Shown: positions 1-64,000 of the stretch, piece after piece
How positions within the stretch are numbered: the stretch's first letter is position 1
How the letters are laid out: the number at the start of each line of letters is the position of its first letter
Assembly (NCBI GenBank): GCA_964435035.1
Contig: CAYSXR010000001.1
Location: 212,622-276,621 of the forward strand
Direction: 5' to 3'
DNA: 64,000 bases
Origin: an uncultured Gammaproteobacteria bacterium
GTDB lineage: Bacteria; Patescibacteriota; Patescibacteriia; Magasanikbacterales; UBA922
Notes under the pieces: model-generated
The model's input: only the letters and a program-made list of their open reading frames with translations
The model's database searches: none
What the model was told of the DNA's origin: nothing
Translations under genes and position numbers: made by a program

Positions 1-1
1 A

Positions 2-367
2 GAGAGTTTCAGTGGACTCATATACACGATTGCACGCACATCTCTCATAGATTTTTTTAGAAGCCGTGCGAGACGAAAAGAATGCACCATTGAAGTCTTG
101 GAAGCGGTAGCTCATGATGGAAATATTGAAGAATCAACTACGCGCGAACAGGAAGTAGAAGTAGTATTGAAAAATTTAAAAATGATGAAACGTGAGTATC
201 AAGAAATTATTGTACTCAAATATATTGAGGAGTTATCGACCAGTGAAATCTCTCATATATTAGACAAGAGTGCTGTATCAATTCGGGTGACCCTTCATCG
301 AGCATTGAAAATTTTGAAAAAAATGATCGAAGAAAAAAAGCCCCTCTCTCGCGGAAAGAAAAAATAA
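2..367 (+). CDS. RNA polymerase sigma factor, ECF (sigma-70 family), 5' partial; gene continues upstream of the window
   Basis: Open frame from position 2 with no stops. It translates to FSGLIYTIARTSLIDFFRSRARRKE...ELSTSEISHILDKSAVSIRVTLHRALKILK, i.e. sigma-70 regions 2 and 4 with a C-terminal HTH. The listed ORF begins at a TTG, so the true start is off-window. Confidence 0.7.
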   Translation, partial: ESFSGLIYTIARTSLIDFFRSRARRKECTIEVLEAVAHDGNIEESTTREQEVEVVLKNLKMMKREYQEIIVLKYIEELSTSEISHILDKSAVSIRVTLHRALKILKKMIEEKKPLSRGKKK

Positions 368-1599
368 TGGTGGAAACGATAATTAAAACCGGGGTAGATA
401 TGAAAGAGCTTAAATCACAACTGAAAAGAATGAAAGACCTCGAAACTCGGATCAATCCAGATCGCGAGTGGATTTTGCGTAATCGTACACGGATGATGAC
501 TCAGATCGGGCACACCTCGCTTCAGTCAGTTGCTCATCGTGTGGAGGGAACAAAAGTGGCACACACGGTAAGTACCTGGACCAAAATTTTTGTACCTCAA
601 ACATTAGTTCGTTCTCTGAAACCTATTACCTCAGTTGCGTTTGCACTGATGATTACAACGGTCGGGTGGATCGCGAGTGCGTATGCAGAACCAGGGGATG
701 TATTGTGGGGAGCAAAAAGTGCGTTTAATTCGGTAGTTGAAAATAGTCGCTTAGCCCTTGCTCCAGAATCAGAACAAGCTTCACTCAAACTTTCGTATGC
801 TTCAAAACAGGCTCATGTACTAAAACAGGTGGTTGAAACTACCAATGTAGAAGGTGAAGAAAAAACAAAATTAGTAGAAAAGACAGCTGATAGTTTGCAG
901 AAAAAACTTGATTCTGCTCAAGAGAGTATTAAAACAGTCGCCCTCACTGACTCAGAAGATTTGGTAAAAAAAGTATCGCTTTCAACACAAGATATTTCGC
1001 AGACACTGAAAGAGACGTTGGAGAATGCAGAGGTTGGTGGAATTTCCGAAAAAATTGAGAAAACTGCAGCTGAGACTACCAAACAAAGTCTGGAAATGGT
1101 AGGGGATGCATTTCAGAAAAAGGCTGACGCAAATATCGAAATTTCCAGTGAAGAAAAAGAAATTGTAAAAGATCATATTGATGCTGCCGTAGAATCTATC
1201 ATCGCTGAAGTTTCCAAAGCTCAGAATAAATTAAATGAACAATCAGCCTCAAGTACACTATTACTAACTACCTCAACACTTGCGACAAATCTATTAACCT
1301 CATCGAGTCCTCTTACTCTCACCACTTCTACAGGATCGACCAGTATCATGGACGCACTTACAACAGTGAAAACGATTGATGAACAGAAGAAGACGGTTGA
1401 TTCGCTCAAAGAAACCAATCTGGTCGAAGCCTTGAACACAACCAAAGCGTTGGCAGAGCGAGTGACAACAGTGATTGAACAAATAACGACACAGAGTGGA
1501 AGTACTACGGTGAATACTCCAGTCACCACTCCAACTTCAACAATAGTTCCTACCACAAGCACTGTTACTACAATCAAGACCGTAAGTTCTACTCAATAA
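367..1599 (+). CDS. Membrane-anchored protein, candidate anti-sigma factor; single TM helix, long Thr/Ser-rich coiled-coil extracytoplasmic region
   Basis: ATG overlaps the sigma stop (TAATG). One hydrophobic helix (ITSVAFALMITTVGWIASAYA) is followed by a low-complexity E/K/T/S-rich region. The position right after an ECF sigma gene fits an anti-sigma factor. Confidence 0.4.
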   Translation: MVETIIKTGVDMKELKSQLKRMKDLETRINPDREWILRNRTRMMTQIGHTSLQSVAHRVEGTKVAHTVSTWTKIFVPQTLVRSLKPITSVAFALMITTVGWIASAYAEPGDVLWGAKSAFNSVVENSRLALAPESEQASLKLSYASKQAHVLKQVVETTNVEGEEKTKLVEKTADSLQKKLDSAQESIKTVALTDSEDLVKKVSLSTQDISQTLKETLENAEVGGISEKIEKTAAETTKQSLEMVGDAFQKKADANIEISSEEKEIVKDHIDAAVESIIAEVSKAQNKLNEQSASSTLLLTTSTLATNLLTSSSPLTLTTSTGSTSIMDALTTVKTIDEQKKTVDSLKETNLVEALNTTKALAERVTTVIEQITTQSGSTTVNTPVTTPTSTIVPTTSTVTTIKTVSSTQ

Positions 1600-1729
1600 T
1601 ATTTGGGACAAAGTGGAAGGGAGGGTATACTAATTTCTCTACCACTTTGCCTCGAATATACAAAAGTAGAAGCAAAGTACGCACGTTTCTTTACACTGTA
1701 ATGTTCCGCCGTAGTCTCTAGAACAGTAT

Positions 1730-1776
1730 GGCAATTATGGAGGCTGAGAACATATGCTCTCGGCTCTATGATTGCC
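1730..1776. promoter_or_regulatory. 47-nt imperfect inverted repeat/RNA hairpin (GGCAATTATGGAGGCTGAGAAC-ATAT-GCTCTCGGCTCTATGATTGCC) in the leader region upstream of the surface-protein gene
   Basis: Arm pairing done by hand: about 19 bp including 3 G-U wobbles and one bulge, with a central ATAT. It lies about 200 nt upstream of the ATG at 1977. Confidence 0.3.
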
Positions 1777-1976
1777 ATACAGTGCCATGGATGAAAATCT
1801 GTGGTTTAGGGGCAAAAAAACGCTCGGGTTTGGCCCTCGAGCTTGTCGCACCACTCATAGAAAAGTCGATCCTGACTCAGTTGGGAATGTAGTGGATTAA
1901 TTAAAAAAATGCCTATCGCAGTGACAGAAGCTTTAGCTTCTCGCGCACAGTTATAGGTAAAAGGTTAAAAATAGTT

Positions 1977-4900
1977 ATGAATGATGTAATTAAATTCGGC
2001 AAGAAGCTCTTTTCAGCTTCTGTAGTTGGAGTAACAATCGCTTGGAGCATGGGCCTTGCAGCCTTCGTTCCAGTAGCTGCTCAAGCTGCAACCTGTCCAG
2101 AACTCGAAGCCGGAGATTTGTTTAAAGCGACCGGTGCCTCAGCTGTATATTATCTTACCGCTGGCATGGAACGCGCATACTTCCCACATGTGGACGTATT
2201 CAACAGTTGGAACCTTAGTTTCAACGATGTAGTAACCGTATCTGGTGAATGTCTTTTTGCTTATCCAGCAGCAACCGTAGCCGGTATCAACTACCGACCT
2301 GGTTCACGATTGGTGAAGCTCTCAGATGCATCACCTGTATTCGCTGTTACCCCTGGTAACAAGCTCGTACAAGTTACGGGAGAATCAGCTGCAGCTCTCT
2401 ATGGAACAAACTGGACATCAGTTTTACGTGATGTTAGTCCATTCCACTGGGCAAGTTACACTGACACTCGAACCACCTGGAGCGAATCAAAGCCTCATGA
2501 TGGTCAGTTTGTAAAGAAGACTGGCGAAACAACTGTATACTTTGTAAAAGAAGGCAAACTCCATCAGGTTGATGGATCAAGTGTGCCTGACGTTCGCACA
2601 GTATCAGCTGCAACATTTGCAGCTCTTCCAATGGGAACGGGTTCAGTAACCGTAAGTTCTGCATACGCTAACCCAACTCAGGTTGATGGTAGCGCACCAG
2701 CGCCTACGACTGGAGCTCTCACGGTAAGTGTGGCTTCAAATACTTCAGCTTCAAAAGTTGTTCCAGGTGGAGCACAAGGAGTTGAGTATCTTGCTTTCAC
2801 CGTTCGAGCTGGCTCTTCAGCTGGTACCCTTGAACAGGTTACCTTGAAGCGCGCTGGAATCGGAAGTCGAAATGACTTTAGCAAAGTATACCTCTATCAC
2901 AATGGTATTCGCCTTGACAACGGTCGTTCACTTAGTACTGATGATGAAGTTACCTTCAATGTTAACAAATCTATTGCAGCAAACTCAACTGAAACATTTT
3001 GGGTAAAGGCTGACATGGACACATTGGTTGGTGATAGCACAGATGCAACTTCTGGAGATCAGAACTACTTTGAAATCAGAACTGCGTCTGATGTGAAAGC
3101 TACTGGTTCAGTAGGTGGATCATTCCCAGTTCGTGGTAATTCAATTTCGATTGGTGCACAAGATATTAGTACCATTACATTGCTTGGACAGGGTACTGGT
3201 TCTACTGCAAAAATCGGTGAAAATGGTGTAGTAGTAAGTGAATTTGATGCTACTGCTGCATCTACCGATGATGTAGAATTAACTTCTATCACTTTGAAGC
3301 AAAGAGGAACCGCTCCTGCAACTGTTCTCACTAATGTGAAATTGATGCAGGGTGGAACCACTGTTGCTATGGGTGTAGTAAGTGGAGACTGGGTAAAATT
3401 TGATTTCACCCAGAAAGTTACGATCGAAGCTGGCGACACCAAGAGATTCAAGGTGTATGCTGACCTCGGAATTGCTGACACTTCAGACACTATCGAACTC
3501 GTACTTGACGAGGCAGCTGATGTGATGGCATACAGTACTGATTTCCCAGGAAGTCTTGCTGGAGTAACTAATACGTACACCACCACACAGTCACTCTCAG
3601 TGACAATTGAAGGTGGAAAGATCAATGTTGATCTTGAAGGAACCAATGAAGATGTACGTGTAGACCAGAACGATGTGGTATTCGGTACATTCTCTGTTCT
3701 TGCAACTGCTGAAGATATTGACGTAGACGAAATGAAATTCGTTGTTATGCGTTCAAACTCAGCTGTATGTCTTGAAGATCTCCGCTTGCGCGACAAGAAC
3801 GGCAAAGGAAGTTACTCTCTTGACTACGATGCAACGTGTTCTACAGGAACTGATAATGCTACTACCACTGCAGAAAACATGATTCTTACCAAGGGAGTTA
3901 CCTATGAATTCGAAATCGTGGGTGATATTGCAAGTACTGCGGTAGATGCAGATGCATATTACGTTACATGGGCAGCTGCTAATGTAACTGCAGATGGTGT
4001 TTCTTCTGACAACACGGTTTCAGCAAATGACTTCTCATCAGCGTCCCTCACCGGTCCTACGATGACAGTTAGCCCTTCAAAACTCACTATTCGTCAGAGT
4101 GCTCTCAGTAACGAGACTGTAGTAAACGGAACCAAGAGTGTTCTTGTATACCGTGGTACTCTCGAAGCTGGAGCAACTTCTGATGTTACGGTGACTTCTC
4201 TTACTGTTGCTGCTACCTCTACCGCTCAAACTTGGGATGGTGTAGTTGATGGTTTGAAACTCTTCATCGACGGTGTACAGGTGTCAAATGACAATACTGT
4301 AACCAGCGAAGAAGCTCTCTTCACCAGCTTCAGTAAAGTTGTAAAAGCAGGATCATCAAACAAAGTAACCTTCGAAGTGTATGCTGACTTGACCGACGGC
4401 TCTACTGTCGAGATGGTACAGCTACAAGTAGAAGATGCTGACGCTACTGACGAGGATGACGACACTGTCACTGCAGTTAGCGCAACTAACGCTACTGTTT
4501 CTGATTCAAACCCAGTTGTAGGAAGTCGTATCCTTACCATTTCTGGTACTGGTACTCTTACTGCAGTATTGGATTCAAACTACACAGGTCTTCGCAATGA
4601 CTTCTACGCAATTGCAGGCACACAGAAACAGCTTGCAGGACGCGTACAGCTCAAAGCACTCTACGAAGATGTAGAGCTTGAGGATCTTGTAGTAACCGTA
4701 AGTTCATCATGGTCAAACACTTCAACTGTTGAAGCGACCTTTGACACATTGAACGTCTATTCAGACGCGGCAATGACTGACCTTCTCGGTACTGCTGACG
4801 TAACTCGTGGAACCGTGACTATCGAAAATGTAAACTTCGTTGTACCTGCTGACACTACCAAGTATCTTTATCTTGGTCTCAACCTCAACAGTGTTGGAAC

Positions 4901-5603
4901 TGGTGACAATGGAACCGCTACACCAAGTACTTCGATCTTCTTGGCCCTCTTGGATGCTGGAACTACAGCTCAGGGTGTATCATCAAATGATGATGTTGAC
5001 CCAACTGTAACTGAAACCGTTGGTAACGATATTATCGTTGCTGGTTCGACTGTATCGAATCTTGCTACCAGTTTTGCAGGTGGAAACCTTGCAGGTGGTG
5101 AACAAGTATTCTTTACCTTCGCAGTTACTGCTAACTCTGGTGTAAACACTGACAACAGTGGAGATGCCCTTGATCTTTACTTGACTCAGTTGAAACTATC
5201 ACTCTCAAGTGATGTAACGAGTGTTACAAGCACAAAACTTTGTCGTGTAAGTACTGGTAACTGTGTAAACATTTATCAGACCACTCCTATCACTTCAAGT
5301 ACAAACAACACAACCTTCTACACTCCAGGTGAATCAGGATACGTTGACGTAACTGAATTTACCAACAGTGATGATGAACGTGTTGACAATGGACAGACTG
5401 CACTCTATGAGCTCCGTGGTACATTCTCAGGAGTTACAGATAAGTATGCACAAGGAAGTATCCAGGACGTTAACGCTGGTGGTATCGTATGGGGCTATGA
5501 CCTCGGCGATGACGGCGTTCTCGACTATGTACATGCAAACTTGTTGCAATTGGAACCTCGATCATCTGGATACCCAGATATCACAGGTGCAGCATTGAAC
5601 TAA
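1977..5603 (+). CDS. Large secreted surface protein (1208 aa), Ser/Thr/Val/Ala-rich with repeated beta-rich modules; S-layer/adhesin-like
   Basis: N-terminal signal peptide (KKLFSASVVGVTIAWSMGLAAFVPVAAQAATCP). Composition is strongly T/S/V/A/G/D-biased with few charged residues. A long 377-bp leader precedes it and a strong terminator follows. Confidence 0.6.
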   Translation: MNDVIKFGKKLFSASVVGVTIAWSMGLAAFVPVAAQAATCPELEAGDLFKATGASAVYYLTAGMERAYFPHVDVFNSWNLSFNDVVTVSGECLFAYPAATVAGINYRPGSRLVKLSDASPVFAVTPGNKLVQVTGESAAALYGTNWTSVLRDVSPFHWASYTDTRTTWSESKPHDGQFVKKTGETTVYFVKEGKLHQVDGSSVPDVRTVSAATFAALPMGTGSVTVSSAYANPTQVDGSAPAPTTGALTVSVASNTSASKVVPGGAQGVEYLAFTVRAGSSAGTLEQVTLKRAGIGSRNDFSKVYLYHNGIRLDNGRSLSTDDEVTFNVNKSIAANSTETFWVKADMDTLVGDSTDATSGDQNYFEIRTASDVKATGSVGGSFPVRGNSISIGAQDISTITLLGQGTGSTAKIGENGVVVSEFDATAASTDDVELTSITLKQRGTAPATVLTNVKLMQGGTTVAMGVVSGDWVKFDFTQKVTIEAGDTKRFKVYADLGIADTSDTIELVLDEAADVMAYSTDFPGSLAGVTNTYTTTQSLSVTIEGGKINVDLEGTNEDVRVDQNDVVFGTFSVLATAEDIDVDEMKFVVMRSNSAVCLEDLRLRDKNGKGSYSLDYDATCSTGTDNATTTAENMILTKGVTYEFEIVGDIASTAVDADAYYVTWAAANVTADGVSSDNTVSANDFSSASLTGPTMTVSPSKLTIRQSALSNETVVNGTKSVLVYRGTLEAGATSDVTVTSLTVAATSTAQTWDGVVDGLKLFIDGVQVSNDNTVTSEEALFTSFSKVVKAGSSNKVTFEVYADLTDGSTVEMVQLQVEDADATDEDDDTVTAVSATNATVSDSNPVVGSRILTISGTGTLTAVLDSNYTGLRNDFYAIAGTQKQLAGRVQLKALYEDVELEDLVVTVSSSWSNTSTVEATFDTLNVYSDAAMTDLLGTADVTRGTVTIENVNFVVPADTTKYLYLGLNLNSVGTGDNGTATPSTSIFLALLDAGTTAQGVSSNDDVDPTVTETVGNDIIVAGSTVSNLATSFAGGNLAGGEQVFFTFAVTANSGVNTDNSGDALDLYLTQLKLSLSSDVTSVTSTKLCRVSTGNCVNIYQTTPITSSTNNTTFYTPGESGYVDVTEFTNSDDERVDNGQTALYELRGTFSGVTDKYAQGSIQDVNAGGIVWGYDLGDDGVLDYVHANLLQLEPRSSGYPDITGAALN

Positions 5604-5648
5604 CCTTAGTTCAATCGATCCATATTCTGTAGTAATACAGAAAAAACA

Positions 5649-5682
5649 CCCCGCCCTTCGAGAAGGGCGGGGTTGTTTTTTG
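5649..5682 (+). terminator. Rho-independent terminator after the surface-protein gene
   Basis: Perfect 10-bp GC-rich stem CCCCGCCCTT / AAGGGCGGGG with a 4-nt loop, followed by TTGTTTTTT. Confidence 0.85.
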
Positions 5683-5783
5683 TCCAGTCCAGGTGTGTAG
5701 AAGACTTGCTTGTATAGGTTGCATATTACGATTGTTTAGGCTATGATACGTTTACTTTTTCTATAATTTTATTAGGTTCTTAT

Positions 5784-7880
5784 ATGGTTACGAAAATCAG
5801 AAAGTTAGTCCCATATCTTGTTGCAGCAACTTTTGTAGTACCCCTGATTCTCCTCAATAACTATATTTTCCCTTTTATTGTTCCTAAGATAGTTTTTTTT
5901 AGATCGCTAGTGCTCGTCATTGCGGGTTGTTATGCACTTTTGTTGGTTTCAAATTTTTCAAAATATCGACCACGTCTTTCATTTCTCACCATAAGTATTC
6001 TATTATTCTGGCTGAGTTTTGCGATCTCTACGTTTACAGGCGTCGATTGGTATCGTAGTTTTTGGGATAATCATGAGCGAATGCTTGGGTTGTTCACCAT
6101 TACTCACTACACCATATTATATCTCGTTGCGTCTTCGGTTCTTGAATCAGATCGTGAGTGGAATACGGTGTTTCGCTCAGCGCTTATTCTTGGATCTCTC
6201 GTGATGCTTATCGGCGTATGGCAGAAGTTTGTGAATCCACAGGCCCTTCTCAATAACGGTTCATGGCGTGTATCTGCAACATTAGGTAATTCTATTTATT
6301 ATAGTGGATACGGACTCTTTTTGATGTTTTTGGGTGGGCTACAATTTTTCAGGGAACAGAGTAAGAATTGGAAATATATTGCTCTCAGTGTAGGGTTGTT
6401 AGGTTTTTTGGGTATATTTTTTGGAGGAACGAGAGGTACAATTCTTGGAATGCTTGCGGGTTTTGTTACACTGGCGTTTTGTTATATTGTATTAGAGAAA
6501 GAAAAAAGTAAAACACGAAGCATAATTACATACCTTGCAGCGGCAGGAGTCGTCGTTTTTGCTCTATTGTTCATGTTTAGGCAAACGGCATTTGTCTCAG
6601 AAATTCCTGGGTTGGGACGACTTCTAAACACGTCATTTTCACTCAATTCGACTGAGAGTACTCGTCCAATGGCGTGGAGCACTGCGGTTGATGCATGGAA
6701 GGAAAAACCATTATTTGGGTGGGGACCTAATAATTTCTATTATGCGTTCAACGAGCACTACAACCCTCAATTTTTGAAATTTGGGTGGAATGAAACCTGG
6801 TTTGATAACGCACATAGTGTTATTTTTAACACGCTCACGGTCCAGGGAATTGTAGGTATTGCGACGTATCTACTCATCTATATCGCTGCCTGTACGCTTA
6901 TTTTAGTAGGTGTGCGAAGGGGTATAATCAGGAGTCAGGTGGGATATATTTCTGCATCATTTTTAGTGGCACATTTTGTAGGATTGGTGACGGTATTTGA
7001 AAATCCAACGTCCTATCTGTACTTTTTTGTCTTTGTAGCTTTTGTAGCTTTTTCTACCCGCGGTGTCGCATTGCGTAAAAAAAAGGATGTTGAAGAAAAA
7101 GAAGAAGCTGTAGTAGTGAAAAAAAATAGTATCACCGAACATGGTGCGAAAGTTTCCGCAGGTCTCGTGGTGACCGTCGGTGTCGTAGTTTTTTTGTTGG
7201 TGTATATTACTGATATTGCTCCTGCGCGAGCAAACAAGGCAACTATTGCAGCCATTCAAAAAATTTATGCAGGAACTGCAGATGAGAAGTTGTATGATGA
7301 TGCGTTGGAGTTTTCAAGTCCTCACATCGATGATATTAGAAATGATATTTCGCGTACAGTATTAGGTGTGTTGCCACAGTTGGTACAGCAGGGGAAGGGT
7401 GAACAGGCACTCATATTGTTTAATGAAACTGTTGAAGAATTGAAGAAGAATCAATTGCTCCATCCACTTGATGTACGTGTGTATTTTGTACTTTCACAAC
7501 TGTATGAATTTGGCTATCAAGCTACACAGAATACAGAGTTTTTGGCTCAAAGTGAGAATTCTCTTCGTCAGGCTGTGTATTTTTCTCCCAAGCGGCAGCA
7601 ATTCCTCTATGCTCTTTCTCAAAATTTGATCCAACAGGGTAAATTGTCTGAAGCAGAGGATATATTGAAAAGATCAATTAACGATTTTGAAAATATCGGT
7701 GAAGGATGGGTACGACTTGCCCTGATTTATGCGGCACAAAATAAAACAACAGAAGCAAGAGAAACTGCAGAAAAAGTGTTAGAATGGTTTGATAATCCAA
7801 CTTCTTCAGTTTATCAATTGAACCTCGACTGGAAACCAGTATTGGAGCAAATAAGAGGGGTAACGTCGACGAGTAACTAA
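5784..7880 (+). CDS. O-antigen ligase family (Wzy_C domain) polytopic membrane protein with C-terminal TPR repeats
   Basis: About 12 TM helices. The Wzy_C hallmark WFDNAHSVIFNTLTVQGIVGIATYLLIY (AHN..L..G..G) is present. The C-terminal about 250 aa contain TPR-like helical repeats (LALIYAAQNKTTEARETAEKVLE). Confidence 0.6.
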   Translation: MVTKIRKLVPYLVAATFVVPLILLNNYIFPFIVPKIVFFRSLVLVIAGCYALLLVSNFSKYRPRLSFLTISILLFWLSFAISTFTGVDWYRSFWDNHERMLGLFTITHYTILYLVASSVLESDREWNTVFRSALILGSLVMLIGVWQKFVNPQALLNNGSWRVSATLGNSIYYSGYGLFLMFLGGLQFFREQSKNWKYIALSVGLLGFLGIFFGGTRGTILGMLAGFVTLAFCYIVLEKEKSKTRSIITYLAAAGVVVFALLFMFRQTAFVSEIPGLGRLLNTSFSLNSTESTRPMAWSTAVDAWKEKPLFGWGPNNFYYAFNEHYNPQFLKFGWNETWFDNAHSVIFNTLTVQGIVGIATYLLIYIAACTLILVGVRRGIIRSQVGYISASFLVAHFVGLVTVFENPTSYLYFFVFVAFVAFSTRGVALRKKKDVEEKEEAVVVKKNSITEHGAKVSAGLVVTVGVVVFLLVYITDIAPARANKATIAAIQKIYAGTADEKLYDDALEFSSPHIDDIRNDISRTVLGVLPQLVQQGKGEQALILFNETVEELKKNQLLHPLDVRVYFVLSQLYEFGYQATQNTEFLAQSENSLRQAVYFSPKRQQFLYALSQNLIQQGKLSEAEDILKRSINDFENIGEGWVRLALIYAAQNKTTEARETAEKVLEWFDNPTSSVYQLNLDWKPVLEQIRGVTSTSN

Positions 7881-7902
7881 TTATATTTTAAACTGTAGTG
7901 TT

Positions 7903-8691
7903 ATGAAAACAGTAATTTTATGTGGCGGAACAGGAACGCGCATGAAAGAAGAAACAGAGTTCAAGCCTAAGCCGCTTGTGTTGGTTGGGGGTAAGCCGAT
8001 TTTGTGGCATATCATGAAAATTTATGCACATTATGGCTATAATGAATTCATTCTTGCATTGGGGTACAAGGGTGATATGATCAAACAGCACTTTCTCAAT
8101 TGGAGAACGTTACTCAATGATTTTACGCTTGATACCAAAAATCATGAATTCACCTTCCATAATAATGAATGTGATGACTTTAAAATTACCTTTGCAGAAA
8201 CTGGTCCAGATAGTTTGACTGGTGAGCGTGTACGGAGAATTAGAAAATATATCGGAGATGATCCAGAGTTCATGGTAACGTATGGTGATGGTGTTGCTGA
8301 TATTAATATTGCCGAACTCCTTGATTTCCACAAAAAACAAAACACGCCCGTAACAATTACTGGTGTTCGTCCTACGCATCGATTTGGACTCCTTGATATC
8401 GATCACACGTCAGAAAAAATTAAGGGTTTTTATCAGAAACACGTGACCAACGACACTGATAAAATTTCGAGTGATTATATTAATGGAGGATTTATGGTCT
8501 TGAACTCAAATGTCTTTGATCAGATTGAAGAAAATTCAATGATTGAGTCAATTTTTGAACCACTAGCTCGTAAAGATCAATTGTCAGTGTATAGACATAA
8601 GGGAATGTGGAAATGCATGGATACCTATAAAGAAGTTGAAGAATTAAATAAACAGTGGCACGCCGATCCTTTTTGGAAAGTGTGGGCATAA
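7903..8691 (+). CDS. rfbF: Glucose-1-phosphate cytidylyltransferase
   Basis: The N-terminus MKTVILCGGTGTRMKEETEFKPKPLVLVGGKPILWHIMKIYAHYGYNEF matches the RfbF/DdhA nucleotidyltransferase signature (GGxGTR, KPKP, ILWHIMK). Length is 262 aa. Confidence 0.85.
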   Translation: MKTVILCGGTGTRMKEETEFKPKPLVLVGGKPILWHIMKIYAHYGYNEFILALGYKGDMIKQHFLNWRTLLNDFTLDTKNHEFTFHNNECDDFKITFAETGPDSLTGERVRRIRKYIGDDPEFMVTYGDGVADINIAELLDFHKKQNTPVTITGVRPTHRFGLLDIDHTSEKIKGFYQKHVTNDTDKISSDYINGGFMVLNSNVFDQIEENSMIESIFEPLARKDQLSVYRHKGMWKCMDTYKEVEELNKQWHADPFWKVWA

Positions 8692-8706
8692 GTAGGTCTT
8701 AAAACT

Positions 8707-9681
8707 ATGAGTAGTTTGATACATCAAAATATACTAGTAACAGGGGGTGAGGGATTAGTTGGTTCGCATCTGGTAGAGGCTCTACTTCTAAAAAAACCAG
8801 GGAAATTAGTAGTGCTTTCTCGTGATCGGGACCCCCAATCATATTTTGCAGGATCTGGGCTTGAAAACAAAGTTATATGTGCATATGGTGATCTGAAAGA
8901 TAAGGAGCGGATATGTGATATCGTGACTGCGTATGAAATTAATTATATTTTTCATATTGGTGCGCAAGCTATTGTGCATACGGCATTTGTAAATCCATAT
9001 GAAACGCTGGCAAGTAATATTATGGGTACAATTCATGTGCTTGAAGCTGCTCGCCTATCTCCACAGGTAAAAGGTGTCGTGGTCGCATCAAGTGATAAAG
9101 CGTATGGAAAAGACTGTGTAGATGCAGTAGAAGATCATGAATTACGAGGTGATCATCCATACGATGTATCAAAATCATGCACCGATTTGATTGCACAGAC
9201 ATATGCCTCGACTTATGGAGTACCTGTCACGATTAGTAGGTGTGGAAATATTTTTGGTCCAGGAGATTTGCATTTCAATCGGATTATTCCCGGATCCATG
9301 AAGGCGTTCATTGAGAATGAAACGTTGGAGATACGCAGTAATGGTGAATTTGTGAGAGATTATGTATATGTCAAAGATGTGGTTGCAGGGTATGTACTTT
9401 TAGCTGAACAGATTGAACGCACCAAAGGCGAAGCATTTAATTTTAGTACGGGGTATAATTACAGTGTGATTAATCTGATAAAAAAAATATCAGAAGTTCT
9501 CGGATCTGAAATCAAATATACAATTGTAAATAATCAAAAAAATGAAATTCCAGAGCAGAGTCTGAATTATGAAAAAGCAGTACAGGTATTAGGCTGGAAA
9601 TCCACGGTCTCTCTTGAACAATCACTACAGGAAACCTATAAGTGGTATTGTTCATATTTTAAAAAATATGAATCCCGCTGA
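8707..9681 (+). CDS. rfbG: CDP-glucose 4,6-dehydratase
   Basis: Extended SDR fold: VTGGEGLVGSHL Rossmann motif and SSDKAYG...YDVSK catalytic Tyr/Lys. Length (324 aa) and position right after rfbF fit. Confidence 0.8.
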   Translation: MSSLIHQNILVTGGEGLVGSHLVEALLLKKPGKLVVLSRDRDPQSYFAGSGLENKVICAYGDLKDKERICDIVTAYEINYIFHIGAQAIVHTAFVNPYETLASNIMGTIHVLEAARLSPQVKGVVVASSDKAYGKDCVDAVEDHELRGDHPYDVSKSCTDLIAQTYASTYGVPVTISRCGNIFGPGDLHFNRIIPGSMKAFIENETLEIRSNGEFVRDYVYVKDVVAGYVLLAEQIERTKGEAFNFSTGYNYSVINLIKKISEVLGSEIKYTIVNNQKNEIPEQSLNYEKAVQVLGWKSTVSLEQSLQETYKWYCSYFKKYESR

Positions 9682-10477
9682 ATTAAAAAAAGAAGCCCGT
9701 GAAATAAGAAAAAAGATTTTGAAGATGATTACCAAATCAAAAAGCTCCCATATCGGATCATGTTTTAGTATTGTTGATATAGTGACCGTACTCTATAATG
9801 AAACGCTTTCTATTTCATCGCATGACGATCCGGACCGTGATATATTTATTTTAAGTAAAGGTCACGCGGCTGCAGCACTGTATGCCACGCTCGCACAACG
9901 TAATTTTTTTTCTTCTGAAATTCTCGATTCGTATTCGGAAGATGGGTCGCTGTTGGCAGGGCATGTGATAAAGGGCTGTGTACCAGGATTAGAGGCAACT
10001 GTAGGTTCACTGGGGCACGGATTCCCGATGGTGGGCGGTTTTGCGCTTGCAAATAAAGGGAATACCAGGAAGTTCTACTGTTTGGTAGGGGATGGTGAGT
10101 GTAATGAGGGATCTATCTGGGAGGCAGCAAACTTTTGTAGTCAATTCAAACTGAATAATCTCACCGTCATTATTGATTGCAATAAACAACAGGGTATGGG
10201 GTATACCACGGATATTATGAATATGGATAATATGAAAGAGCGCTGGAGCGCATGTGGGTGGGAAACCATAGAGGTTGATGGGCATAATTTTGATGAACTA
10301 AAAAAAGTTTTTGCGTATTCCTGTAGCCGGACGAGTAATCAGCCATTGGCAATAATTGCGCACACCATAAAAGGAAAAGGAATTTCATGGATGGAAGATA
10401 GGATCGAATGGCATTATCGGCCACCAACGGATGAGGAATTAAAAAAAGCATTACTAGAAATTGAGGAAATTGTATGA
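9668..10477 (+). CDS. Transketolase, N-terminal (ThDP/pyrophosphate-binding) subunit
   Basis: SKGHAAAALYATLA, GSLGHG and the ThDP motif GDGECNEGSIWEA are present. The start is moved to the ATG at 9668 (MNPAELKK), overlapping the rfbG stop by 14 nt. Confidence 0.8.
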   Translation: MNPAELKKEAREIRKKILKMITKSKSSHIGSCFSIVDIVTVLYNETLSISSHDDPDRDIFILSKGHAAAALYATLAQRNFFSSEILDSYSEDGSLLAGHVIKGCVPGLEATVGSLGHGFPMVGGFALANKGNTRKFYCLVGDGECNEGSIWEAANFCSQFKLNNLTVIIDCNKQQGMGYTTDIMNMDNMKERWSACGWETIEVDGHNFDELKKVFAYSCSRTSNQPLAIIAHTIKGKGISWMEDRIEWHYRPPTDEELKKALLEIEEIV

Positions 10478-11397
10478 GAAATACGGTTATTAATGCAATT
10501 CATGAAGCAGCGAAGTTGGATGCAAACATAGTATTCATTACTGGAGACTTGGGTTATTCAGTGATTGAAAAATTTCAAGCTGAATTGCCTGATCAGGTTA
10601 TCAATACCGGAATCGCCGAACAAAACATGATGGGAGTTGCTGCGGGGATGGCTCTTGCAGGCAAAAAAGTGTTTGTATATAGCATCGTGCCATTTGCCAC
10701 CATGCGATGTTTTGAACAAATAAGAGTAGATGTGTGCTACCAGAATCTTGATGTGACAATTATTGGTGTGGGGGGTGGATTTGCTTATGGAACACTAGGG
10801 ACAACGCATTTTGGAAGTGAGGATCTTTCACTCATGCGCTCACTACCAAATATGAAAGTGGTTGCTCCTGCTGATCCAAAAGAAGCAGAGATTTTGTCTA
10901 AACAGATACTGAACGAACGAGGTCCCTGGTACATTCGTCTTAATCGAGGAGGTGAAAAGCAGCTTACTCATGAAGACATTGGTAATACTAAGATTGGTGT
11001 AGGATCAGTCATGAGAAGTGGAACAGAGGTCACTTTATTTTCAATCGGCGCAATTACTGATATTGCTCTCCAGGCGAGTGAGGTGTTAGGAAAAGAGGGA
11101 ATTAGTGCAGAAGTAGTCCATCTACACACCTTAAAACCCTTGGATACAGAAATAATTGTATCAAGAAGTCAGTCACGCAAAGCTCTCGTCACTATAGAAG
11201 AGCATTCTATTATTGGGGGTTTAGGTTCGGCAGTATCAGAAGTGCTTGCAGAGAAAGGAAACGCTGTGCCATTCGAGCGGATTGGGATGAGAGATATATA
11301 TCTCGATTGTATAGGGAAACAGGATTTTTTGAGAATGAAAGCGGGGATATCGGTTGAAGTGATTGTATCAACGGTAAAAAAACTATGCCAAAAATAA
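10474..11397 (+). CDS. Transketolase, C-terminal (pyrimidine-binding) subunit
   Basis: ITGDLGYS, GIAEQNMMGVAAGMALAGK and the FGSEDLSLMRSLPNMKVVAPADPKEAE motifs are present. Its ATG overlaps the stop of the N-terminal subunit (ATGA). Confidence 0.8.
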   Translation: MRNTVINAIHEAAKLDANIVFITGDLGYSVIEKFQAELPDQVINTGIAEQNMMGVAAGMALAGKKVFVYSIVPFATMRCFEQIRVDVCYQNLDVTIIGVGGGFAYGTLGTTHFGSEDLSLMRSLPNMKVVAPADPKEAEILSKQILNERGPWYIRLNRGGEKQLTHEDIGNTKIGVGSVMRSGTEVTLFSIGAITDIALQASEVLGKEGISAEVVHLHTLKPLDTEIIVSRSQSRKALVTIEEHSIIGGLGSAVSEVLAEKGNAVPFERIGMRDIYLDCIGKQDFLRMKAGISVEVIVSTVKKLCQK

Positions 11398-12269
11398 AAC
11401 TATTGTTGACTGGTGGCACGGGCTTTATTGGTAAAAATATCCAAGAACAGCTGTGGAATAAGTATGATATTATTGCGCCGACACACGAAGAACTTGATTT
11501 TACTGATGCTATCGCTGTAGGTGAGTATTTGAAAAAAAATCCAGTGGACATTGTCATTAATGCTGCTGCAGCAGGAGTAAGTCGGGGAGCATCTACGGCA
11601 GAAGCCGGACTTACTAATCTAAAAATTTTTTATAGTCTGGTACGTGCCAAACCATATTTTCGTAGATGTATCATGCTAGGCTCTGGTGCTGAATATGATA
11701 AGCGAAAATCTTTGGTGCAAGTCGCTGAGTCCGCGTTTGAAGATTCAATGCCAGCCGATGAATACGGTTTTTCAAAATACGTATGCGCCAAATATGCAGA
11801 GCAGGTTTCATACATCACGCATCTCCGATTGTTTGCGGTATTTGGTAAATACGAAGATTATACCAAACGATTTATTTCAAACGTGATTTGCATGGCGCTA
11901 TTTGATCTGCCAATTACCATGAAGAAAAATGTACGTTTCGATTATTTGTTTATCGATGATTTTGTGCAGATTCTTGATCAATGCATTGAAAAAGAACCGA
12001 CCGAAAAGATTTTTAATATTGGAAGTGGTACGCCGATAGATCTATACACGCTTGCAGAAAAAATCAGGATAGCGACTGGTAAAAATATGCCAATCATGGT
12101 ACAAGAAGAAGGGTTTGGGAATGAATATACCCCGGATATAAACCTTATGAAGAATGTGTTTGGTAATAGAGTATTCACCCCGATTGATGATGCAATTGAA
12201 AAAATGGTTGCATACTATAGAGAAATATTGCCAACGCTCACTAAACAAACATTTGAAACTGATCCGTAA
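11385..12269 (+). CDS. NAD(P)-dependent SDR epimerase/reductase, CDP-paratose/abequose-synthase-like (4-reductase) candidate
   Basis: GGTGFIGKNI Rossmann motif and YGFSKYVCAKY catalytic YxxxK. About 294 aa in a CDP-sugar context. The assignment is by family resemblance only. Confidence 0.5.
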   Translation: MPKIKLLLTGGTGFIGKNIQEQLWNKYDIIAPTHEELDFTDAIAVGEYLKKNPVDIVINAAAAGVSRGASTAEAGLTNLKIFYSLVRAKPYFRRCIMLGSGAEYDKRKSLVQVAESAFEDSMPADEYGFSKYVCAKYAEQVSYITHLRLFAVFGKYEDYTKRFISNVICMALFDLPITMKKNVRFDYLFIDDFVQILDQCIEKEPTEKIFNIGSGTPIDLYTLAEKIRIATGKNMPIMVQEEGFGNEYTPDINLMKNVFGNRVFTPIDDAIEKMVAYYREILPTLTKQTFETDP

Positions 12270-12271
12270 GT

Positions 12272-13213
12272 ATGGAAAATCAAAAAAAACTTATCAGTAT
12301 CGTGACGCCTACCTACAATGAAGAAATGAATGTGGAAGAGTTGTACGTCCAAGTAAAAAATGTAATGGGAACATTACCAGACTATGCATATGAACATATT
12401 TTTATTGACAATGCGTCTCCTGATACGACGGTCGCAGTCTTGAAACGACTTGCAACAACAGACCCTCGTGTAAAAATAATTGTGAATATTCGAAATTTCG
12501 GACATCTTCGTTCACCGTATTATGGACTCCAGCAGGCGTATGGGGACGCGGTCATACTACTCGTGGCAGACTTGCAGGATCCGCCGGCTCTGATAAAGGA
12601 TTTAATACAGAAATGGGAGGAAGGAAAAAAGATTGTGATTGGGGTGAAGAATAAAAGTGAGGAAGGTGCTGCAATGTTTGCGATTCGAAAATTGTATTAC
12701 CATTTGATACAGAAATTTTCTGATGTTGATCAGGTGAAAAATTTTACTGGTTTTGGGCTCTATGATCAGAAATTTATCGAAGTGTTAAGAAAACTCAATG
12801 ATCCGTACCCATATTTTCGTGGACTCATTGCAGAATTTGGATTTGAAAAAGCAGAAATTGAATACGTGCAGCCCGTAAGAAAAAAAGGCAAGACCAAGAA
12901 TAATTTCTTTACGCTCTATGATCTCGCCATGCTTGGATTTGTCAGTCATTCCAAGGTGCCGCTACGTCTCGCGAGTTTGGTTGGTTTTTGTATGTCACTT
13001 ATTAGTTTGGTTGTCGCGACAATATATTTTGTCTACAAGCTATTATTTTGGGATAGATTTGAAGCAGGGCTTGCACCGGTGATTATCGGACTCTTTTTCT
13101 TCGGTTCAATTCAATTATTCTTTATCGGCATCATTGGTGAATATGTAGGGGCAATCCACACGCAAGTCAAAAATCGTCCGCTCGTTATTGAAAAAGAACG
13201 TATTAATTTTTAA
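12272..13213 (+). CDS. GT2 polyprenyl-phosphate glycosyltransferase (GtrB/ArnC/DPM1-like) with C-terminal TM helices
   Basis: ISIVTPTYNEE...FIDNASPDTT and LVADLQDP (DxD-like) motifs, plus two C-terminal TM helices typical of GtrB/ArnC. Confidence 0.7.
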   Translation: MENQKKLISIVTPTYNEEMNVEELYVQVKNVMGTLPDYAYEHIFIDNASPDTTVAVLKRLATTDPRVKIIVNIRNFGHLRSPYYGLQQAYGDAVILLVADLQDPPALIKDLIQKWEEGKKIVIGVKNKSEEGAAMFAIRKLYYHLIQKFSDVDQVKNFTGFGLYDQKFIEVLRKLNDPYPYFRGLIAEFGFEKAEIEYVQPVRKKGKTKNNFFTLYDLAMLGFVSHSKVPLRLASLVGFCMSLISLVVATIYFVYKLLFWDRFEAGLAPVIIGLFFFGSIQLFFIGIIGEYVGAIHTQVKNRPLVIEKERINF

Positions 13214-13233
13214 CATCGAGTGCTATAGGTAAT

Positions 13234-14352
13234 ATGGAGGATTTAGTGAAAATAGAAGAAAAACATAAAATAAAATTTTTAGATACAGTGAGAGCGGGAG
13301 CAACAGTCGCTGTATTTTTATTTCATATGGGTTATCTTTTTATTACAGGATATCCTGATACAATAATACAATGGCAACGAATGGTATATTTTGGGGGTAC
13401 GGTAGGAGTAAGTGTTTTTTTTGTCTTAAGTGGATTTTTACTTTTCTATCAACTGTATAAAAACGAAGAGCCACTTACGAAAGAGAGGTTGCAGGAATAT
13501 ATACAGAAAAGACTACTTCGAATTTTACCACTATATTATCTTTCTTTGTTATGTATCGCACTGGTATTGAAGTATGATATTTTTTGGAGTACAGAAGGAT
13601 TCAAATCTATCGTGTATAACCTTCTATTTCTGCGTGAGATAAAAAGTGGTGGAAGCCAGGGGATTATACCGATCAATCCCGTATATTGGTCCCTGGTAGT
13701 AGAGATGCATTTTTATATTCTCCTCCCTATTTTTTATTCCATTTTTTACAAATATAAAAAAGCTATTTTATTCCTGCTACCAATTCTACTGGGACTGCTC
13801 TACAGAGTAATTTTAGTTTTTGTGGTGAAAGATCCGAGTATGCAATTTCTTCGATTTACACCCGCAAATTTTGATTTTTTTGCATTAGGTATGTTTGGTG
13901 CATACATATATGTAAAGAGAAAAGATCTGGTACAAAAATTAGGTGATTACAAATTACAAATTTTGTTTGTAATACTCTTTTTGGCGTGTGTTCGTTTTTA
14001 TGACTTTGAATTCTCACCAACATTCGCATATATTGCCGCTCCCATTATACTTGGCATCCTTACTGTAGTGTCGATACTTTCATTTTTGGGGAACGATCGA
14101 ACTTTGCTATCGCGTGCGCTTACGGTGACTCCTGTTATGTTTATTGCTAAAATTAGTTTTAGTATTTATGTATGGCATCCCGTGGTTTTTGAATATGTTG
14201 AAAAAATGTCCATAGTACAATCAAACTCTTCAAAAATTATACTGAATACGATTATAACACTTATTATTTCAACGATAACCTACTACGCAATTGAGGCTCC
14301 TTTTCTTAGATTGAAAAGAAAGAAAGCAGAATACGTGCAAGAACTACCCTAA
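13234..14352 (+). CDS. Acyltransferase family 3 (OafA-like) integral membrane O-acyltransferase
   Basis: About 10 TM helices with the conserved VYWSLVVEMHFYILLP motif of the acyltransferase_3 family. Confidence 0.7.
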   Translation: MEDLVKIEEKHKIKFLDTVRAGATVAVFLFHMGYLFITGYPDTIIQWQRMVYFGGTVGVSVFFVLSGFLLFYQLYKNEEPLTKERLQEYIQKRLLRILPLYYLSLLCIALVLKYDIFWSTEGFKSIVYNLLFLREIKSGGSQGIIPINPVYWSLVVEMHFYILLPIFYSIFYKYKKAILFLLPILLGLLYRVILVFVVKDPSMQFLRFTPANFDFFALGMFGAYIYVKRKDLVQKLGDYKLQILFVILFLACVRFYDFEFSPTFAYIAAPIILGILTVVSILSFLGNDRTLLSRALTVTPVMFIAKISFSIYVWHPVVFEYVEKMSIVQSNSSKIILNTIITLIISTITYYAIEAPFLRLKRKKAEYVQELP

Positions 14353-14372
14353 TACGAGGCAAAAAAAGACGA

Positions 14373-14405
14373 AGGCACCTAGAATTACTAGGTGCCTGTG
14401 TTGTT
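14373..14405. terminator. Bidirectional rho-independent terminator between convergent genes
   Basis: Stem AGGCACCTAG / CTAGGTGCCT with loop AATTA (14373–14397), flanked by AAAAAAAG upstream and GTGTTGTTT downstream. Confidence 0.6.
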
Positions 14406-14432
14406 TCGGCGTACAGTGACCTCGGAGAAGTA

Positions 14433-15047
14433 TTACTTCAGTCCGATTTCGATCAGTTGACGCTCGAAGTTCGGGGCATCGGTGAACACCTCGGCTCTGA
14501 TGCCGAAATCACGTGCCGCTTCGACCAGTCGAGGAAGGTCATCGAAGAAGACAGTCTCCTGCGGGAGAACTCCGGCGAGGTCGACGGCTGCCTGGAAGAA
14601 CGCAGGCTCAGGTTTGTAGAGCCGGTACTCGTGGGACAGCAGGTGGTGGTCGAACTTCTGGAGGAGTAGGATCCGGGGGTAGATCCATTCCCAAGCGATA
14701 CCATTCACGTTCGAGAGCAGGAGAAGCTTCACGCGTCCGACGAGTGAGTCGATCAGGGGAAGTACTGCGTCGTGGATCGTGAAGTGACAGGTCCAGAGAT
14801 CGATGAATTCGTCCATGGTGAGAGTGATTCCGTACTCCTTGCAGAATGCTTCGCGGATGGCGTCACCCTCGAGGTCGCCGCGATTCACACCTTGCCAGAA
14901 GGCGCTATCCTTGCTCGTGACGAAGTGTCGAATGCGATCAATCGAGACACCCGTCTTCTCGGCCATTGCTGGGAAGAGCTTGCCCTCATCGTCGTGGAAG
15001 ATGAGTACATTGCCGAGGTCGAAGATTACGGCTTTTGGAGGATTCAT
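14433..15047 (-). CDS. HAD-superfamily hydrolase (subfamily IA-like phosphatase)
   Basis: HAD motif I AVIFDLGNVL, a motif II SN and a motif IV FFDDLPRLVEAARDFG are present. Length is 204 aa and GC is high. Confidence 0.7.
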   Translation of the reverse strand: MNPPKAVIFDLGNVLIFHDDEGKLFPAMAEKTGVSIDRIRHFVTSKDSAFWQGVNRGDLEGDAIREAFCKEYGITLTMDEFIDLWTCHFTIHDAVLPLIDSLVGRVKLLLLSNVNGIAWEWIYPRILLLQKFDHHLLSHEYRLYKPEPAFFQAAVDLAGVLPQETVFFDDLPRLVEAARDFGIRAEVFTDAPNFERQLIEIGLK

Positions 15048-15223
15048 AGGTATCCTTTGGTGAGTTATGGCGTTATATGACCAAACACTTTACTTAAACT
15101 ACCACATAAATAATAGGAGGGTCAAATATTGACGTTTTTGGTAGTTTATGATAAGTTGCTCTATCTTTTCAAACCGCAGTGGGTGGAAGGATAGACAAGT
15201 CTAAGATAAGGAGGAGTACCCCC

Positions 15224-15808
15224 ATGGGTGCAAAGAATCCACTGACCCGTGAAGAATGGCTCATCCTGTGTGAGCAGATGAAGGACGTCGATCTGACGAA
15301 TCTCGGTCGCGAGGGTCGGGCGCTCATCGCGCAGGTCGTGAACGTGGTTCCGGACGACGAGCCCTTCGGCCAGTCGCTCTTCGATGCACTGACCTATGTC
15401 GCGGGCTGTTCGCCGGCTTTCGAAGGCGGACTCGCTCGCAAGAAGGATGGGCGTGTGCAGATCTATCTGCGTCAGCGTTCGATGAACGAGTCGGCCTATC
15501 CGGGCGAGTGGCATCTGCCTGGCACCTTCTTCCGTAAGGGAGAGCAGCCTATCGCGGTCGCGCGTCGGCTCTGCAAGTCCGAGTTCGAGGGGGTCGTGGT
15601 CAAGAGCATCCTGCACCTCGAAGACTTCTTCGTTGACGAGGCTCGCGGGAACATCGAGTCCAAGCTCTACGCGATCGAGGTCGAAGGTGACCCGACCGGG
15701 AAGAGCGGGAAGTGGTTCGACCTCGAGGACGTGCCGTCGCCATTGGTCGATCACCACGCCGAGAAGCTCATCCCACGGCTCCTCAAGTACATGGGCGAGG
15801 TGCGCTAA
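15224..15808 (+). CDS. Nudix-fold protein with degenerate Nudix box (high-GC copy)
   Basis: WHLPGTFFRKGEQPIAVARRLCKSEFEG aligns to the Nudix box (WxFPGGxxExGExxxxAxxRELxEExG), but REL is RRL and EE is SE. It is clearly homologous to the adjacent low-GC ORF at 15927. The start is set at the ATG at 15224, which has a strong AAGGAGG SD, rather than the listed 15179. Confidence 0.5.
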   Translation: MGAKNPLTREEWLILCEQMKDVDLTNLGREGRALIAQVVNVVPDDEPFGQSLFDALTYVAGCSPAFEGGLARKKDGRVQIYLRQRSMNESAYPGEWHLPGTFFRKGEQPIAVARRLCKSEFEGVVVKSILHLEDFFVDEARGNIESKLYAIEVEGDPTGKSGKWFDLEDVPSPLVDHHAEKLIPRLLKYMGEVR

Positions 15809-15889
15809 TACAAAGCGCCTCACACTCACGACAATGTTCCGTCCATCATCTCCTAAAGGGGGTGGTGGACGGGACTCATAAATTAACTA

Positions 15890-15911
15890 GGCAACAGAAT
15901 TGCCTTTTTTT
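15890..15911 (+). terminator. Rho-independent terminator after the high-GC Nudix-fold gene
   Basis: GGCAA-CAGAA-TTGCC hairpin followed by TTTTTTT. A second imperfect stem (CCATCATCTCC...GGGGGTGGTGG) lies just upstream. Confidence 0.55.
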
Positions 15912-15926
15912 GTTTGAAATGATAGG

Positions 15927-16550
15927 ATGAGAGCATATTTTAGCCAAATTGTTATGCCAAAAACATCCTCAAAAAAGGCAAAGATGCAGAGTACAATTTC
16001 TGAGAAATTAGAACATTTTGGTATTACACCTCATGAAGTGATTGAGCTTTTTGAGAGTCTTGTAGAAAACACATGGAAAGAAAAGGATAAAGAGCTTATA
16101 CATCCGGGTAATTCTCTTGATAAGAGATTATTTGAAGCAATTGCAAAATTAGGCATCTCAGTAGCACTCGAAGCAGTACTTTTTCGTACCAAAGGAGAAA
16201 AGGTAGAAGTTTTTATGACGAAGCGAGGAAAAGATGAAAGTTTTCCCGGGGAGTGGCATTGTCCAGGCAGTGTGTTTCGTCCAGGAGAGTTTCCTCATAA
16301 TGTCCTAGCGCGGCTTGCAAAACAAGAATTTAAAACAAAAGTTGTTCTCGAAAGTGATTGTGTAGCTGATGTGTTTGTCAAAGAAATGCGAGGATGGTTT
16401 TTGTCACGAGTGTATCTGGTAAAGGTTGTAGGAAAGCCGACTTCAAAAGGAAAATGGTTTTCAGTTACCAAATTGCCAAAAGATACGGTGGCACATCATA
16501 AAAATTTTGTAATTCCAAAAGCACTGAAGGAATATAAAAAAATAAAATAA
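15927..16550 (+). CDS. Nudix-fold protein with degenerate Nudix box (low-GC native paralog of 15224–15808)
   Basis: FPGEWHCPGSVFRPGEFPHNVLARLAKQEFKTKV aligns with the high-GC copy over about 110 aa (GEWH.PG..FR.GE, KGKWF, VP, HH). The real start may be the internal ATG at 15984. Confidence 0.5.
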   Translation: MRAYFSQIVMPKTSSKKAKMQSTISEKLEHFGITPHEVIELFESLVENTWKEKDKELIHPGNSLDKRLFEAIAKLGISVALEAVLFRTKGEKVEVFMTKRGKDESFPGEWHCPGSVFRPGEFPHNVLARLAKQEFKTKVVLESDCVADVFVKEMRGWFLSRVYLVKVVGKPTSKGKWFSVTKLPKDTVAHHKNFVIPKALKEYKKIK

Positions 16551-16553
16551 GCT

Positions 16554-17864
16554 ATGGATGACAAATTAAAACAACTATTGATTGAAGATTATAATGCCAG
16601 ATTCTTAGCTAAGGAATTTGTCCCGGGTGTATCAGCTGTTCCTGTATCGGGGAAAGTTTTTGATTCTGAAGAGATCATTAATGCAACCGAAGCAGTTCTC
16701 GAGGGTTGGTGGACTGATGGAAAATATACTGCCATGTTTGAGCATCGTATGGCGCAGTGGCTTGGTGTGAAGTATGGATGTTTTGTAAATTCAGGCTCAT
16801 CTGCAAATCTGATTGCAGTAACAGCACTTACCTCGATGAAGTTGCAGGACAAAAGATTGAAACCCGGTGATGAGGTCATTACTGTTGCAGCAGGATTTCC
16901 AAGCACCGTAAATCCGATTGTGCAGAATGGATTGGTGCCTGTGTTTGTTGATGTGGATCTCGGTACATACAATGCAAATATTGAGGCGATTCAAAAGGCA
17001 ATTTCTCCAAAGACTCGAGCAATCATGATTGCTCACACTCTTGGTAATCCGTTTGATCTGGGAGCAATCAAAGAATTGTGTGAGAAACATGATTTCTGGC
17101 TTATTGAAGATAACTGTGATGCTCTGGGAGCTACGTTTAATGGTAAAAAAACAGGCACATTTGGACATATTGCTACCTGTAGTTTTTATCCCGCACATCA
17201 TATTACGACTGCAGAAGGAGGAATGGTATTTACGAATAACTCAAGACTGTACAAAATAATTGAATCAATCAGAGATTGGGGACGTGATTGCTGGTGCGAG
17301 ACAGGTAAGGATAACACCTGTCAAAAACGTTTTTGTTGGCAGCTTGGTGAATTGCCCTATGGATATGATCATAAATATATTTATTCAGAAATGGGCTATA
17401 ACCTGAAAGCTACTGATATCCAGGCGGCGCTTGGGCTTGCACAATTTGCAAAACTCGATTCTTTTGTTGAAAAAAGAAGAGAGAACTTTAACACACTGTA
17501 CGAAGGATTAAAAAAATTCGAAGAATATTTTATATTACCTTCCTGGCAAAAGGAAGCAAATCCAAGTTCGTTTGGGTTCCTTCTAACGGTCAAAGATACC
17601 GCGCCTTTTACACGTGATGAGATTGTACAGCACTTGCAAGAGAAAAAAATAGGTACCAGATTTTTGTTTGCAGGAAATATTTTAAGACAGCCCTATTTTG
17701 TTGATAGGAAAATTGAATATCGTGTGGTAGGGGAATTAAAAAATGCTGATACAATTGTAAAAAATACCTTCTGGATCGGTGTATATCCAGGGCTTACGGG
17801 TGAAATGCTTGAGTATATTATTAAGATGTTTGAAGAGTTTATTGCTACACGTCGAGCTATATGA
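16554..17864 (+). CDS. rfbH: CDP-4-keto-6-deoxy-D-glucose 3-dehydrase (E1; PMP-dependent, [2Fe-2S]) of the 3,6-dideoxyhexose pathway
   Basis: DegT/DnrJ-family fold, but the PLP-lysine position is His (SFYPAHHITTAEGG). The Cys-rich DWGRDCWCETGKDNTCQKRFCWQLGELPYGYDHKY segment is characteristic of E1/RfbH. Length is 436 aa. Confidence 0.75.
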   Translation: MDDKLKQLLIEDYNARFLAKEFVPGVSAVPVSGKVFDSEEIINATEAVLEGWWTDGKYTAMFEHRMAQWLGVKYGCFVNSGSSANLIAVTALTSMKLQDKRLKPGDEVITVAAGFPSTVNPIVQNGLVPVFVDVDLGTYNANIEAIQKAISPKTRAIMIAHTLGNPFDLGAIKELCEKHDFWLIEDNCDALGATFNGKKTGTFGHIATCSFYPAHHITTAEGGMVFTNNSRLYKIIESIRDWGRDCWCETGKDNTCQKRFCWQLGELPYGYDHKYIYSEMGYNLKATDIQAALGLAQFAKLDSFVEKRRENFNTLYEGLKKFEEYFILPSWQKEANPSSFGFLLTVKDTAPFTRDEIVQHLQEKKIGTRFLFAGNILRQPYFVDRKIEYRVVGELKNADTIVKNTFWIGVYPGLTGEMLEYIIKMFEEFIATRRAI

Positions 17865-20128
17865 TTGCTACTATACTATATATAGTCGCGTGGATGGTAC
17901 TCGGTGGATTTTCCATGACTGCGTATTCATCAATCTTTGCAAAAAATTGTTTTTTTCAATCAAGCACATTATTGTGTCCGGCAACATTAACACTCGGGCA
18001 GAAAATACTGAGCTTTTCGGCGGTCATATTCATGATTATCGCATTTCTTTTTTTTGGACGCATTATATGGAAATGGTTTAAAGAACAGAATGTTCCTTCA
18101 AAATGGAAGTATGGTCTCGGGTTTGGAATTATAGCGATCGCTCTATTGGTAGTGCCTTTTGGGTCAAGTGACATGAGTTATTATTTTGCTGCAGGCAGAG
18201 CACAGGTTGATGGACTGAATATCTATACCGAGGCCTGGCAAATGGAAAAAGATTTTGTCTATCCAGTGCCTCACGATACAATTATAGGATTTTCATATGG
18301 TCCTATAATTGCGCACATATTCAGAATGTTATATCAGGTATCAGGCGGGGAGATTGTGTGGTTCATGTTGTACTGGAAAATGTTCATGTTTAGTTGTATT
18401 GTTGTAGCTGTTCTTTTAATAAAAAAGTTGATACATATACTTGGTTCATTAATAGATAAGAAAGCTCTGTATGCTGTATTTCTACTGCAACCATTAGTAC
18501 TATTTGAAGTTCTGGTTAATGGGCATTTTGATGTATTGTGGATACTCGCAGTGCTTGCGGCAATTATCTATGCTCACAAAAAAAGATGGTCACTGGTTAT
18601 CCCATTGTTGATTGTGGGTGTTTGGATCAAATTTGTTCCAGCACTCATCGCACCTTTTTTTCTTTTATGGTGGTGGCAATCATTCACCAAAGAAAATTGG
18701 AAAATACAGATGTATGAAACAGTAGTAGGCGTGTCTCTTGGTGCTTTAGTAACTGTTGCTGCATGGTACTCGTATTGGGAGGGCTTCTCAGTGTTCAAAT
18801 CAGTCGTTATACAATCCAAGTGGGCTGTCCTAACTCTGTTTGCATCATTTTATTTTTCACTCAAGCCATTGTTTGTTAGTTGGTTTCAGGATGATGCACA
18901 CTGGGTACTTACTCGACTAGTGCACGGATTAGTATTTGCTATATTTGCATACTTCCTTTGGCCATATGTGAAAAAAGTTATTGCGATTACGCAAAAAAAA
19001 ATAACCTGGAGTACTGGTGAATATATAACTGCAATGTTTGTATTCTTATTAGTATATTTGTTGGTATGGCAAAAGTCATTTTTACCATGGTATGGGTTGT
19101 GGTTTTTACCATTTGGCTTGATATTGTACAGCATTTATAAGAATATTTTGGTGTTTCGAATTACGAGATGGCTTATGATTGCACCGTTTGTATACTATTT
19201 GTTATGGCTCATTGACTGGTATCTCACGAGAACTGACGCAGCAGCTGAGATATGGTTTTGTTGGTCAATAGTCGCAATCGTATTTCTGTATCCACTCCAC
19301 AATCTACTTGTGTGGAGGAAAAATTCTTTTGAAATTAAAGAATCTACCGCAGAACATCAGTTTTCAAAGGGCGAAAGTCCGATTAGTTTTGTGTTTCGTC
19401 AGATATATAAAATAGTTTTTGCTTATCCATTTAGTACATTTGTCGCAGGTATTTTTCTTTTTAAAAAATCATCAAACAAAGAAAAGAAAGAATATACGCA
19501 TTGTTTTATTATCACCTCAGTTATTTATCCAAAAAATACAGCATTGAGTTATGCGTCCACTCGGTCAGTCTATTCTCCAGAGAAAAGATATGAGCAGACT
19601 ATTGCTACTATTAATTCAATACGTACCAGAGTGCCTGATGCATATATTATTTGTATTGAGGCAGGGCTTGAATCAGATCCATTTGATTTGAAACATAGTG
19701 TTGATACCTATATATATGGGGGCAGTAATAGATGGGTGCGCCATGCATGCGACAGCAGTCTCAAAAGTTTGGGTGAAGCGGTGATGCTTTTATTCGCCTA
19801 TAAGAAGTTGCCTATAGCAGAGAGATATTTCAAAATAAGTGGGAGATATTGCCTAACAAATGATTTTAGTCTAGAGGATTGGGAGAAAAGTGAAATAGTA
19901 TATCACTATATTCGTCCTGATTTTATTTCAACAAGACTGTATGGCTTTGCTGCGACCATGAAGCAAGAATGGTATAAGGCACTTATTGCAGGTGTTCCAT
20001 ATCTATTCCTCGATTATCCGATAGAGTATACGCTTGCACGTTTTACTAAGAGAGAAAAAATTTCAAAAATTGAAAAAGTAGGTATCGAAGGCACTGACGC
20101 CACTAATGGGAAAAAGGTAAGAGAATAA
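17861..20128 (+). CDS. Polytopic membrane protein (about 14 TM, GT-C/DUF2029-like) fused to a C-terminal about 250-aa soluble domain of unknown function
   Basis: Hydrophobic N-terminal 500 aa with a long loop rich in aromatic residues. The C-terminal domain (SPEKRYEQTIATINSIRTRVPDAYIICIEAGL...YGFAATMKQEWYKAL) gave no family match by inspection. Confidence 0.45.
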   Translation: MIATILYIVAWMVLGGFSMTAYSSIFAKNCFFQSSTLLCPATLTLGQKILSFSAVIFMIIAFLFFGRIIWKWFKEQNVPSKWKYGLGFGIIAIALLVVPFGSSDMSYYFAAGRAQVDGLNIYTEAWQMEKDFVYPVPHDTIIGFSYGPIIAHIFRMLYQVSGGEIVWFMLYWKMFMFSCIVVAVLLIKKLIHILGSLIDKKALYAVFLLQPLVLFEVLVNGHFDVLWILAVLAAIIYAHKKRWSLVIPLLIVGVWIKFVPALIAPFFLLWWWQSFTKENWKIQMYETVVGVSLGALVTVAAWYSYWEGFSVFKSVVIQSKWAVLTLFASFYFSLKPLFVSWFQDDAHWVLTRLVHGLVFAIFAYFLWPYVKKVIAITQKKITWSTGEYITAMFVFLLVYLLVWQKSFLPWYGLWFLPFGLILYSIYKNILVFRITRWLMIAPFVYYLLWLIDWYLTRTDAAAEIWFCWSIVAIVFLYPLHNLLVWRKNSFEIKESTAEHQFSKGESPISFVFRQIYKIVFAYPFSTFVAGIFLFKKSSNKEKKEYTHCFIITSVIYPKNTALSYASTRSVYSPEKRYEQTIATINSIRTRVPDAYIICIEAGLESDPFDLKHSVDTYIYGGSNRWVRHACDSSLKSLGEAVMLLFAYKKLPIAERYFKISGRYCLTNDFSLEDWEKSEIVYHYIRPDFISTRLYGFAATMKQEWYKALIAGVPYLFLDYPIEYTLARFTKREKISKIEKVGIEGTDATNGKKVRE

Positions 20129-20132
20129 TTGT

Positions 20133-21434
20133 ATGAATATAGTCACCCTAGTCAAGGAACTCAAGGATAAAAAATTTGTACGTGATACGACGTATTTATA
20201 TGTGAGTGCTGTTCTGAATGGTTTGTCATTATTTTTGGTGAGTGTATTGCTTGGTCGTAATTTCGAAAAAGAATGGTTTGCAATTTTCTCACTTTCAATT
20301 CTTGCGCTGAGTACTGTCGCAGAAATGTCTGATCTGGGGCTCAATGGGGGATTGCTTCGATTTGCCCCATTCTATATTGCTCATCAAGAATTCGATAAAT
20401 TAAAACAGTTAGTAAAAACAGTTGCGAAGTGGAGACTGATTATGGCAACATTAGTCACAGTACTCGGTATATTGTTGTCTTATCCAATAGCTCATTTCAT
20501 CTTGAAACAAGAAGAGATGGTTGGATACCTTGCATTTTCGTTTATGGGTATTGGTGGTGTAATCTTTTTAGGATTTATTTCGACCTATCTACAATCTGCA
20601 CAAAGATTTTTTTATCATGCAGGATTGCAGACGCTCAAAGGGGTGTTACGGCTTGGTCTCATTGGATTGTTAATTTTATTAGGCGTTACCAATATCTATT
20701 ATTATCTCGGAGTATACATTTGTGTACCATGGGTATTATTCATTGTTAATTTTCATGTATTGCCACGTGGATTTGTACGGGTAATAATTGATGATGAGGT
20801 GCGAAAAAAAATGCATACCCAATTAGCAAAATTTAGTGCGTGGCTTACGATCTGGTCATTATTTTCGATTGTTGCGAGTAGGATTGATCAGGTAATAATT
20901 AGTCGGTATCTTGGCCTCGAAGAGGTCGCAATCTATGCGGTTGCGTACCAACTGATACAATTTTATCCCTACATTGCACAATCGATAACTGCAGTTCTTG
21001 CTCCAAAAATAAACGGGCTACATTCTGCAGAAGAAATTCAAGCTTTTTTAAAGCGTTCGTTGAAGTGGATTGTATTGATAATAATTGGAGTTGGTATAGT
21101 GGTTTACCCCTCACAATATGTAATCACTTTGTTATTTGGTACTGAGTATGTGGGGGCACTGCCAGTATATCTGGTATTGGCGTACAGTCTGGTATTGAAT
21201 TTACTGAGTGTACCATTTTCTCTGGTTATTACCGCGTACAACCGAACGTACCTGATGGCTTTTTCAGGAGTAGTACAGTTGGTCATTAATATTATTGGCA
21301 CCATTCTCCTTATTCCACGTTTTGGAATTATGGGAGCAGGGTATACATTTTTGCTTGGTATTGTGGTATCGGTAGTATATAATATGATCTGCTCATATTA
21401 CTTACTTACGTATAAAAAAATTATTGTTGAATGA
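20133..21434 (+). CDS. wzx: Polysaccharide flippase (Wzx / MOP-superfamily O-unit exporter)
   Basis: 433 aa with about 12 TM helices and the typical Wzx architecture. It sits in a polysaccharide locus next to GT genes. Confidence 0.65.
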   Translation: MNIVTLVKELKDKKFVRDTTYLYVSAVLNGLSLFLVSVLLGRNFEKEWFAIFSLSILALSTVAEMSDLGLNGGLLRFAPFYIAHQEFDKLKQLVKTVAKWRLIMATLVTVLGILLSYPIAHFILKQEEMVGYLAFSFMGIGGVIFLGFISTYLQSAQRFFYHAGLQTLKGVLRLGLIGLLILLGVTNIYYYLGVYICVPWVLFIVNFHVLPRGFVRVIIDDEVRKKMHTQLAKFSAWLTIWSLFSIVASRIDQVIISRYLGLEEVAIYAVAYQLIQFYPYIAQSITAVLAPKINGLHSAEEIQAFLKRSLKWIVLIIIGVGIVVYPSQYVITLLFGTEYVGALPVYLVLAYSLVLNLLSVPFSLVITAYNRTYLMAFSGVVQLVINIIGTILLIPRFGIMGAGYTFLLGIVVSVVYNMICSYYLLTYKKIIVE

Positions 21435-21435
21435 T

Positions 21436-22233
21436 ATGAGTCTCACTGCTCACTGTCTGATTAAGAATGAGGAAAATTTTATTGAGTATGCAGTTCTTTC
21501 TGTAATTGATTTTGTTGATCAAATTTTGATTTTTGATACAGGTTCTACGGATAAGACTGTTCACATTCTTAAAAGAATTCAAAAACAATTTCCTGATAAG
21601 GTTATTTTTGAAGAAAAAGGAGAATGCGATAAAATAAAACACACTCAATTGCGCCAGGAAATGTTAGATCGAACAAATACTGAATGGTTTATGGTGTTGG
21701 ATGGAGATGAAGTGTGGACACGTAGAGCTATGGAAGAGGCTGTAAACTTAATTAAAAAAAATAAAGAAATAAAGTGCATTATTACACCTTTTTATCTGTG
21801 TGTAGGAGATGTCTTTCATGCATACCCGGTAAGAAAGAATTTTAGCATGCTCGGGAAAAAGGGATTTTTTACAGTTCGCTTTTTTCAAAAATCTCATGTA
21901 AGATGGGTCGGGGAGTATGGGGTAGATACTCTTGTTGATAGTTCAAACTCACTAGCATTCAATAATAGTAATTCTCTTTTTTTAAAGGAAAAATTTTGGC
22001 ATTTAACTCATTTAGAAAGATCATCATTACAAGACGATATTTTTTCTTCAGGAGGTTATCGAACGTTAAAATTAAGAGAAACTTATTTTTTGATTGGTAG
22101 AAAAATACAAGAGGATATACCTGAAGTGTTTGATAGTATTTTTATAAAAAAAAATAAATTATTTTTTTTAAAATCTTTAATTAATTTTATTATATGGAGT
22201 ATAAGGAGACTTATGAAAAGTTTTGGAAATTAG
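21436..22233 (+). CDS. GT2-like glycosyltransferase domain protein
   Basis: HCLIKNEENFIEYAVLSVIDFVDQILIFDTGSTDKT and VLDGDEVW (DxD) motifs are present. The start is set at the ATG at 21436, just after the wzx stop. Confidence 0.5.
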   Translation: MSLTAHCLIKNEENFIEYAVLSVIDFVDQILIFDTGSTDKTVHILKRIQKQFPDKVIFEEKGECDKIKHTQLRQEMLDRTNTEWFMVLDGDEVWTRRAMEEAVNLIKKNKEIKCIITPFYLCVGDVFHAYPVRKNFSMLGKKGFFTVRFFQKSHVRWVGEYGVDTLVDSSNSLAFNNSNSLFLKEKFWHLTHLERSSLQDDIFSSGGYRTLKLRETYFLIGRKIQEDIPEVFDSIFIKKNKLFFLKSLINFIIWSIRRLMKSFGN

Positions 22234-22871
22234 CTATTAATAATAAATTTGAGGATTACGAACGCAATCTCATTCTTGAAAGTTTTTTTCCAAAAACGAA
22301 CAATAAAGAAAAAGTGGCAGATATTGCCGGGGGTTCAGGCATTGTATCAGAGTGGATGGAAAAACAAGGATATGAGGTAACCTTGATAGAATTTAGTGAT
22401 AATGCTGTTGCGCAGGCTAAGATAAGAGGAATAAAAAATATTTATCAAGGAATGGTTGAGAAGAGAGGAAGTCTGCCTTTTTCAGATGATTCTTTTGATA
22501 TAGTTTTTTTTGGCGATATCATTGAGCATTTGTTTGATCCTGAATCAGCGCTGTTAGAGATGAGTAGAATCTTAAAACCAGGAGGTAAACTGATTATCTC
22601 TTGTCCTAATGTTGCTTATTGGAGATTTAGAACTTATTATCTTGTAGATGGAGATTTTCATCGTGTTGATGTTGCAAAACAAAAGCCATGGGAACAGGAA
22701 CACATTCGTTTTTTTAATATAAAAATTTTAAAAGAATTTTTACAAAAACTTAGATTTAGTTTTTTACGCTATGAAGGTGTGAACAATATTTGGCACTCCC
22801 GTTTCCTTGCTAGCTATTTCCCCAATTTATTTGCTCACACTATTGTTTCAGAATTTATAAATAAAAAATAA
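22194..22871 (+). CDS. Class I SAM-dependent methyltransferase (type 11)
   Basis: ADIAGGSGIVS (motif I) and the FSDDSFDIVFFGDIIEHLFDP, LKPGGKLIIS motifs are present. Confidence 0.65.
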   Translation: MEYKETYEKFWKLAINNKFEDYERNLILESFFPKTNNKEKVADIAGGSGIVSEWMEKQGYEVTLIEFSDNAVAQAKIRGIKNIYQGMVEKRGSLPFSDDSFDIVFFGDIIEHLFDPESALLEMSRILKPGGKLIISCPNVAYWRFRTYYLVDGDFHRVDVAKQKPWEQEHIRFFNIKILKEFLQKLRFSFLRYEGVNNIWHSRFLASYFPNLFAHTIVSEFINKK

Positions 22872-22881
22872 TTTATTACAT

Positions 22882-23559
22882 TTGAAACATTGTATGAAAA
22901 GAAACTATAGGTATGATCCAAATCCAGTCAATACACACATGCTTTTGTTAAATGAAATAGCCGAGAATACTCGAGTTCTTGAAGTGGGTACTGCGAGCGG
23001 TTACTTGGGTGAATACCTGATACACGAGAAGAAGTGTGAAGTATGGGGAGTAGAGCCTATGCGTGAATTATATCTCGACGCAGAGAGTATTGGATATACA
23101 AAACTGTTCAATAAAACAGCTGAGGAGTGTATTCGAGATAATGATCTGAAGGATCAAAAATTTGATTATATATTATTGGGAGATGTGCTTGAACACATGA
23201 CCAATCCTCATGCAGTGATGAAAAGCTTGCGGGAGTACTTGAAGCCAGAAGGTAAATGTGTGATTTCACTCCCGAATGTTGCACATTACTCAATACGCTG
23301 GGCATTGCTCAGAGGTAAATGGGATATGACTGATTCAGGAATTATGGATCGGACTCATTTTGTATTTTTTACCAGGAAAACAATGCGTGAGATGATCGAG
23401 CAAAGCGGATATGAGATTGTACTCGACCGCCCATCAGCTGGGTATATTGAGAGATTTTTGCGTCGAGCTGCACATGTGGGTAGACGAGTGCTCTTTATGT
23501 TTCCCGAATTGTGCGCAGTGCAATTTATACTTACAGCAAAACCAAAGAAAGATATATGA
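22882..23559 (+). CDS. Class I SAM-dependent methyltransferase (tandem paralog of 22194)
   Basis: EVGTASGYLG, FDYILLGDVLEHMTNP and LKPEGKCVISLPNVAHY motifs. Domain order is the same as in the upstream methyltransferase. Confidence 0.65.
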   Translation: MKHCMKRNYRYDPNPVNTHMLLLNEIAENTRVLEVGTASGYLGEYLIHEKKCEVWGVEPMRELYLDAESIGYTKLFNKTAEECIRDNDLKDQKFDYILLGDVLEHMTNPHAVMKSLREYLKPEGKCVISLPNVAHYSIRWALLRGKWDMTDSGIMDRTHFVFFTRKTMREMIEQSGYEIVLDRPSAGYIERFLRRAAHVGRRVLFMFPELCAVQFILTAKPKKDI

Positions 23560-24260
23560 TTCGAGTAGAGATTGCAATCCTCTCATACAATGAGTCAAAA
23601 AATATACCCGTATTGATGGAGTTTCTTTCGGTTGTGCGCGGACAGTTACGTGAAGTTGATCTGCATATGGTAATTATTAATAATGGGTCGACTGATGATA
23701 CTGAAGAGGTGATTCGACAGATTGAATCAAAATATTCGTTTGTTCGTCATTATACAATTCCTGTAAACAAAGGGTATGGGTATGGTGTGCGTACTGGTCT
23801 CAACAACTTGAATGGGGATATTGTAGGCTTCATGTGGGGGGATAATCAATTCGACGTAGCAATCCTACTCCCAATGATTAATGCGTTTGTTGAAAATACT
23901 ACTATTAAAATAGTGAAAACATATCGAGTGGCACGGCATGATGGTAAGCTCAGACTATGGGTGAGTAAAATGTATCAATTATTATTCCGTTTGTTGTACG
24001 GCATCTACACTCATGACATTAATTCTGGTCCAAAATTATTTCGGTCTAGTTTTTTGAACAAATTAGGAACCCTGGTTTCAGATGATTGGTTTATTGATGC
24101 TGAAATAATGATAAAAGCAACGAGACTTATTCAATCTAATGAGGTCAGAGAATTTCCAATTACTTTTTTTCCACGCAAATTTGGAAAATCAAATGTACGA
24201 TTGAGTACCTGTTTTCAGTTTTTGTGGAACCTGATTAAATACAAGTTTATAAAACTCTGA
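23556..24260 (+). CDS. GT2 glycosyltransferase (polyprenyl-phosphate sugar synthase-like)
   Basis: EIAILSYNESKNIPVL...IINNGSTDDT and a GDNQFD motif are present. The start is moved to the ATG at 23556 (MIRVEI). Confidence 0.7.
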   Translation: MIRVEIAILSYNESKNIPVLMEFLSVVRGQLREVDLHMVIINNGSTDDTEEVIRQIESKYSFVRHYTIPVNKGYGYGVRTGLNNLNGDIVGFMWGDNQFDVAILLPMINAFVENTTIKIVKTYRVARHDGKLRLWVSKMYQLLFRLLYGIYTHDINSGPKLFRSSFLNKLGTLVSDDWFIDAEIMIKATRLIQSNEVREFPITFFPRKFGKSNVRLSTCFQFLWNLIKYKFIKL

Positions 24261-24264
24261 TCGT

Positions 24265-25149
24265 ATGAAAAAAAAGATGGTTTTTATAACAGGTGCGACA
24301 GGTTTTTTGGGACAACATCTGGTACCCCATTTGATGAAGCAGGGTTTTCGGGTTGCGGCATTAGTAAGAAACAAGAAAAAGATTACTATCTTTGGGCAGA
24401 ATGCTTCAAAAATCATATGGTGCACCAAAGAGAGTGAGATAGATCGGGTGTTCAATCAAGGGGTTGATTGTGTAATACATTGCGCGACAAGCTATGGGCG
24501 AGAAAAAGATACTTTTGCAGATGTGGTTGAGGCGAATGTTCTATTGCCTGTGAACATTCTCGAAAAAGCATGTATGTACGGCTGTCCATTATTTATTAAT
24601 ACGGATACATTCTTTCATGAAAAATTAGGACTTAAATCAAAAGAAAAAAGTTATATCACTACCAAAAAATTATTTCTTGAGCTTGCTCGGAGTATTATTC
24701 AGGGAAGTGACATGTGTTTTGTAAACATGCGTTTGGAGCAGATGTACGGCCCTTTTGATAGTCGTGATAAATTTGTTATGAGCATTATTCAACAGTTACG
24801 TGCCGGAATACCACAAATCAAATTAACTGAAGGAAAACAAAAAAGAGATATGGTGTTTGTTGGTGACGTTGCGCGTGCATATACTTCTGTCATTGCGCAT
24901 GCTGATACCCTGAAACAATGGGAAGAATTTGGTATAGGGACGGGCTCTTCGGTGTCAATAAAAAATATCATAACGTTTCTAAAAAAAGAGACAAAGTCTG
25001 ATTCGCATCTGTTGTGGGGGCAAATACCCTATCGAGAGCATGAGATAATGGACTCAAAAGCGCAAGTGAAAAATAATAAAAAGATAGAGTGGAAAGCAGG
25101 GGTGGGTTGGAAGCAGGGTTTACAGAAGACGATAGAAAGTCTGTTATGA
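24265..25149 (+). CDS. NAD-dependent epimerase/dehydratase (SDR)
   Basis: Rossmann motif ITGATGFLGQHL. About 294 aa. Confidence 0.6.
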   Translation: MKKKMVFITGATGFLGQHLVPHLMKQGFRVAALVRNKKKITIFGQNASKIIWCTKESEIDRVFNQGVDCVIHCATSYGREKDTFADVVEANVLLPVNILEKACMYGCPLFINTDTFFHEKLGLKSKEKSYITTKKLFLELARSIIQGSDMCFVNMRLEQMYGPFDSRDKFVMSIIQQLRAGIPQIKLTEGKQKRDMVFVGDVARAYTSVIAHADTLKQWEEFGIGTGSSVSIKNIITFLKKETKSDSHLLWGQIPYREHEIMDSKAQVKNNKKIEWKAGVGWKQGLQKTIESLL

Positions 25150-26972
25150 TTTATTGGCTGGTACAATCCATTGCAGTTTTTGTGGTAGGCGTGCTGCAGC
25201 TAATCCCATTTTCTGATGCGGTAAGCGCTCTTGCGGAAGGCGTTTTTTCACTCACTTCAACTACCGGGTACTCAATGGCGCGGAGTATTCTTTCGTATGG
25301 GATATACTTTGGTATCATCGCCGTTGGTGTGTGTATATACCTTTTTCGTAGAAAAAGTATACATACTGAGAAAACTGTAGAATTGCAGATAGTAAAGAGT
25401 TCTATCCCTAGAAAAGAGTGGTATATTGTTTTTGCAACAATCATCTTATTCGGATTTTTAGTCGTTCTCTTTAGGGAAAGAGTTTTTGATGCGCGCGTGA
25501 TATACAGTGAAGAGTTTTATAATTTGTCAGCACTGATCGAATTCCAGGGCAAAAGTTTCGATATTATATATCCATATTCAATTGGAAATTTGATCATGTT
25601 ACAAGTATTTGGCTGGTTGGGTATAAGCTCTTTTGTGTTCAAAATTATCTTAAACTCGCTTGCATTGATATTTCTCTATTGGGCAATTAGCACACTTGTT
25701 TCAAAAATAAAAACCAGAATGTTTGCTTTTTTTTGGGTGATTATATTTTTTGTACAACCTCTGATTTCGCCTTCGATGCATCGAAATCTGTTTAGGTTTT
25801 TATTACCCGCACTCATTCCAATTGTATTAGAATACATTGCACGTCGCACGTATTCAAAATCTTATACCAAAATATTGTTATTAATACTGTTCAATAGTGC
25901 GCTATTATTTTTTGGATCTGCTGATATTCTTGCACTAGGGTATATTATTTACGGACTTCACGTAGTTGGTTTATGGTTTGAAAAGAGAAGTATAAGAGAG
26001 ACTGTACTGTTTCTATATACCCCCTTTATAGGAGTGCTTGGCATGCTCAGTATTACGAACTTTACATATATCGAAATATTGAAGAATCAATTATCTTCAA
26101 TTGTGTACTATTCTGGATATGCGAATACAACACCGTATCTTAGTCTATTTCAGATTTTTTCCAGTGAAAGTATAACGTCTCTTATAAAACAACTCATTTC
26201 TGCGCCAATTTATTATCTGCCCATACTTGTGATGGGAAGTACTGTAGTATTCATTATTCTGTCGTACAGAAAATATGGACTTAATGCGGGATATTTTAGA
26301 TTACTCTTTTTATTGGTAGTATCATATATACTCTATTTCAGACAAAATTTAGGAGACGCAGGAATTGGGAGAATTGGTATTGCAAGTTCTGTCTTGATAT
26401 TTATTGTGCTTACACTCACTCATTTTCGTGAGCGGGCAGCAAAAAGTATCATACAATGGAGTGTGGTATTTTTTATCCTAATTACCTTAGTAAGTGCATA
26501 CTCTTTTTATTATTCAGCACTCGATTTGAAAAATAACTATTTTAAACAGCAAAATCATGGCGGAATGATGCCTTGTAAAGATTCATTTATAGGTGAAAAG
26601 TTGCGTTTTGCAGGGTTTGAATGGTGTGATGCGGGTGTGATTGCTGATTTTGCTGTACTCAGAGAAAAAGTTGGTGATAATTCTATATACGTATATGACG
26701 ACACATTTGCTCTATACTATATACTGGGAAAGCGGCCTGTAGCCTTGATTCCTGCGTATTACATGGCGTATAGTAGGCAGGATATACTTCTTGAGAAGAT
26801 GGATAATGATAACATTGAAATATTGGTATATCCGAAAGACCTTCATTTTTTTGGAGTACCAAGTGAGTATCTGTCTGATTTTAGATTGATGAGTAGGGTT
26901 AATGCATATCGGGATGAGTATTTTGGAGAGCCTATTGATACTCCTCTCTACACTCTTTACGAAAAAAAATAA
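25146..26972 (+). CDS. Polytopic membrane protein with C-terminal soluble domain (possible O-antigen polymerase or GT-C transferase)
   Basis: About 14 TM helices followed by an about 140-aa hydrophilic tail. The start ATG at 25146 overlaps the previous stop (ATGA). No family motif could be confirmed by eye. Confidence 0.4.
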   Translation: MIYWLVQSIAVFVVGVLQLIPFSDAVSALAEGVFSLTSTTGYSMARSILSYGIYFGIIAVGVCIYLFRRKSIHTEKTVELQIVKSSIPRKEWYIVFATIILFGFLVVLFRERVFDARVIYSEEFYNLSALIEFQGKSFDIIYPYSIGNLIMLQVFGWLGISSFVFKIILNSLALIFLYWAISTLVSKIKTRMFAFFWVIIFFVQPLISPSMHRNLFRFLLPALIPIVLEYIARRTYSKSYTKILLLILFNSALLFFGSADILALGYIIYGLHVVGLWFEKRSIRETVLFLYTPFIGVLGMLSITNFTYIEILKNQLSSIVYYSGYANTTPYLSLFQIFSSESITSLIKQLISAPIYYLPILVMGSTVVFIILSYRKYGLNAGYFRLLFLLVVSYILYFRQNLGDAGIGRIGIASSVLIFIVLTLTHFRERAAKSIIQWSVVFFILITLVSAYSFYYSALDLKNNYFKQQNHGGMMPCKDSFIGEKLRFAGFEWCDAGVIADFAVLREKVGDNSIYVYDDTFALYYILGKRPVALIPAYYMAYSRQDILLEKMDNDNIEILVYPKDLHFFGVPSEYLSDFRLMSRVNAYRDEYFGEPIDTPLYTLYEKK

Positions 26973-26973
26973 T

Positions 26974-28854
26974 ATGTGCGGAATTGTCGGAGTAATACAT
27001 AAAAACTACGATATCAAGGAAAAATTGTTCCATGATATGGTTGCAGAGGTAAGTCATCGTGGCCCTGAACATCAAGGTCTCTGGTTTGCTTCGAATAAAA
27101 AAGTTGCACTCGGACATCGAAGACTTGCTATTATTGATGTATCAGCCGCAGGAAATCAACCCATGCAGATAGCAAATGGGCGCTACACAATTACATTCAA
27201 TGGTGAAATTTATAATTACCGTGAACTGAAGAGTGAGCTTGAAAAAAAGGGGTACCAATTCAAATCATTAAGCGACACCGAAGTATTATTGAATGCATAT
27301 GCAGAATGGGGTCATGAGTGTGTAAAAAAACTAAATGGCATGTTTGCGTTTGGTATTTGGGATGAAGAGAAAAAAGAATTGTTTGTAGCGCGAGATCATG
27401 TAGGGGAAAAGCCACTCAAATATTATGTTAGTGAAGAAAAGTTTATTTTTGCTTCTGAAATTAAAGCAATTTTAAAAGATGATAGTGTTACACGTGAGAT
27501 TGATTGGCCGGCTATTGATCTCGCGTTAAGTTTCCGCTATGTGCCTTCTCCATACACTGGATTTAAAGCGATAAAAAAATTACCCGCAGGACATTATCTG
27601 ATATGGAAGAATGGTAAAATTGAAATTACCAAATATTGGTTTCCAGAAACGATACAAGTACACAAAGGAAAAAGTGTAGATGGGTGGAAGACTGAATTAT
27701 GGGCTCTCTTCGCTGACTCTGTAAAAAAACGTTTAATGAGTGATGTGCCTCTGGGGGCATTACTGAGTGGTGGACTTGATTCAACATCAGTTGTTGCGGC
27801 AGCACATGAAGTATCGCTAGAAAAACTTAATACCTTTGTCATCAGTATTGGTGGAACAAGTAAGGACGTTGAATACGCAGAAATCGCAGCAAAATATTTC
27901 AATACCAATCACCACTCAATTGTTTTAGAAGATATTGATTTTTCTTCTGCATTATCTCGTTTAGGTAAGCAATATGACGAGCCATTTTTTGACCAAGCAG
28001 CACTTCCGACCATGCTTATAAGCGAGGCAATGAAAAAAGAGGTGACCGTAGTCTTGTCTGGAGATGGGGGAGACGAATTGTTTGGTGGCTACTCATCATA
28101 TGCACAAGTGCCATTTTTCAGGAAAATAAGCAGTAGCCCGAAGTTTTTGAGAGTATTATTGAGTCATATACTTAGAGTAAATAACAAGCGCTCATATCAG
28201 GCAGAAGTACTCTCACGATCGTTTGCAGAAATATATACTGAATATTATAGCCTCTGGAAAACATCGCTTCCGATAAGTCAGAGATATATTACCAAAGATG
28301 ATCTCTATCTTCCCGAGACCCGAAAGAAAATCCTTTCAGCAAATGCTTCTAATCTTATGCAAGAGTGGTTTTTCGGTAAGAGTACTGATGTGGTGAATAA
28401 CGTGATGCTCGCAGACATTAGAGGTCGTTTGCCAGATGGGTATTTGGCAAAAGTAGATTTTAGCGCTATGGTCCATGCGATTGAGACAAGACCCCCGTTC
28501 CTTGATCCACGTCTCGTTGAATTATCACTCTCAATTCCAAGTACATTAAAGATACAGAATGGTGTAGGAAAACATATCTGGAAAGAAACCGTAAAAGAAA
28601 AAATTCCTGCAACTATTATGAATCGCGCCAAAGCTGGATTTGGTATCCCACTTCATTCTCTGATGGTTGATGAAATGAAGGGTTTGGTTGAAGATAAAAT
28701 TATTCAGAGTGGATCGGGTATTCACCGGTATTTTTCAAAAAAAACAATAGAAAAACTATGGCATGATCACAAAGAAGGCAAAGTCGATTACAGTAATCAC
28801 CTCTGGTCACTACTTATGCTCGAACTATGGCTCAACGAATACCGCGCACAATAA
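26974..28854 (+). CDS. asnB: Asparagine synthetase B-type glutamine amidotransferase (WbpS/WbqG-like glycan amidotransferase candidate)
   Basis: MCGIVGV N-terminal nucleophile motif, the ATP-PPase loop SGGLDSTSV and an overall length of about 627 aa. Confidence 0.8.
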   Translation: MCGIVGVIHKNYDIKEKLFHDMVAEVSHRGPEHQGLWFASNKKVALGHRRLAIIDVSAAGNQPMQIANGRYTITFNGEIYNYRELKSELEKKGYQFKSLSDTEVLLNAYAEWGHECVKKLNGMFAFGIWDEEKKELFVARDHVGEKPLKYYVSEEKFIFASEIKAILKDDSVTREIDWPAIDLALSFRYVPSPYTGFKAIKKLPAGHYLIWKNGKIEITKYWFPETIQVHKGKSVDGWKTELWALFADSVKKRLMSDVPLGALLSGGLDSTSVVAAAHEVSLEKLNTFVISIGGTSKDVEYAEIAAKYFNTNHHSIVLEDIDFSSALSRLGKQYDEPFFDQAALPTMLISEAMKKEVTVVLSGDGGDELFGGYSSYAQVPFFRKISSSPKFLRVLLSHILRVNNKRSYQAEVLSRSFAEIYTEYYSLWKTSLPISQRYITKDDLYLPETRKKILSANASNLMQEWFFGKSTDVVNNVMLADIRGRLPDGYLAKVDFSAMVHAIETRPPFLDPRLVELSLSIPSTLKIQNGVGKHIWKETVKEKIPATIMNRAKAGFGIPLHSLMVDEMKGLVEDKIIQSGSGIHRYFSKKTIEKLWHDHKEGKVDYSNHLWSLLMLELWLNEYRAQ

Positions 28855-28865
28855 ACATTCTTGAA

Positions 28866-30167
28866 ATGAATGCAAACCTCGCATATGCTGGCGGACAGCG
28901 TAATATGGTTACGTTTGCAAAATATCTGCACAAGGATATGTTTTCAGTGACGGTATGTGCATATCACGGTGGAGGACCACTTGAGAGTGTTATTACATCG
29001 TTAGGAATTCCTTGTGTTGTTGCTGACGGTGATGTAGAAAAAATAGTTAGTATTATCAAGGAAAAAAATATTGATATTATCCATATCCATCGGTCAGGCG
29101 GGTATGTTGCAATTGAGACAAAAATATTACAAAGAGCAAAAGAGATCAATCCGAATATTATAATTATTGAAAAAAATGTGTTTGGTAAATTTGATCCAAC
29201 CGTTGACAGTATTATTGATTGCTCGCTCTTCCAGAGCATGATGCATATTCATGAGCGATATATACCAAAATCACATAAAGAATTTAATTTTGAAAAACAA
29301 AAGGTTTTGTATAACATGGTCGACCGGGAGGAGTTCGAGAGTTATCGAGTTTCAAAAGAGGAGATACAAAACTATCGAGAAAAAATTGGGGTTAAATCGG
29401 GTGAATATGTTATTGGTAAAATTGCTCGTCCAGCACTCGAAAAATGGAGTGATTTGTTAATTGATATGGTGCCTTATCTTGCGCGTGAGCTACAAGATTT
29501 TAAAGTAGTAATTATAGGGTGTCCTCCATCTCGGATACAAAGAATTAACAAAAGTCGGTATAAAAAATTCTTTATTCTACTTCCTGAAACAAGTGATCAG
29601 AAAGAAATTCATTTATTTTATCAATCCATTGATGTACTTGCACATAGTTCAAAAATTGGTGAATGTAATGGAAACACGATCAATGAAGCAATGTTTTGGA
29701 AAAAGCCCGTTCTTGTTAACTCTACCCCACGCAAAGATAATGGGCAGCTCGAGCAAGTAATTCATATGCAGAATGGAATTATTGCGAATACTCCTATGAC
29801 GTTTGCGCGTGCATTAGCATATCTCGGAACAAATGATGATGAGAGTAAGAAGATGGGTGAAGCTGGGTATGCACAAATACGGGCAGTGTATGATCCGGTA
29901 GTCGTAACCAAAAGGTTGGAAAAATTGTTTTTTGAAAAAATAGGTGCTAAAGATTTTTTAGCACCTGAAGAATATGTAAATATTGAATATTATCCAACTG
30001 AGCAGGAAATCAGAGACTACAAACAAGAATACAATATTCGTCTACAATGGGAATTTGGGAAACTTTCTACAGGAGATCGATTGCACCTCGTAGTATCTCT
30101 TCCGAGAAAATTTTATTTCAAAGTAAGGGATTTTGTTGAACATAAATGGAAATCATATGCAAAATAA
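28866..30167 (+). CDS. GT4-family (GT-B) glycosyltransferase
   Basis: GT-B architecture with a C-terminal EX7E-like region (GECNGNTINEAMFWKKPVLV). The start is chosen at the ATG at 28866. The listed ORF start at 28827 is also possible. Confidence 0.55.
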   Translation: MNANLAYAGGQRNMVTFAKYLHKDMFSVTVCAYHGGGPLESVITSLGIPCVVADGDVEKIVSIIKEKNIDIIHIHRSGGYVAIETKILQRAKEINPNIIIIEKNVFGKFDPTVDSIIDCSLFQSMMHIHERYIPKSHKEFNFEKQKVLYNMVDREEFESYRVSKEEIQNYREKIGVKSGEYVIGKIARPALEKWSDLLIDMVPYLARELQDFKVVIIGCPPSRIQRINKSRYKKFFILLPETSDQKEIHLFYQSIDVLAHSSKIGECNGNTINEAMFWKKPVLVNSTPRKDNGQLEQVIHMQNGIIANTPMTFARALAYLGTNDDESKKMGEAGYAQIRAVYDPVVVTKRLEKLFFEKIGAKDFLAPEEYVNIEYYPTEQEIRDYKQEYNIRLQWEFGKLSTGDRLHLVVSLPRKFYFKVRDFVEHKWKSYAK

Positions 30168-30975
30168 AAAAATTTCAGCGTGCTTAGTTGTGTATCATGA
30201 AGAGAAAGTTATTGAAAGATGTCTCAAAAGCATTCAAGGTTTGGTAGATGAGGTTATTGTCGTGCATGATGGACCGTGTACAGATCAAACAATTGAGATT
30301 GCTAAAAAGTATACTGATAAAATATTTATACGCGATCATGTGGGTATCATGGAAGCGCACTTAGTATTTGCATTTGAACAAGCACAAGGGGAATGGATCT
30401 TCCGAATTGATGCAGATGAATATGTAGATACTGCAGATTTTCAGAAAATTAAGGATAGAATTGAAGATAAAGAAGTAGACGCATTGATATTGAAATGGGA
30501 ATTGTGGAATGGGAAAAAGGTAATCACTTTTCCAGGATTACAAAAAATGTGCCTGGTTAGACGAGAGCATTTTCATTACCGCGGAATTCCACATGAAAAT
30601 GGATCAGTTGATGGAAGAATAGAAAAGCTCGATATTTTTCTCCATCATAGACCAGTATACAATAATATTGCATGGAAAAATTTCATGAGAAAAACCAGAC
30701 AGTGGGTACCTGTTCATGCGAGTTACTTTTTCCCTGAAGAAAGAAGTTTTTCATGTTTTAATGCAACACCTGACGCATGGCTCCAGCATACAGAAAAAGT
30801 AAGGAGATATATATGGTATTACGTGCTTATTGAGCCTATAAAGATGTCTTTGGGGCAGCTGAAAAATGGTTTATGGAGGAGTAGGTATGGGTGGCAGGTG
30901 GTATTGGAGAGGTCAGTCTATTATGGTATGCTGTACGGGCAAATTAAGAGACGAATGAATTCAAAAAAAGCCTAA
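30157..30975 (+). CDS. GT2 glycosyltransferase
   Basis: CLVVYHEEKVIERCLKSI...VVHDGPCTDQT and an IDADEY (DxD) motif are present. ATG at 30157. Confidence 0.6.
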   Translation: MQNKKISACLVVYHEEKVIERCLKSIQGLVDEVIVVHDGPCTDQTIEIAKKYTDKIFIRDHVGIMEAHLVFAFEQAQGEWIFRIDADEYVDTADFQKIKDRIEDKEVDALILKWELWNGKKVITFPGLQKMCLVRREHFHYRGIPHENGSVDGRIEKLDIFLHHRPVYNNIAWKNFMRKTRQWVPVHASYFFPEERSFSCFNATPDAWLQHTEKVRRYIWYYVLIEPIKMSLGQLKNGLWRSRYGWQVVLERSVYYGMLYGQIKRRMNSKKA

Positions 30976-30977
30976 AT

Positions 30978-32144
30978 ATGGATAAACATAGCACTCGGAT
31001 AGCCCTTGTTAGAGGAAACGGCATGAATTCGTGGGAGGGGATGATGTGGAATGATATGGGTGACCAGTTCACGGTCACTGGTTTTTGTTCACAAAAAAAC
31101 CTATTTCCTGTTGATGATCTTACATTTCCTATAGTTCGTCTCAAAACTAACACAGATATACCCGTGTACAATAAAATTTCTCTCCTTTTGTCGGGTGTAT
31201 TTCAGAAGATGTATGGACTTGAATCAGAGTTAAAAAATTATGCGATTGCGCATACCGTTGAATTGTATAATTATTATACCTATCAGGCCGTTCTAGCAAA
31301 GAAGATTCATAGAAATCTCAAAGTCGTGACGACTGTGTGGGATAACAGTTTTGGGCGTTTTGAGTATGAATACGCACTGTCTATGCGTCCGCCTGCATTT
31401 TGGAGAAAAAAGATGCAAAAAATTATTGATACAAATATTCAAGGTGTTGATAGATTTGTTGCGGTTAGTGAATATAGTAAAGAATTGCTCAAAGATTATG
31501 GAGTACCTGAAGAAAAAATAAGAGTAGTAATTCCTGGTCTGGTAGATATATCTGAAGAGAAAACATCATTAATCGAAAAATATAATCTAGCTGGTACGCA
31601 GTTTTTTCTCATGGTGAATAGACTAAAAAAAGAGAAAGGTGTGTATGATGTGCTCTATGCATGGAAAATGTATGTAAAGAATACTATACAGGAAAATCCA
31701 CTGCTCGTGATAGTTGGCGATGGTCCTGAGCGGGATAGTATGCTCAGGCTCATAAAAGAATGGGGGATCGAGAAAACAGTACGCTATATCAGACAATTAC
31801 CAAATCAAGAAATTCGAAATCTATATCATGATGCACGTGCCTTGATTTTGGGAAGTATTCCGACACCGTTGTGGCAAGAACAATTTGGATACGTGCTTGC
31901 TGAAGCATTGTCTTGTGGATGCCCAGTAATATCTACCTTGTCTGGTTCGATTCCCGAGGTAGTGAATGATGCTGGAATTTTGTGCCCTCCAGGCAGTCCG
32001 GTAGCTCTCGTAGAAGCAATGAGAAAATTGGAGGATCCATCAGTTATGACAGACTATCGACGCAAAGCGGCGCAATCAAAAGTGCGATTTGCACAAAGTC
32101 GTTTTCAAAAAGAAATGAGTGATATCTATTCTGAATTAGTATGA
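30978..32144 (+). CDS. GT4-family glycosyltransferase
   Basis: C-terminal [29 protein letters not shown] motif (EX7E region) of retaining GT-B enzymes. Confidence 0.7.
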
Positions 32145-32836
32145 AAGTTTCGATTGTGATCCCGGTGTATAATGAAAAAAAAACCATTGAAGCACTTCTC
32201 TCAAAAGTAGCATCTGTTGTAGTACCTGGCTGGGAGAAAGAAATAATTGTAGTTGAGGATTGTTCAGTTGATGGAACCAATGAAATTCTCAAAAGATTGG
32301 ATGCTAGCCTATATCGGGTTATTTTTCATACTGAAAATCAGGGTAAAGGAGGTGCGTTGCATACAGGCTTTGCAGCAGCGACAGGGGATTATATTTTGGT
32401 ACAAGATGCAGACCTTGAATATGATCCAGAAGAATATCAGAAATTACTAGAGCCAGTTACTAAGTATGGTGCAGATGTGGTATATGGATCACGATTTATG
32501 GGAGGTGGGGCGCATCGGGTGGTATATTTTTGGCATTACGTGGGCAATAGATTTTTGACGTTGTTGTCGAATATGTTTACAAATCTGAATCTCACAGACA
32601 TGGAAACGTGCTATAAATTATTTAGACGAGACATATTACAAAAAATAACACTTGAGCAAAAACGTTTTGGGTTTGATCCAGAAGTAACTGCAAAAGTAGC
32701 CCGAATAAAGCCGATCAAAATATTTGAGGTAGGTATATCATACAACGGAAGAACATATGCTGAAGGAAAAAAAATCACCTGGAAAGACGGGTTTAGAGTA
32801 ATATATTGTATTATCAAATATGGATTATTTAAGTAA
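32141..32836 (+). CDS. GT2 polyprenyl-phosphate sugar synthase (Dpm1-like)
   Basis: [14 protein letters not shown]...[10 protein letters not shown] and [13 protein letters not shown] are typical of DPM1/GtrB-type GT2 enzymes. Length is 231 aa. Confidence 0.7.
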
Positions 32837-34016
32837 TTTATTTAGGAATTCAAATAAAGTAGTAGTTTTATTTTTTTTAGTGGTTTTGAATTTAATTGTA
32901 TTTAGTAGCATTTTTGGTTTCCATGCAACAAGTGACACTGATAGCTTTGTCCTTGCAATTGATTTTTTTAAAGGAAGTGGCGACATCATTTACCCAAATC
33001 GCTATCTGAATCCTTTCTACCCAGTAGTTGCTTCCACACTACTTCCTTTTTTGTCAGCGGCACAGAGTATCGTAGTCATAAATATATTTTTTTATTTTGG
33101 AATTGTATTTCTTACCTACGGACTTGTACGTAGAGTTTTCAAAAACAATGTTACGGGATTTATTGCTGCGCTAATGATTATGACCGCGTATCCCATGCTT
33201 CGATATGGACTATTGCAGGTTCAGGACATTGGAGGTTATTTCTGGTTTCTCGCTACGATCTATACCTCGTGGAGATGGTATGAAGACAAGGATTGGAGAT
33301 GGCTTGCATTGGGGAGTATCTCGGTTGCGTTTGGTGTCTTGACCAAAGAGAGCGGATGTATGGGCGCATTATTTACCGGGCTTTTGATTCTTGGTACTCG
33401 TGGTTTTTCATGGAAAAAGAAAGTAATGCTCATTGTAGGTTTTGCCTTGCTCCCACTTATCACTATTATCATTAATGCCGTAAGAGGAAATGATGTTGGG
33501 TATAGTTCAGCACAATGGTTTATTGATAATTGGCATGTGTACGCACCTGGAAATTACACGATAGTAAAATGGCTCGGAGTAAACCTTACGACATATAACA
33601 TGTTGTGGATTTTTATTGCGTATGGTTCTTATATCCTAATAAAAAATCGAAAGACGCTTGATCCGCAAATCATGAAGTATTTATTATTCATGATTCCCTC
33701 AAGCGCGTCATACTTTGCGTGGCCCATGTTTATCGGAAGAACTGTTCTTATTTCAGCTTGGTTTTTTATTCCAGTAGCAGCTTTTGCACTATCCTATATC
33801 ATAAGCCGTGGAGGGAAGTATCGATTGCTAGGTATTGGATTAGTGATCGTATGTGTTATTACACCGTATATTTTGCAATATATTATCGCCTATGCGCCAC
33901 TATTTTCTATTTTGGAAATTTGTCATTACAATCCGGTTTGTAGTGTTCAGTATTTTGTAGAGCATTGGTATGAATTTAGTCGAACTGGTGTCTATTCAGC
34001 TCCATTGGTGAATTAA
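32820..34016 (+). CDS. Polytopic membrane protein, putative GT-C-type glycosyltransferase
   Basis: About 11 TM helices with Trp/Tyr-rich loops. It lies between two Dpm1-like GT2 genes. Confidence 0.4.
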
Positions 34017-34021
34017 TGTAT

Positions 34022-34714
34022 ATGCTGCACGTATCACTTATTATCCCTACATATAATGAAGCAAAAAATCTACCCTTATTGGTCAAAGAAGTTTTTGATG
34101 CTATAGATCGGTCACAGATTGATTTGGAGCTTATTATTGTTGATGATAATTCTCCTGATGGTACGGGCGCTGTTGCTGAAGAATTGGGTAAGGCCTACCC
34201 GGTAAGAACTGTACATCGGTCAGGGAAATTGGGTTTAGGAAGCGCAGTTCGTGCAGGATTTGATGAGTCGAAGCGTGACTACCTGGGAGTTATGGATGCT
34301 GATTTGAGTCATGATCCGAGTGTGCTCAATTTTATGATTATGTCTTTGACTGAGTATGATATTGTACTCGGAAGCAGATTTGAAAAGGGGAGTGTTGTGG
34401 AACAATGGAAATGGTGGCGCGCATTGATTTCAAAAGTGGGGGTTGCATTGACCTATGTATTAACAGGAGTCCGGGATCCTTTGAGCGGGTATTTCTTTTT
34501 ACGTAGATCGGTAATTAATAACACTACTCTCGATACTACGGGATATAAAATATTACTTGAAATTCTTATTAAGGGGTCATATAAAAAAGTTAAGGAAGTA
34601 CCCTTTAGATTTCGAATCAGAAAATTCAGTACATCAAAACTTGATGGTAAGGAGCATTTGCTATTTTTAAAACAAGTTATCGCGTATACTTGGTATAAGA
34701 TTTGTAAAAAATAA
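34022..34714 (+). CDS. GT2 polyprenyl-phosphate mannose/glucose synthase (Dpm1-like)
   Basis: VSLIIPTYNEAKNL...IIVDDNSPDGT and VMDADLSHDP motifs. Confidence 0.7.
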   Translation: MLHVSLIIPTYNEAKNLPLLVKEVFDAIDRSQIDLELIIVDDNSPDGTGAVAEELGKAYPVRTVHRSGKLGLGSAVRAGFDESKRDYLGVMDADLSHDPSVLNFMIMSLTEYDIVLGSRFEKGSVVEQWKWWRALISKVGVALTYVLTGVRDPLSGYFFLRRSVINNTTLDTTGYKILLEILIKGSYKKVKEVPFRFRIRKFSTSKLDGKEHLLFLKQVIAYTWYKICKK

Positions 34715-34715
34715 C

Positions 34716-36269
34716 ATGTTGGTACGCATTAAAAACTGGATAAAAAACAACTTACCGCTAGTTCTCATACTTAGTTTATCTATATTTTTATTGTTATTTA
34801 GAATAAATTATCGGACATTCTGGATGGATGAAACCATGATCTTGAATTATTTCCATCAAGGAATTTTTGAGTTTATTGCCGAATATATACGGTTTCCAGA
34901 TAATCATCCCCCTTTGTACTATTTTTTGGCTCTGATGGTGAGTAAAGTGTTACCATGGTCAGAATTGACCGTGAGGCTTATCTCAATACTCTCTGGCTTC
35001 GGTATCGTATTACTCACATATCGGTTCACCTATCGCGTTACGAATGCCAAAAAGACGGCACTACTTACAGCTTTTTTTACTGCATTCTCTTCATACTTTA
35101 TTTTGATTTCACAGATGGCTCGATACCATAGCTTTGCAGGGCTAAGCGCATTATTAGCAATGTATTACTTCTATCGTTTATATGTAGAAGGGTATGAAAA
35201 GAAATTGTGGGTCTATTATCTGGGTGCGCTTATATTAACAGGATATGTTGACTATCCTCATTTTATTTATGCAGTGCTTATTACGAATGCGTTTATTCTA
35301 TATCGCACAATTCGTACACAAGCAATTGTCACCTTTAAAAATTGGTTTCTTGGAAATCTGTTAGTTGCTGTAGCGTGCACACCACTTGCTTGGATGCTCT
35401 ATCATAGGATTTTTATTCAAGGAGATGGTGGATGGGAAAATGTAAATTTACTAGGTAATTCACTGGTAAATATCTTCGCTGGTATTTTGTTCCATATATA
35501 TGTATTTTTCTTTGGAGAAAATATATTTCCGTGGAACTATGTTATTTTTACCATAGGATGTCTGGCACTCGGGGGAATGCTTGTGGGGTTAGTTAAACTT
35601 ATACAAAAACGACAGGTTAGTCGTCCTGGGATATTCGTTGTCATGTTGTTTCTAGTTAGTATTATGGTAAACACGGTATTCATGAACGTCATGAATCCTA
35701 GATACAATTTTACCGTATATCCAAAATTTGGTTTTGTAGCCTATGCATTAGGTGTTATGGTTTTTGTATTGTGTATCTCAAGTGTAACATCAAAAAAAAT
35801 ACAAAATACTTTGTTTATAGCATGGTTGTTGGTTGCTTCTGCAGGATTGTATCATTTTTATACAGCGAATAATTATCTTAATCCAAGCTATTTCCGTACG
35901 TTTGAATCTTTTGAATATGTACGTGACGCATCTCAAGAGGGGGATTATCTTGCAATTACCCCTGATGCGAGTGAAGGATTGTATCTTTTTTATAAAGAGA
36001 GTTATCTAGAAAACGTGACTCCTTTAGATTGGAAAAATTTTCAATCATCAACCATGCTAGTGTCATCTCGTGTATGGTTCTTCTCAACCGGAGAAGATGG
36101 TGAGGGAGAAAGTGTAACTACTGAAAAAAAAGTTCCCGAAGGGTATAAAATTATTGAGCGTTTTGATAGTGTACCGCTTGATCCAGTGTTCAAAGAACTA
36201 AAAGAGAAATTTTTACATAGACCAAGTTATACATATAAATATACCGTATTTTTACTTGAAAAAATATGA
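34716..36269 (+). CDS. GT-C glycosyltransferase of the PMT/ArnT (GT39/GT83) type
   Basis: The N-terminus LLLFRINYRTFWMDETMILNYF...DNHPPLYYFLALMV resembles the first-loop DE motif region of PMT/ArnT enzymes. About 12 TM helices are followed by a C-terminal soluble domain. Confidence 0.55.
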   Translation: MLVRIKNWIKNNLPLVLILSLSIFLLLFRINYRTFWMDETMILNYFHQGIFEFIAEYIRFPDNHPPLYYFLALMVSKVLPWSELTVRLISILSGFGIVLLTYRFTYRVTNAKKTALLTAFFTAFSSYFILISQMARYHSFAGLSALLAMYYFYRLYVEGYEKKLWVYYLGALILTGYVDYPHFIYAVLITNAFILYRTIRTQAIVTFKNWFLGNLLVAVACTPLAWMLYHRIFIQGDGGWENVNLLGNSLVNIFAGILFHIYVFFFGENIFPWNYVIFTIGCLALGGMLVGLVKLIQKRQVSRPGIFVVMLFLVSIMVNTVFMNVMNPRYNFTVYPKFGFVAYALGVMVFVLCISSVTSKKIQNTLFIAWLLVASAGLYHFYTANNYLNPSYFRTFESFEYVRDASQEGDYLAITPDASEGLYLFYKESYLENVTPLDWKNFQSSTMLVSSRVWFFSTGEDGEGESVTTEKKVPEGYKIIERFDSVPLDPVFKELKEKFLHRPSYTYKYTVFLLEKI

Positions 36270-37123
36270 ACTGTATCAATTGCAAAAATCAGATGACGTA
36301 TTACTTTACCAAAAAAGGTTTTAAAATTTTCAAATGCACTCACTGCAAGCTGCTTGCCGTAGAAAATGTGCCCGAAGACTTGGCGCCTTTTTATTCAGAA
36401 GGATATTTTACTGGTGATGTGACGCTTGATGGGTACATGGACTATGAGCTCGATAAAGAAGTTACTAAAAGCACATACGTGTATTACCTAGATAAAATTC
36501 AGGAGCAATTACAAGGCAAAAAAAATCCAAAACTTTTTGAAGTGGGTTGTGCAACTGGATTTTTTTTACAGCTTGCAAAAGATCGTGGATGGGAAGTGAG
36601 TGGGATAGATGTGTCAGAATATGCGATAAAAAAAGGACAAGAAAAAGGGCTTGATGTTGTGGTCGCTGCTATTGAAGATATTACCAGCGAAGTAAAAAAA
36701 GATGTGGTCGCAATGTATGACCTTATCGAACATGTAAAAGATCCACTGGGTGTATTACAAAGAACAAGAGAAATGCTTGTACCAGGTGGAATGATCGTGC
36801 TGACTACGCCTGATGCAGGGAGTCTGTGGGCACGTGCATGGGGTAGTAAGTGGCATGCGTTTGTGCCCCCACAACATCTGTTTTATTTCTCAGATAAAAA
36901 TTTGTGCGATATTTTAGTTGTACATGGATTTGAAGTGGTTACGGTTGCACACCATGGAAAACGTTTTGCAATTCCGTATATTATCCGGTTATTGTATAGC
37001 TGGACTGGATTAAAATTATTTTCAAAGCTTGCAGAATGGTCGTCTCATTCATTTTTGAAGAACATTGCTATTCCGATTAATCTACGGGACACAGCGTTTA
37101 TTATTGCTCGAAAGAAAAGTTAA
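36266..37123 (+). CDS. Class I SAM-dependent methyltransferase with N-terminal Cys4 zinc-ribbon
   Basis: CINCKN...CTHCK zinc ribbon, then VGCATGFFL (motif I) and LVPGGMIVLTTPD. Confidence 0.6.
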   Translation: MNCINCKNQMTYYFTKKGFKIFKCTHCKLLAVENVPEDLAPFYSEGYFTGDVTLDGYMDYELDKEVTKSTYVYYLDKIQEQLQGKKNPKLFEVGCATGFFLQLAKDRGWEVSGIDVSEYAIKKGQEKGLDVVVAAIEDITSEVKKDVVAMYDLIEHVKDPLGVLQRTREMLVPGGMIVLTTPDAGSLWARAWGSKWHAFVPPQHLFYFSDKNLCDILVVHGFEVVTVAHHGKRFAIPYIIRLLYSWTGLKLFSKLAEWSSHSFLKNIAIPINLRDTAFIIARKKS

Positions 37124-37124
37124 T

Positions 37125-38087
37125 ATGGTTTCACTGATTATTACGGTAAAAAATGAAAGTGCAAATATCAGAGACTGGTTTCAGAGTCTTAAAGTTCAGA
37201 CAAGATTTCCTGATGAGATCGTGATTGTTGATGGCGGGTCAACTGATGGAACCTGGGAATATCTTCAGAGTATTGCTTCAGACGTGGTTAGAGTATTTCA
37301 AGAAAAAGGCAATATCGCTCATGGGAGGAATTTTGCAATCAGTCATGCTGTGGGAGATATTATTGTAGCGACTGACGCGGGGTGCATATATGTAAACGAT
37401 TGGCTCGAGCGCATTCTCGTGCCATTGGAGACCGGAGAAGTGCAAAGTGCTGCCACGGCTTTCAAACCATGGTTAAAAGCGGATGATAGTCTGGTGGTTG
37501 CACTGATTGCTTCAGCAACAACTCCGATACAAAGAGAGTTTAGTAAAAAATGGTTTCCTTCAAGTAGGTCGTGTGCATTTTTTAAAAGCGTGTGGAGCGA
37601 AGTGGGTGGGTATCCAGAATGGATTCCCTATTGTGAGGATGTGATTTTTGATATACAAATAGAGAAAAAGGGGAATGAGATACTTTTAATCAATGATTTA
37701 TTGGTAGCGTGGAGGCCTCGACTGACAACCAGTGAGTATTGCAGACAATTGTACAATTACACGAGAAGTGATGCGCATGGAAAATTATTTTATGGTAGAC
37801 AATTTATACGGTTTGCTACATATGCGGCTTTGACTGCTTTAATAACTTTGGTCATTACATATTCATTGTGGATTGTTTTAGTGATTGCGTTGCTCGGGTC
37901 AATCTATATGATGAAGTTTTGGAACCGTTTTTTTGAGTTTTCAAAAACAAAAAAAATACCTAGTCGAATACTAGGATTTTTGTTATTACCATTTATTGTT
38001 TTGATTGGGGATGGTGCAAAGATGTGTGGCTGGATTGTGGGATTATTCGAACGATGGAGTGGGAAAATACAATACCAATCTTATTGA
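37125..38087 (+). CDS. GT2 glycosyltransferase with C-terminal TM helices
   Basis: VSLIITVKNESANI...IVDGGSTDGT and an ATDAGC motif. TM helices near the C-terminus. ATG at 37125. Confidence 0.6.
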   Translation: MVSLIITVKNESANIRDWFQSLKVQTRFPDEIVIVDGGSTDGTWEYLQSIASDVVRVFQEKGNIAHGRNFAISHAVGDIIVATDAGCIYVNDWLERILVPLETGEVQSAATAFKPWLKADDSLVVALIASATTPIQREFSKKWFPSSRSCAFFKSVWSEVGGYPEWIPYCEDVIFDIQIEKKGNEILLINDLLVAWRPRLTTSEYCRQLYNYTRSDAHGKLFYGRQFIRFATYAALTALITLVITYSLWIVLVIALLGSIYMMKFWNRFFEFSKTKKIPSRILGFLLLPFIVLIGDGAKMCGWIVGLFERWSGKIQYQSY

Positions 38088-39217
38088 GACAAAGTTTTTT
38101 CTATAGATTCCCATAATTTTTTTGCAGTGCTATCCCAGGAAAATTGTATTCGTTGTTTTTTACCATGTTCGATTAACTGTTTTCTGAGTTTCTCGTCGGA
38201 ATACAAAGTACACATGGCATTTTTTATTTCTTCTACATTAAACGGATCAAAGTACAGTGCAGCACTCCCTGCAATTTCTGGTAATGAAGTAACGCGTGAA
38301 GAAATTATGGGAACTTCTGAATTCATTGCTTCGATCAGTGGCACACCAAACCCTTCAAAATAAGGTGGGTAGACGAGACAAAAAGCAGATCCGAGTAAGG
38401 TTTGTAGTTCATGATCATCTATTCGACCAGTAAAAATAACGTCTTTTGTGTAGGTAAGTTTCTGTAATGTTTTTTGAATTTTTGATTTTCCCCAGAACAT
38501 TCGCCCAGAAATAACTAATTTCATATCACTACCGCTCTCTTTCTTGAACAAATCAAATGCTTGAAGCAGCCTCACAATATTTTTTCTCGGATGTACGGAT
38601 CCAATAAAAATAAAATATTCTTTTCCATCAGTATATTTTATGCGTGTTACTATCTTTGAGTCTTCATTAAGTGGTTTGAAGCGTGGATCAACGCCATTGT
38701 ACACCACATCAATCTTAGAAGGGTTTAGATTATACTGTTTTACTAAATCAGCTTTGCTGTAATTGGAAACAGTGGCTATCCGTGTAGCTTCGCGTGCATA
38801 TCGTGGAAAAAAGAGGTTGTAGAATGTTGAAGTCAAAAATTTTAAATCTTTTGGGTAATGTATAAAATTGATATCATGAATGACTGATAATATCTTTGTA
38901 TTACTGCCAAGTGGTATGATTCCCTCAGGAGATACAAATAGGTCTGGTTTGATTTTTTGTAGGGTAGATTTGAGACGTACATGATACCAAAGGTAGGTAA
39001 ACAAAGGATTGGTGGTGGCAGGTGGTATTATTATTGGTGTGATATTTTGTGAAAAAATAAAAGATGGGTCATGTGGCCGATCGAATAAGAAAAAGAACTG
39101 CACTTCAGGGTGTGCTGCTGTAATTTTCTGGAGTGTGTGAAACGTGAAATAACCAATACCATCAAGACGGTCTTTCTGGAGCATTCGCGTGTTTACTGCA
39201 ATTTTGATCTGGTTCAT
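38081..39217 (-). CDS. GT4-family glycosyltransferase
   Basis: GT-B fold with a C-terminal YFEGFGVPLIEAMNSEVPIISSRVTSLPEIAG (EX7E) motif. It converges on the upstream gene with a 7-bp overlap. Confidence 0.65.
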   Translation of the reverse strand: MNQIKIAVNTRMLQKDRLDGIGYFTFHTLQKITAAHPEVQFFFLFDRPHDPSFIFSQNITPIIIPPATTNPLFTYLWYHVRLKSTLQKIKPDLFVSPEGIIPLGSNTKILSVIHDINFIHYPKDLKFLTSTFYNLFFPRYAREATRIATVSNYSKADLVKQYNLNPSKIDVVYNGVDPRFKPLNEDSKIVTRIKYTDGKEYFIFIGSVHPRKNIVRLLQAFDLFKKESGSDMKLVISGRMFWGKSKIQKTLQKLTYTKDVIFTGRIDDHELQTLLGSAFCLVYPPYFEGFGVPLIEAMNSEVPIISSRVTSLPEIAGSAALYFDPFNVEEIKNAMCTLYSDEKLRKQLIEHGKKQRIQFSWDSTAKKLWESIEKTLSQ

Positions 39218-39277
39218 AGAGTAATAAGGCTTGTGATAGAACTATAATATCGTATAAAACATATTTCTTCCAGTAGC

Positions 39278-39306
39278 TTGCAAATTGGCGTATTTTACGA
39301 TATTAT
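39278..39306 (+). promoter_or_regulatory. Sigma-70-type promoter TTGCAA-N17-TATTAT immediately upstream of the 39316 methyltransferase; near-leaderless transcript
   Basis: Hexamers read directly from the sequence, with a 17-nt spacer. The -10 element ends only 9 nt before the ATG. Confidence 0.4.
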
Positions 39307-39315
39307 CTAGCAAGT

Positions 39316-39867
39316 ATGGAAACAAAAAAATTGAATCTAGGATGTGGCACTAATATACAAAAAGGTTGGGTAAATCTTGATATTTCATCATTGCCAGGAG
39401 TAGATGTGGTGCATGATGTGGAGAAGTTGCCACTTCCGTTTAGTGAAAACGAGTTTAGTGAAATTCTCTGTCAGGATATTCTTGAGCACGTTGAATATAT
39501 CCCTATTTTAAAAGAACTCCACCGGATAACGGCACCTGGTGGCGAGGTTTCAATACGGGTACCGCACTTCACTTCCAAACACAATTTTATTGACCCAACG
39601 CACAAAAAAATGTTTTCAATCAATACCTTTGATTTTTTTGTAAAAAATTCTTTTCAACAACATGGTCGTGGGTATTATTTCGACTTCGCATTTAGCTCAT
39701 GCTCAAGTGCAAAAATAACATTTGAACGAGGCTCGATCCTCTTCTTCTTGCATCCGCTTATCGAGCGATGGGTCAATATAAGTCCTCGTATGCAGAAAAT
39801 TTATGAGTCGACATTCCTCTCCCGTTTATTTCCAGCAGCTAATATCCTCATTTCGCTGGTGAAGTAA
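39316..39867 (+). CDS. Class I SAM-dependent methyltransferase (type 11)
   Basis: LNLGCGTN (motif I) and the LPLPFSENEFSEILCQDILEHV, APGGEVSIRVPH motifs. Confidence 0.6.
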   Translation: METKKLNLGCGTNIQKGWVNLDISSLPGVDVVHDVEKLPLPFSENEFSEILCQDILEHVEYIPILKELHRITAPGGEVSIRVPHFTSKHNFIDPTHKKMFSINTFDFFVKNSFQQHGRGYYFDFAFSSCSSAKITFERGSILFFLHPLIERWVNISPRMQKIYESTFLSRLFPAANILISLVK

Positions 39868-39885
39868 TGGTCTTACATTGGTGAT

Positions 39886-40740
39886 ATGAAACTTTCAATT
39901 ATTGTAGTGAACTGGAATACGTGTGACCTTACAAGACAAGCGCTCACTGCTGTTTTTGCTGAGACTCATGGATTTGAATATGAAGTAATAGTTATTGATA
40001 ATAATTCTTCTGATGCAAGCGTTCAGATGATTGCTGATAAATTTCCTCAGGTAACCGTAATTAAAAATACAGAAAATTTCGGCTTTGGGAAAGCAAATAA
40101 TCAAGGAATGAAAATTGCTCAAGGTGAATACATATTTTTATTGAATAGCGATACAGTTGTACTCGATCATGCAATTAATGTGCTTGTTGCGTATTTGGAC
40201 GAACACAAAGATGTTATGTGCGTGGGCCCGAAACTGCTTAATGGAGATATGACATTTCAGCATGCATGTCGGAGGAACTTACCGAATCCAAAAAATGCTT
40301 TTTTTCATCTCTTTGGGTTTGTAAAAATGTTTAAGCAGAGCAAATACATTACTTCATATAAAAGATTTAGTGACAATCCGGACATAACTGAACCTGTTGA
40401 AGCGATATCAGGTGCTGCTATGATGTTTCGAAAAGAGGTATTTGAAACCATTGGTGGCTTTGATGAAAATTTTTTCTTTTATGGGGAAGATTTAGATCTC
40501 TGCAAAAGAATATATGATAAAAATTGGAAAATTATGTATGTACACAATGCACGTATTGTACATTTTGGAGGGAGTAGTAGTAAAAAACGAAAACAAAGTG
40601 CATTGATTAATTTTTACGACTCGATGTGGGTATATTATAAGAAACATTTTAAATACAATTTTTTATTTGATTTTTTTATTTTTGCTGGTATAAAAATTAA
40701 AATGCTTATAGTGCTCTGTGTTAATTTTTTTAAAAAATGA
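39886..40740 (+). CDS. GT2 glycosyltransferase (WbbL/rhamnosyltransferase-like)
   Basis: LSIIVVNWNTCDLTRQAL...VIDNNSSDAS and LLNSDTVV motifs. Confidence 0.7.
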   Translation: MKLSIIVVNWNTCDLTRQALTAVFAETHGFEYEVIVIDNNSSDASVQMIADKFPQVTVIKNTENFGFGKANNQGMKIAQGEYIFLLNSDTVVLDHAINVLVAYLDEHKDVMCVGPKLLNGDMTFQHACRRNLPNPKNAFFHLFGFVKMFKQSKYITSYKRFSDNPDITEPVEAISGAAMMFRKEVFETIGGFDENFFFYGEDLDLCKRIYDKNWKIMYVHNARIVHFGGSSSKKRKQSALINFYDSMWVYYKKHFKYNFLFDFFIFAGIKIKMLIVLCVNFFKK

Positions 40741-40744
40741 ATAT

Positions 40745-41683
40745 ATGAAAACAATATTGGTCACTGGTGCTGCAGGGTTTATTGGCTCACATCTGGTGGA
40801 GAGATTGTTGAGAGAAGAAAATCGGGTAATTGGACTCGATAATTTATTTACTGGCTCAAAGAAAAATTTAAAGGACGCTCTTAAACATCAAAATTTTAAG
40901 TTTATTAAACATGATATTGTTACGCCATTTTTTATTAAAGAAAAAGTAGACCAGGTATATAATCTCGCTTGTCCTGCATCTCCAGTTCATTATCAATCGA
41001 ATCAAGTTCATACAACCAAGGCATGTACGATTGGTGTTATCAATGTGCTTGGTTTTGCACGAAAACACAAAGCACGAGCACTTCAAGCATCAACGTCAGA
41101 AGTCTACGGGGATCCAGAGCAGCATCCACAGTCCGAAGAGTATCAAGGAAATGTAAATCCGGTCGGTCCACGAGCATGTTATGACGAGGGGAAACGAGCT
41201 GCAGAGACTCTTTTCTTTGACTATTACCGCATGCACGGGATGGAGATAAAAGTAGCACGAATATTTAATACGTATGGTCCTCGCATGTCAAAAGAAGATG
41301 GTAGAGTAGTTTCAAATTTTATTGTCCAGGCACTTCAGGAAAAATCAATTACACTGTACGGTGAAGGTACTCAGACACGTAGCTTTTGCTATGTGAGTGA
41401 TCTGGTAGATGGTCTGATTAAATTAATGAATTCATCAAAGAAGTTACAAGGTCCAATCAATTTAGGAAATCCTACAGAACAGACTGTAAAAGATTTGGCA
41501 ATTATGATACAGAGGATTATTGGATCTAATAGTAAAATATCCTACAAAAAGCTTCCTGTTGATGATCCACGACGACGATGTCCGGACATTACCAAGGCGC
41601 ACAAGCTCTTGCGTTGGTCGCCAAAAGTTGATATAAACAAAGGATTGCAAGAAACTATTGAATACTTTAGAACAGTACTATGA
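40745..41683 (+). CDS. uxs: UDP-glucuronate decarboxylase (UDP-xylose synthase)
   Basis: Colinear with UXS1: VTGAAGFIGSHLV, ASTSEVYGDP, CYDEGKR (YxxxK) and FNTYGPRM are all present. Length about 313 aa. Confidence 0.8.
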   Translation: MKTILVTGAAGFIGSHLVERLLREENRVIGLDNLFTGSKKNLKDALKHQNFKFIKHDIVTPFFIKEKVDQVYNLACPASPVHYQSNQVHTTKACTIGVINVLGFARKHKARALQASTSEVYGDPEQHPQSEEYQGNVNPVGPRACYDEGKRAAETLFFDYYRMHGMEIKVARIFNTYGPRMSKEDGRVVSNFIVQALQEKSITLYGEGTQTRSFCYVSDLVDGLIKLMNSSKKLQGPINLGNPTEQTVKDLAIMIQRIIGSNSKISYKKLPVDDPRRRCPDITKAHKLLRWSPKVDINKGLQETIEYFRTVL

Positions 41684-43083
41684 ACATTTTGTATATCGGT
41701 GCGGGGTTTGTTGGTACATGCTCAGCTGCGGTGTCGGCTGATTCAGGACATACAACGCTCGTGTATGATATTGATGCTACAAGAATACAAAAACTCTCGA
41801 GTAATGATCGAGATACGATTCAGTCATGTCTTCATGAGGAAGGTCTTCCTGAACTTTTGATTAGAAATAAAAACCGTATCACCTTTACTGATACACTTTT
41901 AGTGGTTGAAAAATTTATTGATGAGGTTGATGCGGTATTTATGTGCCTTCCAACTCCTGAAAAGCAGGGCGCGACAGGAGAGACTGATCTTTCGTTTTAC
42001 GAACAGTCGGTCGAGGAATTAGGTCCATTATTATCCAAAAGAAATGGAGGAGCACAAAAAAAGCGATTGGTGATTGTAAACAAAAGCACGGTTCCAATTA
42101 AGATGATTGACTATACGGAAAAGTTGTTCACCGAACAAGGCGTACAAAATTTTGGTATTGTTTCAAATCCAGAATTTCTTGTTGAAGGAAAGGCGATCAA
42201 AGATTCTATACATCCTGACCGAGTGGTAGTTGGTGCTCATACTGCTGAAGATTTTCAGATTATGCGTGAGCTCTATCAGCGTTTTTGTGATTCAAGTACC
42301 GTTACATATATTGAAGTAAATCCATACGAAGCAGCATGCGGTAAATTGATTGCGAATTTTTTGCTTTTTAACAAAGTAGTTACCGCGTATGATGTAGTTG
42401 GAAGAACATGCGAATATTTTGATAATGTAAATTATGAATCAGTAAGAAAAATCTTGATTGCCGATCCGCGTATCGGATCGTGGGGACTGTATAATAGTCT
42501 CTATGCAGGTGGAAGTTGTTTTATCAAAGATGCTGCATCTCTGGCAAATCAGCTTGAGCAGGCGGGATCACATGCACACCTTATTCGAGAAACCCTCGAA
42601 GCAAATACGTTCCAGTGCAATCATTTTTTTAGTCGTGCAAAGACCAATGCGAATATAGAGTGGACTGGTAAAAGAGTGGGTATACTCGGTGTGGCGTTCA
42701 AACAATCAACTAATGATATTAGAAATTCAGGTGCAATTAATATCATTCATGAATTACTAGGAGCTGGTGTTGAGGAAATCAAAGTGTACGATCCTGCGGC
42801 ACTCGGGGAAGCTCGGAAATATTTTAACCCAGAAAAGAATGAATTGTATCAAAAGATCATGTATGCCGATAATGAAAGCGAGGCAATAGAAGATATTGAT
42901 GTATGTATTATTGCTACTGATTGGCCGCAGTTTAGAGGAGTCGGTGACCAATTACTCGCTTTGAAAAATCGTCCGCTCATTATGGATGGTCGACGAATCC
43001 TCCAGCATCAGTACAAAGATTTGATGGCTGCAGGTTTTTCTGTAATTGCAGTAGGTTCCCCATTTCTTTCTCGGTCTAACTAA
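41680..43083 (+). CDS. ugd: UDP-glucose 6-dehydrogenase family protein
   Basis: N-terminal NAD-binding IGAGFVGT, the GGSCFIKD catalytic-Cys motif and a C-terminal UDP-binding domain. Length 467 aa. Confidence 0.8.
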   Translation: MNILYIGAGFVGTCSAAVSADSGHTTLVYDIDATRIQKLSSNDRDTIQSCLHEEGLPELLIRNKNRITFTDTLLVVEKFIDEVDAVFMCLPTPEKQGATGETDLSFYEQSVEELGPLLSKRNGGAQKKRLVIVNKSTVPIKMIDYTEKLFTEQGVQNFGIVSNPEFLVEGKAIKDSIHPDRVVVGAHTAEDFQIMRELYQRFCDSSTVTYIEVNPYEAACGKLIANFLLFNKVVTAYDVVGRTCEYFDNVNYESVRKILIADPRIGSWGLYNSLYAGGSCFIKDAASLANQLEQAGSHAHLIRETLEANTFQCNHFFSRAKTNANIEWTGKRVGILGVAFKQSTNDIRNSGAINIIHELLGAGVEEIKVYDPAALGEARKYFNPEKNELYQKIMYADNESEAIEDIDVCIIATDWPQFRGVGDQLLALKNRPLIMDGRRILQHQYKDLMAAGFSVIAVGSPFLSRSN

Positions 43084-43104
43084 ACAACATTAATCCTAAA
43101 AAAT

Positions 43105-44025
43105 ATGGCGAATTACCTGGTGACTGGTGGTGCCGGATTTATCGGAACTAATTTGGTAATTGAATTAAAAAAAGCTGGACACTCAGTCAAAGTGATTGAT
43201 AATTTTTCAGGTGGACGAAAAGAAAATAGAATCCAAAAGGATGTTACATATATAGAAGGAGATATACGTGATTTAGATTTGTTGGTACGAGAAATGCAAG
43301 GTGTGGATGGTGTGTTTCATCTGGCAGCGCTTCCTCGGGTAATTTATTCTATTGAACATCCTCAAGAAACGCATGATGTAAATGTAAATGGCACACTCAA
43401 CGTGCTTCTCGCAGCAAGAGATGCAGGGGTTAAGCGCGTAGTATTTTCTTCATCTTCTTCTACCTATGGCGATCAGCCACGAGAAGTATTTCCCATAAAA
43501 GAAGATGGGATAATCAAAAAACCACTAGCCCCATACGCACTTCATAAGTTTATCGGAGAAGAATATTGCAGACTCTTTGCAGAACTCTACAACCTAGAAA
43601 CCGTTTCGTTGGTATACTACAATGTATATGGATCATTTTCTGATCCAGAGGGTGCATATGCATTGGTGATTGGTAAATTTTTGAAGCTTCGAAAAGAGGG
43701 AAAACCACTCACGATACGCGGTGATGGTGAGTATTATCGAGATTATACACATGTGAGAGATGTTGTGAGGGCAAATTTCCTGGCAATGACGAAAGATACC
43801 GTAGGAAAGGGAGAAGTAATTAACGTTGGAAACAATAATCCATATTCGGTGAATCAGCTCGCAGAGCTTATTGGTGGGGAAACAACGCTAGTAGAATCGT
43901 TTCCTGGTGAAATGCGCTATACTAATGCAGATATAACCAAAGCAAAACAAATGCTTGGCTGGGAGCCCACGATTACTCTCGAAGAAGGAATTGCTGAGCT
44001 CAAAAAAGAATGGGGAATTGAATAG
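43105..44025 (+). CDS. NAD-dependent nucleotide-sugar 4-epimerase (UDP-hexose or UDP-pentose 4-epimerase-like)
   Basis: VTGGAGFIGTNLV, SSSSSTYGD and YALHKFIGE (YxxxK) motifs. Length 306 aa. Confidence 0.65.
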   Translation: MANYLVTGGAGFIGTNLVIELKKAGHSVKVIDNFSGGRKENRIQKDVTYIEGDIRDLDLLVREMQGVDGVFHLAALPRVIYSIEHPQETHDVNVNGTLNVLLAARDAGVKRVVFSSSSSTYGDQPREVFPIKEDGIIKKPLAPYALHKFIGEEYCRLFAELYNLETVSLVYYNVYGSFSDPEGAYALVIGKFLKLRKEGKPLTIRGDGEYYRDYTHVRDVVRANFLAMTKDTVGKGEVINVGNNNPYSVNQLAELIGGETTLVESFPGEMRYTNADITKAKQMLGWEPTITLEEGIAELKKEWGIE

Positions 44026-44027
44026 AG

Positions 44028-44098
44028 TCTGAAAGTCGAAAGTCTATAAAGTAAATGCAAAATATGACTTTAGGACTTTTTGACTTGTAGACTTTTGA
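44028..44098. terminator. Imperfect long inverted repeat between convergent genes (putative bidirectional terminator)
   Basis: AGTCTGAAAGTCGAAAGTCT ... GACTTTAGGACTTTTTGACTTGTAGACTTTTGACT. The left and right halves are approximate reverse complements. Confidence 0.35.
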
Positions 44099-44101
44099 CT
44101 C

Positions 44102-45526
44102 CTACTGTCCCATCCCCCTGAGTACTACATTCACCGTCCGAAGGATGATCGAGAGGTCAAGAAGTGCTGATTTATTTTTTATGTAGTACAAGTCGTATTG
44201 TAATTTCTTGAGAGATGATTCTAAGTCTTCAGTATAATGTTGTTGAATTGCCGCCCAACCTGTAATACCGGGTTTGATAATATGGCGAAGCGGATAATAC
44301 GGCATGAGTTCGGTAAGCTTCTCAACAATCTCTGGTCGCTCAGGTCGAGGTCCTACAAGTGTCACTTCTCCCTTGAGTAGATTAAAAGCTTGAGGAAGCT
44401 CATCAAGTCTGGTTTTTCGTAAAAATTTACCGATAGGAGTGATGCGTTCATCATTTTTTTTGGCAAATTCATATCCATGAGTTTCTGCACTTCCATCTTC
44501 TGCAAGTACATACATCGTACGTAATTTGTACATCCAGAATATTTTTCCACCTTCACCCACCATTCGATTGGTTTCTTTTTCACCTCGTTGTTGTTTGAAG
44601 AATATTGGTCCAGGTGAAGATAGTTTGATTGCAATCGCAAGAAAGGGAAAGAGTACTATGAAAATAAGTCCAAATAAAAGTCCAAATACGATGTCGGTTC
44701 CACGTTTTGCTTTCGCATAGACCGGATGTTCAGCGGTTTGTAAGTTACTGAGGAACCAACTTTCAGAAAAAGTGCTGGGCGGGATTCGACCGGTCACTGT
44801 TTCATAAAATGAAGTCATGTCTAGAATTTGTACTTGCCAGAAAAGTAGTTCATATAATTCTCTTCGTACCTCTTCTCTATCACTCATATTTGGCGCTACA
44901 ACAACAGTATGAATATGCTGGGTATCAATAGCGGGACGTAGTGTGTGTAGTGTGTGGTATACTTCTACATCATTATGTGAGGGTTTTTCAAAATGAGCAT
45001 CAGGGTCGATGACTGTCGAAACATGGTATCCAAGGTTTGGTTGATTTTCAATAATTGAAATAAGTTCTTTTACTTCATCAGTCACACCAAGGAATAAAAT
45101 TCGTGTTTTGAGTTTGTGAGTACCAATGTAGGTAAGGTAGAGTGTGCGAAAAAGAGCAGCTAAGCTAAAACCAATAACCGTGGTGAGAAAAAGTATGGTC
45201 TTCGGAGTGATATCATCACTAGGTTTGAGGTAGAAAAAAATCATTCCGAGGATAAAGGCTACTACTGCAGATTCAATTGTCCTGCGTGTGTTACTACTCA
45301 GCGTCATGAGGCGAAGGTCATATAAACCGGTGATATAGTTTGCTATGATCCATAGACAAAAAACCACCGTGAAGGGGCTGAGGTGGTGGACAATCTGATC
45401 AATCGTAGGCATTGATAGTGTGCGTAGTCCTAACGCAAGAATAAATCCTGCATAATAGGAAGTAAAATCGCCTAGAAGAAGCAGTATTTGCCTCATCCTG
45501 TAACTAAAAGTAATGTTTGCGAACAC
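44102..45526 (-). CDS. Undecaprenyl-phosphate sugar phosphotransferase (WbaP/CpsE-like initiating transferase)
   Basis: The C-terminal bacterial sugar-transferase domain is present (LRTMYV, PRPERP, KPGITGWAAI...DLYYIKNKSALLDLSIIL). About 5 N-terminal TM helices. Confidence 0.75.
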   Translation of the reverse strand: MFANITFSYRMRQILLLLGDFTSYYAGFILALGLRTLSMPTIDQIVHHLSPFTVVFCLWIIANYITGLYDLRLMTLSSNTRRTIESAVVAFILGMIFFYLKPSDDITPKTILFLTTVIGFSLAALFRTLYLTYIGTHKLKTRILFLGVTDEVKELISIIENQPNLGYHVSTVIDPDAHFEKPSHNDVEVYHTLHTLRPAIDTQHIHTVVVAPNMSDREEVRRELYELLFWQVQILDMTSFYETVTGRIPPSTFSESWFLSNLQTAEHPVYAKAKRGTDIVFGLLFGLIFIVLFPFLAIAIKLSSPGPIFFKQQRGEKETNRMVGEGGKIFWMYKLRTMYVLAEDGSAETHGYEFAKKNDERITPIGKFLRKTRLDELPQAFNLLKGEVTLVGPRPERPEIVEKLTELMPYYPLRHIIKPGITGWAAIQQHYTEDLESSLKKLQYDLYYIKNKSALLDLSIILRTVNVVLRGMGQ

Positions 45527-45596
45527 AGGTTTGGTATGTTATACTTATAAACATAATTTAGCAGAGTTTTCAAAAAAAAACAAGTGCTTTTCGGGT

Positions 45597-47594
45597 ATGT
45601 TCAACTTCAAAAATACGCTTTTATACCTAGCCATTATACTGACTTTTACACCTGTTACATCACATCAGGTGTATGCAGAATTTCCGAATGATCCAGGTGC
45701 ACGTCAGTGGTCCTACGCAACTGCAGAGGTATATCGTGCATGGGAACAGGCTTCAGGTTCATCACAAGTGATTGTAGCAATTATTGATAATGGTTTCGAT
45801 GAAACGCATCCTGATTTAGTTGGGGCGAGGTGGACTAATGAAGATGAAATACCGGATAATGGTCATGATGATGATTCAAATGGATATATCGACGATATTC
45901 ATGGATGGAATTTTGTGAGCAAAGGCCAGGAATTGGATCAGGAATCAAATGAAGACTACGCTGATAATGAACATTCTGTCGTAAATCATGCAACGGTTGT
46001 CGCTGGAATTATTGGGGCAGTAGGAAATAATGGTAAGTATGGGGTAGGGATAGCATATGGTGTGCGATTGATGAATTTGCAAGTCGTAGATGATTATGGA
46101 GTAGGTGCTCCTGAAGCATTAGTCGAAGCAATTTATTATGCGGTGAATAATGGTGCAAGTGTAATCAATATCAGCATGGTGGGAAAAGGTTCGGTCCCTG
46201 AAGTACGGTCCGCAATTAATTATGCATATCAAAAAGGTGTGATTATTGTTGGCGCTGCAGGAAATGACAGAGAAAATCTCAATGAAACTCCATGGTTTCC
46301 AATTTGTAACGACATGTATGATCCATATACACAGGTCATTGGAGTAAGTGCCGTTGATTCCACTCGTAGACTAGCAAGTTTTTCAAATACGGGCGCGTCT
46401 TGTATTGATCTGACAGCTCCTGGAGTAGATATCGCAGGTCCTATTCGAGCTTCCAATAGTGAATTGTATGTGAATGGTTGGAATGGTACCTCATTTGCTA
46501 CTCCATTTGTTAGTGCAGCGGCAGCATTAGTAAGAAGTGTACAGCCTACCTGGCATATCGATCAGATTGTACGAACTCTTAAATCTACGGTGCGTCATAC
46601 GCCGAGTCCGGATGAAGAAGTTTATGCTGAGGCATATGGAAAAGGACTGGTACAAATTGGTACTGCAGTCGAAAGCGCAAAAATTGGAGTAGTGCTTGCA
46701 CCAAAATTATTTATTGACGGAGAGATCGATTCATCGTTTACTGCACCTCGAAGATTATTGATAACTTCTGAAGGGAAAAATGGCTTTGCAGATTTATTGC
46801 AAGGGAATAAAATTGATGTGATCGCAGATCCGCTCAAAGATGCAGTGACTATGACTACGTTTCGAGAAGTGAATGGTACACCTCTGTATGCGGTAGTAAA
46901 GAAAAATGGACAAGTGTCTACTGTCCATATATACACAACATCCTGGATTGAAAAATATCGTTGGTCGATTAGCAGCACACCGTCACAAATATTGATAGCA
47001 GATATTGATGGGGATTCGGATAAAGAAGTGGTGATTGTTGGTGAAAGTGGAAACTTGAGCGTGTTTAGTCTTAATGGAATCAAACGTGGCACTATACAGA
47101 GTATTGAGGGGCAGGCTAAAGGATTTGGAGTTGTTCGCCATAATTTTGAAACAGGGAAGGATGAAATTATATATGCATCAATGATTTCAAACTCGCATAC
47201 CGTGTTTACCAAAATTATTTCGATAACTGATGTGCCAGAAAAATTATTTGAAGTTGTACTTAAGTCATTGGGCAGTATCGCATATATCAATGACCTTGAA
47301 GATAGTATTGTGGTTGGTTCAGAAATTGGTACGGGATCACTAGTAACAGTCTTTTCGCTGACTGGTGAGGAAAAAAATTCATTCAGCCCATACAATTTAG
47401 GATTTCGGGGAGGGGTACAGGTTTCAGGGGTGCTCTATGGTGAAGAAGGATTGGAACGCATTGCGGTAACTCCAAAACGTGGAGTAGAATCACTTCGTAT
47501 TTTTGATAGCACAGGAAACATGCTTCTTGATAAATCTGTTGATACGGTACTTTCTCCTGAAAAAAAAGTTTTAACCGCTCTTGCTTCATTTTAA
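45597..47594 (+). CDS. Secreted subtilisin-like serine protease (S8) with C-terminal FG-GAP/VCBS-like repeat region
   Basis: Signal peptide. Catalytic Asp (VAIIDNGFD), His (HATVVAGIIG) and Ser (GTSFATPFVSAAAAL) motifs. The C-terminal half has DIDGDSDKEVVIVG repeats. Confidence 0.8.
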   Translation: MFNFKNTLLYLAIILTFTPVTSHQVYAEFPNDPGARQWSYATAEVYRAWEQASGSSQVIVAIIDNGFDETHPDLVGARWTNEDEIPDNGHDDDSNGYIDDIHGWNFVSKGQELDQESNEDYADNEHSVVNHATVVAGIIGAVGNNGKYGVGIAYGVRLMNLQVVDDYGVGAPEALVEAIYYAVNNGASVINISMVGKGSVPEVRSAINYAYQKGVIIVGAAGNDRENLNETPWFPICNDMYDPYTQVIGVSAVDSTRRLASFSNTGASCIDLTAPGVDIAGPIRASNSELYVNGWNGTSFATPFVSAAAALVRSVQPTWHIDQIVRTLKSTVRHTPSPDEEVYAEAYGKGLVQIGTAVESAKIGVVLAPKLFIDGEIDSSFTAPRRLLITSEGKNGFADLLQGNKIDVIADPLKDAVTMTTFREVNGTPLYAVVKKNGQVSTVHIYTTSWIEKYRWSISSTPSQILIADIDGDSDKEVVIVGESGNLSVFSLNGIKRGTIQSIEGQAKGFGVVRHNFETGKDEIIYASMISNSHTVFTKIISITDVPEKLFEVVLKSLGSIAYINDLEDSIVVGSEIGTGSLVTVFSLTGEEKNSFSPYNLGFRGGVQVSGVLYGEEGLERIAVTPKRGVESLRIFDSTGNMLLDKSVDTVLSPEKKVLTALASF

Positions 47595-47602
47595 TAACCT
47601 CT

Positions 47603-48631
47603 ATGATAAAAGAAACTCCCATCTTTGAAAAAAAGAATGTCCTCATCACCGGTGGTGCAGGCTTCATCGGGTCGCATATGTGCGAGCGTATGCTCAAAGA
47701 AGCACATGTTATTTGCATGGATGATTTGTCTAATTCGAGTATCACAAATATTGAGCACTTACTTCAGTATCCTGATTTTGAATTTATTAAATATGATGTG
47801 ACACAGCCAATTGATCTCATGCAATTTCCTGAGCTTGAAAAGTTTCGAGTTCGATTTCAAGGGGTGCAGGAAATTTATCATTTTGCATGTCCAACGAGCC
47901 CTAAAAATTTTGAAGATTTAAAAATTCAATCACTGTGGGCAAATTCTCGAGCAATATTAAATACACTCGATCTAGCAGTAAAATATCGAGCAAAATATCT
48001 TTTTGGATCAAGCTCTGTGGTGTATGGGGAGCCTACAACTGAAGATCATGTGTTTGGTGAAGATGAAGAAGGAATTGTACATCATCTTTCTCCACGAGGA
48101 TGCTACGATGAGGGAAAAAGGTTTGCTGAAACTTGTATTCAGACCTACATACAGGTATATGGACTAGATGCAAAAATCGCACGTATTTTTACGACCTATG
48201 GACCTCGTATGAAACTTCGGGATGGGTTACTTATTCCAGATTTTATTTTGAGTGCTCTAAGCGGGGAAGATTTGGTGATTTATGGTGATAGCACCCTTCA
48301 TCAGTCTCTCTGTTATATTTCTGATATGGTCGATGGGCTTGTCCGACTCATGAATACTGGTCCTGAACTATCGCTCGTAAATTTGGGTCATGATGAACCT
48401 CATCGAATGGGGGATGTGGCACAAAAGATTATTGGAATGACTCGATCAACGTCTTCAATACGCTACGAAAATCCATTGGTATTTTTGACAAAAAAAGGAA
48501 TTCCAGACCTTCGTCGAGCAAAAGAAAATCTTGATTGGATTCCATTGGTGAGACTTGAAGATGGTTTGAAGCGAACTATTGATTATACACTCGCACACAA
48601 AGAATCTCTTGATTTTAATTCAATTGGCTGA
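47603..48631 (+). CDS. UDP-glucuronate decarboxylase-like SDR (divergent UXS paralog)
   Basis: ITGGAGFIGSHM, GSSSVVYGEP, CYDEGKR and FTTYGPRM motifs. There is an insertion (GEDEEGIVHHLSP) relative to the copy at 40745. Confidence 0.6.
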   Translation: MIKETPIFEKKNVLITGGAGFIGSHMCERMLKEAHVICMDDLSNSSITNIEHLLQYPDFEFIKYDVTQPIDLMQFPELEKFRVRFQGVQEIYHFACPTSPKNFEDLKIQSLWANSRAILNTLDLAVKYRAKYLFGSSSVVYGEPTTEDHVFGEDEEGIVHHLSPRGCYDEGKRFAETCIQTYIQVYGLDAKIARIFTTYGPRMKLRDGLLIPDFILSALSGEDLVIYGDSTLHQSLCYISDMVDGLVRLMNTGPELSLVNLGHDEPHRMGDVAQKIIGMTRSTSSIRYENPLVFLTKKGIPDLRRAKENLDWIPLVRLEDGLKRTIDYTLAHKESLDFNSIG

Positions 48632-48637
48632 GTATGT

Positions 48638-49294
48638 ATGTTGATTGCGATTGTACCGGCTTACAATGAGTCGAGCATGATTAGAGGTGTTGTCAAAAGT
48701 TTATTACCTCATGTAGACAAGGTGGTGGTTGTTGATGATGCGTCAACCGATGATACGGCAATGCATGCTCGAGCTGTGGGAGCAATGGTGCTTACCCATC
48801 CAATTAATTTAGGTCAAGGAGCTGCACTTGAAACAGGTCAGTCTTATGCGCGTATGATACATGCGGATAGTGTGCTTCATTTTGATGGTGATGGTCAGTT
48901 TGATACAGCAGATATTGTTCAGGCAAAAAAAATACTTGAGGAAGGGGTAGATGTAGTGCTTGGTTCACGATTTCTTGGAGTTTCTTCACACATACCATGG
49001 TTTAAAAGAAAAATTATTTTACCCATTGCTCGCTTGGTGAATTATCTATTTACGGGCATCAAATTGACGGATGCTCACAATGGGTTTAGAATGCTTGGTC
49101 GAAGAGGTCTGGAGCATATTAAAATTACACACAATCGCATGTCGCATGCGACGGAAATTTTGTCACTTCTCAAAAAAAACAACCTTATATACAAAGAGAT
49201 CCCTGTTAGGGTAACCTACCATGAATACGGGCAAAAAGTGTCAGGAGGGCTTACCATTATTAAAGATTTGATTATTGGAAAAATTATAAAATAA
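48638..49294 (+). CDS. GT2 polyprenyl-phosphate glycosyltransferase (GtrB-like, soluble)
   Basis: IAIVPAYNESSMI...VVDDASTDDT and HFDGDGQFD motifs. Confidence 0.7.
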   Translation: MLIAIVPAYNESSMIRGVVKSLLPHVDKVVVVDDASTDDTAMHARAVGAMVLTHPINLGQGAALETGQSYARMIHADSVLHFDGDGQFDTADIVQAKKILEEGVDVVLGSRFLGVSSHIPWFKRKIILPIARLVNYLFTGIKLTDAHNGFRMLGRRGLEHIKITHNRMSHATEILSLLKKNNLIYKEIPVRVTYHEYGQKVSGGLTIIKDLIIGKIIK

Positions 49295-49300
49295 ATTGCT

Positions 49301-49642
49301 ATGCGAATTATATTTCAACTTGCGATCGCTTTTTTGTCACTTGCTGCAATTATCAGCGTTCTTCGTAGAAAAAAAGAACATTTATTAGGTCCGCTTGGAG
49401 CTTTATTTTGGATTATTTTCTGGATTGCATTGATAAGTATTGTATCACTTCCTACCTCAGTTCTGGATCGATTTTCTCAGTTTATCGGTATTGGACGTGG
49501 TGTTGATTTGGTGATGTATGTATCAATCGCGATTTTATTTTTTGTAGTATTCAAGCTCTACATAAGAATTGAAAGCATGAGGCGAGATATGACTGAGATT
49601 GCACGAAAAAAAACCATAGATTCTATAAGTGAACATACATAA
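49301..49642 (+). CDS. Small 4-TM membrane protein (DUF2304-like, commonly paired with GtrB-like GT2)
   Basis: 113 aa with hydrophobic helices and a basic C-terminus, directly downstream of the GT2 gene. Confidence 0.45.
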   Translation: MRIIFQLAIAFLSLAAIISVLRRKKEHLLGPLGALFWIIFWIALISIVSLPTSVLDRFSQFIGIGRGVDLVMYVSIAILFFVVFKLYIRIESMRRDMTEIARKKTIDSISEHT

Positions 49643-49653
49643 GGATCCTACAT

Positions 49654-50820
49654 ATGAAAATTGCCCATATTGTATCCACGTATCCGCCCTATTACGGGGG
49701 TATGGGTAATGTAGTGTTTGAAACTGCAAGTAGATTGTCAGGTCGTGGGCATACGATCGAAGTATTCACTCCCGAATACAAAAGAGATGGTCAAAGTGAT
49801 GAAGAAAAAAGCGCGATAGAAGATCGGGAAGATTTTGGTAGAAGGCTTAAGTCTCCGATTGCCTATGGTAATGCTGCGTATCTTCCTGAATTGCGACAAG
49901 AACTTGATTCATTTGATCTGGTACATTTACATTATCCTTTTTTTGGATCGGCTGGCTTAGTTTCTCGTTGGAAAAAAAGAAATCCACATAAACCATTGGT
50001 TGTGACGTATCACATGGATACACGGGCGAGTGGACTAAAAGGATTATTTTTCAAATTATATGCTGAATGGTTTATGCCAAGCATTCTCACTTCGGCTGAT
50101 GCTTTGATTGCAAGCTCATTTGACTATGTGAAAGTAAGTGATGCACGAGACATCTATACTAAGCATCATGAAAAATGGATTGAACTTCCCTTTGGTGTTG
50201 ATACCAAGAGATTCCAGCCGCGGGAAAAACCACTTTTTTTGTTTGATCGGTATAATGTGGATCCTACATTGCCGACAGTTATTTTTGTAGGAGGTATGGA
50301 CAGAGCTCACTATTTCAAGGGTGTCCCGGTGCTTCTACGTGCGCTTGCACTGTGTAGGAGTCAAAATATACCTCTACAGGCAGTGCTAGTTGGGGAAGGG
50401 GATGTTCGTCATGAGTATGAATTAATTGCTCGCTCGCTTGGATTATTAGAGTCAGTACGCTTTGTGGGGAAAGTAAGTCATGAGGAGCTACCACTTCACT
50501 ATGCTATGGGGGATGTATGTGTACTCCCTTCTACAACGGTTGGCGAAGCTTTTGGTATGGTACTACTTGAAGCAATGGCAACAGGCATTCCTGTACTTGC
50601 GAGTGATTTGCCAGGGGTGAGAAAAATAGCACTTGATGGAGGCGAGGTGTGCGTGCCCGGGAGCGCTCATGATCTTTCTGAAATGCTTAGTAATTTCTTT
50701 TCTTCTGAAACTGATAGAGTGGGTATGGGTAAAAAGGCGCGACAGGTTGTTGAGGAAAAATATGACTGGGAAACAGTGATCGAAACTCTGGAAAAAGAGT
50801 ATCAGAAGCTTGTTGCATAG
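49654..50820 (+). CDS. GT4-family glycosyltransferase
   Basis: GT-B fold. The EX7E region is GEAFGMVLLEAMATGIPVLASDLPGV. Confidence 0.7.
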   Translation: MKIAHIVSTYPPYYGGMGNVVFETASRLSGRGHTIEVFTPEYKRDGQSDEEKSAIEDREDFGRRLKSPIAYGNAAYLPELRQELDSFDLVHLHYPFFGSAGLVSRWKKRNPHKPLVVTYHMDTRASGLKGLFFKLYAEWFMPSILTSADALIASSFDYVKVSDARDIYTKHHEKWIELPFGVDTKRFQPREKPLFLFDRYNVDPTLPTVIFVGGMDRAHYFKGVPVLLRALALCRSQNIPLQAVLVGEGDVRHEYELIARSLGLLESVRFVGKVSHEELPLHYAMGDVCVLPSTTVGEAFGMVLLEAMATGIPVLASDLPGVRKIALDGGEVCVPGSAHDLSEMLSNFFSSETDRVGMGKKARQVVEEKYDWETVIETLEKEYQKLVA

Positions 50821-50881
50821 AGAATAATTTGTATGGTATACTGCTGGCATACCCCTTTGTTTGGGTTAACGAATATATCAT

Positions 50882-51190
50882 ATGGGAACATTTAAAAAAG
50901 GATTATTTTTTGGTGGACTTTTGGGTGCTGGAATCATGTGGTTGAATACTACTAAAAAAGGTAAGGAACTGAGAGACAGTGTCCTTGACTATGCTGCTGA
51001 TGTGTTTGAAGAAGTAAAGAAAAAAATCACTTCTTCAAAACAATGGGAGAAACTAACAAAAAATGAATATGTTAGAACTGTGGAAGAAGTGGTAAATAAT
51101 TATGCAGTCGAACATGATCTTTCAGATAAAGTAAGGGATGTGGTGGAAAAAGTAGTGAAAGCACAATGGAAAAAAATAAAAGATGTGTAA
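50882..51190 (+). CDS. YtxH-like small membrane-anchored protein
   Basis: N-terminal Gly-rich TM (GLFFGGLLGAGIMW) followed by a charged helical region. Confidence 0.35.
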   Translation: MGTFKKGLFFGGLLGAGIMWLNTTKKGKELRDSVLDYAADVFEEVKKKITSSKQWEKLTKNEYVRTVEEVVNNYAVEHDLSDKVRDVVEKVVKAQWKKIKDV

Positions 51191-51220
51191 TTTAATATTT
51201 ATTTAGTTTGTTTGTAGACT

Positions 51221-51655
51221 ATGATGAAAAGAAACATTATTATCGTGTTAGTAACTTTATTATTTCTTGCTTCGTCTGGAACAGGAGTATATTTTTATAT
51301 GCAATGGAAAAAGGCAATTACCGTGCCTTCTGCAGCAGAAGAAATAAAAGAGGTAACTTCAGTGCTAGCTGGTTTCATGGAACTTCCGGAGGGTGAAGAG
51401 CCAACCATTGCAACTGTGGTTGATCGGGAAAAATTGCAGGATCAACCCTTTTTCATTAATGCACAGAATGGTGATAAAGTAATCATTTATACCAATGCTA
51501 GAAAAGCAATTCTGTACAGACCGGAAACCAAAAAAGTAGTCGAAGTTGCTCCTATATTTTTTGATGAGAAAACAACACCGACCGAAGAAACCGCTCCTGC
51601 ACCTGCTCCAGTTATTACCCCAACTCCTTCTGAAACAGTCCCTGTAGTTCAATAA
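51221..51655 (+). CDS. Membrane-anchored protein with Pro/Thr-rich C-terminus (tandem paralog 1)
   Basis: N-terminal TM. The central region (ELPEGEEPTIATVVDREKLQDQPFF...GDKVIIY...KAILYRPETKKVVEVAPIFF) is about 60% identical to the next ORF. Confidence 0.45.
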   Translation: MMKRNIIIVLVTLLFLASSGTGVYFYMQWKKAITVPSAAEEIKEVTSVLAGFMELPEGEEPTIATVVDREKLQDQPFFINAQNGDKVIIYTNARKAILYRPETKKVVEVAPIFFDEKTTPTEETAPAPAPVITPTPSETVPVVQ

Positions 51656-51664
51656 GATGATTAT

Positions 51665-52351
51665 ATGTTGAGACGATCAGTGGTGACAGTCATTTTGAGT
51701 ATTCTTTTGATCGGTTCTCTTGGTGCATCCGGGTATTTTTATATGAAATGGAAAAACGCTACAATGGTGGTTGTTCCAAATCCTGAAGAAGAACTCGAGG
51801 AAGTGAGGGAAATTACTACGGTAGTCAGTATGTTTATGGAACTTCCGAAAGATGAAGAGCCAACTCTTGCAACCGTGGTTGATCGAGAAAAACTTAGAAA
51901 TCAGTCATTTTTCAATAATGCGGAAAATGGCGATAAAGTGTTGATTTATTCCATTGCCCAAAAAGCAATTTTATATCGACCATCTACTAAAAAAGTCATT
52001 GAAATAGCACCAATTTACTTTAATAAAGAGCAGCTTGAACAAGTACAGGCTCCCACAGCACCCATACCTGAAGAAATTCGCATAGTAAAAATTGCCTATT
52101 ATAATGGTGGTGGAATTACGGGGCGAGCGGGTGCAACAGAGATCAAAATAAAACAAGGCTTCACTAATACAGAAACAGTTACGATTGCTAATGCAAAAGG
52201 AAAGTATAAGAGCACTATTGTCGTTGATATCAATGGAAATATGGCAGTAGAAGCCGACGGTATTGCTAAGTTACTTGGGGGTCAGGTACAAGTACTCCCT
52301 CCAGGTGAAGAGAAGCCTGATGCTGATCTATTGATCATCGTAGGTGAGTAG
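51665..52351 (+). CDS. Membrane-anchored protein with C-terminal LytR_C-like domain (tandem paralog 2)
   Basis: Same N-terminal module as 51221. In addition it has a C-terminal IRIVKIAYYNGGGITGRAGATE...IVVDINGNMAVEADGIAKLLGGQVQVL segment resembling LytR_C. Confidence 0.45.
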   Translation: MLRRSVVTVILSILLIGSLGASGYFYMKWKNATMVVVPNPEEELEEVREITTVVSMFMELPKDEEPTLATVVDREKLRNQSFFNNAENGDKVLIYSIAQKAILYRPSTKKVIEIAPIYFNKEQLEQVQAPTAPIPEEIRIVKIAYYNGGGITGRAGATEIKIKQGFTNTETVTIANAKGKYKSTIVVDINGNMAVEADGIAKLLGGQVQVLPPGEEKPDADLLIIVGE

Positions 52352-52378
52352 AGGTACACGAGGTTGAAATAATAAAAT

Positions 52379-52406
52379 AATCCCGACTCAGTCGGGATTA
52401 TTTTTT
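52379..52406 (+). terminator. Rho-independent terminator
   Basis: AATCCCGAC-TCA-GTCGGGATT hairpin followed by ATTTTTTAT. Confidence 0.7.
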
Positions 52407-52486
52407 ATGTTTTATTAGTAACATATGTATCAGTCGATATTGAGAAAGTTATTAGAGTATGTCTATTTCTAGGTTTTGGGCTAGAT

Positions 52487-52496
52487 GTGGTAAAAT
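52487..52496 (+). promoter_or_regulatory. Candidate extended -10 promoter (TGG-TAAAAT) for pilT
   Basis: TGgTAAAAT lies about 30 nt upstream of the pilT ATG. No good -35 element was found. Confidence 0.3.
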
Positions 52497-52526
52497 ACAT
52501 CCAATCGTTACTATTATACACACCGT

Positions 52527-53561
52527 ATGAAACCTCTAAGTTATTATTTTGACCATGCAATCAAACAAGGAGCCTCAGACCTTCATCTTGTTGCACACGA
52601 AAGACCAGTAATTAGAGTACAGGGAGAGCTTGTGTCTATTGCTGATGTGGTACTCGGAGAAAAAGAGCTTGAAACAGCGGTATTAGCGATTCTTGATTCT
52701 TCAGAAAAGAAACGATTTGATGTAGAACATGATTTGGATTTTGGTTATACCTATAAGCAGGTGCGTTTTCGTATCAATATTCATCGACAGGAAGAATCAA
52801 TGGGACTTTCTGCACGTCTCGTTCCAACAGATATCCCGACAGCAGAAACCTTGCGGTTTGAAGAGCCTGTGTATGAGGCAACGAAATTGATTGATGGATT
52901 AGTTTTGGTGGTTGGTCCTACGGGAAACGGAAAATCAACAACGATTGCTCGAATGGTTGAAGAAATCAATACGTCGCGTAATGCACATATTATCACGATC
53001 GAAGATCCAATTGAATTTGTATTTGAAAGTAAAAAAAGTCTTATCGAGCAGCGAGAATTGGGAGGGGATACGCCATCTTTTGCTTCTGCTTTGAAACATG
53101 TCTTGCGTCAGGATCCTAATATTATTATGGTAGGTGAAATGCGCGATCCAGAAACTATTGCGACAGCACTCACTGCTGCAGAAACAGGGCACGTGGTGTT
53201 TTCCACACTTCACACGTCGAGTGCTGCAGAAGCAATTGAACGTATTGTTGATGTATTTGAAGGACCAAAACAAAAACAGGTATTAATCCAGCTTTCAAGC
53301 GTGCTTCGCTTTGTTATTGCACAACAATTGCTTCCAGGTGTAAATAATGCACGCATTGTGGCGAGAGAAATTTTGGTAAATACTCCTGCTGTTGCTAATT
53401 TGATTCGAGAGAATAATATTGCACAGATGGCAAGTGCAATTCAGACTGGTGCAAAAAATGGAATGATTACTATGGAACAGTCAGTAAAATTGTTGTATAA
53501 AGAAGGGTTAATCAGTGAAGAGACTGCGAGCAATCGTATGGGAAGAGATAGGCGTATTTAA
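52527..53561 (+). CDS. pilT: Type IV pilus retraction ATPase PilT
   Basis: Walker A GPTGNGKST, Walker B/Asp box IIMVGEMRD and the conserved His box TLHT. Length 344 aa. Confidence 0.85.
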   Translation: MKPLSYYFDHAIKQGASDLHLVAHERPVIRVQGELVSIADVVLGEKELETAVLAILDSSEKKRFDVEHDLDFGYTYKQVRFRINIHRQEESMGLSARLVPTDIPTAETLRFEEPVYEATKLIDGLVLVVGPTGNGKSTTIARMVEEINTSRNAHIITIEDPIEFVFESKKSLIEQRELGGDTPSFASALKHVLRQDPNIIMVGEMRDPETIATALTAAETGHVVFSTLHTSSAAEAIERIVDVFEGPKQKQVLIQLSSVLRFVIAQQLLPGVNNARIVAREILVNTPAVANLIRENNIAQMASAIQTGAKNGMITMEQSVKLLYKEGLISEETASNRMGRDRRI

Positions 53562-53575
53562 AAGAATTAACCCAT

Positions 53576-55402
53576 TTGTTAGTTTTTAAAGTTAATCGTA
53601 GCTTCATGCCACGTACTCACCGTGTGCGTCGAGTAGCACGCCATGATGTGCGCTCTCCGCATATCGACAATGAAGATTCAGAAAAATATCGCATACGGAT
53701 AGTTAAGCTTATTTTTTTGTTTTTAACTTCTATCGTGAGTGTGCGGCTTTTCATGATTATGATTATGCAGCATGGATTATATACAGCGCTTGCATCTAAT
53801 TCTCATGAGGTGTTTGCTGAACTTACACCTGAACGTGGACTGCTCTATCTGGAAAATAAAGATGGAAAGTTAACACCTCTTGCACTCAATCGAGATAAAT
53901 TTATTGTTTTTGCAGACACGAGAGGTTACGCTGATCCTAAAACATCGCTAGAGGTGGCAGAGGAGCTCGCATTGTTTTTTGGCTATGAGGATGAGCGAAA
54001 ATTTGAGGTATTAGAGCAGCTTCAAAAACCAAATGATGGATATGAGCAAATAGAAAAAAATATTGATGAAGACTTAAAAGCTCGACTTGAAGAACTAAAA
54101 CTACCTGGAATTCATTTTACTCGTTTTCGGGAACGTTACTACCCCGAAGGAGTACTTGCGGCATCGGTGGTGGGATTTGTAGGAAAAAATGAAAAGGGTG
54201 AGTCTGTGGGGAGATATGGAATTGAAGGGTATTGGGATGAGGTGATAGGAGGTGCCGGAGGAGTACTTGAGGGAATCAGAAGTGCGACAGGGGCATGGAT
54301 TCCGCTTGCAGGTAGGTCTTTTGAACAAGCTGTTGATGGGGCTAATCTGGTACTTACTCTTGATCGAACTGTCCAGTACGAAGTCTGTGAACGTCTGAGA
54401 GAGGCAGTTGCTACATATGGGGCTCAGTCTGGGTCGATCGTTATTATGGATCCAATGACAGGTTCTCTCACTGCCGTGTGTTCGGTACCTGATTTTAATC
54501 CCAATGAGTATGGTAAAGTGGAGAATATTTCAGTGTATAATAATCTTTCAATTTTTGAAGCATATGAGCCTGGATCGGTGTTCAAGCCAATCACTATGGC
54601 AGCAGCATTGGATACGGGAGATGTACAGCCAGATGATTATTTTTATGATTCAGGGAGTGTTGATGCTAATTGTACTAAGCCAATTCAGAATGCGGATAAT
54701 CGAAGTTATAAAGATCAAGATATGTCTGGAATTCTTGAACATTCGATTAATACCGGTGTAGTGTATATTGTAAAAAAAATAGGTAAAGAAGATTTTAGAA
54801 ATTATGTAGAAAAATTTGGATTTGGTACCAAAACAGGGATCGAGCTTGATACTGAGGTGGCAGGGACAATTGCGGCGTTATCAAAAAACAAAGGAGACTC
54901 GATCGACTGCTATACAGCGACCGCCTCATTTGGACAAGGAATCACGGTGACTCCATTGCAAATGGTAACTGCATTTTCAGCGCTTGCAAATGGTGGAAAA
55001 CTAATGAAGCCCTACATTGTGAAGCGTATTGAATATGCAAACGGAAAAGTAGATGAAGTTCATCCTATCGAAGTGAGGCAAGTAATAAATAAACATACTG
55101 CTGATACGGTGGCAGCGATGATGGTACGAGTGGTAGATTTTAGTGAAGGTAAGCGTGGACAAGTGCCGGGGTATTATATCGCAGGTAAAACAGGTACAGC
55201 ACAAATTGCAGGTCCCGGAGGATATAGTGCAGAGACGAATCACTCATTTATTGGATTTGGCCCCGTAGACAATCCTAGGTTTGTAACGTTGATAAGACTG
55301 GAAAAACCACAGCGTTCATACGCAAATATTACGGCTGCACCACTGTTTGCTGAGATCACGAAATTTCTCATGTCCTACTATCATATTCCGCCTGAACGAT
55401 AG
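53576..55402 (+). CDS. Penicillin-binding protein 2 / FtsI-type peptidoglycan transpeptidase
   Basis: N-terminal TM anchor, dimerisation domain, and transpeptidase motifs SVFK (SxxK), SIN (SxN) and KTGTA (KTG). Confidence 0.8.
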   Translation: MLVFKVNRSFMPRTHRVRRVARHDVRSPHIDNEDSEKYRIRIVKLIFLFLTSIVSVRLFMIMIMQHGLYTALASNSHEVFAELTPERGLLYLENKDGKLTPLALNRDKFIVFADTRGYADPKTSLEVAEELALFFGYEDERKFEVLEQLQKPNDGYEQIEKNIDEDLKARLEELKLPGIHFTRFRERYYPEGVLAASVVGFVGKNEKGESVGRYGIEGYWDEVIGGAGGVLEGIRSATGAWIPLAGRSFEQAVDGANLVLTLDRTVQYEVCERLREAVATYGAQSGSIVIMDPMTGSLTAVCSVPDFNPNEYGKVENISVYNNLSIFEAYEPGSVFKPITMAAALDTGDVQPDDYFYDSGSVDANCTKPIQNADNRSYKDQDMSGILEHSINTGVVYIVKKIGKEDFRNYVEKFGFGTKTGIELDTEVAGTIAALSKNKGDSIDCYTATASFGQGITVTPLQMVTAFSALANGGKLMKPYIVKRIEYANGKVDEVHPIEVRQVINKHTADTVAAMMVRVVDFSEGKRGQVPGYYIAGKTGTAQIAGPGGYSAETNHSFIGFGPVDNPRFVTLIRLEKPQRSYANITAAPLFAEITKFLMSYYHIPPER

Positions 55403-55411
55403 GAATTTTAC

Positions 55412-55440
55412 GTTGACAAAGAAGGGGGGATTGGGTATAG
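55412..55440 (+). promoter_or_regulatory. Consensus sigma-70 promoter TTGACA-N17-TATAGT upstream of tRNA-Glu
   Basis: Hexamers read from the sequence. Spacer is 17 nt. It lies 130 nt upstream of the tRNA. Confidence 0.5.
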
Positions 55441-55487
55441 TATGGCTCGTTCTTGAAGGCGGAAAAGGCTTGAAATGCCTAAAAGGC

Positions 55488-55523
55488 TAAATTAGAATAA
55501 TTAGGTTAATTAGAGTAATTAGA
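55488..55523. repeat. Four tandem 9-bp repeats TAATTAGNN (AATTAG at 55489, 55498, 55507 and 55516)
   Basis: Exact 9-bp periodicity, read directly from the sequence. Located between the promoter and the tRNA. Confidence 0.5.
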
Positions 55524-55570
55524 AATTTGTATTATTGCTTTTTTGTTCCTTGTCACTTGTTAGTTAATAT

Positions 55571-55643
55571 GGCCCGTTCGTCTAGTGGCTAGGACGCTAG
55601 GTTCTCATCCTAGTAACAGGGGTCCGATTCCCCTACGGGCTAC
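55571..55643 (+). tRNA. tRNA-Glu (anticodon CUC)
   Basis: Hand-folded cloverleaf. Acceptor stem GGCCCGT/ACGGGCT, D-arm GTCT/GGAC, anticodon stem CTAGG/CCTAG with loop TTCTCAT (anticodon CTC), T-arm AGGGG-TCCGATT-CCCCT, discriminator A. A 3' CCA is not encoded (the sequence reads CCCA). Confidence 0.75.
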
Positions 55644-57120
55644 CCAAGGGGAAATTTTCTCGCGACAGCACGATGCTGAACCACTTTTTCGGCTCGGTTG
55701 ACACGAGTTTCCCGATTGCAGAAATGTCCGAATATAGGGATTTGAGGAGTGTCCGACGCTTCTCTTTTTCGTATTTCGGGTACTGATCAGCCAATAGATC
55801 AAAGACCTTCACGATTCGCGCACGGGTCGGCGTCTGCGACGCGATGTCATCGGTCTGAAGTTGTTGCTCGAGCTTTCTCGTTCCGAGCATCAGCTCGGTC
55901 TTCATCTTCGTGTAGAGCTGTTCCTCAATGATGCCGCCGATGAATGACCGAGTGAGGCGCTCCAGCGCCTCGTTCTTCTCGTTGAGTTCAAGGCGGGCAC
56001 GGGCGCGACCGCGCTCAACGTCGCGCTCTTCATCGCCGTACATGCGTTCGACGACATCGAGCACGAGGTCGCGCTCCTCCGACGAGAGGATCATGCGCTT
56101 GAGGTCGCGTTCAATCACCGCGTCGAGCAGCTCTTCGCGGATGCAGACGGTCGGGTGCCCTCGTGTGTGACAGCGGTAGTAGACGACCTTTCGCTTGTGC
56201 TCGCCGATGAGGAAGCGCTTGCAGTGACCGCATCGAGACATCCGCTGGTACAGGTACTTTGGCTCCGCGATGAAGAGGTGCGGGTGTTTCCGCCGTTGAC
56301 GGATTTGCCTGACGACCTCGAAGATCCCGGCCGGTACGATCGCCTCGTGTTGGCCGGCGAAGAGCTCACCGCGGTAGGGGATGAAGCCTGCGTAGAACGG
56401 GTTGTCGAGCATCTTCGCGATCCTCGACCGGGTTTTGAACGCGCCGCCCTTGCTCTTCAACCCAAGCTCGCGGCCGACCTCGGTCAGCTGGTCGAGGGTA
56501 TAGGCACCGGTCGCGTAGCGCTCGAAGAGCTCCAGGATGCTCGGGGCGCGCTCCGGGTCCGGGATCTTCCTGCCGCGTTCGCCCTTCGGCGTTTCTGGCG
56601 GCGGGTTCAAGTACCCGAAGGGGGCGTTTCTCGGCCAGTATCCTTGTCTCATCCGTCCGAGGTTGCCCTTCAGGATCTCGCTCCTGAGGTTCCGGATGAA
56701 GTGAACCGCAACCGCGGCGAGCATGTCCATGGTGAGACGGCCGCCCGAGTCGGCACTGTCGAGACCTTCGGACGCGAAGGCGATGTAGTGCCCGGCGTCC
56801 ATGAGTTCCGAGATCGTCACCCAATCCCGGAGGTTCCGACTCGACCGGTCAACTTTGTGGAACACGACGCCGTCGGCGTCGCCCTTACCGAGTCGCTTCA
56901 CGAGGTCGACGAAACCCGTTCGACCTGCCTTGGCTGCGGACTCGACGTCTTCGATGACGTCTTTGACGACAAGGCCACGACGGGCGCAGAACTCCTGGAT
57001 GATGCGGCGCTGCTCAAAGAGCGAGGCGCCATGCACCTGGTCGTCGGAGGAAACCCGGACGTAGCAGAACACGGTTGAGGGCGCTGCACGACGGGTGCCA
57101 AATGTTGAAAAATGTGGCAT
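55633..57120 (-). CDS. Large serine recombinase (resolvase-type catalytic domain plus recombinase domain, zinc ribbon and coiled coil)
   Basis: Catalytic domain VFCYVRVSSDDQ (Ser nucleophile) ... VFHKVDRSSRNLRDW. Recombinase domain GYWPRNAPFGY. Zinc ribbon CGHCKRF...YYRCHTRGHPTVC. The start is set at the ATG (MPHFSTF) at 57120, giving about 495 aa. Confidence 0.8.
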   Translation of the reverse strand: MPHFSTFGTRRAAPSTVFCYVRVSSDDQVHGASLFEQRRIIQEFCARRGLVVKDVIEDVESAAKAGRTGFVDLVKRLGKGDADGVVFHKVDRSSRNLRDWVTISELMDAGHYIAFASEGLDSADSGGRLTMDMLAAVAVHFIRNLRSEILKGNLGRMRQGYWPRNAPFGYLNPPPETPKGERGRKIPDPERAPSILELFERYATGAYTLDQLTEVGRELGLKSKGGAFKTRSRIAKMLDNPFYAGFIPYRGELFAGQHEAIVPAGIFEVVRQIRQRRKHPHLFIAEPKYLYQRMSRCGHCKRFLIGEHKRKVVYYRCHTRGHPTVCIREELLDAVIERDLKRMILSSEERDLVLDVVERMYGDEERDVERGRARARLELNEKNEALERLTRSFIGGIIEEQLYTKMKTELMLGTRKLEQQLQTDDIASQTPTRARIVKVFDLLADQYPKYEKEKRRTLLKSLYSDISAIGKLVSTEPKKWFSIVLSRENFPLGSP

Positions 57121-57331
57121 AATATCTGAATTACAGAATGACAGAGGGTCCTTCGAGCTTATCGTGTCCGCTCGATTCGTAACACCGGCACAAGCGCCCC
57201 CCTCGTTCGCGAGTTGCGGTGTTTTTTTGTTTGAGATATCCACATGCTGTGCGCTCGGGCGAGAAACTTGACCCGGGCATTTGTGCCCCTGACAGTATCG
57301 CGCCCTCTTGCAGTACGATTTCCACACGCCT

Positions 57332-57544
57332 ATGCGACATCTCCAATTTGACGACGAGCAACTCGCCAAGAAACTTGCAGCCGCCTATCCGACACTTTCG
57401 GCGGATGAACGGACCGCAGTCTTGGTCGAGCTCATGCTCTTCGTGCGCGCACTCGCCGGCCTGGTCGAGCGGGATACCTCCCGCGGTCCGGGCGAGGACG
57501 CCGAATTCCCTTCCAAGTCGGAGCCTGCCGCACCCGGCACTTAA
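57332..57544 (+). CDS. Small hypothetical protein (70 aa), divergent from the recombinase; speculative recombination directionality factor
   Basis: MRHLQFDDEQLAKKLAAAYPTLSADERTAVLVELMLFVRALAGLVE has a protein-like amphipathic composition, unlike the surrounding Arg-rich frames. No family was assigned. Confidence 0.2.
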   Translation: MRHLQFDDEQLAKKLAAAYPTLSADERTAVLVELMLFVRALAGLVERDTSRGPGEDAEFPSKSEPAAPGT

Positions 57545-58593
57545 GTCACGTAAACATTGCATGTGCATCGTCTATGAGGTCTCGCCGGGGCGGCCGCGTA
57601 CCACGCGGCCGAAGGATTCCATATCCAAATCAGTGGCGTGTCATCCGCCGTCTTCGAGGGTTCACGCAACGCGATGTTGCGCGGTTCCTTGGTCATCTCG
57701 ACACGTGTCAGTGAGGGTCAGGAAGCGCTGTAGGACGGCGAGTAGCGCGTAACGCCGAGTTTGTGGCCGGCGAGTTGAGACAGGCGTAGCCGGGAGGTCT
57801 CGAAGTCGGGGAGCTGGCGCGCTAACGCCGGCCCCCCTGGACGGGGCGACTACAGTCGTCGCCTCGTCCACGCGGAGGATGCCGCAAGCCGCGCAGGACG
57901 GCCAGGGCTTCGAGACGGAGGCCGCTGGACACCGCCCGTCGCTACTCCTGCCGCGCCTGCGGAAGACACGTCACGATCTGCCCGCGCTGCGATCGGGGCA
58001 ACATCTACTGCCTCGGCTGCGCCCCGAAGCGCCGGACGGAGAGGCTGCGGCGCGCTCGGAGGACGTATCGCCGCACGCCCGAAGGTCGTCGCGAACATCG
58101 TGACGCCGAGCGGCGCAGGCGCAGGCGAAAGGCGGCTCCGCACGCAATCGTGGGGGATCTGGGTTCCGCGGTCGCGTCGTCGGTCGCAGGCTCGGACCTG
58201 CCCTCGACCTCCAACCCGGTCGAGGCAGAGGTGACCGATGTATCGATGGAAGATCGCCGTGGAACCGACGGCCACGAACACGAAGCTGCTGATGACGGAC
58301 CCGGACGGCAACGAGCTCCTCAAGGCGGCGCTGCCGTCGACGGCCAACCACCCACGCGCTCTCTTGACCCTGCTCGAGGGCCTGGCGCTGTGGGCCGGCC
58401 AGCCTCTCACCGCTGCGATCTCTGCGGGGCCGTCGTTGCCGAGGCACGTCGACTCGGCCCTCTTCGGAGCGGATCTCTTTCCGTGCGACAGCGTGCTCGT
58501 GCACTACGAAGTGGTCGAGGGCCGCCGACGTCGCCGGACTCTGCGCGGCGTGGGTGACTTCCGGCAGCTGCGCCTCGTGCAGCGGAGGTGGGC

Positions 58594-60093
58594 ATGATCT
58601 CCGACGAGCTGAAATCGAAGATCCGCCGCCTCTACCATGCCGAGCAGTGGCCGATCGGCACGATCGCGAGGGAGCTCACCCTGCACCACAGCACGGTGCG
58701 GCGCGCGCTGCTCGGCGATGGGGTGCCGCTCGCGTCGCTGCCGACGCGCAAGTCGAAACTCGATCCGTACCTGCCGTTCGTCATCGACGTGCTGGACAAG
58801 TACCCGGAGGTCACGGCGAGCCGGGTCTACGACATGGTGCGGGAGCGCGGCTACACGGGCGCGCGCGACCACTTCCGCGCGCTGGTCGCTCGCCACCGCA
58901 AGCCCAAGGCGGCCGAGGCTTTCCTGCGCCTGTCGACCGTTCGGGGCGAAGAGGCCCAGGTCGACTGGGGCCACTTCGGCCACATCATGATCGGCGGCGC
59001 GCGCCGGCCGCTCGTGGCGTTCGTGATGGTGCTGTCGTGGTCGCGCTGGGCGTGGCTGCGCTTCGGCGCGGACATGCGCATGGGCAGCTTCCTCGAGCAC
59101 CACGAGGCGGCATTTCGGGCCTGGGGCGGCGTGCCGCGCGTGATCCTCTACGACAACCTGAAGTCGGCGGTGACCCAGCGCATCGGCGACGCGATCGTGT
59201 TCAACGCGGACCTGTCGGCGTTCGCGAGCCACTACGGCTATGACGCGCGCCCGGTCGCGCCCTATCGCGGCAACGAGAAGGGGCGGGTGGAGCGGACCAT
59301 TCGTGATGTGCGCACCTCGTTCTTCGCTGCGCGCACCTGGGCCGATCTCGCAGACCTGAACGCGCAGGCCGAGCGATGGTGTCGTGAGGTGCGTGGGCTC
59401 CGCACGCATCCCGACGACCGCACGCTCACGGTGGGTGCCGCGTTCGCCGAGGAGCGGGAGGTGCTTCGCGCGCTCCCCGCCGACGTGTTCCCGGTCGCCG
59501 ACCGCGTCGAGGTGAAGGCCGGCAAGACGCCGTACGTGCGCTTCGACGGCAACGACTACAGCGTCCCGCACGATCGTGTTCGGCGGTCGCTGACCGTCAT
59601 GGCGACGAGCGACACGGTGCGCGTCATGGATGGCCAGGACGTCATCGCCATGCACACGCGCTCGTGGGACAAAGGCGCGCAGATCGAGGACGCAGCGCAC
59701 ATCGCGGCTCTCGTCGAGCGCAAGCGCGAGGCCCGCAACGCGCGTGGGCTCAATCGTGTGTTCGTGGCGGTGCCGGTCGCTCAGGAGTTCGTGCGGCGGC
59801 TCGCCGAGCGCGGCGGCAACATCGGCAATGCCGTCGTTCGCCTGGGGGAGATCCTCGACGCCTTCGGTGCCGAGGAGCTCGCGATGTCCGTCGATGAAGC
59901 GATCGCGATGGACGCGCCGCACATCGCGGCGGTTCGTCAGATCCTCGACCGGCGTCGGCGGGACGTGGGGCTCCCGGCGCCGATCGCCGTGGCCCTGCCC
60001 GATGACCCGCGCATTCGAAACATGGTCGTGCGGCGGCCCTCGCTCGAAGCCTACGATGCGCTGAAGGAACCCACGGAGGACTGTCATGAGTGA
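58594..60093 (+). CDS. istA: IS21-family transposase IstA
   Basis: N-terminal HTH (IGTIARELTLHHSTVRRAL). Integrase-core DDE region (AQVDWGHF...LSWSRWAWLRF...VILYDNLKSAV...YRGNEKGRVER). About 500 aa. Confidence 0.85.
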   Translation: MISDELKSKIRRLYHAEQWPIGTIARELTLHHSTVRRALLGDGVPLASLPTRKSKLDPYLPFVIDVLDKYPEVTASRVYDMVRERGYTGARDHFRALVARHRKPKAAEAFLRLSTVRGEEAQVDWGHFGHIMIGGARRPLVAFVMVLSWSRWAWLRFGADMRMGSFLEHHEAAFRAWGGVPRVILYDNLKSAVTQRIGDAIVFNADLSAFASHYGYDARPVAPYRGNEKGRVERTIRDVRTSFFAARTWADLADLNAQAERWCREVRGLRTHPDDRTLTVGAAFAEEREVLRALPADVFPVADRVEVKAGKTPYVRFDGNDYSVPHDRVRRSLTVMATSDTVRVMDGQDVIAMHTRSWDKGAQIEDAAHIAALVERKREARNARGLNRVFVAVPVAQEFVRRLAERGGNIGNAVVRLGEILDAFGAEELAMSVDEAIAMDAPHIAAVRQILDRRRRDVGLPAPIAVALPDDPRIRNMVVRRPSLEAYDALKEPTEDCHE

Positions 60094-60829
60094 CGAACTC
60101 GAGCGGCGTCTCCGCGCCATAGGCCTCATCGGGCTGGCTGCGAGATGTGACGAAATCTGCAACGAGCCGTGGCTCGAGCGAGTGATCGCCATCGAGACCG
60201 AAGAGCGTCGACGTCGCGGCCTCGATAGCCGCCTCAAGAGCAGCAAGCTCGGACGCTTCAAACCGATGGCCGACTACGACTGGAGCTGGCCGCGCGCCAT
60301 CGATCGTCAGGCCATCGACGAGCTGTTCACGCTGCGCTTCCACGCCGAGGGAGCCAACATCATCCTCGTCGGGCCCAGCGGGGTCGGCAAGACGATGATC
60401 GCCAAGAACCTCGCACATGCCGTCATTCGTGCAGGCAGAACCGCGCGCTTCACGACCGCGAGTGCGATGCTCAACGAGCTCGCCGGCCAAGACAGCCTGA
60501 CGGCGCTATCCCGCGCGTATCGACGCTACACGAGCCCCGCGGCCCTGGTCATCGACGAGCTCGGGTACATCGCCTACGGCAACCGCCATGCAGACGTCCT
60601 CTACGAAGTCGTCGACCGCAGGCACGAGCTCGCGCGCAGCGTCATCGTGACCACCAATCGAGCCTTCAAAGAGTGGGGCGACCTCTTCCCGAACGCCACT
60701 TGCGTCGTACCGCTCGTCGACCGTCTCGTCCACAAGAGCGACATCATCGAGATCGACGGCGACTCTTACCGCCTGAAAGAAGCCCAGGCACGAGCCCGTA
60801 GCCGCAAGGCCGGTCCGACCACGGCGTGA
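60086..60829 (+). CDS. istB: IS21-family helper ATPase IstB
   Basis: Walker A GPSGVGKTM, Walker B LVIDELGY and the sensor VVTTNRAFKEWGDLF. It overlaps the istA stop (ATGA-type coupling). Confidence 0.85.
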   Translation: MSDELERRLRAIGLIGLAARCDEICNEPWLERVIAIETEERRRRGLDSRLKSSKLGRFKPMADYDWSWPRAIDRQAIDELFTLRFHAEGANIILVGPSGVGKTMIAKNLAHAVIRAGRTARFTTASAMLNELAGQDSLTALSRAYRRYTSPAALVIDELGYIAYGNRHADVLYEVVDRRHELARSVIVTTNRAFKEWGDLFPNATCVVPLVDRLVHKSDIIEIDGDSYRLKEAQARARSRKAGPTTA

Positions 60830-61080
60830 GCAACGGGACTGCAGCTCGCCGCCGTCAACAGCGGCGTCGAGCGCTACTCGCCGTTTTCACGCGCTCTTCG
60901 ACCACCGCCTACAACACGGACTCGTACTACGACATCGAGCGGGGAACGCGGTTCCCGCGAGCCCGCAACCTCATGTTGCTGCTCCGACTGTTCGGGGTCA
61001 CGCTCGAGCAGGTCTATCCTGACCTTGCTTGGGGAGCGGATCGCGACATCGACGCGCTCCGACATCGCCTTACCCGATGA
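60826..61080 (+). pseudogene. Possible truncated XRE-type HTH gene fragment immediately downstream of IS21
   Basis: YDIERGTRFPRARNLMLLLRLFGVTLEQVY resembles the third helix and C-terminal part of an XRE HTH. The N-terminal part is not HTH-like. Confidence 0.2.
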
Positions 61081-61319
61081 CACGTACCCTCAACCCTATG
61101 AAACGAAACCCTACGGGTCGCCTGAAGCACGAGCTGCTGCACTCCATCCTCCGCGATGAGCGCTGGCATTCGACCAGTGAACTTGTCCGCCGCGTCGGCC
61201 ACACCTTCGCCGGCGCCAAGTGGAAGCTCACTGGTTACGGCTACTCGATCGAGAAGCGACGTCACCCGACGAAGCCGCGCCAGTGGCAGTACCGCCTCAC
61301 CGATCAGGCGGCGGGCTAG
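61077..61319 (+). CDS. Small basic hypothetical protein (80 aa), possible winged-helix DNA-binding protein
   Basis: MTRTLNPMKRNPTGRLKHELLHSILRDERWHSTSELVRRVGHTF... No family assigned. Confidence 0.2.
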   Translation: MTRTLNPMKRNPTGRLKHELLHSILRDERWHSTSELVRRVGHTFAGAKWKLTGYGYSIEKRRHPTKPRQWQYRLTDQAAG

Positions 61320-61922
61320 CGCTCGCCGGCGTCGACGGTGAAATGCGCGGCGCACTCCCAAGTTCCTTCACCGTTCGACTTCACCGCCTCGACCCGGTTC
61401 GCTCTATCCAGCGAACCCCTGCCCCACCCGACGGGCGACAACAATGGCTACAACAACGGGTTAAATGAGCGCGCCCGTCGGGGGCCGTGCCCCCGACTAC
61501 TCGTCGCCACTGCACAACACCTAACCGACCCTGACCAGGCAGAGTCGAGGTGATGGCGCGCGCCGAGTAGTCGGGCGCCCCGTGCCGGGTCACCCCGACG
61601 GGACGCGCGCGGGCTACCCCGACGCTATCGCGATCGGGAACCCGCAACTCCGAACGTCGAACGCGTTGAGCTGACCATCCTGCTGTCACCCTTCATCGCC
61701 TGACATCACCGACCGCCACGACACCTACCGGGTCGGGCCGCGGAACGGCTACCTCGGACTCACGCGTGCGAGGAGGGGAAACGAGGCGAAGACAGCCGAC
61801 ATCGCGGAACATCGCGGCGCGCGTTCTGATGACCATCGTCACCGTGAACGCACGTCGCCAACTCGATGATGGTCATCGCCGACCACGCTCGAGCTTTGTC
61901 AACCGCGCAACGACCCCTACTC

Positions 61923-62801
61923 ATGATCATCCAATCCCGCGACACCCAAATCCTCCGCTCGATCTTCCGGCATCGGTTCCTCACCACCGAGCATCTCCAC
62001 GCACTTCATTTTGTGGACCGCTCTGTTCGGGCGGCGCAGGCCCGCTTGAAGGAGCTCCATGACGACAACTACCTCGACCGGACCTACGTCCTGCCGCCCG
62101 TTGACGGTCTCCGGAGGCGAGTGCGGCCCGTCTACTCAATGGCACGCGCCGGCGCCGAGGTTCTCGCAGCCGTGCTTGGCATTCCGCCCCGTGCGATTCC
62201 GCACACCAAGAAGGCGACGCAGGTCGGCTACCATCACATGTTGCACGAGCTCGTGGTCGCCGACCTGCTCGTCTCCGGTGAGGCGTCACTCGGTCGCGCG
62301 CCAGACGTTCGCTCGGTCGCGACGCTCCGCGATCATGACCTTCGGTCACTGCTGGCCGTCGCGCGCTTACATCAGCATGCTGCCACCGGCGTTGTTCCAG
62401 ACGGTGCGTTCATCGTCGACGCGGTGGGCTTGCCTGCCCCGACCACCATCTACGTCGAGGTCGTGCACGCTGGCGTCAAAGGCGGGAACGCGCGCCTGGT
62501 CGAGAAGCTCGAGCGCTATCTGCAGCTCCTCCGCACGGGGTTCTTCACCTCGGTTTTCAACCACCGGCGTGTCCGCGCGCTCGCGGTCGTCTCGCCATCG
62601 GACGAACGAGTCGAGAACCTCCGCGTGCTCGCAGAGCGCAGACTCCGTCACGGTCGAAGGTTCGTGTGGTTCGCGGTAGCGCCCAGACATTCAGCGCGCA
62701 CATACCCGCCCACGACCTTCACCGTCGAGAGTCTCGCCCAAACCGAGTTCGTCGACATCGAGGGCACACGCCATCACCTCGACGTCAACGCACTTCGCTA
62801 A
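61923..62801 (+). CDS. Replication-relaxation (Replic_Relax) family protein
   Basis: The N-terminal winged helix QILRSIFRHRFLTTEHLHALHF...RAAQARLKELHDDNYLDR matches the Replic_Relax signature. C-terminal PDGAFIVDAVGL...YVEVVHAG is present. ATG at 61923. Confidence 0.55.
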   Translation: MIIQSRDTQILRSIFRHRFLTTEHLHALHFVDRSVRAAQARLKELHDDNYLDRTYVLPPVDGLRRRVRPVYSMARAGAEVLAAVLGIPPRAIPHTKKATQVGYHHMLHELVVADLLVSGEASLGRAPDVRSVATLRDHDLRSLLAVARLHQHAATGVVPDGAFIVDAVGLPAPTTIYVEVVHAGVKGGNARLVEKLERYLQLLRTGFFTSVFNHRRVRALAVVSPSDERVENLRVLAERRLRHGRRFVWFAVAPRHSARTYPPTTFTVESLAQTEFVDIEGTRHHLDVNALR

Positions 62802-62821
62802 TTAGTCATAATCTCTATCGA

Positions 62822-64000
62822 ATGTATGCCCATCACCGTCAACATCCAAATCAGCGATCATCGAGAAGACAAGCTCCACGTTCGGCCAGCTTGGCCGCCT
62901 ACGACGCTTCCGGTCGCGCCCTTATCATTCTCGGCGAGGCCCTCTACCGGCGGACCGCGACGCGCTTTGGGTTACTCCCCGAGGACCGACTGCGCCATGC
63001 CTGGATCGTTGGGAAAACCGGGACCGGGAAGTCGACCCTGGTTCGCTCGATGGTGGCGCAAGACCTTCAAAGCGACGTGGGGCTTGCGATTATTGACCCC
63101 CACGGGTCGCTCGCTGCCGAGGTCGACGAGCTCGCGACGGCGTCCAGGCGTGAACGCATCATCCGCATCTCACCTGGCATCGCGGAGAAGACACCACCCT
63201 TCAACGTGTTCCGACGAGGCACGCAACCTGTGACCGAGTCTGGGCTTCTCGCCTCAGAGCTGATCTCGGTGTTCAAGCACCGGTGGGCCGACTCGTGGGG
63301 CCCGCGCCTCGAACACTACCTCAGGTTCGGTATCCTCGCAGTCGCCGCGCATCCGCGCGCAAGCCTGGGTATGCTTCATCGCTTCTATCTCGACGACGAC
63401 GTTCGAGCTCGCGTCGTCGACCACGTCCGTGACCCGTACGTGCGGGACGTCTGGACCCGCGAGTTTGCCGCCCTTCCACCGCGTCTCCGAGCCGAAGCCC
63501 TTGCCCCGATCATGAACAAACTTGGCAGCTTGGTTGCGCATCCGATTGCCGGACCGATGCTCCGCGGAGAACGTTCACGGCTCGATTTCGACCACTACCT
63601 TGAGAAGCGGGTCGTCCTCATCGTCGACCTCGCCGTCGGCCGTCTCGGCGAGGACATGGCGGCGATGATCGGTTCCCTCATACTGTCGTCTCTCTACCTC
63701 GCCTCCATGCGCCGCGGCAGAAGCTCGCCACCGTTCTTCTGTTACCTCGACGAGTTCCAGCACTTTGTGTCGGGCTCGATCCCGACGGTCCTCTCTGAAT
63801 CCCGCAAGTACGGCTTTGGTCTGGTGCTTTCGCACCAGTACCTGGGGCAGCTCGGAGAAAGTATCCGCGAGGCCGTGCTCGGGAACGTCGGAAGCCGAAT
63901 GTACTTCAGGGTGGGAGCCGAGGATGCCCGTGTGCTCGGGCCAACTGTTGAGCCAATCTACACGGCCGCCGACCTCATGACGCTTCCCGCGTACCACGCG
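62822..64000 (+). CDS. TraD/TraG/VirD4-like type IV coupling ATPase, 3' partial
   Basis: The ATG-62822 frame was translated by hand and is open to the window end. Walker A IVGKTGTGKST, Walker B-like VVLIVDLA...CYLDEFQHF and the TraG-D_C-like LVLSHQYLGQL...NVGSRMYFRVGAEDARVLG are present. It is absent from the supplied ORF track because it has no in-window stop. Confidence 0.6.
   Translation, partial: MYAHHRQHPNQRSSRRQAPRSASLAAYDASGRALIILGEALYRRTATRFGLLPEDRLRHAWIVGKTGTGKSTLVRSMVAQDLQSDVGLAIIDPHGSLAAEVDELATASRRERIIRISPGIAEKTPPFNVFRRGTQPVTESGLLASELISVFKHRWADSWGPRLEHYLRFGILAVAAHPRASLGMLHRFYLDDDVRARVVDHVRDPYVRDVWTREFAALPPRLRAEALAPIMNKLGSLVAHPIAGPMLRGERSRLDFDHYLEKRVVLIVDLAVGRLGEDMAAMIGSLILSSLYLASMRRGRSSPPFFCYLDEFQHFVSGSIPTVLSESRKYGFGLVLSHQYLGQLGESIREAVLGNVGSRMYFRVGAEDARVLGPTVEPIYTAADLMTLPAYHA

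What the first reader, a model, noticed from the sequence alone, without database searches (positions are those of the whole stretch)
1977..36269. Dpm1-like GT2 plus PMT/ArnT-like GT-C pairs next to a giant Ser/Thr-rich secreted protein, a candidate protein O-glycosylation system
There are two consecutive pairs of a polyprenyl-phosphate sugar synthase (32141 and 34022) followed by a GT-C membrane transferase (32820 and 34716). The second GT-C is PMT/ArnT-like with a DE-containing first loop. This is the logic of extracytoplasmic lipid-linked sugar transfer, as in actinobacterial Ppm1/Pmt protein O-mannosylation or ArnC/ArnT. The 1208-aa secreted protein at the head of the locus is extremely Thr/Ser-rich with long STT/TST tracts, an obvious acceptor. 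The ECF sigma/anti-sigma pair just upstream could couple envelope stress to its expression.
Basis: inference. Interest (0 to 1): 0.6.

Follow-up and report, generated by a model that had tools for sequence, protein, structure and literature searches.

The report
Surface-protein glycan locus of CPR bacterium

Summary
Two TM-less GT2 enzymes resemble archaeal dolichol-phosphate-mannose synthase (32141, 34016). Each is followed by a GT-C membrane transferase (32820, 34716). In about 30 of 92 relatives the second pair is one fused protein, so synthase and transferase work together.

Two claims fail. The 1208-aa protein has 22% Ser+Thr, spread evenly, and no pure S/T run longer than 4 residues. The link between that protein and the GT-C pairs is not conserved.

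Across 28 Magasanikbacteria species the constant neighbours of the 1208-aa protein are an ECF sigma, an anti-sigma-like protein and a downstream Wzy_C+TPR enzyme with a WaaL fold (22 of 23 loci). GT-C genes appear in 0 of 23 within about 7 kb downstream. The pairs sit in a syntenic module of about 19 kb that has its own priming transferase. In 18 other contigs that module has no such protein nearby.

The 1208-aa protein looks like an S-layer protein: distant homologues carry SLH domains in place of its N-terminal domain.

Best reading: an slg-like S-layer glycosylation locus with a WsaB/WsfB-type O-oligosaccharyltransferase. The GT-C pairs probably add single sugars to a glycan outside the membrane. 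Direct PMT-like glycosylation of protein is not excluded. This is a new member of known kinds, in a phylum whose glycobiology is unexplored.

The parts
2..364 (+). C-terminal part of an ECF-type sigma factor, cut by the window start
   Evidence: Frame +2 translation ends ...RVTLHRALKILKK. It is 95% identical to the L001/L009 gene that carries Sigma70_r2 and Sigma70_r4_2. It lies upstream of the surface-protein gene in nearly all 28 species.
367..1599 (+). Anti-sigma-like single-pass membrane protein of 410 aa, with an extracytoplasmic coiled region and a Ser/Thr-rich tail
   Evidence: One TM at residues 87-105. No Pfam hit here, but the ortholog in L086 hits DUF5667. It holds the only poly-S/T tract in the window (64% in 25 aa), which is conserved in close orthologs. 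It is syntenic in nearly all loci.
1600..1976 (+). Conserved structured leader upstream of the surface-protein gene
   Evidence: An invariant TGCCATACAGT pairs with an upstream ACnGTrTGGC, with G-U/A-U alternation. A second stem near the RBS shows compensatory changes across 12 species. No Rfam family matches.
1977..5603 (+). S-layer-type surface protein, 1208 aa: signal peptide (res 1-37), N-terminal three-repeat anchor-like domain (res 38-235), beta-rich body (res ~266-1149)
   Evidence: About 125 homologues of 1100-1500 aa, those with a source name being Magasanikbacteria/Patescibacteria. The N-terminus is the most conserved part. Distant homologues keep the body (26% id, E 1e-44) but carry SLH or PG_binding_1 domains at the N-terminus. 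The N-terminal domain recurs in 2932 cluster representatives of very different lengths. No Pfam or PDB match.
5648..5673 (+). Intrinsic terminator after the surface-protein gene
   Evidence: 11-bp stem with 8 G-C pairs, followed by a T run.
5784..7880 (+). Wzy_C (WaaL-fold) membrane enzyme with an extra 13th TM and a C-terminal TPR domain; candidate O-oligosaccharyltransferase or ligase
   Evidence: PF04932 E 1e-17 plus TPR families. AF2 pLDDT 84.8. Best PDB match is WaaL 7tpg_B, TMt 0.67. Invariant R217/R294/H344 are spaced like WaaL R215/R288/H338 (PMC3643930). It lies downstream of the surface-protein gene in 22 of 23 species.
7903..25149 (+). Strain-variable glycan block: CDP-hexose genes (7903, 8707), split transketolase (9614, 10474), epimerases, GtrB/PgfS-like GT2 with 2 TM (12272), acyltransferase_3 (13234), DegT aminotransferase (16554), 755-aa membrane protein (17861), Wzx flippase (20133), GT2s and methyltransferases
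   Evidence: Pfam and NCBIfam hits. The content differs even from the 86%-identical relative and from other species.
25089..26972 (+). 627-aa polytopic membrane protein of unknown family; patchily associated with the conserved module (candidate polymerase or further transferase)
   Evidence: About 12 TM. No Pfam or NCBIfam hit. No relation to the GT-C profile. A homolog lies upstream of AsnB in L071 and a 631-aa protein without Pfam hits sits in the same position in L084; absent in L083.
26902..32144 (+). Start of the conserved module: AsnB-like amidotransferase (26902), GT4 (28827), GT2 (30133), GT4 (30978)
   Evidence: Pfam hits. Syntenic in many metagenomic contigs.
32141..32836 (+). TM-less Dpm1/DPMS-like polyprenyl-phosphate sugar synthase 1
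   Evidence: PF00535 E 2.5e-38. 5mlz E 2e-23 over residues 1-226. DAD motif read directly from the sequence. No TM.
32820..34016 (+). GT-C transferase 1 (398 aa, PMT_2)
   Evidence: PF13231 31.3 bits. Weakly related to the GTC517 family over the core (hhalign E 5e-4). Invariant H35, D39, T40 just after TM1 in 10 homologues.
34016..34714 (+). TM-less Dpm1/DPMS-like polyprenyl-phosphate sugar synthase 2
   Evidence: 5mlz E 6.5e-52, 180 bits. 73% identical to the N-terminal domain of the fused GT2+GT-C protein P0131.
34716..36269 (+). GT-C transferase 2 (517 aa, PMT_2) with a C-terminal alpha/beta soluble domain
   Evidence: PF13231 30.3 bits; PF02366 21.5 bits, below the 22.7 cut-off. AF2 pLDDT 89.9. 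GT-C fold. Invariant D38 E39. No solved sequence relative, even with a profile.
36266..45526 (.). Rest of the conserved module: methyltransferase (36266), GT2 with TMs (37065), GT4 (38081, minus strand), methyltransferase (39316), GT2 (39886), UXS-like decarboxylase (40718), UDP-glucose dehydrogenase (41680), epimerase (43105), priming phosphoglycosyltransferase Bac_transf (44102-45526, minus strand)
   Evidence: Pfam hits. Largely the same genes, in mostly the same order, in L039-L071, L007, L008, L083 and L084.

Best explanation
The region is a composite cell-surface glycoconjugate locus of a Magasanikbacteria (CPR/Patescibacteria) genome. It has four layers.

1. An ECF sigma and an anti-sigma-like pair precede a separately terminated gene, with a conserved structured leader, for the cell's S-layer-type protein. 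That protein has a signal peptide, a modular wall-anchoring N-terminal domain and a large beta-rich body.
2. Immediately downstream is a WaaL-fold Wzy_C enzyme. Its extra 13th TM helix places a TPR domain outside the membrane. This enzyme is the conserved partner of the surface protein. It most likely transfers a polyprenyl-diphosphate-linked glycan en bloc to hydroxyl residues of that protein, as WsaB/WsfB do in Gram-positive S-layer glycosylation (slg) loci. This step is inferred.
3. A strain-variable block (CDP-sugar modification, Wzx flippase, GT2s, methyltransferases) supplies and flips the glycan unit. The enzyme families are shown. The pathway order is inferred.
4. A module conserved across Patescibacteria (about 26.9-45.5 kb) has its own priming phosphoglycosyltransferase. 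In it, two TM-less DPMS-like GT2 enzymes charge polyprenyl phosphate with single sugars on the cytoplasmic face, and two GT-C enzymes transfer those sugars on the outer face. The coupling is shown by fusions. The sugar and the acceptor are unknown. The most likely acceptor is the lipid-linked or polymerised glycan built by the same module (side-branch or extension, as in Gtr, GacI/GacL or AglD/AglS), not the 1208-aa protein directly.
For: Surface protein as an S-layer type:
- It belongs to a length-conserved family.
- The N-terminus is conserved and the body is variable.
- The N-terminal anchor is swapped for SLH or PG_binding_1 in distant homologues.
- The anchor domain is reused in 2932 protein clusters.
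- The gene has its own terminator.

Wzy_C+TPR as the partner:
- It lies downstream in 22 of 23 species, while the glycan genes next to it vary.
- It has a WaaL fold.
- An invariant R/R/H triad has WaaL/PglL spacing.
- The topology places the TPR domain outside the membrane.
- Literature: WsaB/WsfB have Wzy_C. WsfB and PglL have a C-terminal TPR. WsaA is a separate TPR protein upstream of wsaB (PMC2943079). The same split and fused forms occur here.
- pglL homologues usually sit next to their targets (PMC3643930).

GT2/GT-C coupling: fusions and recurrent adjacency.

Module independent of the surface protein:
- 0 of 18 module contigs have the surface protein or Wzy_C within 10 kb.
- 0 of 23 surface-protein loci have a GT-C within about 7 kb.
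- Contig-length fingerprints overlap only for the three closest relatives.
- The GT-Cs co-travel with the PGT, cytoplasmic GTs, methyltransferases and UGD/UXS.
Against: - Nothing here shows that any protein is glycosylated.
- Wzy_C proteins also include O-antigen ligases and some polymerases. The PglL_A motif (PF15864) was not detected.
- The acceptor of a GT-C cannot be read from sequence or fold. The YfhO family modifies teichoic acids in Bacillus and Listeria but Ser/Thr-rich protein regions in streptococci (PMC12041528).
- In the window's own sub-clade the module is contiguous with the surface-protein locus, 25-28 kb downstream. A functional link is therefore not excluded.
- The flanks fetched reach only about 7 kb beyond the surface-protein gene.
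- Whole-genome co-occurrence was judged only indirectly, from contig lengths.
- S-layer identity rests on architecture, not on lattice or abundance data.
Confidence: 0.5

Rival explanations
1. The two GT-C enzymes are PMT/PgtC2-like protein O-glycosyltransferases. They move single sugars from polyprenyl-phosphate donors directly onto Ser/Thr of secreted proteins. Targets would be the 1208-aa protein or, more plausibly, Ser/Thr-rich disordered regions such as the tail of the anti-sigma-like protein.
For: - DPMS-like synthases are tightly coupled to the GT-Cs.
- D38-E39 in loop 1 are invariant.
- There is a marginal PF02366 hit, and NCBI names homologues 'glycosyltransferase family 39'.
- PMT structures are among the fold matches.
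- Experimental precedent exists outside Actinobacteria: GtrB/PgtC2 and PgfS/PgfM1 glycosylate Ser/Thr-rich regions of membrane proteins (PMC12041528).
- A conserved poly-S/T tail lies next door in the 410-aa protein.
- CPR are not expected to have lipid A, which would remove the ArnT-type acceptor (general knowledge, not tested here).
Against: - The 1208-aa protein has no S/T tracts.
- The GT-Cs are not conserved with it.
- They are embedded, in mostly the same order, in a module with a priming PGT, five or more cytoplasmic GTs, methyltransferases and sugar-nucleotide enzymes. A stand-alone protein mannosylation system does not need these.
- PF02366 is below threshold, there is no PMT_4TMC, and there is no sequence link to any solved PMT.
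Confidence: 0.2
2. No protein glycosylation at all. The whole locus builds a wall-linked or membrane-anchored polysaccharide (a secondary cell wall polymer, teichoic-like polymer or lipoglycan). Wzy_C+TPR would be its polymerase, or a ligase to a non-protein acceptor. The surface-protein gene would lie alongside because that polymer is what its N-terminal domain binds.
For: - The N-terminal domain behaves like a reusable wall-binding module. It occupies the position of the SLH domains, which bind secondary cell wall polymers (general knowledge).
- The GT-C module is conserved across Patescibacteria, as a housekeeping envelope polymer would be.
- The locus has a Wzx, a PGT and many GTs.
- The Pfam Wzy_C family also contains ligases and polymerases.
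Against: - Wzy_C+TPR stays 40-95% identical while the adjacent glycan genes change completely between species. This is the pattern of a ligase or OTase tied to its acceptor, not of a repeat-unit-specific polymerase.
- An extracytoplasmic TPR domain suggests a protein partner.
- No LCP-type wall ligase is in the window; only a LytR_C-only protein is present.
- The module is often far from any Wzy_C gene.
Confidence: 0.25
3. The juxtaposition is incidental. Envelope genes simply cluster in a small genome, and the surface protein, Wzy_C+TPR and the GT-C module act in unrelated pathways.
For: The module and the surface-protein unit occur apart in most genomes sampled. A terminator separates the surface-protein gene from what follows.
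Against: Adjacency of the surface protein and Wzy_C+TPR in 22 of 23 loci, across surface-protein identities down to 25-30%, is far beyond chance.
Confidence: 0.05

Closest known systems
S-layer glycosylation (slg) loci of Geobacillus stearothermophilus NRS 2004/3a and Paenibacillus alvei (WsaB/WsfB O-oligosaccharyltransferases; PMC2943079)
   Same: An S-layer-type gene lies next to a glycan gene cluster. The candidate transferase has a Wzy_C domain. The TPR is either fused (WsfB, the window) or a separate small protein upstream (WsaA; L002, L004, L086). The locus also has an asparagine-synthase homologue (wsfA versus 26902), a priming Bac_transf enzyme, methyltransferases and strain-variable glycan genes.
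   Different: The phylum is CPR. The surface-protein family and its anchor domain have no Pfam model. Export is by Wzx rather than the ABC transporter of G. stearothermophilus. A conserved ECF sigma and anti-sigma pair lies upstream. Two lipid-P-sugar/GT-C pairs are added. No biochemical evidence exists.
Actinobacterial Ppm1/Pmt protein O-mannosylation (GT2 polyprenyl-P-mannose synthase + GT39)
   Same: A DPMS-like synthase without its own membrane anchor (as for the Ppm1 catalytic domain) feeds a GT-C that has an acidic motif in loop 1.
   Different: The GT-Cs fail the GT39 sequence criteria (PF02366 below cut-off, no PMT_4TMC, no profile link to solved PMTs). The genes sit inside a PGT-primed glycan module. 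In many relatives the synthase is fused to the GT-C itself.
Three-component extracytoplasmic glycan modification (GtrA/GtrB/GtrC; GacI-L; CsbB/YfhO; GT136 system, PMC11127046) and streptococcal GtrB/PgtC2 and PgfS/PgfM1 protein glycosylation (PMC12041528)
   Same: A lipid-monophosphate sugar is made inside and used outside by a GT-C. The genes are embedded in polysaccharide loci. The window also has a true GtrB/PgfS-like GT2 with two TMs (12272).
   Different: The synthases of the two pairs lack the GtrB C-terminal TMs. No GtrA- or MATE-type flippase is evident. The GT-Cs belong to PMT_2, not to the YfhO or GtrC families.
ArnC/ArnT and RgtE/RgtA-D lipid A/core modification (GT83 / PMT_2)
   Same: The PMT_2 Pfam family. 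ArnT is among the best fold matches. UDP-glucose dehydrogenase, a decarboxylase and an epimerase are in the same module, as in the Arn and Rgt pathways.
   Different: CPR are not expected to have a lipid A acceptor (general knowledge, not tested here). There is no sequence-level relation to ArnT. The synthases are closer to DPMS than to ArnC (180 versus 46 bits).
Haloferax volcanii AglD/AglS: final mannose added from Dol-P-Man to the S-layer glycoprotein's glycan outside the cell (AglS papers located but not read; AglD/AglS roles from general knowledge)
   Same: A Dpm1-like synthase plus a GT-C decorates a glycan destined for an S-layer protein. NCBIfam's best, sub-threshold match for both GT2s is the Agl-type DolP-hexose synthase AglJ.
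   Different: The Haloferax system is an archaeal N-glycosylation pathway that uses AglB. Here the candidate transferase is Wzy_C-type and O-linked.

Membership tests
GT39 protein O-mannosyltransferase (PMT/Pmt) | Pfam PMT (PF02366) at or above the gathering score | tested here: not met
   34716 scores 21.5 bits against a cut-off of 22.7. 32820 has no hit, even at E<=10.
GT39 protein O-mannosyltransferase (PMT/Pmt) | C-terminal four-TM PMT_4TMC module (MIR domain in eukaryotes) | tested here: not met
   No PF16192 or MIR hit at E<=10. The C-terminus of 34716 is a soluble alpha/beta domain.
GT39 protein O-mannosyltransferase (PMT/Pmt) | Asp-Glu motif in the first extracytoplasmic loop | tested here: met
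   D38-E39 are invariant in 47 homologues of 34716. 32820 has only an invariant D39.
GT39 protein O-mannosyltransferase (PMT/Pmt) | Detectable sequence relationship to characterised or solved PMTs | tested here: not met
   phmmer and a 47-sequence profile find no PDB chain, including Pmt1/2/4. Foldseek places Pmt4 at rank 8 with E 2e-4, behind ALG9/12, ArnT, AglB and PglB.
GT39 protein O-mannosyltransferase (PMT/Pmt) | Protein Ser/Thr as acceptor | not testable with these tools
   Needs glycoproteomics or in vitro transfer assays.
GT83 ArnT-type lipid A transferase | Sequence relationship to ArnT, and a lipid A acceptor in the organism | tested here: not met
   No sequence hit to 5ezm/5f15; similarity is at fold level only (TM 0.44-0.51). 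Absence of LPS in CPR is general knowledge and was not tested here.
PMT_2 / RgtA-D-like GT-C (PF13231) | Pfam PF13231 above the gathering score, plus a GT-C fold | tested here: met
   31.3 and 30.3 bits against 26.1. GT-C fold for 34716. The fold of 32820 was not modelled.
Polyprenyl/dolichyl-phosphate hexose synthase (Dpm1/DPMS/Ppm1-like GT2) | GT-A GT2 domain with a DxD motif, and full-length similarity to a DPMS catalytic domain including its interface helices | tested here: met
   PF00535. 5mlz aligned over residues 4-222 (E 6.5e-52) and 1-226 (E 2e-23). DAD motifs read from the sequence. The identity of the sugar is not testable.
GtrB/ArnC-type synthase of three-component systems | C-terminal pair of TM helices; a GtrA-like flippase gene nearby | tested here: not met
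   32141 and 34016 have no TM. Only 12272 has the GtrB architecture (2 TM; PgfS 194.7 bits). No unassigned non-overlapping ORF of 100 aa or more lies between 5.8 and 45.5 kb; smaller ORFs were not scanned.
Wzy_C O-oligosaccharyltransferase (WsaB/WsfB/PglL/PilO type) | Wzy_C domain on a WaaL-like 12-TM fold, with a periplasmic loop bearing the R/R/H catalytic residues | tested here: met
   PF04932 E 1e-17. WaaL 7tpg_B TMt 0.67. Invariant R217, R294, H344 are spaced like WaaL R215/R288/H338. Equivalence is by spacing, not by structural superposition.
Wzy_C O-oligosaccharyltransferase (WsaB/WsfB/PglL/PilO type) | C-terminal or adjacent TPR module | tested here: met
   TPR families at residues ~580-675. 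Separate TPR genes are present in L002, L004 and L086. Literature.
Wzy_C O-oligosaccharyltransferase (WsaB/WsfB/PglL/PilO type) | PglL-specific motif PglL_A (PF15864) | tested here: not met
   No hit at E<=10. PilO also lacks this motif, so this excludes the PglL subfamily, not OTase function.
Wzy_C O-oligosaccharyltransferase (WsaB/WsfB/PglL/PilO type) | Gene adjacent to its target protein; transfer of a Und-PP-glycan to protein | tested here: inconclusive
   Adjacency is met (22 of 23 loci). Transfer activity is not testable here.
Bacterial S-layer protein | Secreted, with a wall-anchoring module plus a large self-assembling body; anchor modules exchangeable among homologues | tested here: met
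   Signal peptide read from the sequence. The body is shared with SLH-bearing proteins. The anchor domain is modular.
Bacterial S-layer protein | Forms a 2-D lattice; is among the most abundant cell proteins | not testable with these tools
   Needs cryo-ET or proteomics.

The most novel reading that the evidence does not exclude
The conserved Patescibacteria module may make a phylum-typical wall glycopolymer. That polymer would be the ligand of the un-named three-repeat N-terminal domain found on about 2900 surface-protein clusters, giving a CPR counterpart of the SLH/secondary-cell-wall-polymer anchoring system. In the same reading, the natural DPMS-like-GT2/GT-C fusion proteins would be self-contained enzymes that make a lipid-phosphate sugar on one face of the membrane and spend it on the other. 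That would bear on the unresolved question of how such lipids are flipped.
Probability: 0.12. Interest if true: 0.7.

Novelty: new member of a known kind. Interest (0 to 1): 0.5.

Why it matters
CPR/Patescibacteria are a large share of bacterial diversity, and they live attached to other cells. Their envelope biology is almost unknown. A recent Saccharibacteria paper calls their glycosylation processes 'unexplored' (PMC11623550).

If this reading holds, it names three things for one CPR lineage: a candidate S-layer protein family, the enzyme that glycosylates it, and a strain-variable glycan locus likely to shape host and phage recognition. It also points to a conserved envelope-glycan module and a reusable surface-anchoring domain across the phylum. 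All of these can be tested by glycoproteomics and by E. coli reconstitution.

The enzymology itself is of known kinds.

Tried and rejected
- Sequence searches of both GT-Cs against PDB chains, singly and with a 47-sequence profile, found nothing.
- Foldseek confirmed the GT-C fold but could not separate PMT, ArnT, OST and ALG families.
- The full-length surface-protein alignment was too divergent for a locus scan. I used the N-terminal domain instead.
- The 1360-aa protein near the GT-C module in L008 is unrelated to the surface protein.
- The 755-aa and 627-aa membrane proteins have no Pfam, NCBIfam or profile relation to the GT-C family and remain unassigned.
- The PglL_A motif was not found.
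- Literature searches found no paper on CPR S-layer proteins, CPR protein O-mannosyltransferases or GT2-GT-C fusions.
- I considered Wzy_C+TPR as the repeat-unit polymerase. I judged this less likely because it stays conserved while the neighbouring glycan genes change.
- I considered ArnT-like lipid A modification. I set it aside because CPR are not expected to have lipid A (general knowledge) and there is no sequence link to ArnT.

Full report
**What the window is.** The first 55.5 kb have about 37% GC. Every protein with a named homologue points to Candidatus Magasanikbacteria, in the CPR/Patescibacteria. Genes run almost entirely on the + strand and are tightly packed.

**Check of the observation: the enzyme pairs.**
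- ORFs 32141-32836 and 34016-34714 are GT2 enzymes of 231 and 232 aa (PF00535, E 2.5e-38 and 2.5e-28). I predict no TM helix in either.
- The best solved relative of both is the Pyrococcus dolichol-phosphate-mannose synthase 5mlz. It aligns over the whole catalytic domain (E 2e-23 and 6.5e-52). ArnC and GtrB-like structures score much lower.
- Each GT2 is followed by a polytopic protein that passes the Pfam PMT_2 threshold: 32820-34016 (398 aa) and 34716-36269 (517 aa).
- An AlphaFold model of the 517-aa protein, built on 47 homologues, is confident (pLDDT 89.9) and has a GT-C fold. D38-E39 in the first loop are invariant. The 398-aa protein has an invariant H35/D39/T40 in the same position.

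**The pairing is functional, not chance.** About 30 of 92 homologues of the 517-aa protein are single polypeptides of about 740 aa that carry PF00535, in most cases together with PMT_2 or PMT. The N-terminal part of one of them is 73% identical to 34016 over its full length.

**Check of the observation: the surface protein.** The description is only partly right.
- ORF 1977-5603 (1208 aa) has a Sec-type signal peptide. It is rich in Thr and Ser (22.4%, against 7-13% in the nine enzymes and membrane proteins compared).
- The enrichment is uniform. The longest pure S/T run is four residues and the richest 25-residue window is 44%. There are no long STT/TST tracts.
- The only such tract in the window is in the extracytoplasmic tail of the 410-aa protein at 367-1599 (64% S/T in 25 residues). 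It is conserved in close orthologs.
- The upstream ECF sigma is real but cut by the window edge. Its ortholog has Sigma70_r2/r4_2. An ortholog of the 410-aa protein hits DUF5667.
- A strong terminator follows the 1208-aa gene (5648-5673).

**What the 1208-aa protein is.**
- It belongs to a family of about 125 proteins, nearly all of 1100-1500 aa; those that carry a source name are Magasanikbacteria or Patescibacteria.
- Residues 1-235 are the most conserved part and the rest is variable.
- Distant homologues share the roughly 950-residue body (26% identity over 947 columns, E 1e-44). At the N-terminus they carry one to three SLH domains, or a PG_binding_1 domain, instead. This is the anchor-plus-body architecture of S-layer proteins, with anchor swapping.
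- The N-terminal domain (three repeats of about 60 aa; no Pfam match even at E<=10) matches 2932 cluster representatives. These proteins range from 195 to 2178 aa. The domain usually comes straight after a signal peptide and is sometimes C-terminal. That is how a reusable wall-binding module behaves.
- I therefore call the protein an S-layer-type surface protein. Lattice formation and abundance are untested.

**Conserved neighbours of the surface protein.**
- A scan of one genome per species with the N-terminal domain returned 28 Magasanikbacteria loci.
- By tblastn with all window proteins, the sigma and the anti-sigma-like gene precede the surface-protein gene in nearly every locus.
- A homologue of window ORF 5784-7880 follows it in 22 of the 23 loci that have enough downstream sequence.
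- Neither GT-C appears in any of the 23, within the roughly 7 kb covered.
- The genes beyond the 5784 homologue differ from species to species. They differ even from the relative whose surface protein is 86% identical. There the split transketolase pair is replaced by an acetaldehyde-dehydrogenase, aldolase and TPP-enzyme set.

**What ORF 5784-7880 is.**
- It has a Wzy_C domain (E 1e-17) and C-terminal TPR repeats.
- Its model (pLDDT 84.8) matches the WaaL O-antigen ligase best (7tpg_B, TM 0.67 on the target).
- It has twelve helices with the large loop between helices 9 and 10, as in WaaL. A Lys/Glu-rich linker and a 13th helix follow. By the positive-inside rule this puts the TPR domain outside the membrane (inference).
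- R217, R294 and H344 are invariant in 45 homologues. They are spaced like the catalytic R215/R288/H338 of E. coli WaaL and R224/R298/H349 of PglL (PMC3643930).
- The S-layer glycosylation literature describes this kind of enzyme. WsaB and WsfB carry Wzy_C. WsfB and PglL have a C-terminal TPR. WsaA is a separate TPR protein just upstream of wsaB (PMC2943079).
- Both arrangements occur here: fused in the window, and split into a 230-240-aa TPR protein plus one or two Wzy_C genes in L002, L004 and L086.
- pglL homologues lie next to their target genes in 21 of 31 cases.
- The enzyme stays 40-95% identical while the adjacent glycan genes change. A ligase or oligosaccharyltransferase tied to its acceptor fits this better than a repeat-unit-specific polymerase does.
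- The PglL_A motif is absent, so it is not a member of the PglL subfamily.

**Where the GT2/GT-C pairs belong.**
- A metagenome scan with the 517-aa family gave 46 loci.
- In the 18 loci of at least 9 kb, largely the same genes recur in mostly the same order: AsnB-like, GT4, GT2, GT4, DPMS-like GT2, GT-C (398), DPMS-like GT2, GT-C (517), methyltransferase, GT2, GT4 (minus strand), methyltransferase, GT2, UXS-like, UDP-glucose dehydrogenase, epimerase and a priming Bac_transf phosphoglycosyltransferase (minus strand). Individual contigs lack or rearrange some members. Searches show the same module.
- This corresponds to window positions ~26.9-45.5 kb.
- None of the 18 loci has a homologue of the surface protein or of Wzy_C+TPR within 10 kb.
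- Large contigs with the surface protein (597 kb, 744 kb, 618 kb, 687 kb and a 1.23-Mb chromosome) contribute no member to the GT-C hit list. Large contigs with the GT-C (0.51-0.96 Mb) contribute none to the surface-protein list. This is indirect, because it is judged from contig lengths and an index-limited search.
- Only in the window's own sub-clade are the two on one contig, 25-28 kb apart. One of those relatives lacks the first pair.

**Classification of the GT-Cs.**
- Both pass PMT_2. This Pfam family also covers ArnT-like and RgtA-D-like lipid A/core transferases (general knowledge).
- The 517-aa protein misses the PMT threshold (21.5 against 22.7 bits). Neither has PMT_4TMC.
- Neither the single sequences nor the family profile match any solved GT-C by sequence.
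- Foldseek ranks ALG9/ALG12, ArnT, AglB, PglB, Pmt4 and the OSTs within two orders of magnitude (E 2e-5 to 1e-3, TM 0.4-0.6, at most 16% identity).
- They are GT-C enzymes of the PMT_2 group and cannot be assigned to GT39 or GT83.
- The acceptor cannot be inferred from family. YfhO-type GT-Cs glycosylate teichoic acids in Bacillus and Listeria, but Ser/Thr-rich protein regions in streptococci (PMC12041528).

**Most likely mechanism.**
- Shown: the enzyme families, the synthase-transferase coupling, the two separate conservation units, and the architecture of the surface protein and of the Wzy_C+TPR enzyme.
- Inferred: the surface protein is exported and O-glycosylated en bloc by the Wzy_C+TPR enzyme. 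The donor is a polyprenyl-diphosphate-linked glycan made by the variable block and flipped by Wzx (20133).
- Also inferred: the two DPMS-like enzymes load single sugars on polyprenyl phosphate, and the two GT-Cs add them outside the membrane to the glycan assembled by the conserved module. This resembles Gtr-type or GacI/GacL-type decoration (PMC11127046) or AglD/AglS on the Haloferax S-layer glycan.
- The sugars are unknown. The second synthase is close enough to DPMS to suggest mannose. However, the module also makes UDP-GlcA and probably UDP-Xyl or UDP-GalA.
- Whether the module's product ends up on the surface protein, on the wall, or on a lipid is open.

**Novelty and interest.** Each component is of a known kind: an slg-type locus, a WsfB-like transferase, and a lipid-P-sugar/GT-C pair. 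What is new is the phylum, the un-modelled surface-protein family and anchor domain, and the frequent synthase/GT-C fusions. I found no paper on CPR S-layer proteins or CPR protein glycosylation enzymes. One Saccharibacteria study calls the field unexplored. I rate it a new member of known kinds, interest 0.5.

Noticed in passing
window 55571-64000: A tRNA gene (55571-55642) is followed at once by a block of 63-70% GC, against 37% for the rest of the window. The block carries a large serine recombinase (55633-57369, minus strand), an IstB/IS21 ATPase (60086-60829) and a Replic_Relax protein (61866-62801). It is either an integrative element from a high-GC donor inserted at the tRNA or a chimeric assembly join.
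   Followed up: partly
window 1600-1976; A5 (L009-L031): The leader upstream of the surface-protein gene is conserved and structured. An invariant 11-mer, TGCCATACAGT, pairs with an upstream ACnGTrTGGC across a variable insert (GU:7, AU:5 at one pair). A second stem beside the RBS shows compensatory changes (CG:6, UA:5, AU:1). No Rfam family matches. It may be an mRNA-stabilising or regulatory 5' UTR.
   Followed up: partly
window 2088-2681 (residues 38-235 of the 1208-aa protein): This three-repeat domain has no Pfam model. It matches 2932 protein clusters (925 at E<=1e-10) of 195-2178 aa, mostly straight after a signal peptide and sometimes at the C-terminus. It behaves like an uncharacterised Patescibacteria cell-wall-anchoring module.
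   Followed up: partly
P0128, P0131-P0139, P0172-P0176, P0189-P0205; L007 10001-12202: Natural single-polypeptide fusions of the DPMS-like GT2 with the GT-C (about 720-750 aa). The protein that makes the lipid-linked sugar inside is the one that uses it outside. I found no description of this architecture in the literature searched.
   Followed up: partly
window 14433-15900: A patch of about 50% GC lies inside the 37% GC glycan cluster. It holds a HAD hydrolase on the minus strand (14433-15047) and a NUDIX ORF (15179-15808) that overlaps an equally long antisense ORF. A lower-GC NUDIX paralog follows directly (15927-16550).
   Followed up: no
window 9614-11397 versus L001 17710-21416: The window and a relative (surface protein 86% identical, flanking genes 91-95%) differ in the sugar-modifying cassette after the CDP-glucose 4,6-dehydratase-like gene. 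The window has a split transketolase pair. The relative has an acetaldehyde dehydrogenase, an HMGL-like aldolase and a TPP enzyme. This suggests strain-level switching of a branched or modified sugar.
   Followed up: no
window 367-1599 and orthologs in L009-L034: The anti-sigma-like protein ends in a Ser/Thr-rich, probably disordered extracytoplasmic tail (56-76% S/T in 25 residues in the close clade). This is the kind of region that GT-C systems glycosylate in streptococci.
   Followed up: partly
window 17861-20128 and 25089-26972: Two large polytopic membrane proteins (755 and 627 aa, each with a soluble C-terminal domain of 160-220 aa) have no Pfam, NCBIfam or profile relation to the GT-C family. 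They are candidate polymerases or new transferases within the glycan locus.
   Followed up: partly
L004 13794-18732; L086 5134-10028: Other Magasanikbacteria carry two tandem Wzy_C paralogs plus a separate small TPR protein after the surface-protein gene. The Wzy_C+TPR family (more than 620 hits) is much larger than the surface-protein family (about 125). This suggests several ligase-like enzymes per genome.
   Followed up: no

What the first reader, a model, noticed from the sequence alone, without database searches (positions are those of the whole stretch)
7903..17864. CDP-3,6-dideoxyhexose pathway containing a split transketolase, pointing to a branched or two-carbon-extended deoxysugar
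rfbF (Glc-1-P cytidylyltransferase), rfbG (CDP-glucose 4,6-dehydratase) and rfbH (E1 3-dehydrase, with the PLP Lys-to-His substitution and [2Fe-2S] Cys motif) are all present, together with a 4-reductase-like SDR. A two-subunit transketolase (ThDP motif GDGECNEG) is translationally coupled directly between rfbG and the SDR. In yersiniose biosynthesis a ThDP enzyme adds a two-carbon branch to CDP-4-keto-3,6-dideoxyhexose. Here a transketolase-type enzyme could do the analogous C2 transfer, so the product could be an unusual branched-chain dideoxysugar. No E3 reductase (the ferredoxin-NADP-reductase-like partner of E1) is seen in the window. The adjacent GtrB-like GT2 and OafA-like acyltransferase could install and acetylate this sugar.
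Basis: inference. Interest (0 to 1): 0.7.

Follow-up and report, generated by a model that had tools for sequence, protein, structure and literature searches.

The report
Transketolase-like enzyme inside a CDP-deoxysugar operon
An uncultured bacterium's cell-surface sugar operon carries a two-subunit transketolase-like enzyme with an altered substrate pocket, found beside the same CDP-sugar genes in many phyla, so it probably builds an undescribed carbon-branched deoxysugar, though the chemistry is untested.

Summary
The window encodes a Glc-1-P cytidylyltransferase, a CDP-glucose 4,6-dehydratase-type SDR, TK-N, TK-C, a second SDR, a polyprenyl-phosphate-type GT2 and an acyltransferase_3. These genes have overlapping or abutting start and stop codons and lie between two strong hairpins. 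A bona fide E1 (RfbH) with its His and Fe-S motif lies 4 kb downstream. No E3 is present in the window.

The transketolase is not a housekeeping enzyme. It keeps the ThDP and catalytic residues (E. coli TktA H26, H66, H100, D155, N185, H261, E411, H473). It has lost two substrate-pocket residues (H461 to G, D469 to L).

In an NJ tree it falls in a clade separate from canonical split transketolases. Of 71 species-level loci in that clade, 33 carry an RfbF-like transferase plus a dehydratase-family SDR nearby and 17 carry E1. None of 9 canonical loci does.

The best reading is a dedicated ThDP enzyme that adds a two-carbon unit to C4 of the CDP-4-keto-(3,)6-deoxyhexose. The SDR then reduces the product and the GT2 loads it onto a lipid carrier. 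The chemistry is inferred, not shown. The only precedents found are unproven split transketolases proposed for actinomycete antibiotic clusters. I rate it a new variant of a known kind, interest about 0.6.

The parts
5648..5673 (.). Strong bidirectional terminator-like hairpin upstream of the operon
   Evidence: 11-bp stem with 8 G-C pairs followed by a T-run
5784..7880 (+). Wzy_C/TPR membrane protein (O-antigen ligase/polymerase-like), first gene of the transcription unit
   Evidence: PF04932 Wzy_C in the gene call. It is conserved upstream of the cassette in L004
7903..8691 (+). Glucose-1-phosphate cytidylyltransferase (RfbF/DdhA-like)
   Evidence: TIGR02623 276.7 bits against a 300.25 cut-off. 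PDB 1TZF E=1e-61 over the full length
8707..9681 (+). CDP-glucose 4,6-dehydratase-type SDR (short form, 324 aa)
   Evidence: TIGR02622 188.7 bits, below cut-off. The SSDKAYG and YxxxK motifs align with 1RKX and 1WVG
9668..10477 (+). Transketolase-like N-terminal (PP-domain) subunit, ThDP motif GDGECNEG
   Evidence: PF00456 115 bits. PDB 6YAK split TK E=4e-59. Non-canonical WHY motif
10474..11397 (+). Transketolase-like C-terminal (Pyr plus C domain) subunit with H461G and D469L (E. coli numbering)
   Evidence: PF02779 and PF02780. PDB 6YAJ E=2e-60. Residue mapping
11385..12269 (+). Extended SDR (GGTGFIG, YGFSK), proposed reductase of the TK product
   Evidence: PF01370 88 bits. No specific family match. 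Orthologs follow TK-C in L004, L009 and L034 and close the cassette in L006
12272..13213 (+). GT2 polyprenyl-phosphate glycosyltransferase (GtrB/ArnC/PgfS-like) with two C-terminal TM helices
   Evidence: PgfS 194.7 bits and ArnC 113.4 bits. Homologs occur next to the TK pair in 10 GTDB loci
13234..14352 (+). Acyltransferase_3 (OafA-like) membrane O-acyltransferase
   Evidence: PF01757 124.6 bits
14373..14397 (.). Bidirectional terminator-like hairpin ending the operon
   Evidence: 10-bp stem with 6 G-C pairs
15927..16550 (+). Low-GC NUDIX-domain protein directly upstream of E1 (gene call 15984-16550)
   Evidence: PF00293 21.1 bits, at the cut-off. Gene call
16554..17864 (+). CDP-6-deoxy-L-threo-D-glycero-4-hexulose 3-dehydrase E1 (RfbH/DdhC/AscC)
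   Evidence: NF011936 694.6 bits. PDB 3BCX E=7e-163, with His220 and the Fe-S cysteines kept
17861..20128 (+). 755-aa polytopic membrane protein (MptA_B family, GT-C-like) whose start overlaps the E1 stop codon. It is a candidate extracytoplasmic transferase
   Evidence: PF26314 in the gene call. 4-nt overlap with E1

Best explanation
The region is a CDP-hexose branch of a large Wzx/Wzy-type surface-glycan locus. The host is an uncultured bacterium, probably of the Patescibacteria (CPR).

Proposed pathway:
1. RfbF makes CDP-glucose.
2. The dehydratase makes CDP-4-keto-6-deoxyglucose.
3. E1, reduced by an unlinked electron donor because no E3 is present, removes the 3-OH to give CDP-4-keto-3,6-dideoxyglucose.
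4. The two-subunit transketolase-like ThDP enzyme adds a two-carbon unit to the C4 ketone, giving a tertiary alcohol. The unit is most likely a ketol (hydroxyacetyl) taken from a ketose or hydroxypyruvate donor.
5. The translationally coupled SDR reduces the new branch carbonyl.
6. The GT2 transfers the finished sugar to a polyprenyl phosphate for extracytoplasmic attachment.
7. The acyltransferase_3 O-acylates it.

Shown here: gene identities, operon structure, the E1 features, the altered TK pocket, and the phylum-wide synteny of this TK clade with CDP-sugar genes.

Inferred: the acceptor, the donor, the position of branching, the role of the SDR, and the order of the E1 and TK steps.
For: Operon structure: overlapping start/stop codons and bracketing hairpins at 5648-5673 and 14373-14397.

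TK residues, mapped to E. coli TktA:
- Catalytic core kept: H26, H66, H100, D155, N185, H261, E411, H473. R358, S385 and R520 are also kept.
- H461 to G, D469 to L, G262 to Y, Q474 to F.
- Engineering of E. coli TK shows that D469T creates a hydrophobic surface for non-polar acceptors, and that the pyruvate-accepting variants carried H100L or H473N (PMC10787763). The window enzyme keeps H100 and H473, which favours a ketol donor.

Family membership:
- The signature (SSH[IV]G, WHY[KR], G-x-G in place of T-H, loss of GEDG) is shared by 71 of 80 closest GTDB loci. It is absent from the C. hydrogenoformans split TK (6YAK/6YAJ) and from 9 canonical loci.
- The NJ tree separates the two groups.

Synteny:
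- 33 of 71 non-canonical loci have an RfbF-like transferase plus a dehydratase-family SDR, 31 of them within 6 kb. 17 have E1 at >=45% identity and 10 have the GT2. None of 9 canonical loci has any of these.
- The cassette NT-DH-TKN-TKC-SDR is conserved in the closest relatives of the window, the likely CPR loci L004 and L005. The same genes occur in L006 with three genes inserted before the SDR, and in rearranged order in Paenibacillus L008.

Precedent: ThDP enzymes branch CDP-4-keto-3,6-dideoxyglucose (YerE), and split TKs have been proposed for hydroxyacetyl transfer to keto sugars (PMC12247030).
Against: - No biochemical evidence exists for any member of this clade, and no known glycan structure can be matched to it.
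- Four related loci (L006, L032, L051, L068) also encode a YerE-like ThDP enzyme. In L006 it is inserted between TK-C and the SDR ortholog. The TK may therefore do something other than the single C4 branching step.
- Other subclades sit beside LicD, or beside kinase and sulfotransferase genes, with no cytidylyltransferase or dehydratase within 10 kb. The family's common chemistry may be broader than this proposal.
- The active-site residues do not settle the choice between a ketol donor and pyruvate. TK-C is as similar to DXS as to TK.
- E1 lies in a separate transcription unit 4 kb away, and half of the NT+DH+TK loci lack it.
- The cytidylyltransferase and dehydratase both score just below their NCBIfam equivalog cut-offs.
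Confidence: 0.5

Rival explanations
1. The TK-like pair uses pyruvate, as DXS or PDH-E1 does, and adds an acetyl rather than a hydroxyacetyl branch. After reduction by the SDR this gives a yersiniose-like 4-C-(1-hydroxyethyl) sugar.
For: TK-C scores almost equally against DXS and TK models: 176 versus 181.6 bits, with PDB DXS hits at E=6e-35. All biochemically proven sugar-branching ThDP enzymes use 2-oxo acids (PMC12247030). The SDR following the ThDP enzyme mirrors the YerE/YerF arrangement (the YerF role is from established knowledge).
Against: TK-N matches Transketolase_N far better than DXP_synthase_N (115 versus 36.6 bits). Overall identity is 40.6% to a canonical split TK but 25.6% to DXS. 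H100 and H473 are kept, whereas the engineered pyruvate-accepting E. coli TK variants carried H100L or H473N.
Confidence: 0.2
2. The TK-like enzyme does not branch the CDP-hexose. It makes or remodels another building block of the glycan, such as an unusual ketose phosphate or a side-chain precursor. The CDP pathway with the SDR then yields an ordinary 3,6-dideoxyhexose such as abequose or paratose.
For: Subclades of the same family lie beside LicD, beside SIS plus kinase plus methyltransferase plus Zn-ADH, or beside sulfotransferase plus kinase, with no CDP-hexose genes nearby. R358, S385 and R520, which bind phosphate in TK, are retained. The SDR could be a plain 4-ketoreductase. YerE-like enzymes co-occur in four loci.
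Against: TK-N and TK-C are wedged between the dehydratase and the SDR with overlapping codons. That position is conserved across distant phyla. The residues lost are the ones that recognise a hydroxylated, phosphorylated aldose acceptor. The SDR matches no known CDP-abequose or CDP-paratose synthase model.
Confidence: 0.17
3. It is the organism's housekeeping pentose-phosphate transketolase and lies in a glycan locus by chance.
For: Split transketolases are the normal form in many anaerobes and archaea, for example 6YAK. NCBIfam's best hits are generic transketolase models.
Against: It scores 250.8 and 181.6 bits against a 488 cut-off. H461 and D469 are lost. It belongs to a separate clade from canonical split TKs. 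Synteny with CDP-sugar genes holds in 33 of 71 loci against 0 of 9 canonical loci.
Confidence: 0.04
4. The TK-like enzyme replaces the missing E3. It oxidises a ThDP-bound enamine and passes the electrons to the [2Fe-2S] cluster of E1.
For: No E3-like reductase occurs in the window or within 10 kb of the TK pair in any of the 17 E1-containing loci. The dihydroxyethyl-ThDP intermediate of TK is known to be oxidisable by ferricyanide (established knowledge).
Against: About half of the NT+DH+TK loci have no E1 at all. The TK subunits have no Fe-S or flavin domain. There is no precedent for such electron transfer from a TK.
Confidence: 0.03

Closest known systems
YerE/YerF branch of the CDP-yersiniose pathway (Yersinia pseudotuberculosis), with ErwE and other YerE-like enzymes
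   Same: The upstream pathway is the same (RfbF, RfbG, E1 giving CDP-4-keto-3,6-dideoxyglucose). A ThDP enzyme followed by a reductase would give a 4-C-branched 3,6-dideoxyhexose in a surface glycan (PMC12247030).
   Different: YerE has the decarboxylase/acetolactate-synthase fold (TPP_enzyme_N/M/C) and uses 2-oxo acids. Here the ThDP enzyme is a two-subunit transketolase-fold protein. No E3 is linked. Some relatives carry both enzyme types.
[quoted passage not shown]
   Same: A split TK lies inside a sugar-tailoring cluster and is proposed to act on a ketone acceptor to form a tertiary alcohol. None has been characterised in vitro (PMC12247030 section 2.3).
   Different: Those enzymes are in actinomycete secondary-metabolite clusters acting on nucleoside-sugar cores. 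This one is in a CDP-hexose surface-glycan operon, and its clade spans a probable CPR lineage, Bacillota, Pseudomonadota, Planctomycetota, Acidobacteriota and DPANN archaea. Sequence relatedness to the Mih/Amc enzymes could not be tested.
Canonical split transketolase of Carboxydothermus hydrogenoformans (PDB 6YAK/6YAJ)
   Same: Closest solved structure, with the same two-gene architecture, ThDP motif and catalytic His and Glu residues. Identity is 40.6%.
   Different: The window enzyme lacks the equivalents of H461 and D469. It has WHY instead of WHG and SSHIG instead of SGHPG. Its genomic context is a glycan operon.
PDH-E1-like alpha/beta sugar-branching enzymes (alpha-KADH2: AviB1/B2, aldgamycin, KbDH-alpha/beta)
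   Same: Two-subunit ThDP enzymes of the TK/PDH-E1 superfamily that add a C2 branch to NDP-keto-deoxysugars (PMC12247030).
   Different: Those belong to the E1_dh/PDH family and use pyruvate with dTDP-sugars in antibiotic clusters. Here E1_dh scores only 31.8 bits against 115 bits for Transketolase_N, and the sugar is CDP-linked.
Salmonella/Yersinia ddh (rfbFGH plus rfbI/ddhD) 3,6-dideoxyhexose clusters
   Same: RfbF, an RfbG-type dehydratase and E1 with identical cofactor motifs.
   Different: No E3 (DdhD/AscD) is present and no recognisable abequose, paratose or tyvelose synthase. There is an extra TK pair. The sugar appears to be delivered through a polyprenyl-phosphate GT2.

Membership tests
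Canonical transketolase (EC 2.2.1.1) | ThDP/Mg motif GDG-X(n)-N and the cofactor-activating Glu | tested here: met
   D155, N185 and E411 equivalents are present
Canonical transketolase (EC 2.2.1.1) | Acceptor and phosphate pocket residues H461 and D469 (E. coli numbering) | tested here: not met
   H461 to G and D469 to L. Both are conserved in 6YAJ and in 9 canonical split TKs
Canonical transketolase (EC 2.2.1.1) | Score above the NCBIfam equivalog cut-off | tested here: not met
   NF004559 scores 250.8 bits (TK-N) and 181.6 bits (TK-C) against a 488 cut-off
Canonical transketolase (EC 2.2.1.1) | Transfers a ketol between sugar phosphates of the pentose-phosphate pathway | not testable with these tools
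   This needs an enzyme assay
CDP-3,6-dideoxyhexose (ddh/asc) pathway | Glucose-1-phosphate cytidylyltransferase | tested here: met
   1TZF matches at E=1e-61 over the full length. TIGR02623 scores 276.7 bits, 24 bits under the cut-off
CDP-3,6-dideoxyhexose (ddh/asc) pathway | CDP-glucose 4,6-dehydratase with the S/T-D-K and YxxxK catalytic residues | tested here: inconclusive
   The motifs align with 1RKX and 1WVG. However, the protein is 324 aa, TIGR02622 scores 188.7 against a 278 cut-off, and the best PDB hit is a GalE-type epimerase
CDP-3,6-dideoxyhexose (ddh/asc) pathway | E1 with His replacing the PLP Lys and a [2Fe-2S] Cys motif | tested here: met
   YPAHH and C-X57-C-X-C-X7-C are aligned to 3BCX. 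NF011936 scores 694.6 bits
CDP-3,6-dideoxyhexose (ddh/asc) pathway | E3 (DdhD/AscD) ferredoxin-NAD(P) reductase-type partner in the cluster | tested here: not met
   No such domain appears in any window gene. tblastn with PaaE found nothing. The rest of the genome was not available
YerE-like ThDP sugar-branching lyases | Single-chain TPP_enzyme_N/M/C (decarboxylase-fold) protein | tested here: not met
   The window has only TK-fold subunits. YerE-like proteins are present only in related loci L006, L032, L051 and L068
Split-gene TKs proposed for keto-sugar branching (miharamycin/amipurimycin type) | Two-gene TK embedded in a sugar-tailoring cluster next to enzymes that generate a keto sugar | tested here: met
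   TK-N and TK-C lie directly after the 4,6-dehydratase with overlapping codons. The arrangement is conserved
Split-gene TKs proposed for keto-sugar branching (miharamycin/amipurimycin type) | Orthology with the Mih/Amc TK subunits | not tested
   The sequences were not retrievable with the tools. Papers PMC6774755 and doi 10.1002/anie.202403535 are not held
GtrB/ArnC-type polyprenyl-phosphate glycosyltransferases | N-terminal GT2 domain plus two C-terminal transmembrane helices | tested here: met
   PF00535 86.7 bits. PgfS and ArnC models align end to end. Hydrophobic segments are visible in the translation

The most novel reading that the evidence does not exclude
The TK-N/TK-C pair belongs to a phylum-spanning, uncharacterised family of transketolase-fold 'keto-sugar ketol transferases'. 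These would build 4-C-(hydroxyacetyl or 1,2-dihydroxyethyl)-branched 6-deoxy and 3,6-dideoxyhexoses, a class of C8 sugars not yet reported in bacterial or archaeal surface glycans. E1 would work here without a dedicated E3.
Probability: 0.35. Interest if true: 0.75.

Novelty: new variant of a known kind. Interest (0 to 1): 0.6.

Why it matters
ThDP-dependent C-branching of nucleotide sugars has been proven only for YerE-type and PDH-E1-type enzymes. Transketolase-type branching has been proposed for nucleoside antibiotics but never demonstrated (PMC12247030).

This cassette offers a simpler test system. Its presumed acceptor, CDP-4-keto-6-deoxyglucose, can be made enzymatically. Several cultivable carriers exist, including Paenibacillus spp., Geobacter sp. 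OR-1 and Bradyrhizobium diazoefficiens.

If confirmed, it would have three consequences:
- It would define a new enzyme family for making chiral tertiary alcohols.
- It would predict an unknown class of branched sugars on the surfaces of many bacteria and of CPR and DPANN organisms.
- It would correct the generic 'transketolase' annotation of the members of this clade.

Tried and rejected
- **Housekeeping TK hypothesis.** Rejected on residue, tree and synteny evidence.
- **E3 search.** I used Pfam annotation, a motif regex with PaaE as positive control, and tblastn with E. coli PaaE against the window and about 90 loci. Nothing was found. The first regex was too strict and was relaxed.
- **His100 as a TK-versus-DXS discriminator.** I tried to argue from memory that DXS has Phe at this position. 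The alignment with E. coli DXS put a His there, so I dropped the argument. I used the TK engineering literature instead.
- **Literature searches.** I searched for transketolase together with CDP-glucose, cytidylyltransferase, ddhC/rfbH/yersiniose, O-antigen gene cluster, LicD, and split-gene transketolase. None returned a description of this cassette. One candidate paper (PMC539331) mentions transketolase only as an MLST gene.
- **Papers not held.** Krug et al. 2024 and Romo et al. 2019 are not in the library.
- **SDR function.** PDB and NCBIfam searches gave only weak RmlD-type and heptose-epimerase-type hits.

Full report
**Origin and setting**

The window matches Logan metagenome assemblies from three runs (SRR12762283, SRR12762285, SRR12762287), and the same proteins occur on an NCBI contig of 276 kb. 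The closest relatives of its genes are annotated as Candidatus Magasanikbacteria and Buchananbacteria MAGs. The host is therefore probably a Patescibacteria (CPR) bacterium; this is an inference.

Most of the window (about 37% GC) is one large surface-glycan locus. It contains a Wzy_C-like protein, a Wzx-type flippase, more than ten glycosyltransferases, PMT_2 and MptA_B-type membrane proteins, methyltransferases, an asparagine synthase, UDP-glucose dehydrogenase, several epimerases and a Bac_transf initiating transferase.

**Checking the observation**

- The cytidylyltransferase (7903-8691) aligns end to end with Salmonella RfbF (1TZF, E=1e-61). It misses the TIGR02623 equivalog cut-off by 24 bits.
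- The next protein (8707-9681) is a short extended SDR. Its best PDB hit by score is a GalE-type epimerase. However, it carries the S-D-K and YxxxK residues that align with the TSDKCY and PYSNSK motifs of the CDP-glucose 4,6-dehydratases 1RKX and 1WVG, whereas the epimerase lacks the D-K pair.
- TK-N really starts at the ATG at 9668 (269 aa, as in the gene call) and contains GDGECNEG.
- TK-C (10474-11397), the SDR (11385-12269), the GT2 (12272-13213) and the acyltransferase_3 (13234-14352) follow. The overlaps are 14, 4 and 13 nt, followed by a 2-nt gap.
- Strong hairpins at 5648-5673 and 14373-14397 bracket a putative transcription unit running from the Wzy_C-like gene to the acyltransferase.
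- RfbH (16554-17864) is an unambiguous E1. It scores 694.6 bits against NF011936 and E=7e-163 against the Yersinia E1 structure. The YPAHH histidine is aligned and the C-X57-C-X1-C-X7-C cysteines are all present. It lies in a second unit, preceded by a NUDIX gene, and its stop overlaps the start of a 755-aa MptA_B-family membrane protein.
- No E3-type reductase is encoded in the window.

**Is the transketolase a housekeeping enzyme?**

It is not. The closest solved structure is the canonical split transketolase of Carboxydothermus hydrogenoformans (6YAK/6YAJ, E about 1e-59, 40.6% identity).

I mapped residues onto E. coli TktA numbering, using the tktA gene fetched.

- Kept: H26, H66, H100, D155, N185, H261, R358, D381, S385, E411, H473 and R520.
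- Changed: H461 to Gly, D469 to Leu, G262 to Tyr and Q474 to Phe.

From established TK structural work, D469 hydrogen-bonds the C2-hydroxyl of the aldose acceptor and H461 helps bind its phosphate. In engineered E. coli TK, D469T gives a hydrophobic surface for non-polar acceptors, and the pyruvate-accepting variants carried H100L or H473N (PMC10787763). The natural substitutions therefore point to a different, less polar acceptor. The retained H100 and H473 mildly favour a hydroxylated (ketol) donor.

**Comparative genomics**

A scan of one genome per GTDB species with a TK-N alignment returned 80 loci.

- Nine of them carry the canonical motifs SGHPGGSLS, (F)HG, T-H-x-G...GEDG-x-SHQ and DADLxxST. 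These are Dehalococcoidia/Chloroflexota and one archaeon.
- The other 71 include the closest relatives of the window. Of these, 69 have a readable TK-C and all 69 have lost H461. Most also carry the full window-type signature SSH[IV]G, WHY[KR], G-x-G-x-G...Y-G-x-x-G-x-T-H.
- An NJ tree rooted on 6YAK separates the nine canonical loci, joined by two loci whose TK-C is not readable (L045, L074), from all the others.
- tblastn of the window's proteins against all loci gave the following counts.

| Feature near the TK pair | Non-canonical loci (n=71) | Canonical loci (n=9) |
|---|---|---|
| RfbF-like transferase plus dehydratase-family SDR within 10 kb | 33 (31 within 6 kb) | 0 |
| E1 at >=45% identity | 17 | 0 |
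| Homolog of the GT2 | 10 | 0 |

Carriers include Paenibacillus spp., Bradyrhizobium diazoefficiens, Geobacter sp. OR-1, Omnitrophota, Planctomycetota, Acidobacteriota, Saccharibacteria and Micrarchaeota.

Gene-call tables for three look-ups show the same cassette in the window's closest relatives L004 and L005 (NT-DH-TKN-TKC-SDR-GT2), in a metagenome contig (L006) and in Paenibacillus spongiae (E1-NT-DH-SDR-TKN-TKC-GT2). The arrangement TKC-SDR-GT2 recurs in a Lachnospiraceae MAG and an Anaerolineaceae MAG.

**Mechanism**

The conserved position of the TK pair, directly after the enzyme that creates the C4 ketone, makes a dedicated role on the CDP-keto-sugar the best-supported reading. So do the translational coupling to an SDR and the altered acceptor pocket.

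By analogy with YerE/YerF (PMC12247030), I propose that ThDP-bound C2 is added to C4, giving a tertiary alcohol with a hydroxyacetyl (or acetyl) branch. The SDR then reduces the branch carbonyl. The GT2 loads the sugar onto a polyprenyl phosphate for transfer outside the membrane, possibly by the GT-C-like protein coupled to E1. The acyltransferase_3 then O-acylates it.

In this window the acceptor is probably the E1 product, CDP-4-keto-3,6-dideoxyglucose. About half of the NT+DH+TK loci lack E1, so the family can evidently work on the 6-deoxy compound as well.

**Caveats**

- Nothing here demonstrates the chemistry.
- Four related loci also encode a YerE-like enzyme. In L006 the genes DmpF, DmpG and YerE-like are inserted between TK-C and the SDR ortholog. 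This suggests either two successive carboligations or a different job for the TK.
- Other subclades sit beside LicD (Clostridia), beside SIS plus APH-type kinase plus methyltransferase plus Zn-ADH (Herbaspirillum and others), beside sulfotransferase plus kinase, or beside aminotransferase plus GT2 plus Bac_transf (Paractinoplanes). None of these has an RfbF/RfbG pair within 10 kb.
- The family is thus generally tied to surface-glycan loci, but the acceptor may vary.
- TK-C is as similar to DXS as to TK, so a pyruvate donor cannot be excluded.

**The missing E3**

No FNR/2Fe-2S reductase was found in the window or within 10 kb of the TK pair in any of the 17 E1-containing loci (the regex was validated on PaaE). 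E1 keeps its Fe-S ligands, so it presumably draws electrons from a general ferredoxin or flavodoxin system encoded elsewhere. The rest of the genome could not be examined.

**Comparison with what is known, and novelty**

The 2025 review of ThDP enzymes that form tertiary alcohols reports three points (PMC12247030 section 2.3).

- TK-type branching has only been proposed, for miharamycin and amipurimycin.
- A bioinformatic survey found 13 further split TKs, all in Streptomycetes.
- None has been characterised in vitro.

Seven full-text searches found no description of a TK pair in a CDP-hexose glycan locus. I therefore classify the feature as a new variant of a known kind: ThDP-dependent branching of NDP-4-keto-deoxysugars, here with a transketolase fold, a CDP-hexose substrate and a very broad taxonomic range.

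Interest is moderate to high (0.6). The enzymology is unproven. However, the family is large, is annotated only as 'transketolase' wherever a source gives it a name, and is directly testable in cultivable carriers.

Noticed in passing
window 14433-15808: A two-gene GC-rich insert (HAD hydrolase on the - strand, NUDIX protein on the + strand) has 56-64% GC inside a locus of about 37% GC. It lies exactly between hairpins at 14373-14397 and 15889-15905. The GC-rich NUDIX is 40% identical to the low-GC NUDIX gene immediately downstream (15927-16550). The insert is present in three independent assemblies, so it is not an assembly artefact.
   Followed up: partly
window 55570-64000: tRNA-Glu(CTC) at 55570-55646 is followed by 60-70% GC DNA running to the end of the window. 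This DNA carries IS21-like genes (Mu-transpos_C_2 plus IstB) and several ORFs with no Pfam hit. It looks like a foreign island integrated next to the tRNA in a low-GC genome.
   Followed up: partly
window 98-5603: A sigma-70 region-4 fragment (98-367) is followed by 410-aa and 1208-aa proteins with no Pfam match. The same trio (ECF sigma, 394 aa, 1235 aa) precedes the cassette in relative L004.
   Followed up: no
L006 11715-16320: In a related metagenome locus, an acetaldehyde dehydrogenase (DmpF-like), a 4-hydroxy-2-oxovalerate aldolase (DmpG-like) and a YerE-like ThDP enzyme are inserted between TK-C and the SDR ortholog. This suggests a hydroxy-oxo-acid donor pathway (erwiniose/caryophyllose type) working alongside the TK. 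YerE-like genes also occur in L032, L051 and L068.
   Followed up: partly
L042, L050, L065, L072 (Clostridia); L035, L041, L046, L085; L016, L029, L073; L024: Other subclades of the same non-canonical TK family have different neighbours: LicD; SIS plus SDR plus APH-type kinase plus methyltransferase plus Zn-ADH; sulfotransferase plus kinase; or aminotransferase plus GT2 plus Bac_transf. These may be further uncharacterised glycan-modification pathways.
   Followed up: partly
L034 (Micrarchaeota) 6385-11726: A DPANN archaeal contig carries two divergent TK-N/TK-C pairs back to back beside NT, DH and E1 genes.
   Followed up: no
window 17861-20128: A 755-aa protein has an MptA_B-family (GT-C-like) membrane domain and a roughly 250-aa C-terminal soluble domain with no Pfam hit in my scan. 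Its start codon overlaps the E1 stop codon.
   Followed up: no

Follow-up and report, generated by a model that had tools for sequence, protein, structure and literature searches.

A GC-rich Nudix-fold gene in a low-GC dideoxyhexose locus of Patescibacteria, possibly an old resident beside a later-inserted phosphatase gene

An atypical GC content is routinely taken as a sign of recent transfer, and a short GC-rich block in the middle of a low-GC glycan operon raises the question of whether this sign can be trusted for each of the genes inside it. In the window, the whole 64,000-nt stretch of DNA that was analysed, positions 14406-15850 have 55.7% GC against a background of 38.6%, and they are the sole stretch above 0.50 GC within 1-55.6 kb when 600-bp windows are used (mean of the rest 0.386, standard deviation 0.032, maximum 0.477). 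The block consists of a HAD phosphatase ORF (0.559 GC) and the ORF of a Nudix-fold gene, here called NudA (0.610), with a 176-bp intergenic region of 0.386 GC between them; the GC3 of the two genes is 0.71 and 0.78, respectively, whereas that of the adjoining genes is 0.25-0.38. Windowed GC, GC3 and profile matches therefore confirm the high-GC pair that had been noticed from the letters alone, and the figure of about 60% GC given for it suits the NudA ORF but is slightly too high for the entire block (0.557). The original prediction went further and regarded the two genes as one cassette from a foreign, perhaps actinobacterial donor, landed beside a native low-GC paralog, here called NudB. 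The window also holds a GC-rich integrative element at 55.6 kb, for which, as for the block, a plasmid origin was rejected after PLSDB gave no blastn match. The codon usage of HAD and NudA is correlated with that of this element (r 0.62-0.79), a likeness that is expected of any GC-rich gene.

The edges of the block are well defined (Table 1). Terminator-like hairpins at 14373-14397 and 15889-15905 and promoter-like sites in the intergenic region bear out the prediction that the pair has its own terminators and an AT-rich divergent promoter region. The left hairpin, which forms the left edge, is common to the acyltransferase gene on the plus strand and the HAD gene on the minus strand, and near the right edge, at 15836, the homology of a related lineage with a different allele (L013) to the window picks up again. 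Three independent Logan assemblies (SRR12762287, SRR12762285 and SRR12762283) match the window at 100% identity through both junctions, so at the assembly level the block is no chimera, as had been argued from its clean boundaries. The probability that assembly or binning joined GC-rich DNA of another organism into a low-GC contig is practically negligible: the abrupt composition steps would suit such an event, but the same architecture is found in diverged genomes of other studies, and the ORFs, which are intact and evolve under purifying selection, are surrounded by native regulatory DNA.

Table 1. Features of the GC-rich block and its surroundings (window coordinates)
Feature	Position	Strand	Basis or remark
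Bidirectional intrinsic-terminator hairpin	14373..14397	.	10-bp stem, 6 G-C pairs, T-runs on both strands; inverted repeat I2
HAD-IA phosphatase, YihX-like	14433..15047	-	Pfam Hydrolase 1.7e-10; TIGR01509 above cut-off; GC 0.56, GC3 0.71
AT-rich divergent control region, HAD/NudA	15048..15223	.	promoter scan, cross-lineage conservation
NudA promoter (predicted)	-35 TTGACG 15129-15134; extended -10 TGnTAAGTT 15149-15157	+	promoter scan
HAD promoter-like site	15172-15143	-	promoter scan
Leader hairpin of NudA	about 15163-15191	+	12 pairs, 3 with compensatory changes
NudA Shine-Dalgarno GGAGG (within AGGAGG)	15210-15214	+	before NudA start codon
NudA, GC-rich Nudix-fold gene, 194 aa	15224..15808	+	Pfam NUDIX; GC 0.61, GC3 0.78
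Intrinsic terminator after NudA	15889..15912	+	stem 15889-15905, then T-run; right edge of the block
NudB, low-GC paralog	15954/15984..16550	+	198 aa from 15954 or 188 aa from 15984; GC 0.37, GC3 0.25
RfbH, CDP-6-deoxy-4-hexulose 3-dehydrase	16554..17864	+	NCBIfam PRK15407 694.6 bits, cut-off 423; operon context of the Nudix pair

For the HAD gene, the usual reading of a high GC content appears to hold. Its product belongs to the HAD-IA group (45.7 bits against TIGR01509, cut-off 29.4), and its best equivalog is PRK09456, glucose-1-phosphatase (4.5e-19), where it scores 68.9 bits and stays below the cut-off of 295. Only two of the six NudA-bearing lineages, the window and L006, possess the gene; it is missing in L007 and L013, and neither L084 nor L086 has it in the space that separates NudA from the upstream gene; nor is it present on the short L085 contig, where only the downstream flank of NudA is covered. 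The closest relatives outside these lineages are 44-54% identical, with a GC-rich amino-acid composition (GARP/FYMINK 2.17), and two of them, checked at the DNA level, come from contigs of 67-69% GC. HAD is thus absent from close relatives and has homologues in DNA of matching composition, the two marks by which the amelioration model recognizes an acquired islet. The foreign GC-rich ancestry originally proposed for it is therefore plausible, and HAD is plausibly a lineage-restricted accessory gene acquired horizontally from a GC-rich lineage. No target-site duplications or mobile-element scars were found around it. Membership of the block genes in a defence system was rejected, as PADLOC offered nothing convincing: HAD and NudA matched none of its models, and NudB had one weak match, to the candidate PDC-S07 (5.7e-6).

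NudA and NudB are members of the Nudix superfamily PF00293 by fold and profile. NudA matches Pfam NUDIX at 5.7e-7 (30.1 bits, cut-off 21.1), and NudB does so at 3.3e-4 with 21.1 bits, exactly at the cut-off. The AlphaFold model of NudA (pLDDT 75.8 overall, 80-92 in the Nudix domain) places a region of three helices N-terminal to the Nudix domain, and in Foldseek it matches many Nudix structures with a probability of 1.00, AraR/NrtR, RenU and CDP-Chase being among its matches. The canonical Nudix box, G-x5-E-x7-R-E-U-x-E-E-x-G-U, is not preserved in the 16 aligned family sequences, which keep only E107, R115 and E120; an invariant Leu replaces the Glu that follows the Arg, and Ser or Gln stands in place of the first Glu in the EE pair. 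The reduced box of NudA accordingly reads E107-x7-R115-L116-x3-E120, and NudB carries the same one (RLAKQE). The two proteins are 41% identical over 145 aa (E=3e-33), so the homology predicted for the pair stands as true paralogy and extends beyond the roughly 110 aa first estimated. At the nucleotide level, the longest exact match between the two genes is 9 nt, on which ground gene conversion between them and a homology anchor were rejected; moreover, the A/B split is older than the lineage according to a rough neighbour-joining tree without support values. The suggestion of homology-facilitated insertion or ongoing replacement is not supported by these two results. Orthologs of NudB occur in L006, L007, L013, L085 and L086, with dN/dS of 0.10-0.19, and the gene has been called as such in L001 and L006.

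The distribution of NudA differs from that of HAD. Orthologs occupy the same slot in six lineages (the window, L006, L007, L084, L085 and L086), in the last four of them without HAD, and the orthologs of four of the six are flanked by low-GC DNA (about 0.35-0.40 GC) with NudB in it; as for the short contigs, that of L084 holds low-GC upstream DNA only and that of L085 downstream DNA with NudB only. The six are well separated (pairwise dS 0.57-1.31, dN/dS 0.19-0.38), and GC3 is 0.69-0.81 in all of them. In L013, the seventh close relative, a GC-rich Nudix allele only 37% identical to NudA stands between homologous flanks. With NudA in six diverged lineages, four of them free of HAD, and another allele in L013, the notion of one two-gene cassette beside a native counterpart is not supported. 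The control region, which has no Rfam match, points in the same direction: the window, L006, L007, L013, L084 and L086 share a conserved NudA promoter and leader, and L013 does so although its ORF is a different allele. Identities along the locus vary between pairs. The window and L007 share 79% in NudA, 69% in NudB and 67% in the acyltransferase, and the corresponding values for the window and L006 are 74%, 87% and 93%, the acyltransferase being AT-rich although it belongs to a tract of recent exchange (window vs L006, 95-99% identity). No hot spot of divergence is present in the pair L010/L011, which is uniformly about 86% identical along the locus. As to a donor, a phmmer search of 1.84 billion protein representatives returned no outside relative of NudA above 45% identity over the full length, the single cluster above 50% being the NudA clade itself, and among the 19 GTDB species with the family there is not one labelled an actinobacterium; the predicted actinobacterial source of NudA is thus not supported. 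Phage carriage was also rejected, since no relative was found in IMG/VR.

If NudA had been imported recently, its composition should be drifting toward that of the host. With the regressions of Lawrence & Ochman 1997, its GC1 and GC3 point to the same genome GC, 59-67%; GC3 does not lag behind GC1, and hence there is no signature of amelioration. Polarised third-position changes in NudA show an S>W to W>S ratio of about 3.9:1, vs about 29:1 expected under amelioration, and the NudB control mirrors it with W>S to S>W of about 3:1. These ratios come from parsimony on few sites with overlapping counts, and as the singleton test is biased toward common-to-rare changes, they are read only against the mirrored NudB control. 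The amino-acid composition is likewise shifted (GARP/FYMINK 1.26 in NudA vs 0.64 in NudB). Present in six related lineages and stationary in composition, NudA does not behave as a recent-transfer islet, and it is apparently an old resident partner of NudB, not a fresh import.

The anomaly reaches beyond this locus. The family to which NudA and NudB belong comprises 349 clusters at 50% identity, mainly from Patescibacteria, and no report of it or of its GC anomaly was found in a literature search. The family gene is GC-richer than its own locus in 53 of 55 clusters, mostly patescibacterial, by a median of +0.12, and it ranks first in GC3 among the ORFs of 22 of 35 loci, vs 3.5 expected by chance (Wilcoxon p=3e-7). 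Control neighbours show no such excess (dGC3 +0.03 for RfbF, -0.01 for RfbG and 0.00 for RfbH, whose GC3 equals the local background across loci), and the excess is confined to the ORF, beginning and ending at its ends. Even in two hosts of 60% GC (L015 and L016), the gene remains above background, at 0.81 vs 0.72. RfbG-like and RfbF-like genes flank it in most of about 60 loci, and its divergence goes hand in hand with that of the adjacent rfbG (Pearson 0.64). The high GC thus characterizes the Nudix family as a whole.

How, then, did the block arise? A joint, recent arrival of HAD and NudA as one cassette, donated by an actinobacterium or another GC-rich organism and inserted by homology beside a native NudB that is perhaps being replaced, is now very improbable. 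The two ORFs are adjacent, GC-rich and similar in codon usage (r=0.68), neither shows a signature of amelioration, and a GC-rich integrative element sits in the same window; yet NudA exists without HAD in most of its lineages and is represented by a different allele in L013, its copies are dS 0.6-1.3 apart behind the same native promoter and leader, the outside searches point to no actinobacterial or other close source, the exact identity with NudB amounts to 9 nt, and both paralogs are under purifying selection. Still less credit can be given to the proposal that NudA is GC-rich on account of a second function, either as an antisense gene or as a structured RNA. An antisense ORF of 222 aa (15161-15829, minus strand) does span the full length of NudA, and the gene caller of one assembly did call it (L005 454-1122), but this ORF is in codon register with NudA, is open merely because TTA, CTA and TCA codons are missing, and is broken in L006 and most other family members; the overlapping gene was therefore rejected. 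In folding, the NudA mRNA does not surpass shuffled controls (z=-1.36), Rfam is empty at gathering or E<=1 thresholds, and k-mers show no enrichment over the level expected from codon usage. Chi sites, uptake sequences, methylation sites and the like, as motifs embedded in the gene, were rejected as well: in a comparison with synonymous shuffles, no 4-mer or 6-mer was conspicuous (thousands of k-mers, highest z=4.6).

A more serious competitor, though still an unlikely one, is serial replacement, in which the family is native to unsampled GC-rich organisms or mobile elements and has been imported repeatedly into low-GC genomes, so that GC excesses from 0 to +0.45 would represent amelioration ages, and NudB and the Staskawiczbacteria-type genes would be fully ameliorated old residents. 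Such imports would explain why the GC3 excess is almost never negative and why the amino-acid composition of NudA is shifted as if by a long stay in GC-rich DNA; alleles of the slot have demonstrably been replaced, and GC-rich DNA does enter this genome, as HAD and the mobile element indicate, so there may be an unsampled donor pool for NudA. On the other hand, only 3 of about 55 family clusters lie in GC-rich DNA, and the gene exceeds its background even there; GTDB, JGI metagenomes, IMG/VR and the library of 1.84e9 proteins yielded no close relative of the high-excess members in a GC-rich context; the family gene co-diverges with rfbG, and substitution polarity is near stationary. The native low-GC promoter and leader are retained, too, which means that any donor DNA would have to bear the same low-GC flanks. 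The reading we prefer, and hold to be somewhat better than an even bet, is that a GC-rich resident NudA, with a function linked to CDP-hexose, has been kept in place as part of an old NudA/NudB pair and that HAD was inserted later. NudA would be a separately transcribed member of this tandem pair, whose family adjoins genes for the synthesis of CDP-glucose and CDP-4-keto-6-deoxyglucose, and it would evolve as if its genome had about 65% GC, although it resides in one of 39%. Its alleles would be shuffled among related low-GC lineages, apparently by homologous recombination via the conserved promoter/leader and terminator flanks, and HAD, of GC-rich ancestry, would have entered a single sub-lineage, in the gap from the acyltransferase terminator to the NudA promoter.

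We know of no mechanism that keeps the GC content of a single bacterial gene about 25 points higher than that of its genome. The maintaining force would have to act on all codon positions, and the candidate we favour is GC-biased fixation tied to frequent allele exchange, similar to gene conversion, followed by selection on nucleic-acid composition, for instance to throttle expression. The idea of GC-biased conversion is weakened, however, by the AT-richness of both the acyltransferase in the exchanged tract and the adjacent NudB. The broader claim, that a CDP-hexose-linked Nudix family is held far above the GC of its hosts (30-45% GC) at all codon positions, within the ORF only and across saturated divergence in dozens of lineages, stands in our estimation slightly short of an even chance. 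If true, it would mean that a gene-specific compositional force exists in bacteria, either GC-biased gene conversion at an exchanged allele slot or direct selection on composition, and would provide a natural experiment on the causes of bacterial GC content. Composition as a sign of recent transfer fits HAD and apparently misleads for NudA; if upheld, this would call for caution with composition-based island finders and offer a tractable test case for the long-debated choice between GC-biased conversion and selection on GC in bacteria. The Nudix family, newly defined here, also bears on the regulation of dideoxyhexose surface glycans in organisms with very few known regulators.

Compared with known systems, the two genes of the block fall on different sides. 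HAD resembles the acquired genes of the Lawrence & Ochman amelioration model in its atypical GC and codon usage and its sharp boundaries, whereas the composition of NudA departs from that model by persisting across saturated divergence in many hosts without a GC3 lag. With YihX, the HAD-IA alpha-D-glucose-1-phosphate phosphatase of E. coli, HAD shares 29% identity over 191 aa and the same four motifs, FDLGNV, LSN.N (LSNVN in HAD), KPE and FFDD; as it lies below the NCBIfam equivalog cut-off, its substrate is putative, and a YihX-like enzyme would drain precursor hexose-1-phosphate.

For the Nudix domain, the best sequence and structure matches are the NrtR/AraR regulators (PDB 3GZ5, 3GZ8, 5BS6 and 2FML), whose box is degenerate too, compatible with ligand binding rather than catalysis. 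These regulators combine the Nudix domain with a C-terminal winged helix, which NudA lacks in its predicted structure, the model ending at the Nudix C-terminal helix (residues 176-192). CDP-Chase, the CDP-choline pyrophosphatase of Bacillus cereus (PDB 3Q4I), acts as an asymmetric dimer on a CDP-linked substrate, has a similar layout of about 200 aa with an N-terminal helical part before the Nudix domain, and is the sole PDB match aligned over the full length of NudA (202 columns, TMq 0.54), but it is only 13% identical and has a canonical catalytic Nudix box.

The closest functional parallel is offered by Gmm (WcaH/NudD; PDB 1RYA), the GDP-mannose mannosyl hydrolase of E. coli, likewise a small Nudix-fold protein of a surface-polysaccharide cluster. 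It also adjoins an NDP-hexose 4,6-dehydratase gene (gmd-fcl-gmm in E. coli), and the box E-x7-R-L-x3-E, with E107, R115, L116 and E120 invariant in the alignment with Gmm, is common to all (RLTMAE in Gmm, RLCKSE in NudA, RLAKQE in NudB). The differences are considerable: the pathway here is one of CDP-hexose instead of GDP-hexose, similarity beyond the box is not significant (profile vs 1RYA, E=0.9), and the NudA/NudB family has about 60 extra N-terminal residues forming three helices and occurs as tandem paralogs or two-domain fusion proteins. The position of His124, the catalytic base of Gmm, is occupied by Gly, Lys or Ser in the family (Gly in NudA). In Gmm-type hydrolases, the loss of box residues accompanies a cleavage that releases NDP and free sugar instead of NMP and sugar phosphate (PMC5389931). 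Because of the Gmm-type reduced box and the position beside an NDP-hexose 4,6-dehydratase, NudA and NudB, possibly as an A/B heterodimer, most likely hydrolyse a CDP-hexose, draining the dideoxyhexose pathway or acting as its quality-control valve, and for CDP-hexose the family probably corresponds to GDP-mannose mannosyl hydrolase.

The GC content of the window rises from ~0.35 to 0.55-0.62 across positions 14350-15850 and then falls back (300-bp sliding profile). The block proper (14406-15850) has a GC content of 0.557, ~5-7 standard deviations over that of the rest of the first 55.6 kb (mean 0.386, sd 0.032, maximum 0.477; 600-bp windows), where it is the unique outlier. GC is 0.559 in the open reading frame (ORF) of a HAD-IA hydrolase (HAD), 0.610 in that of a Nudix-domain protein (NudA) and 0.386 in the intergenic region between them; GC3 is 0.71 in HAD and 0.78 in NudA, compared with 0.25-0.38 in neighbour genes. 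The block is two GC-rich ORFs with ordinary AT-rich control DNA between. Downstream lies a low-GC paralog, NudB, whose protein is 41% identical to NudA over 145 aa (E=3e-33). The original prediction had named this block, its two genes (both with domain matches), the paralog and the terminators at the boundaries, all of which are borne out, and had argued against an assembly chimera. In Logan assemblies from three sequencing runs, identity to the window is 100% over 5.9-20.6 kb with both junctions included, which rules out a chimera at the level of assemblies. In one assembly (L005, 454-1122), a 222-aa antisense ORF (window 15161-15829, minus strand) is called in place of NudA, an artefact of the high GC3 of NudA.

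Features of the glycan operon, the GC-rich block and the integrative element
Feature	Position	Strand	Description
RfbF	7903-8691		Glucose-1-phosphate cytidylyltransferase
RfbG	8707-9681		CDP-glucose 4,6-dehydratase
Terminator-like hairpin	14373-14397		Left of block
HAD	14433-15047	-	HAD-IA hydrolase; Pfam Hydrolase 1.7e-10; TIGR01509 cut-off exceeded
NudA	15224-15808	+	Nudix domain match
Terminator-like hairpin	15889-15905		Right of block
NudB	15954/15984-16550	+	Second Nudix-domain protein
Large serine recombinase	55633-57369	-	Integrative element
Probable IS21 IstA	58588-60093		Integrative element
IS21 IstB	60086-60829		Integrative element
Replic_Relax protein	61866-62801		Integrative element

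The operon around the block is a CDP-dideoxyhexose glycan cluster, in which RfbG is followed by a split transketolase, a reductase/epimerase, a GT2 glycosyltransferase, an acyltransferase_3, and then HAD, NudA, NudB and RfbH (profile score 694.6 bits, cut-off 423). At the position of the split transketolase (9668-11397), the close relative L006 (GCA_965084955.1) carries an acetaldehyde dehydrogenase, a DmpG-like aldolase and a TPP enzyme (2473-6179), a module swap. Another close relative, L013, gives no alignment to the window over this stretch. The swapped modules may supply, as alternatives, the side branch of a branched dideoxyhexose. Glycan biosynthesis accounts for nearly all genes in the first 55.6 kb; pilT and a penicillin-binding protein gene come after them. 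Two large ORFs, 367-1599 (410 aa) and 1977-5603 (1208 aa), have no Pfam match, the latter within a stretch of slightly higher GC (0.43-0.47). From 55.6 kb (55570-64000), an integrative element of 63-70% GC, with no nucleotide match in PLSDB, abuts tRNA-Glu(CTC) (55570-55646). A donor shared by this element and the block had been suggested; the codon usage of the element does resemble that of HAD and NudA, but only as that of any GC-rich gene would.

NudA-type proteins number only six among the 5.8 billion searched. L006 has the window's order of acyltransferase, HAD, NudA, NudB and RfbH. HAD is absent from L007, L008 and L009 (acyltransferase, NudA, NudB), from L086 (NudA, NudB) and from L084 (upstream DNA and NudA), and L085, with almost no upstream DNA, has NudA then NudB. 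In all cases, an ORF of 57-64% GC sits between flanks of 33-40% GC. L013, whose flanking proteins are 91-95% identical to those of the window, is devoid of the acyltransferase and HAD, and its NudA slot is occupied by another GC-rich Nudix gene (GC 0.58, GC3 0.71) of only 37% identity to NudA, such that homology with the window ends at 15184 and restarts at 15836. Nevertheless, L013 keeps the upstream elements common to all six lineages with upstream DNA (the window, 15129-15214; L006, L007, L013, L084 and L086), namely a promoter TTGAC-N17-TGnTAAGTT (TTGACG-N17-TGnTAAGTT in the window), a 12-bp leader hairpin and a Shine-Dalgarno sequence. The reading frame alone is GC-rich, set in a native regulatory frame that is AT-rich and conserved. 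The hairpin, with compensatory changes in 3 of its 12 pairs and no matching Rfam family, may be a cis-regulatory leader, and an 18-nt inverted repeat (83% complementary; 15087-15104 / 15139-15156) around the -35 box of the HAD/NudA divergent control region could be an operator.

High GC characterises the Nudix family as a whole. A pattern search returned 19 loci in GTDB species genomes, 52 in JGI metagenomes and none in IMG/VR, which collapsed at 80% identity into 55 clusters; by label, the 19 comprise four 'uncultured Gammaproteobacteria' MAGs, 14 Patescibacteria/Parcubacteria/Saccharibacteria/Staskawiczbacteria and one 'bacterium'. The gene exceeds the rest of its locus in GC in 53 of 55 clusters (median +0.12), and in GC3 by a median of +0.12, with an excess >0.2 in 13 of 40 loci. 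Among 35 loci with at least five other ORFs, the Nudix gene has the top GC3 in 22, where 3.5 are expected (Wilcoxon p=3e-7), whereas control homologues from the same loci differ by +0.03 (RfbF), -0.01 (RfbG) and 0.00 (RfbH). Averaged over 25 loci, the excess sets in at the ORF start and is gone within 60 bp past its end. Even GC-rich hosts display it (L015 and L016, 0.81 vs 0.72-0.73). Pairwise, Nudix divergence rises with the divergence of the rfbG next to it (Pearson 0.64); the group of L019, L040 and L056, for instance, has a GC3 of ~0.50 over a background of 0.29-0.38 at an RfbG protein identity of only 77-83%. The NudB clade shows no excess, and neither do a Staskawiczbacteria-type clade and a few others; in tandem pairs one copy is GC-rich and the other at or near background (the window, L006, L007, L013, L040, L056, L069). 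In a rough neighbour-joining tree without support values, the branch of NudA also holds the L013 allele and further GC-rich single-copy genes, and NudB falls beside the middle L010 copy, placing the duplication before the window's lineage. Related MAGs of 46% GC carry three tandem copies (L010 8542-10480, L011 7145-8869; GC3 0.67, 0.42 and 0.55), the middle, NudB-type copy of L011 having lost ~200 bp.

NudA is old, exchanged laterally inside its clade and not ameliorating. The six NudA genes have pairwise dS of 0.57-1.31 and dN/dS of 0.19-0.38 (0.10-0.19 for NudB), and both genes are under purifying selection. In an ameliorating gene, GC3 is expected to lag below GC1; in NudA, GC3 is 0.69-0.81 in all six genes, and by the Muto-Osawa / Lawrence-Ochman regressions, GC1 and GC3 both point to a genome GC of 59-67%, compared with 33-43% for NudB (one outlier at 52%). 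Outgroup-polarised third-position changes in NudA give an S>W:W>S ratio of ~3.9:1, on small, overlapping counts, where decay toward GC3 0.3 would give ~29:1. NudB, which has the composition of the genome and is presumably at equilibrium, yields the mirror image (W>S:S>W ~3:1), so ~3:1 reflects parsimony bias under skewed composition; the ratio is supportive rather than decisive against amelioration. As for exchange, NudA of the window is nearest to that of L007 (79% aa, dS 0.57), the most distant by NudB (69%, dS 1.79) and acyltransferase (67%), while for L006 the ranking is reversed (74%, 87% and 93%). Nucleotide identity between the window and L006 is a mosaic, 95-99% over acyltransferase and HAD, 69-86% over NudA and 78-90% over NudB. 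These discordances indicate that NudA alleles move among related lineages, and the donors must be low-GC relatives, since promoter, leader and terminator, all low in GC, travel along or act as crossover sites.

The compositional shift of NudA reaches GC1 and amino-acid composition besides GC3 (GARP/FYMINK 1.26, vs 0.64 in NudB and a family median of 1.24 over 147 representatives) and raises codons ending in C and in G equally, a pattern suggestive of a directional force, akin to mutation pressure or a fixation bias, and unlike ordinary translational codon selection. Tests of several other causes gave them no support: an antisense gene (its frame is open only through absent TTA, CTA and TCA codons and is broken in L006 and most other members), mRNA structure (fold z=-1.36), known RNA families (none matched) and embedded oligonucleotide motifs. 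The main rival, of lower probability, is the classical one, recurrent import out of a GC-rich reservoir not yet sampled. The insertion of the whole block as one foreign cassette, which had been predicted, is contradicted for NudA by the age of the gene, its presence in six lineages, its conserved native promoter and leader, and the want of a GC-rich donor: among 1.84 billion representatives (phmmer), only the NudA clade itself forms a cluster above 50% identity, and other full-length matches are all at or below 45%. Because alleles are exchanged, GC-biased fixation tied to recombination is favoured as what would maintain NudA GC, although the acyltransferase, AT-rich despite its recently exchanged tract, weakens biased conversion. 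The second choice would be selection on nucleic-acid composition, e.g. rare codons throttling a potentially wasteful hydrolase. The persistent, ORF-confined elevation across the family is the result worth pursuing.

For HAD, the import claim stands. The gene is confined to the window and L006 lineages (98.5% protein identity), inside a tract of 95-99% identity, inserted with the acyltransferase terminator on one side and the NudA promoter on the other; no repeats or mobile-element scars were found around it. Its next-best relatives, of only 44-54% identity, have a GC-rich amino-acid composition (median GARP/FYMINK 2.17 vs 0.92 for the window HAD), and the two examined at the DNA level lie on contigs of 67-69% GC at the GC of their surroundings. 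High GC is thus no general property of the HAD family, and horizontal acquisition from a GC-rich lineage is the natural reading of these comparisons. The actinobacterial donor that had been expected finds no positive sign in the two contexts, which contain Ser/Thr kinase, PEGA, RCC1 and peptidase S46 genes.

The AlphaFold model of NudA (pLDDT 75.8 overall, 80-92 in the Nudix domain) places three helices N-terminal to a Nudix fold; its best PDB matches are NrtR/AraR ligand-binding Nudix domains, RenU and CDP-Chase, the last being the only one to align over the full length. Five proteins of 374-417 aa (P0141, P0148, P0149, P0151, P0256) fuse two domains of the family; four have a single E-x7-R-x4-E match, so that one half only keeps the box, and P0256 has none. 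Together with the tandem pairs, these fusions suggest that the paralogs may act as a (pseudo)heterodimer. All 16 aligned family sequences have a reduced Nudix box, E-x7-R-L-x3-E, the pattern of the E. coli GDP-mannose mannosyl hydrolase Gmm, which has lost box residues and yields GDP and free sugar (PMC5389931). Just as gmm adjoins gmd, the family adjoins rfbG and rfbF in most loci, but the catalytic His of Gmm is not conserved in it. HAD shares 29% identity with the E. coli glucose-1-phosphatase YihX, all four of whose motifs it contains. In the proposed working model, the CDP-hexose pathway would have two drain valves, the Nudix pair acting on the CDP-sugar and HAD on the hexose-1-phosphate precursor.
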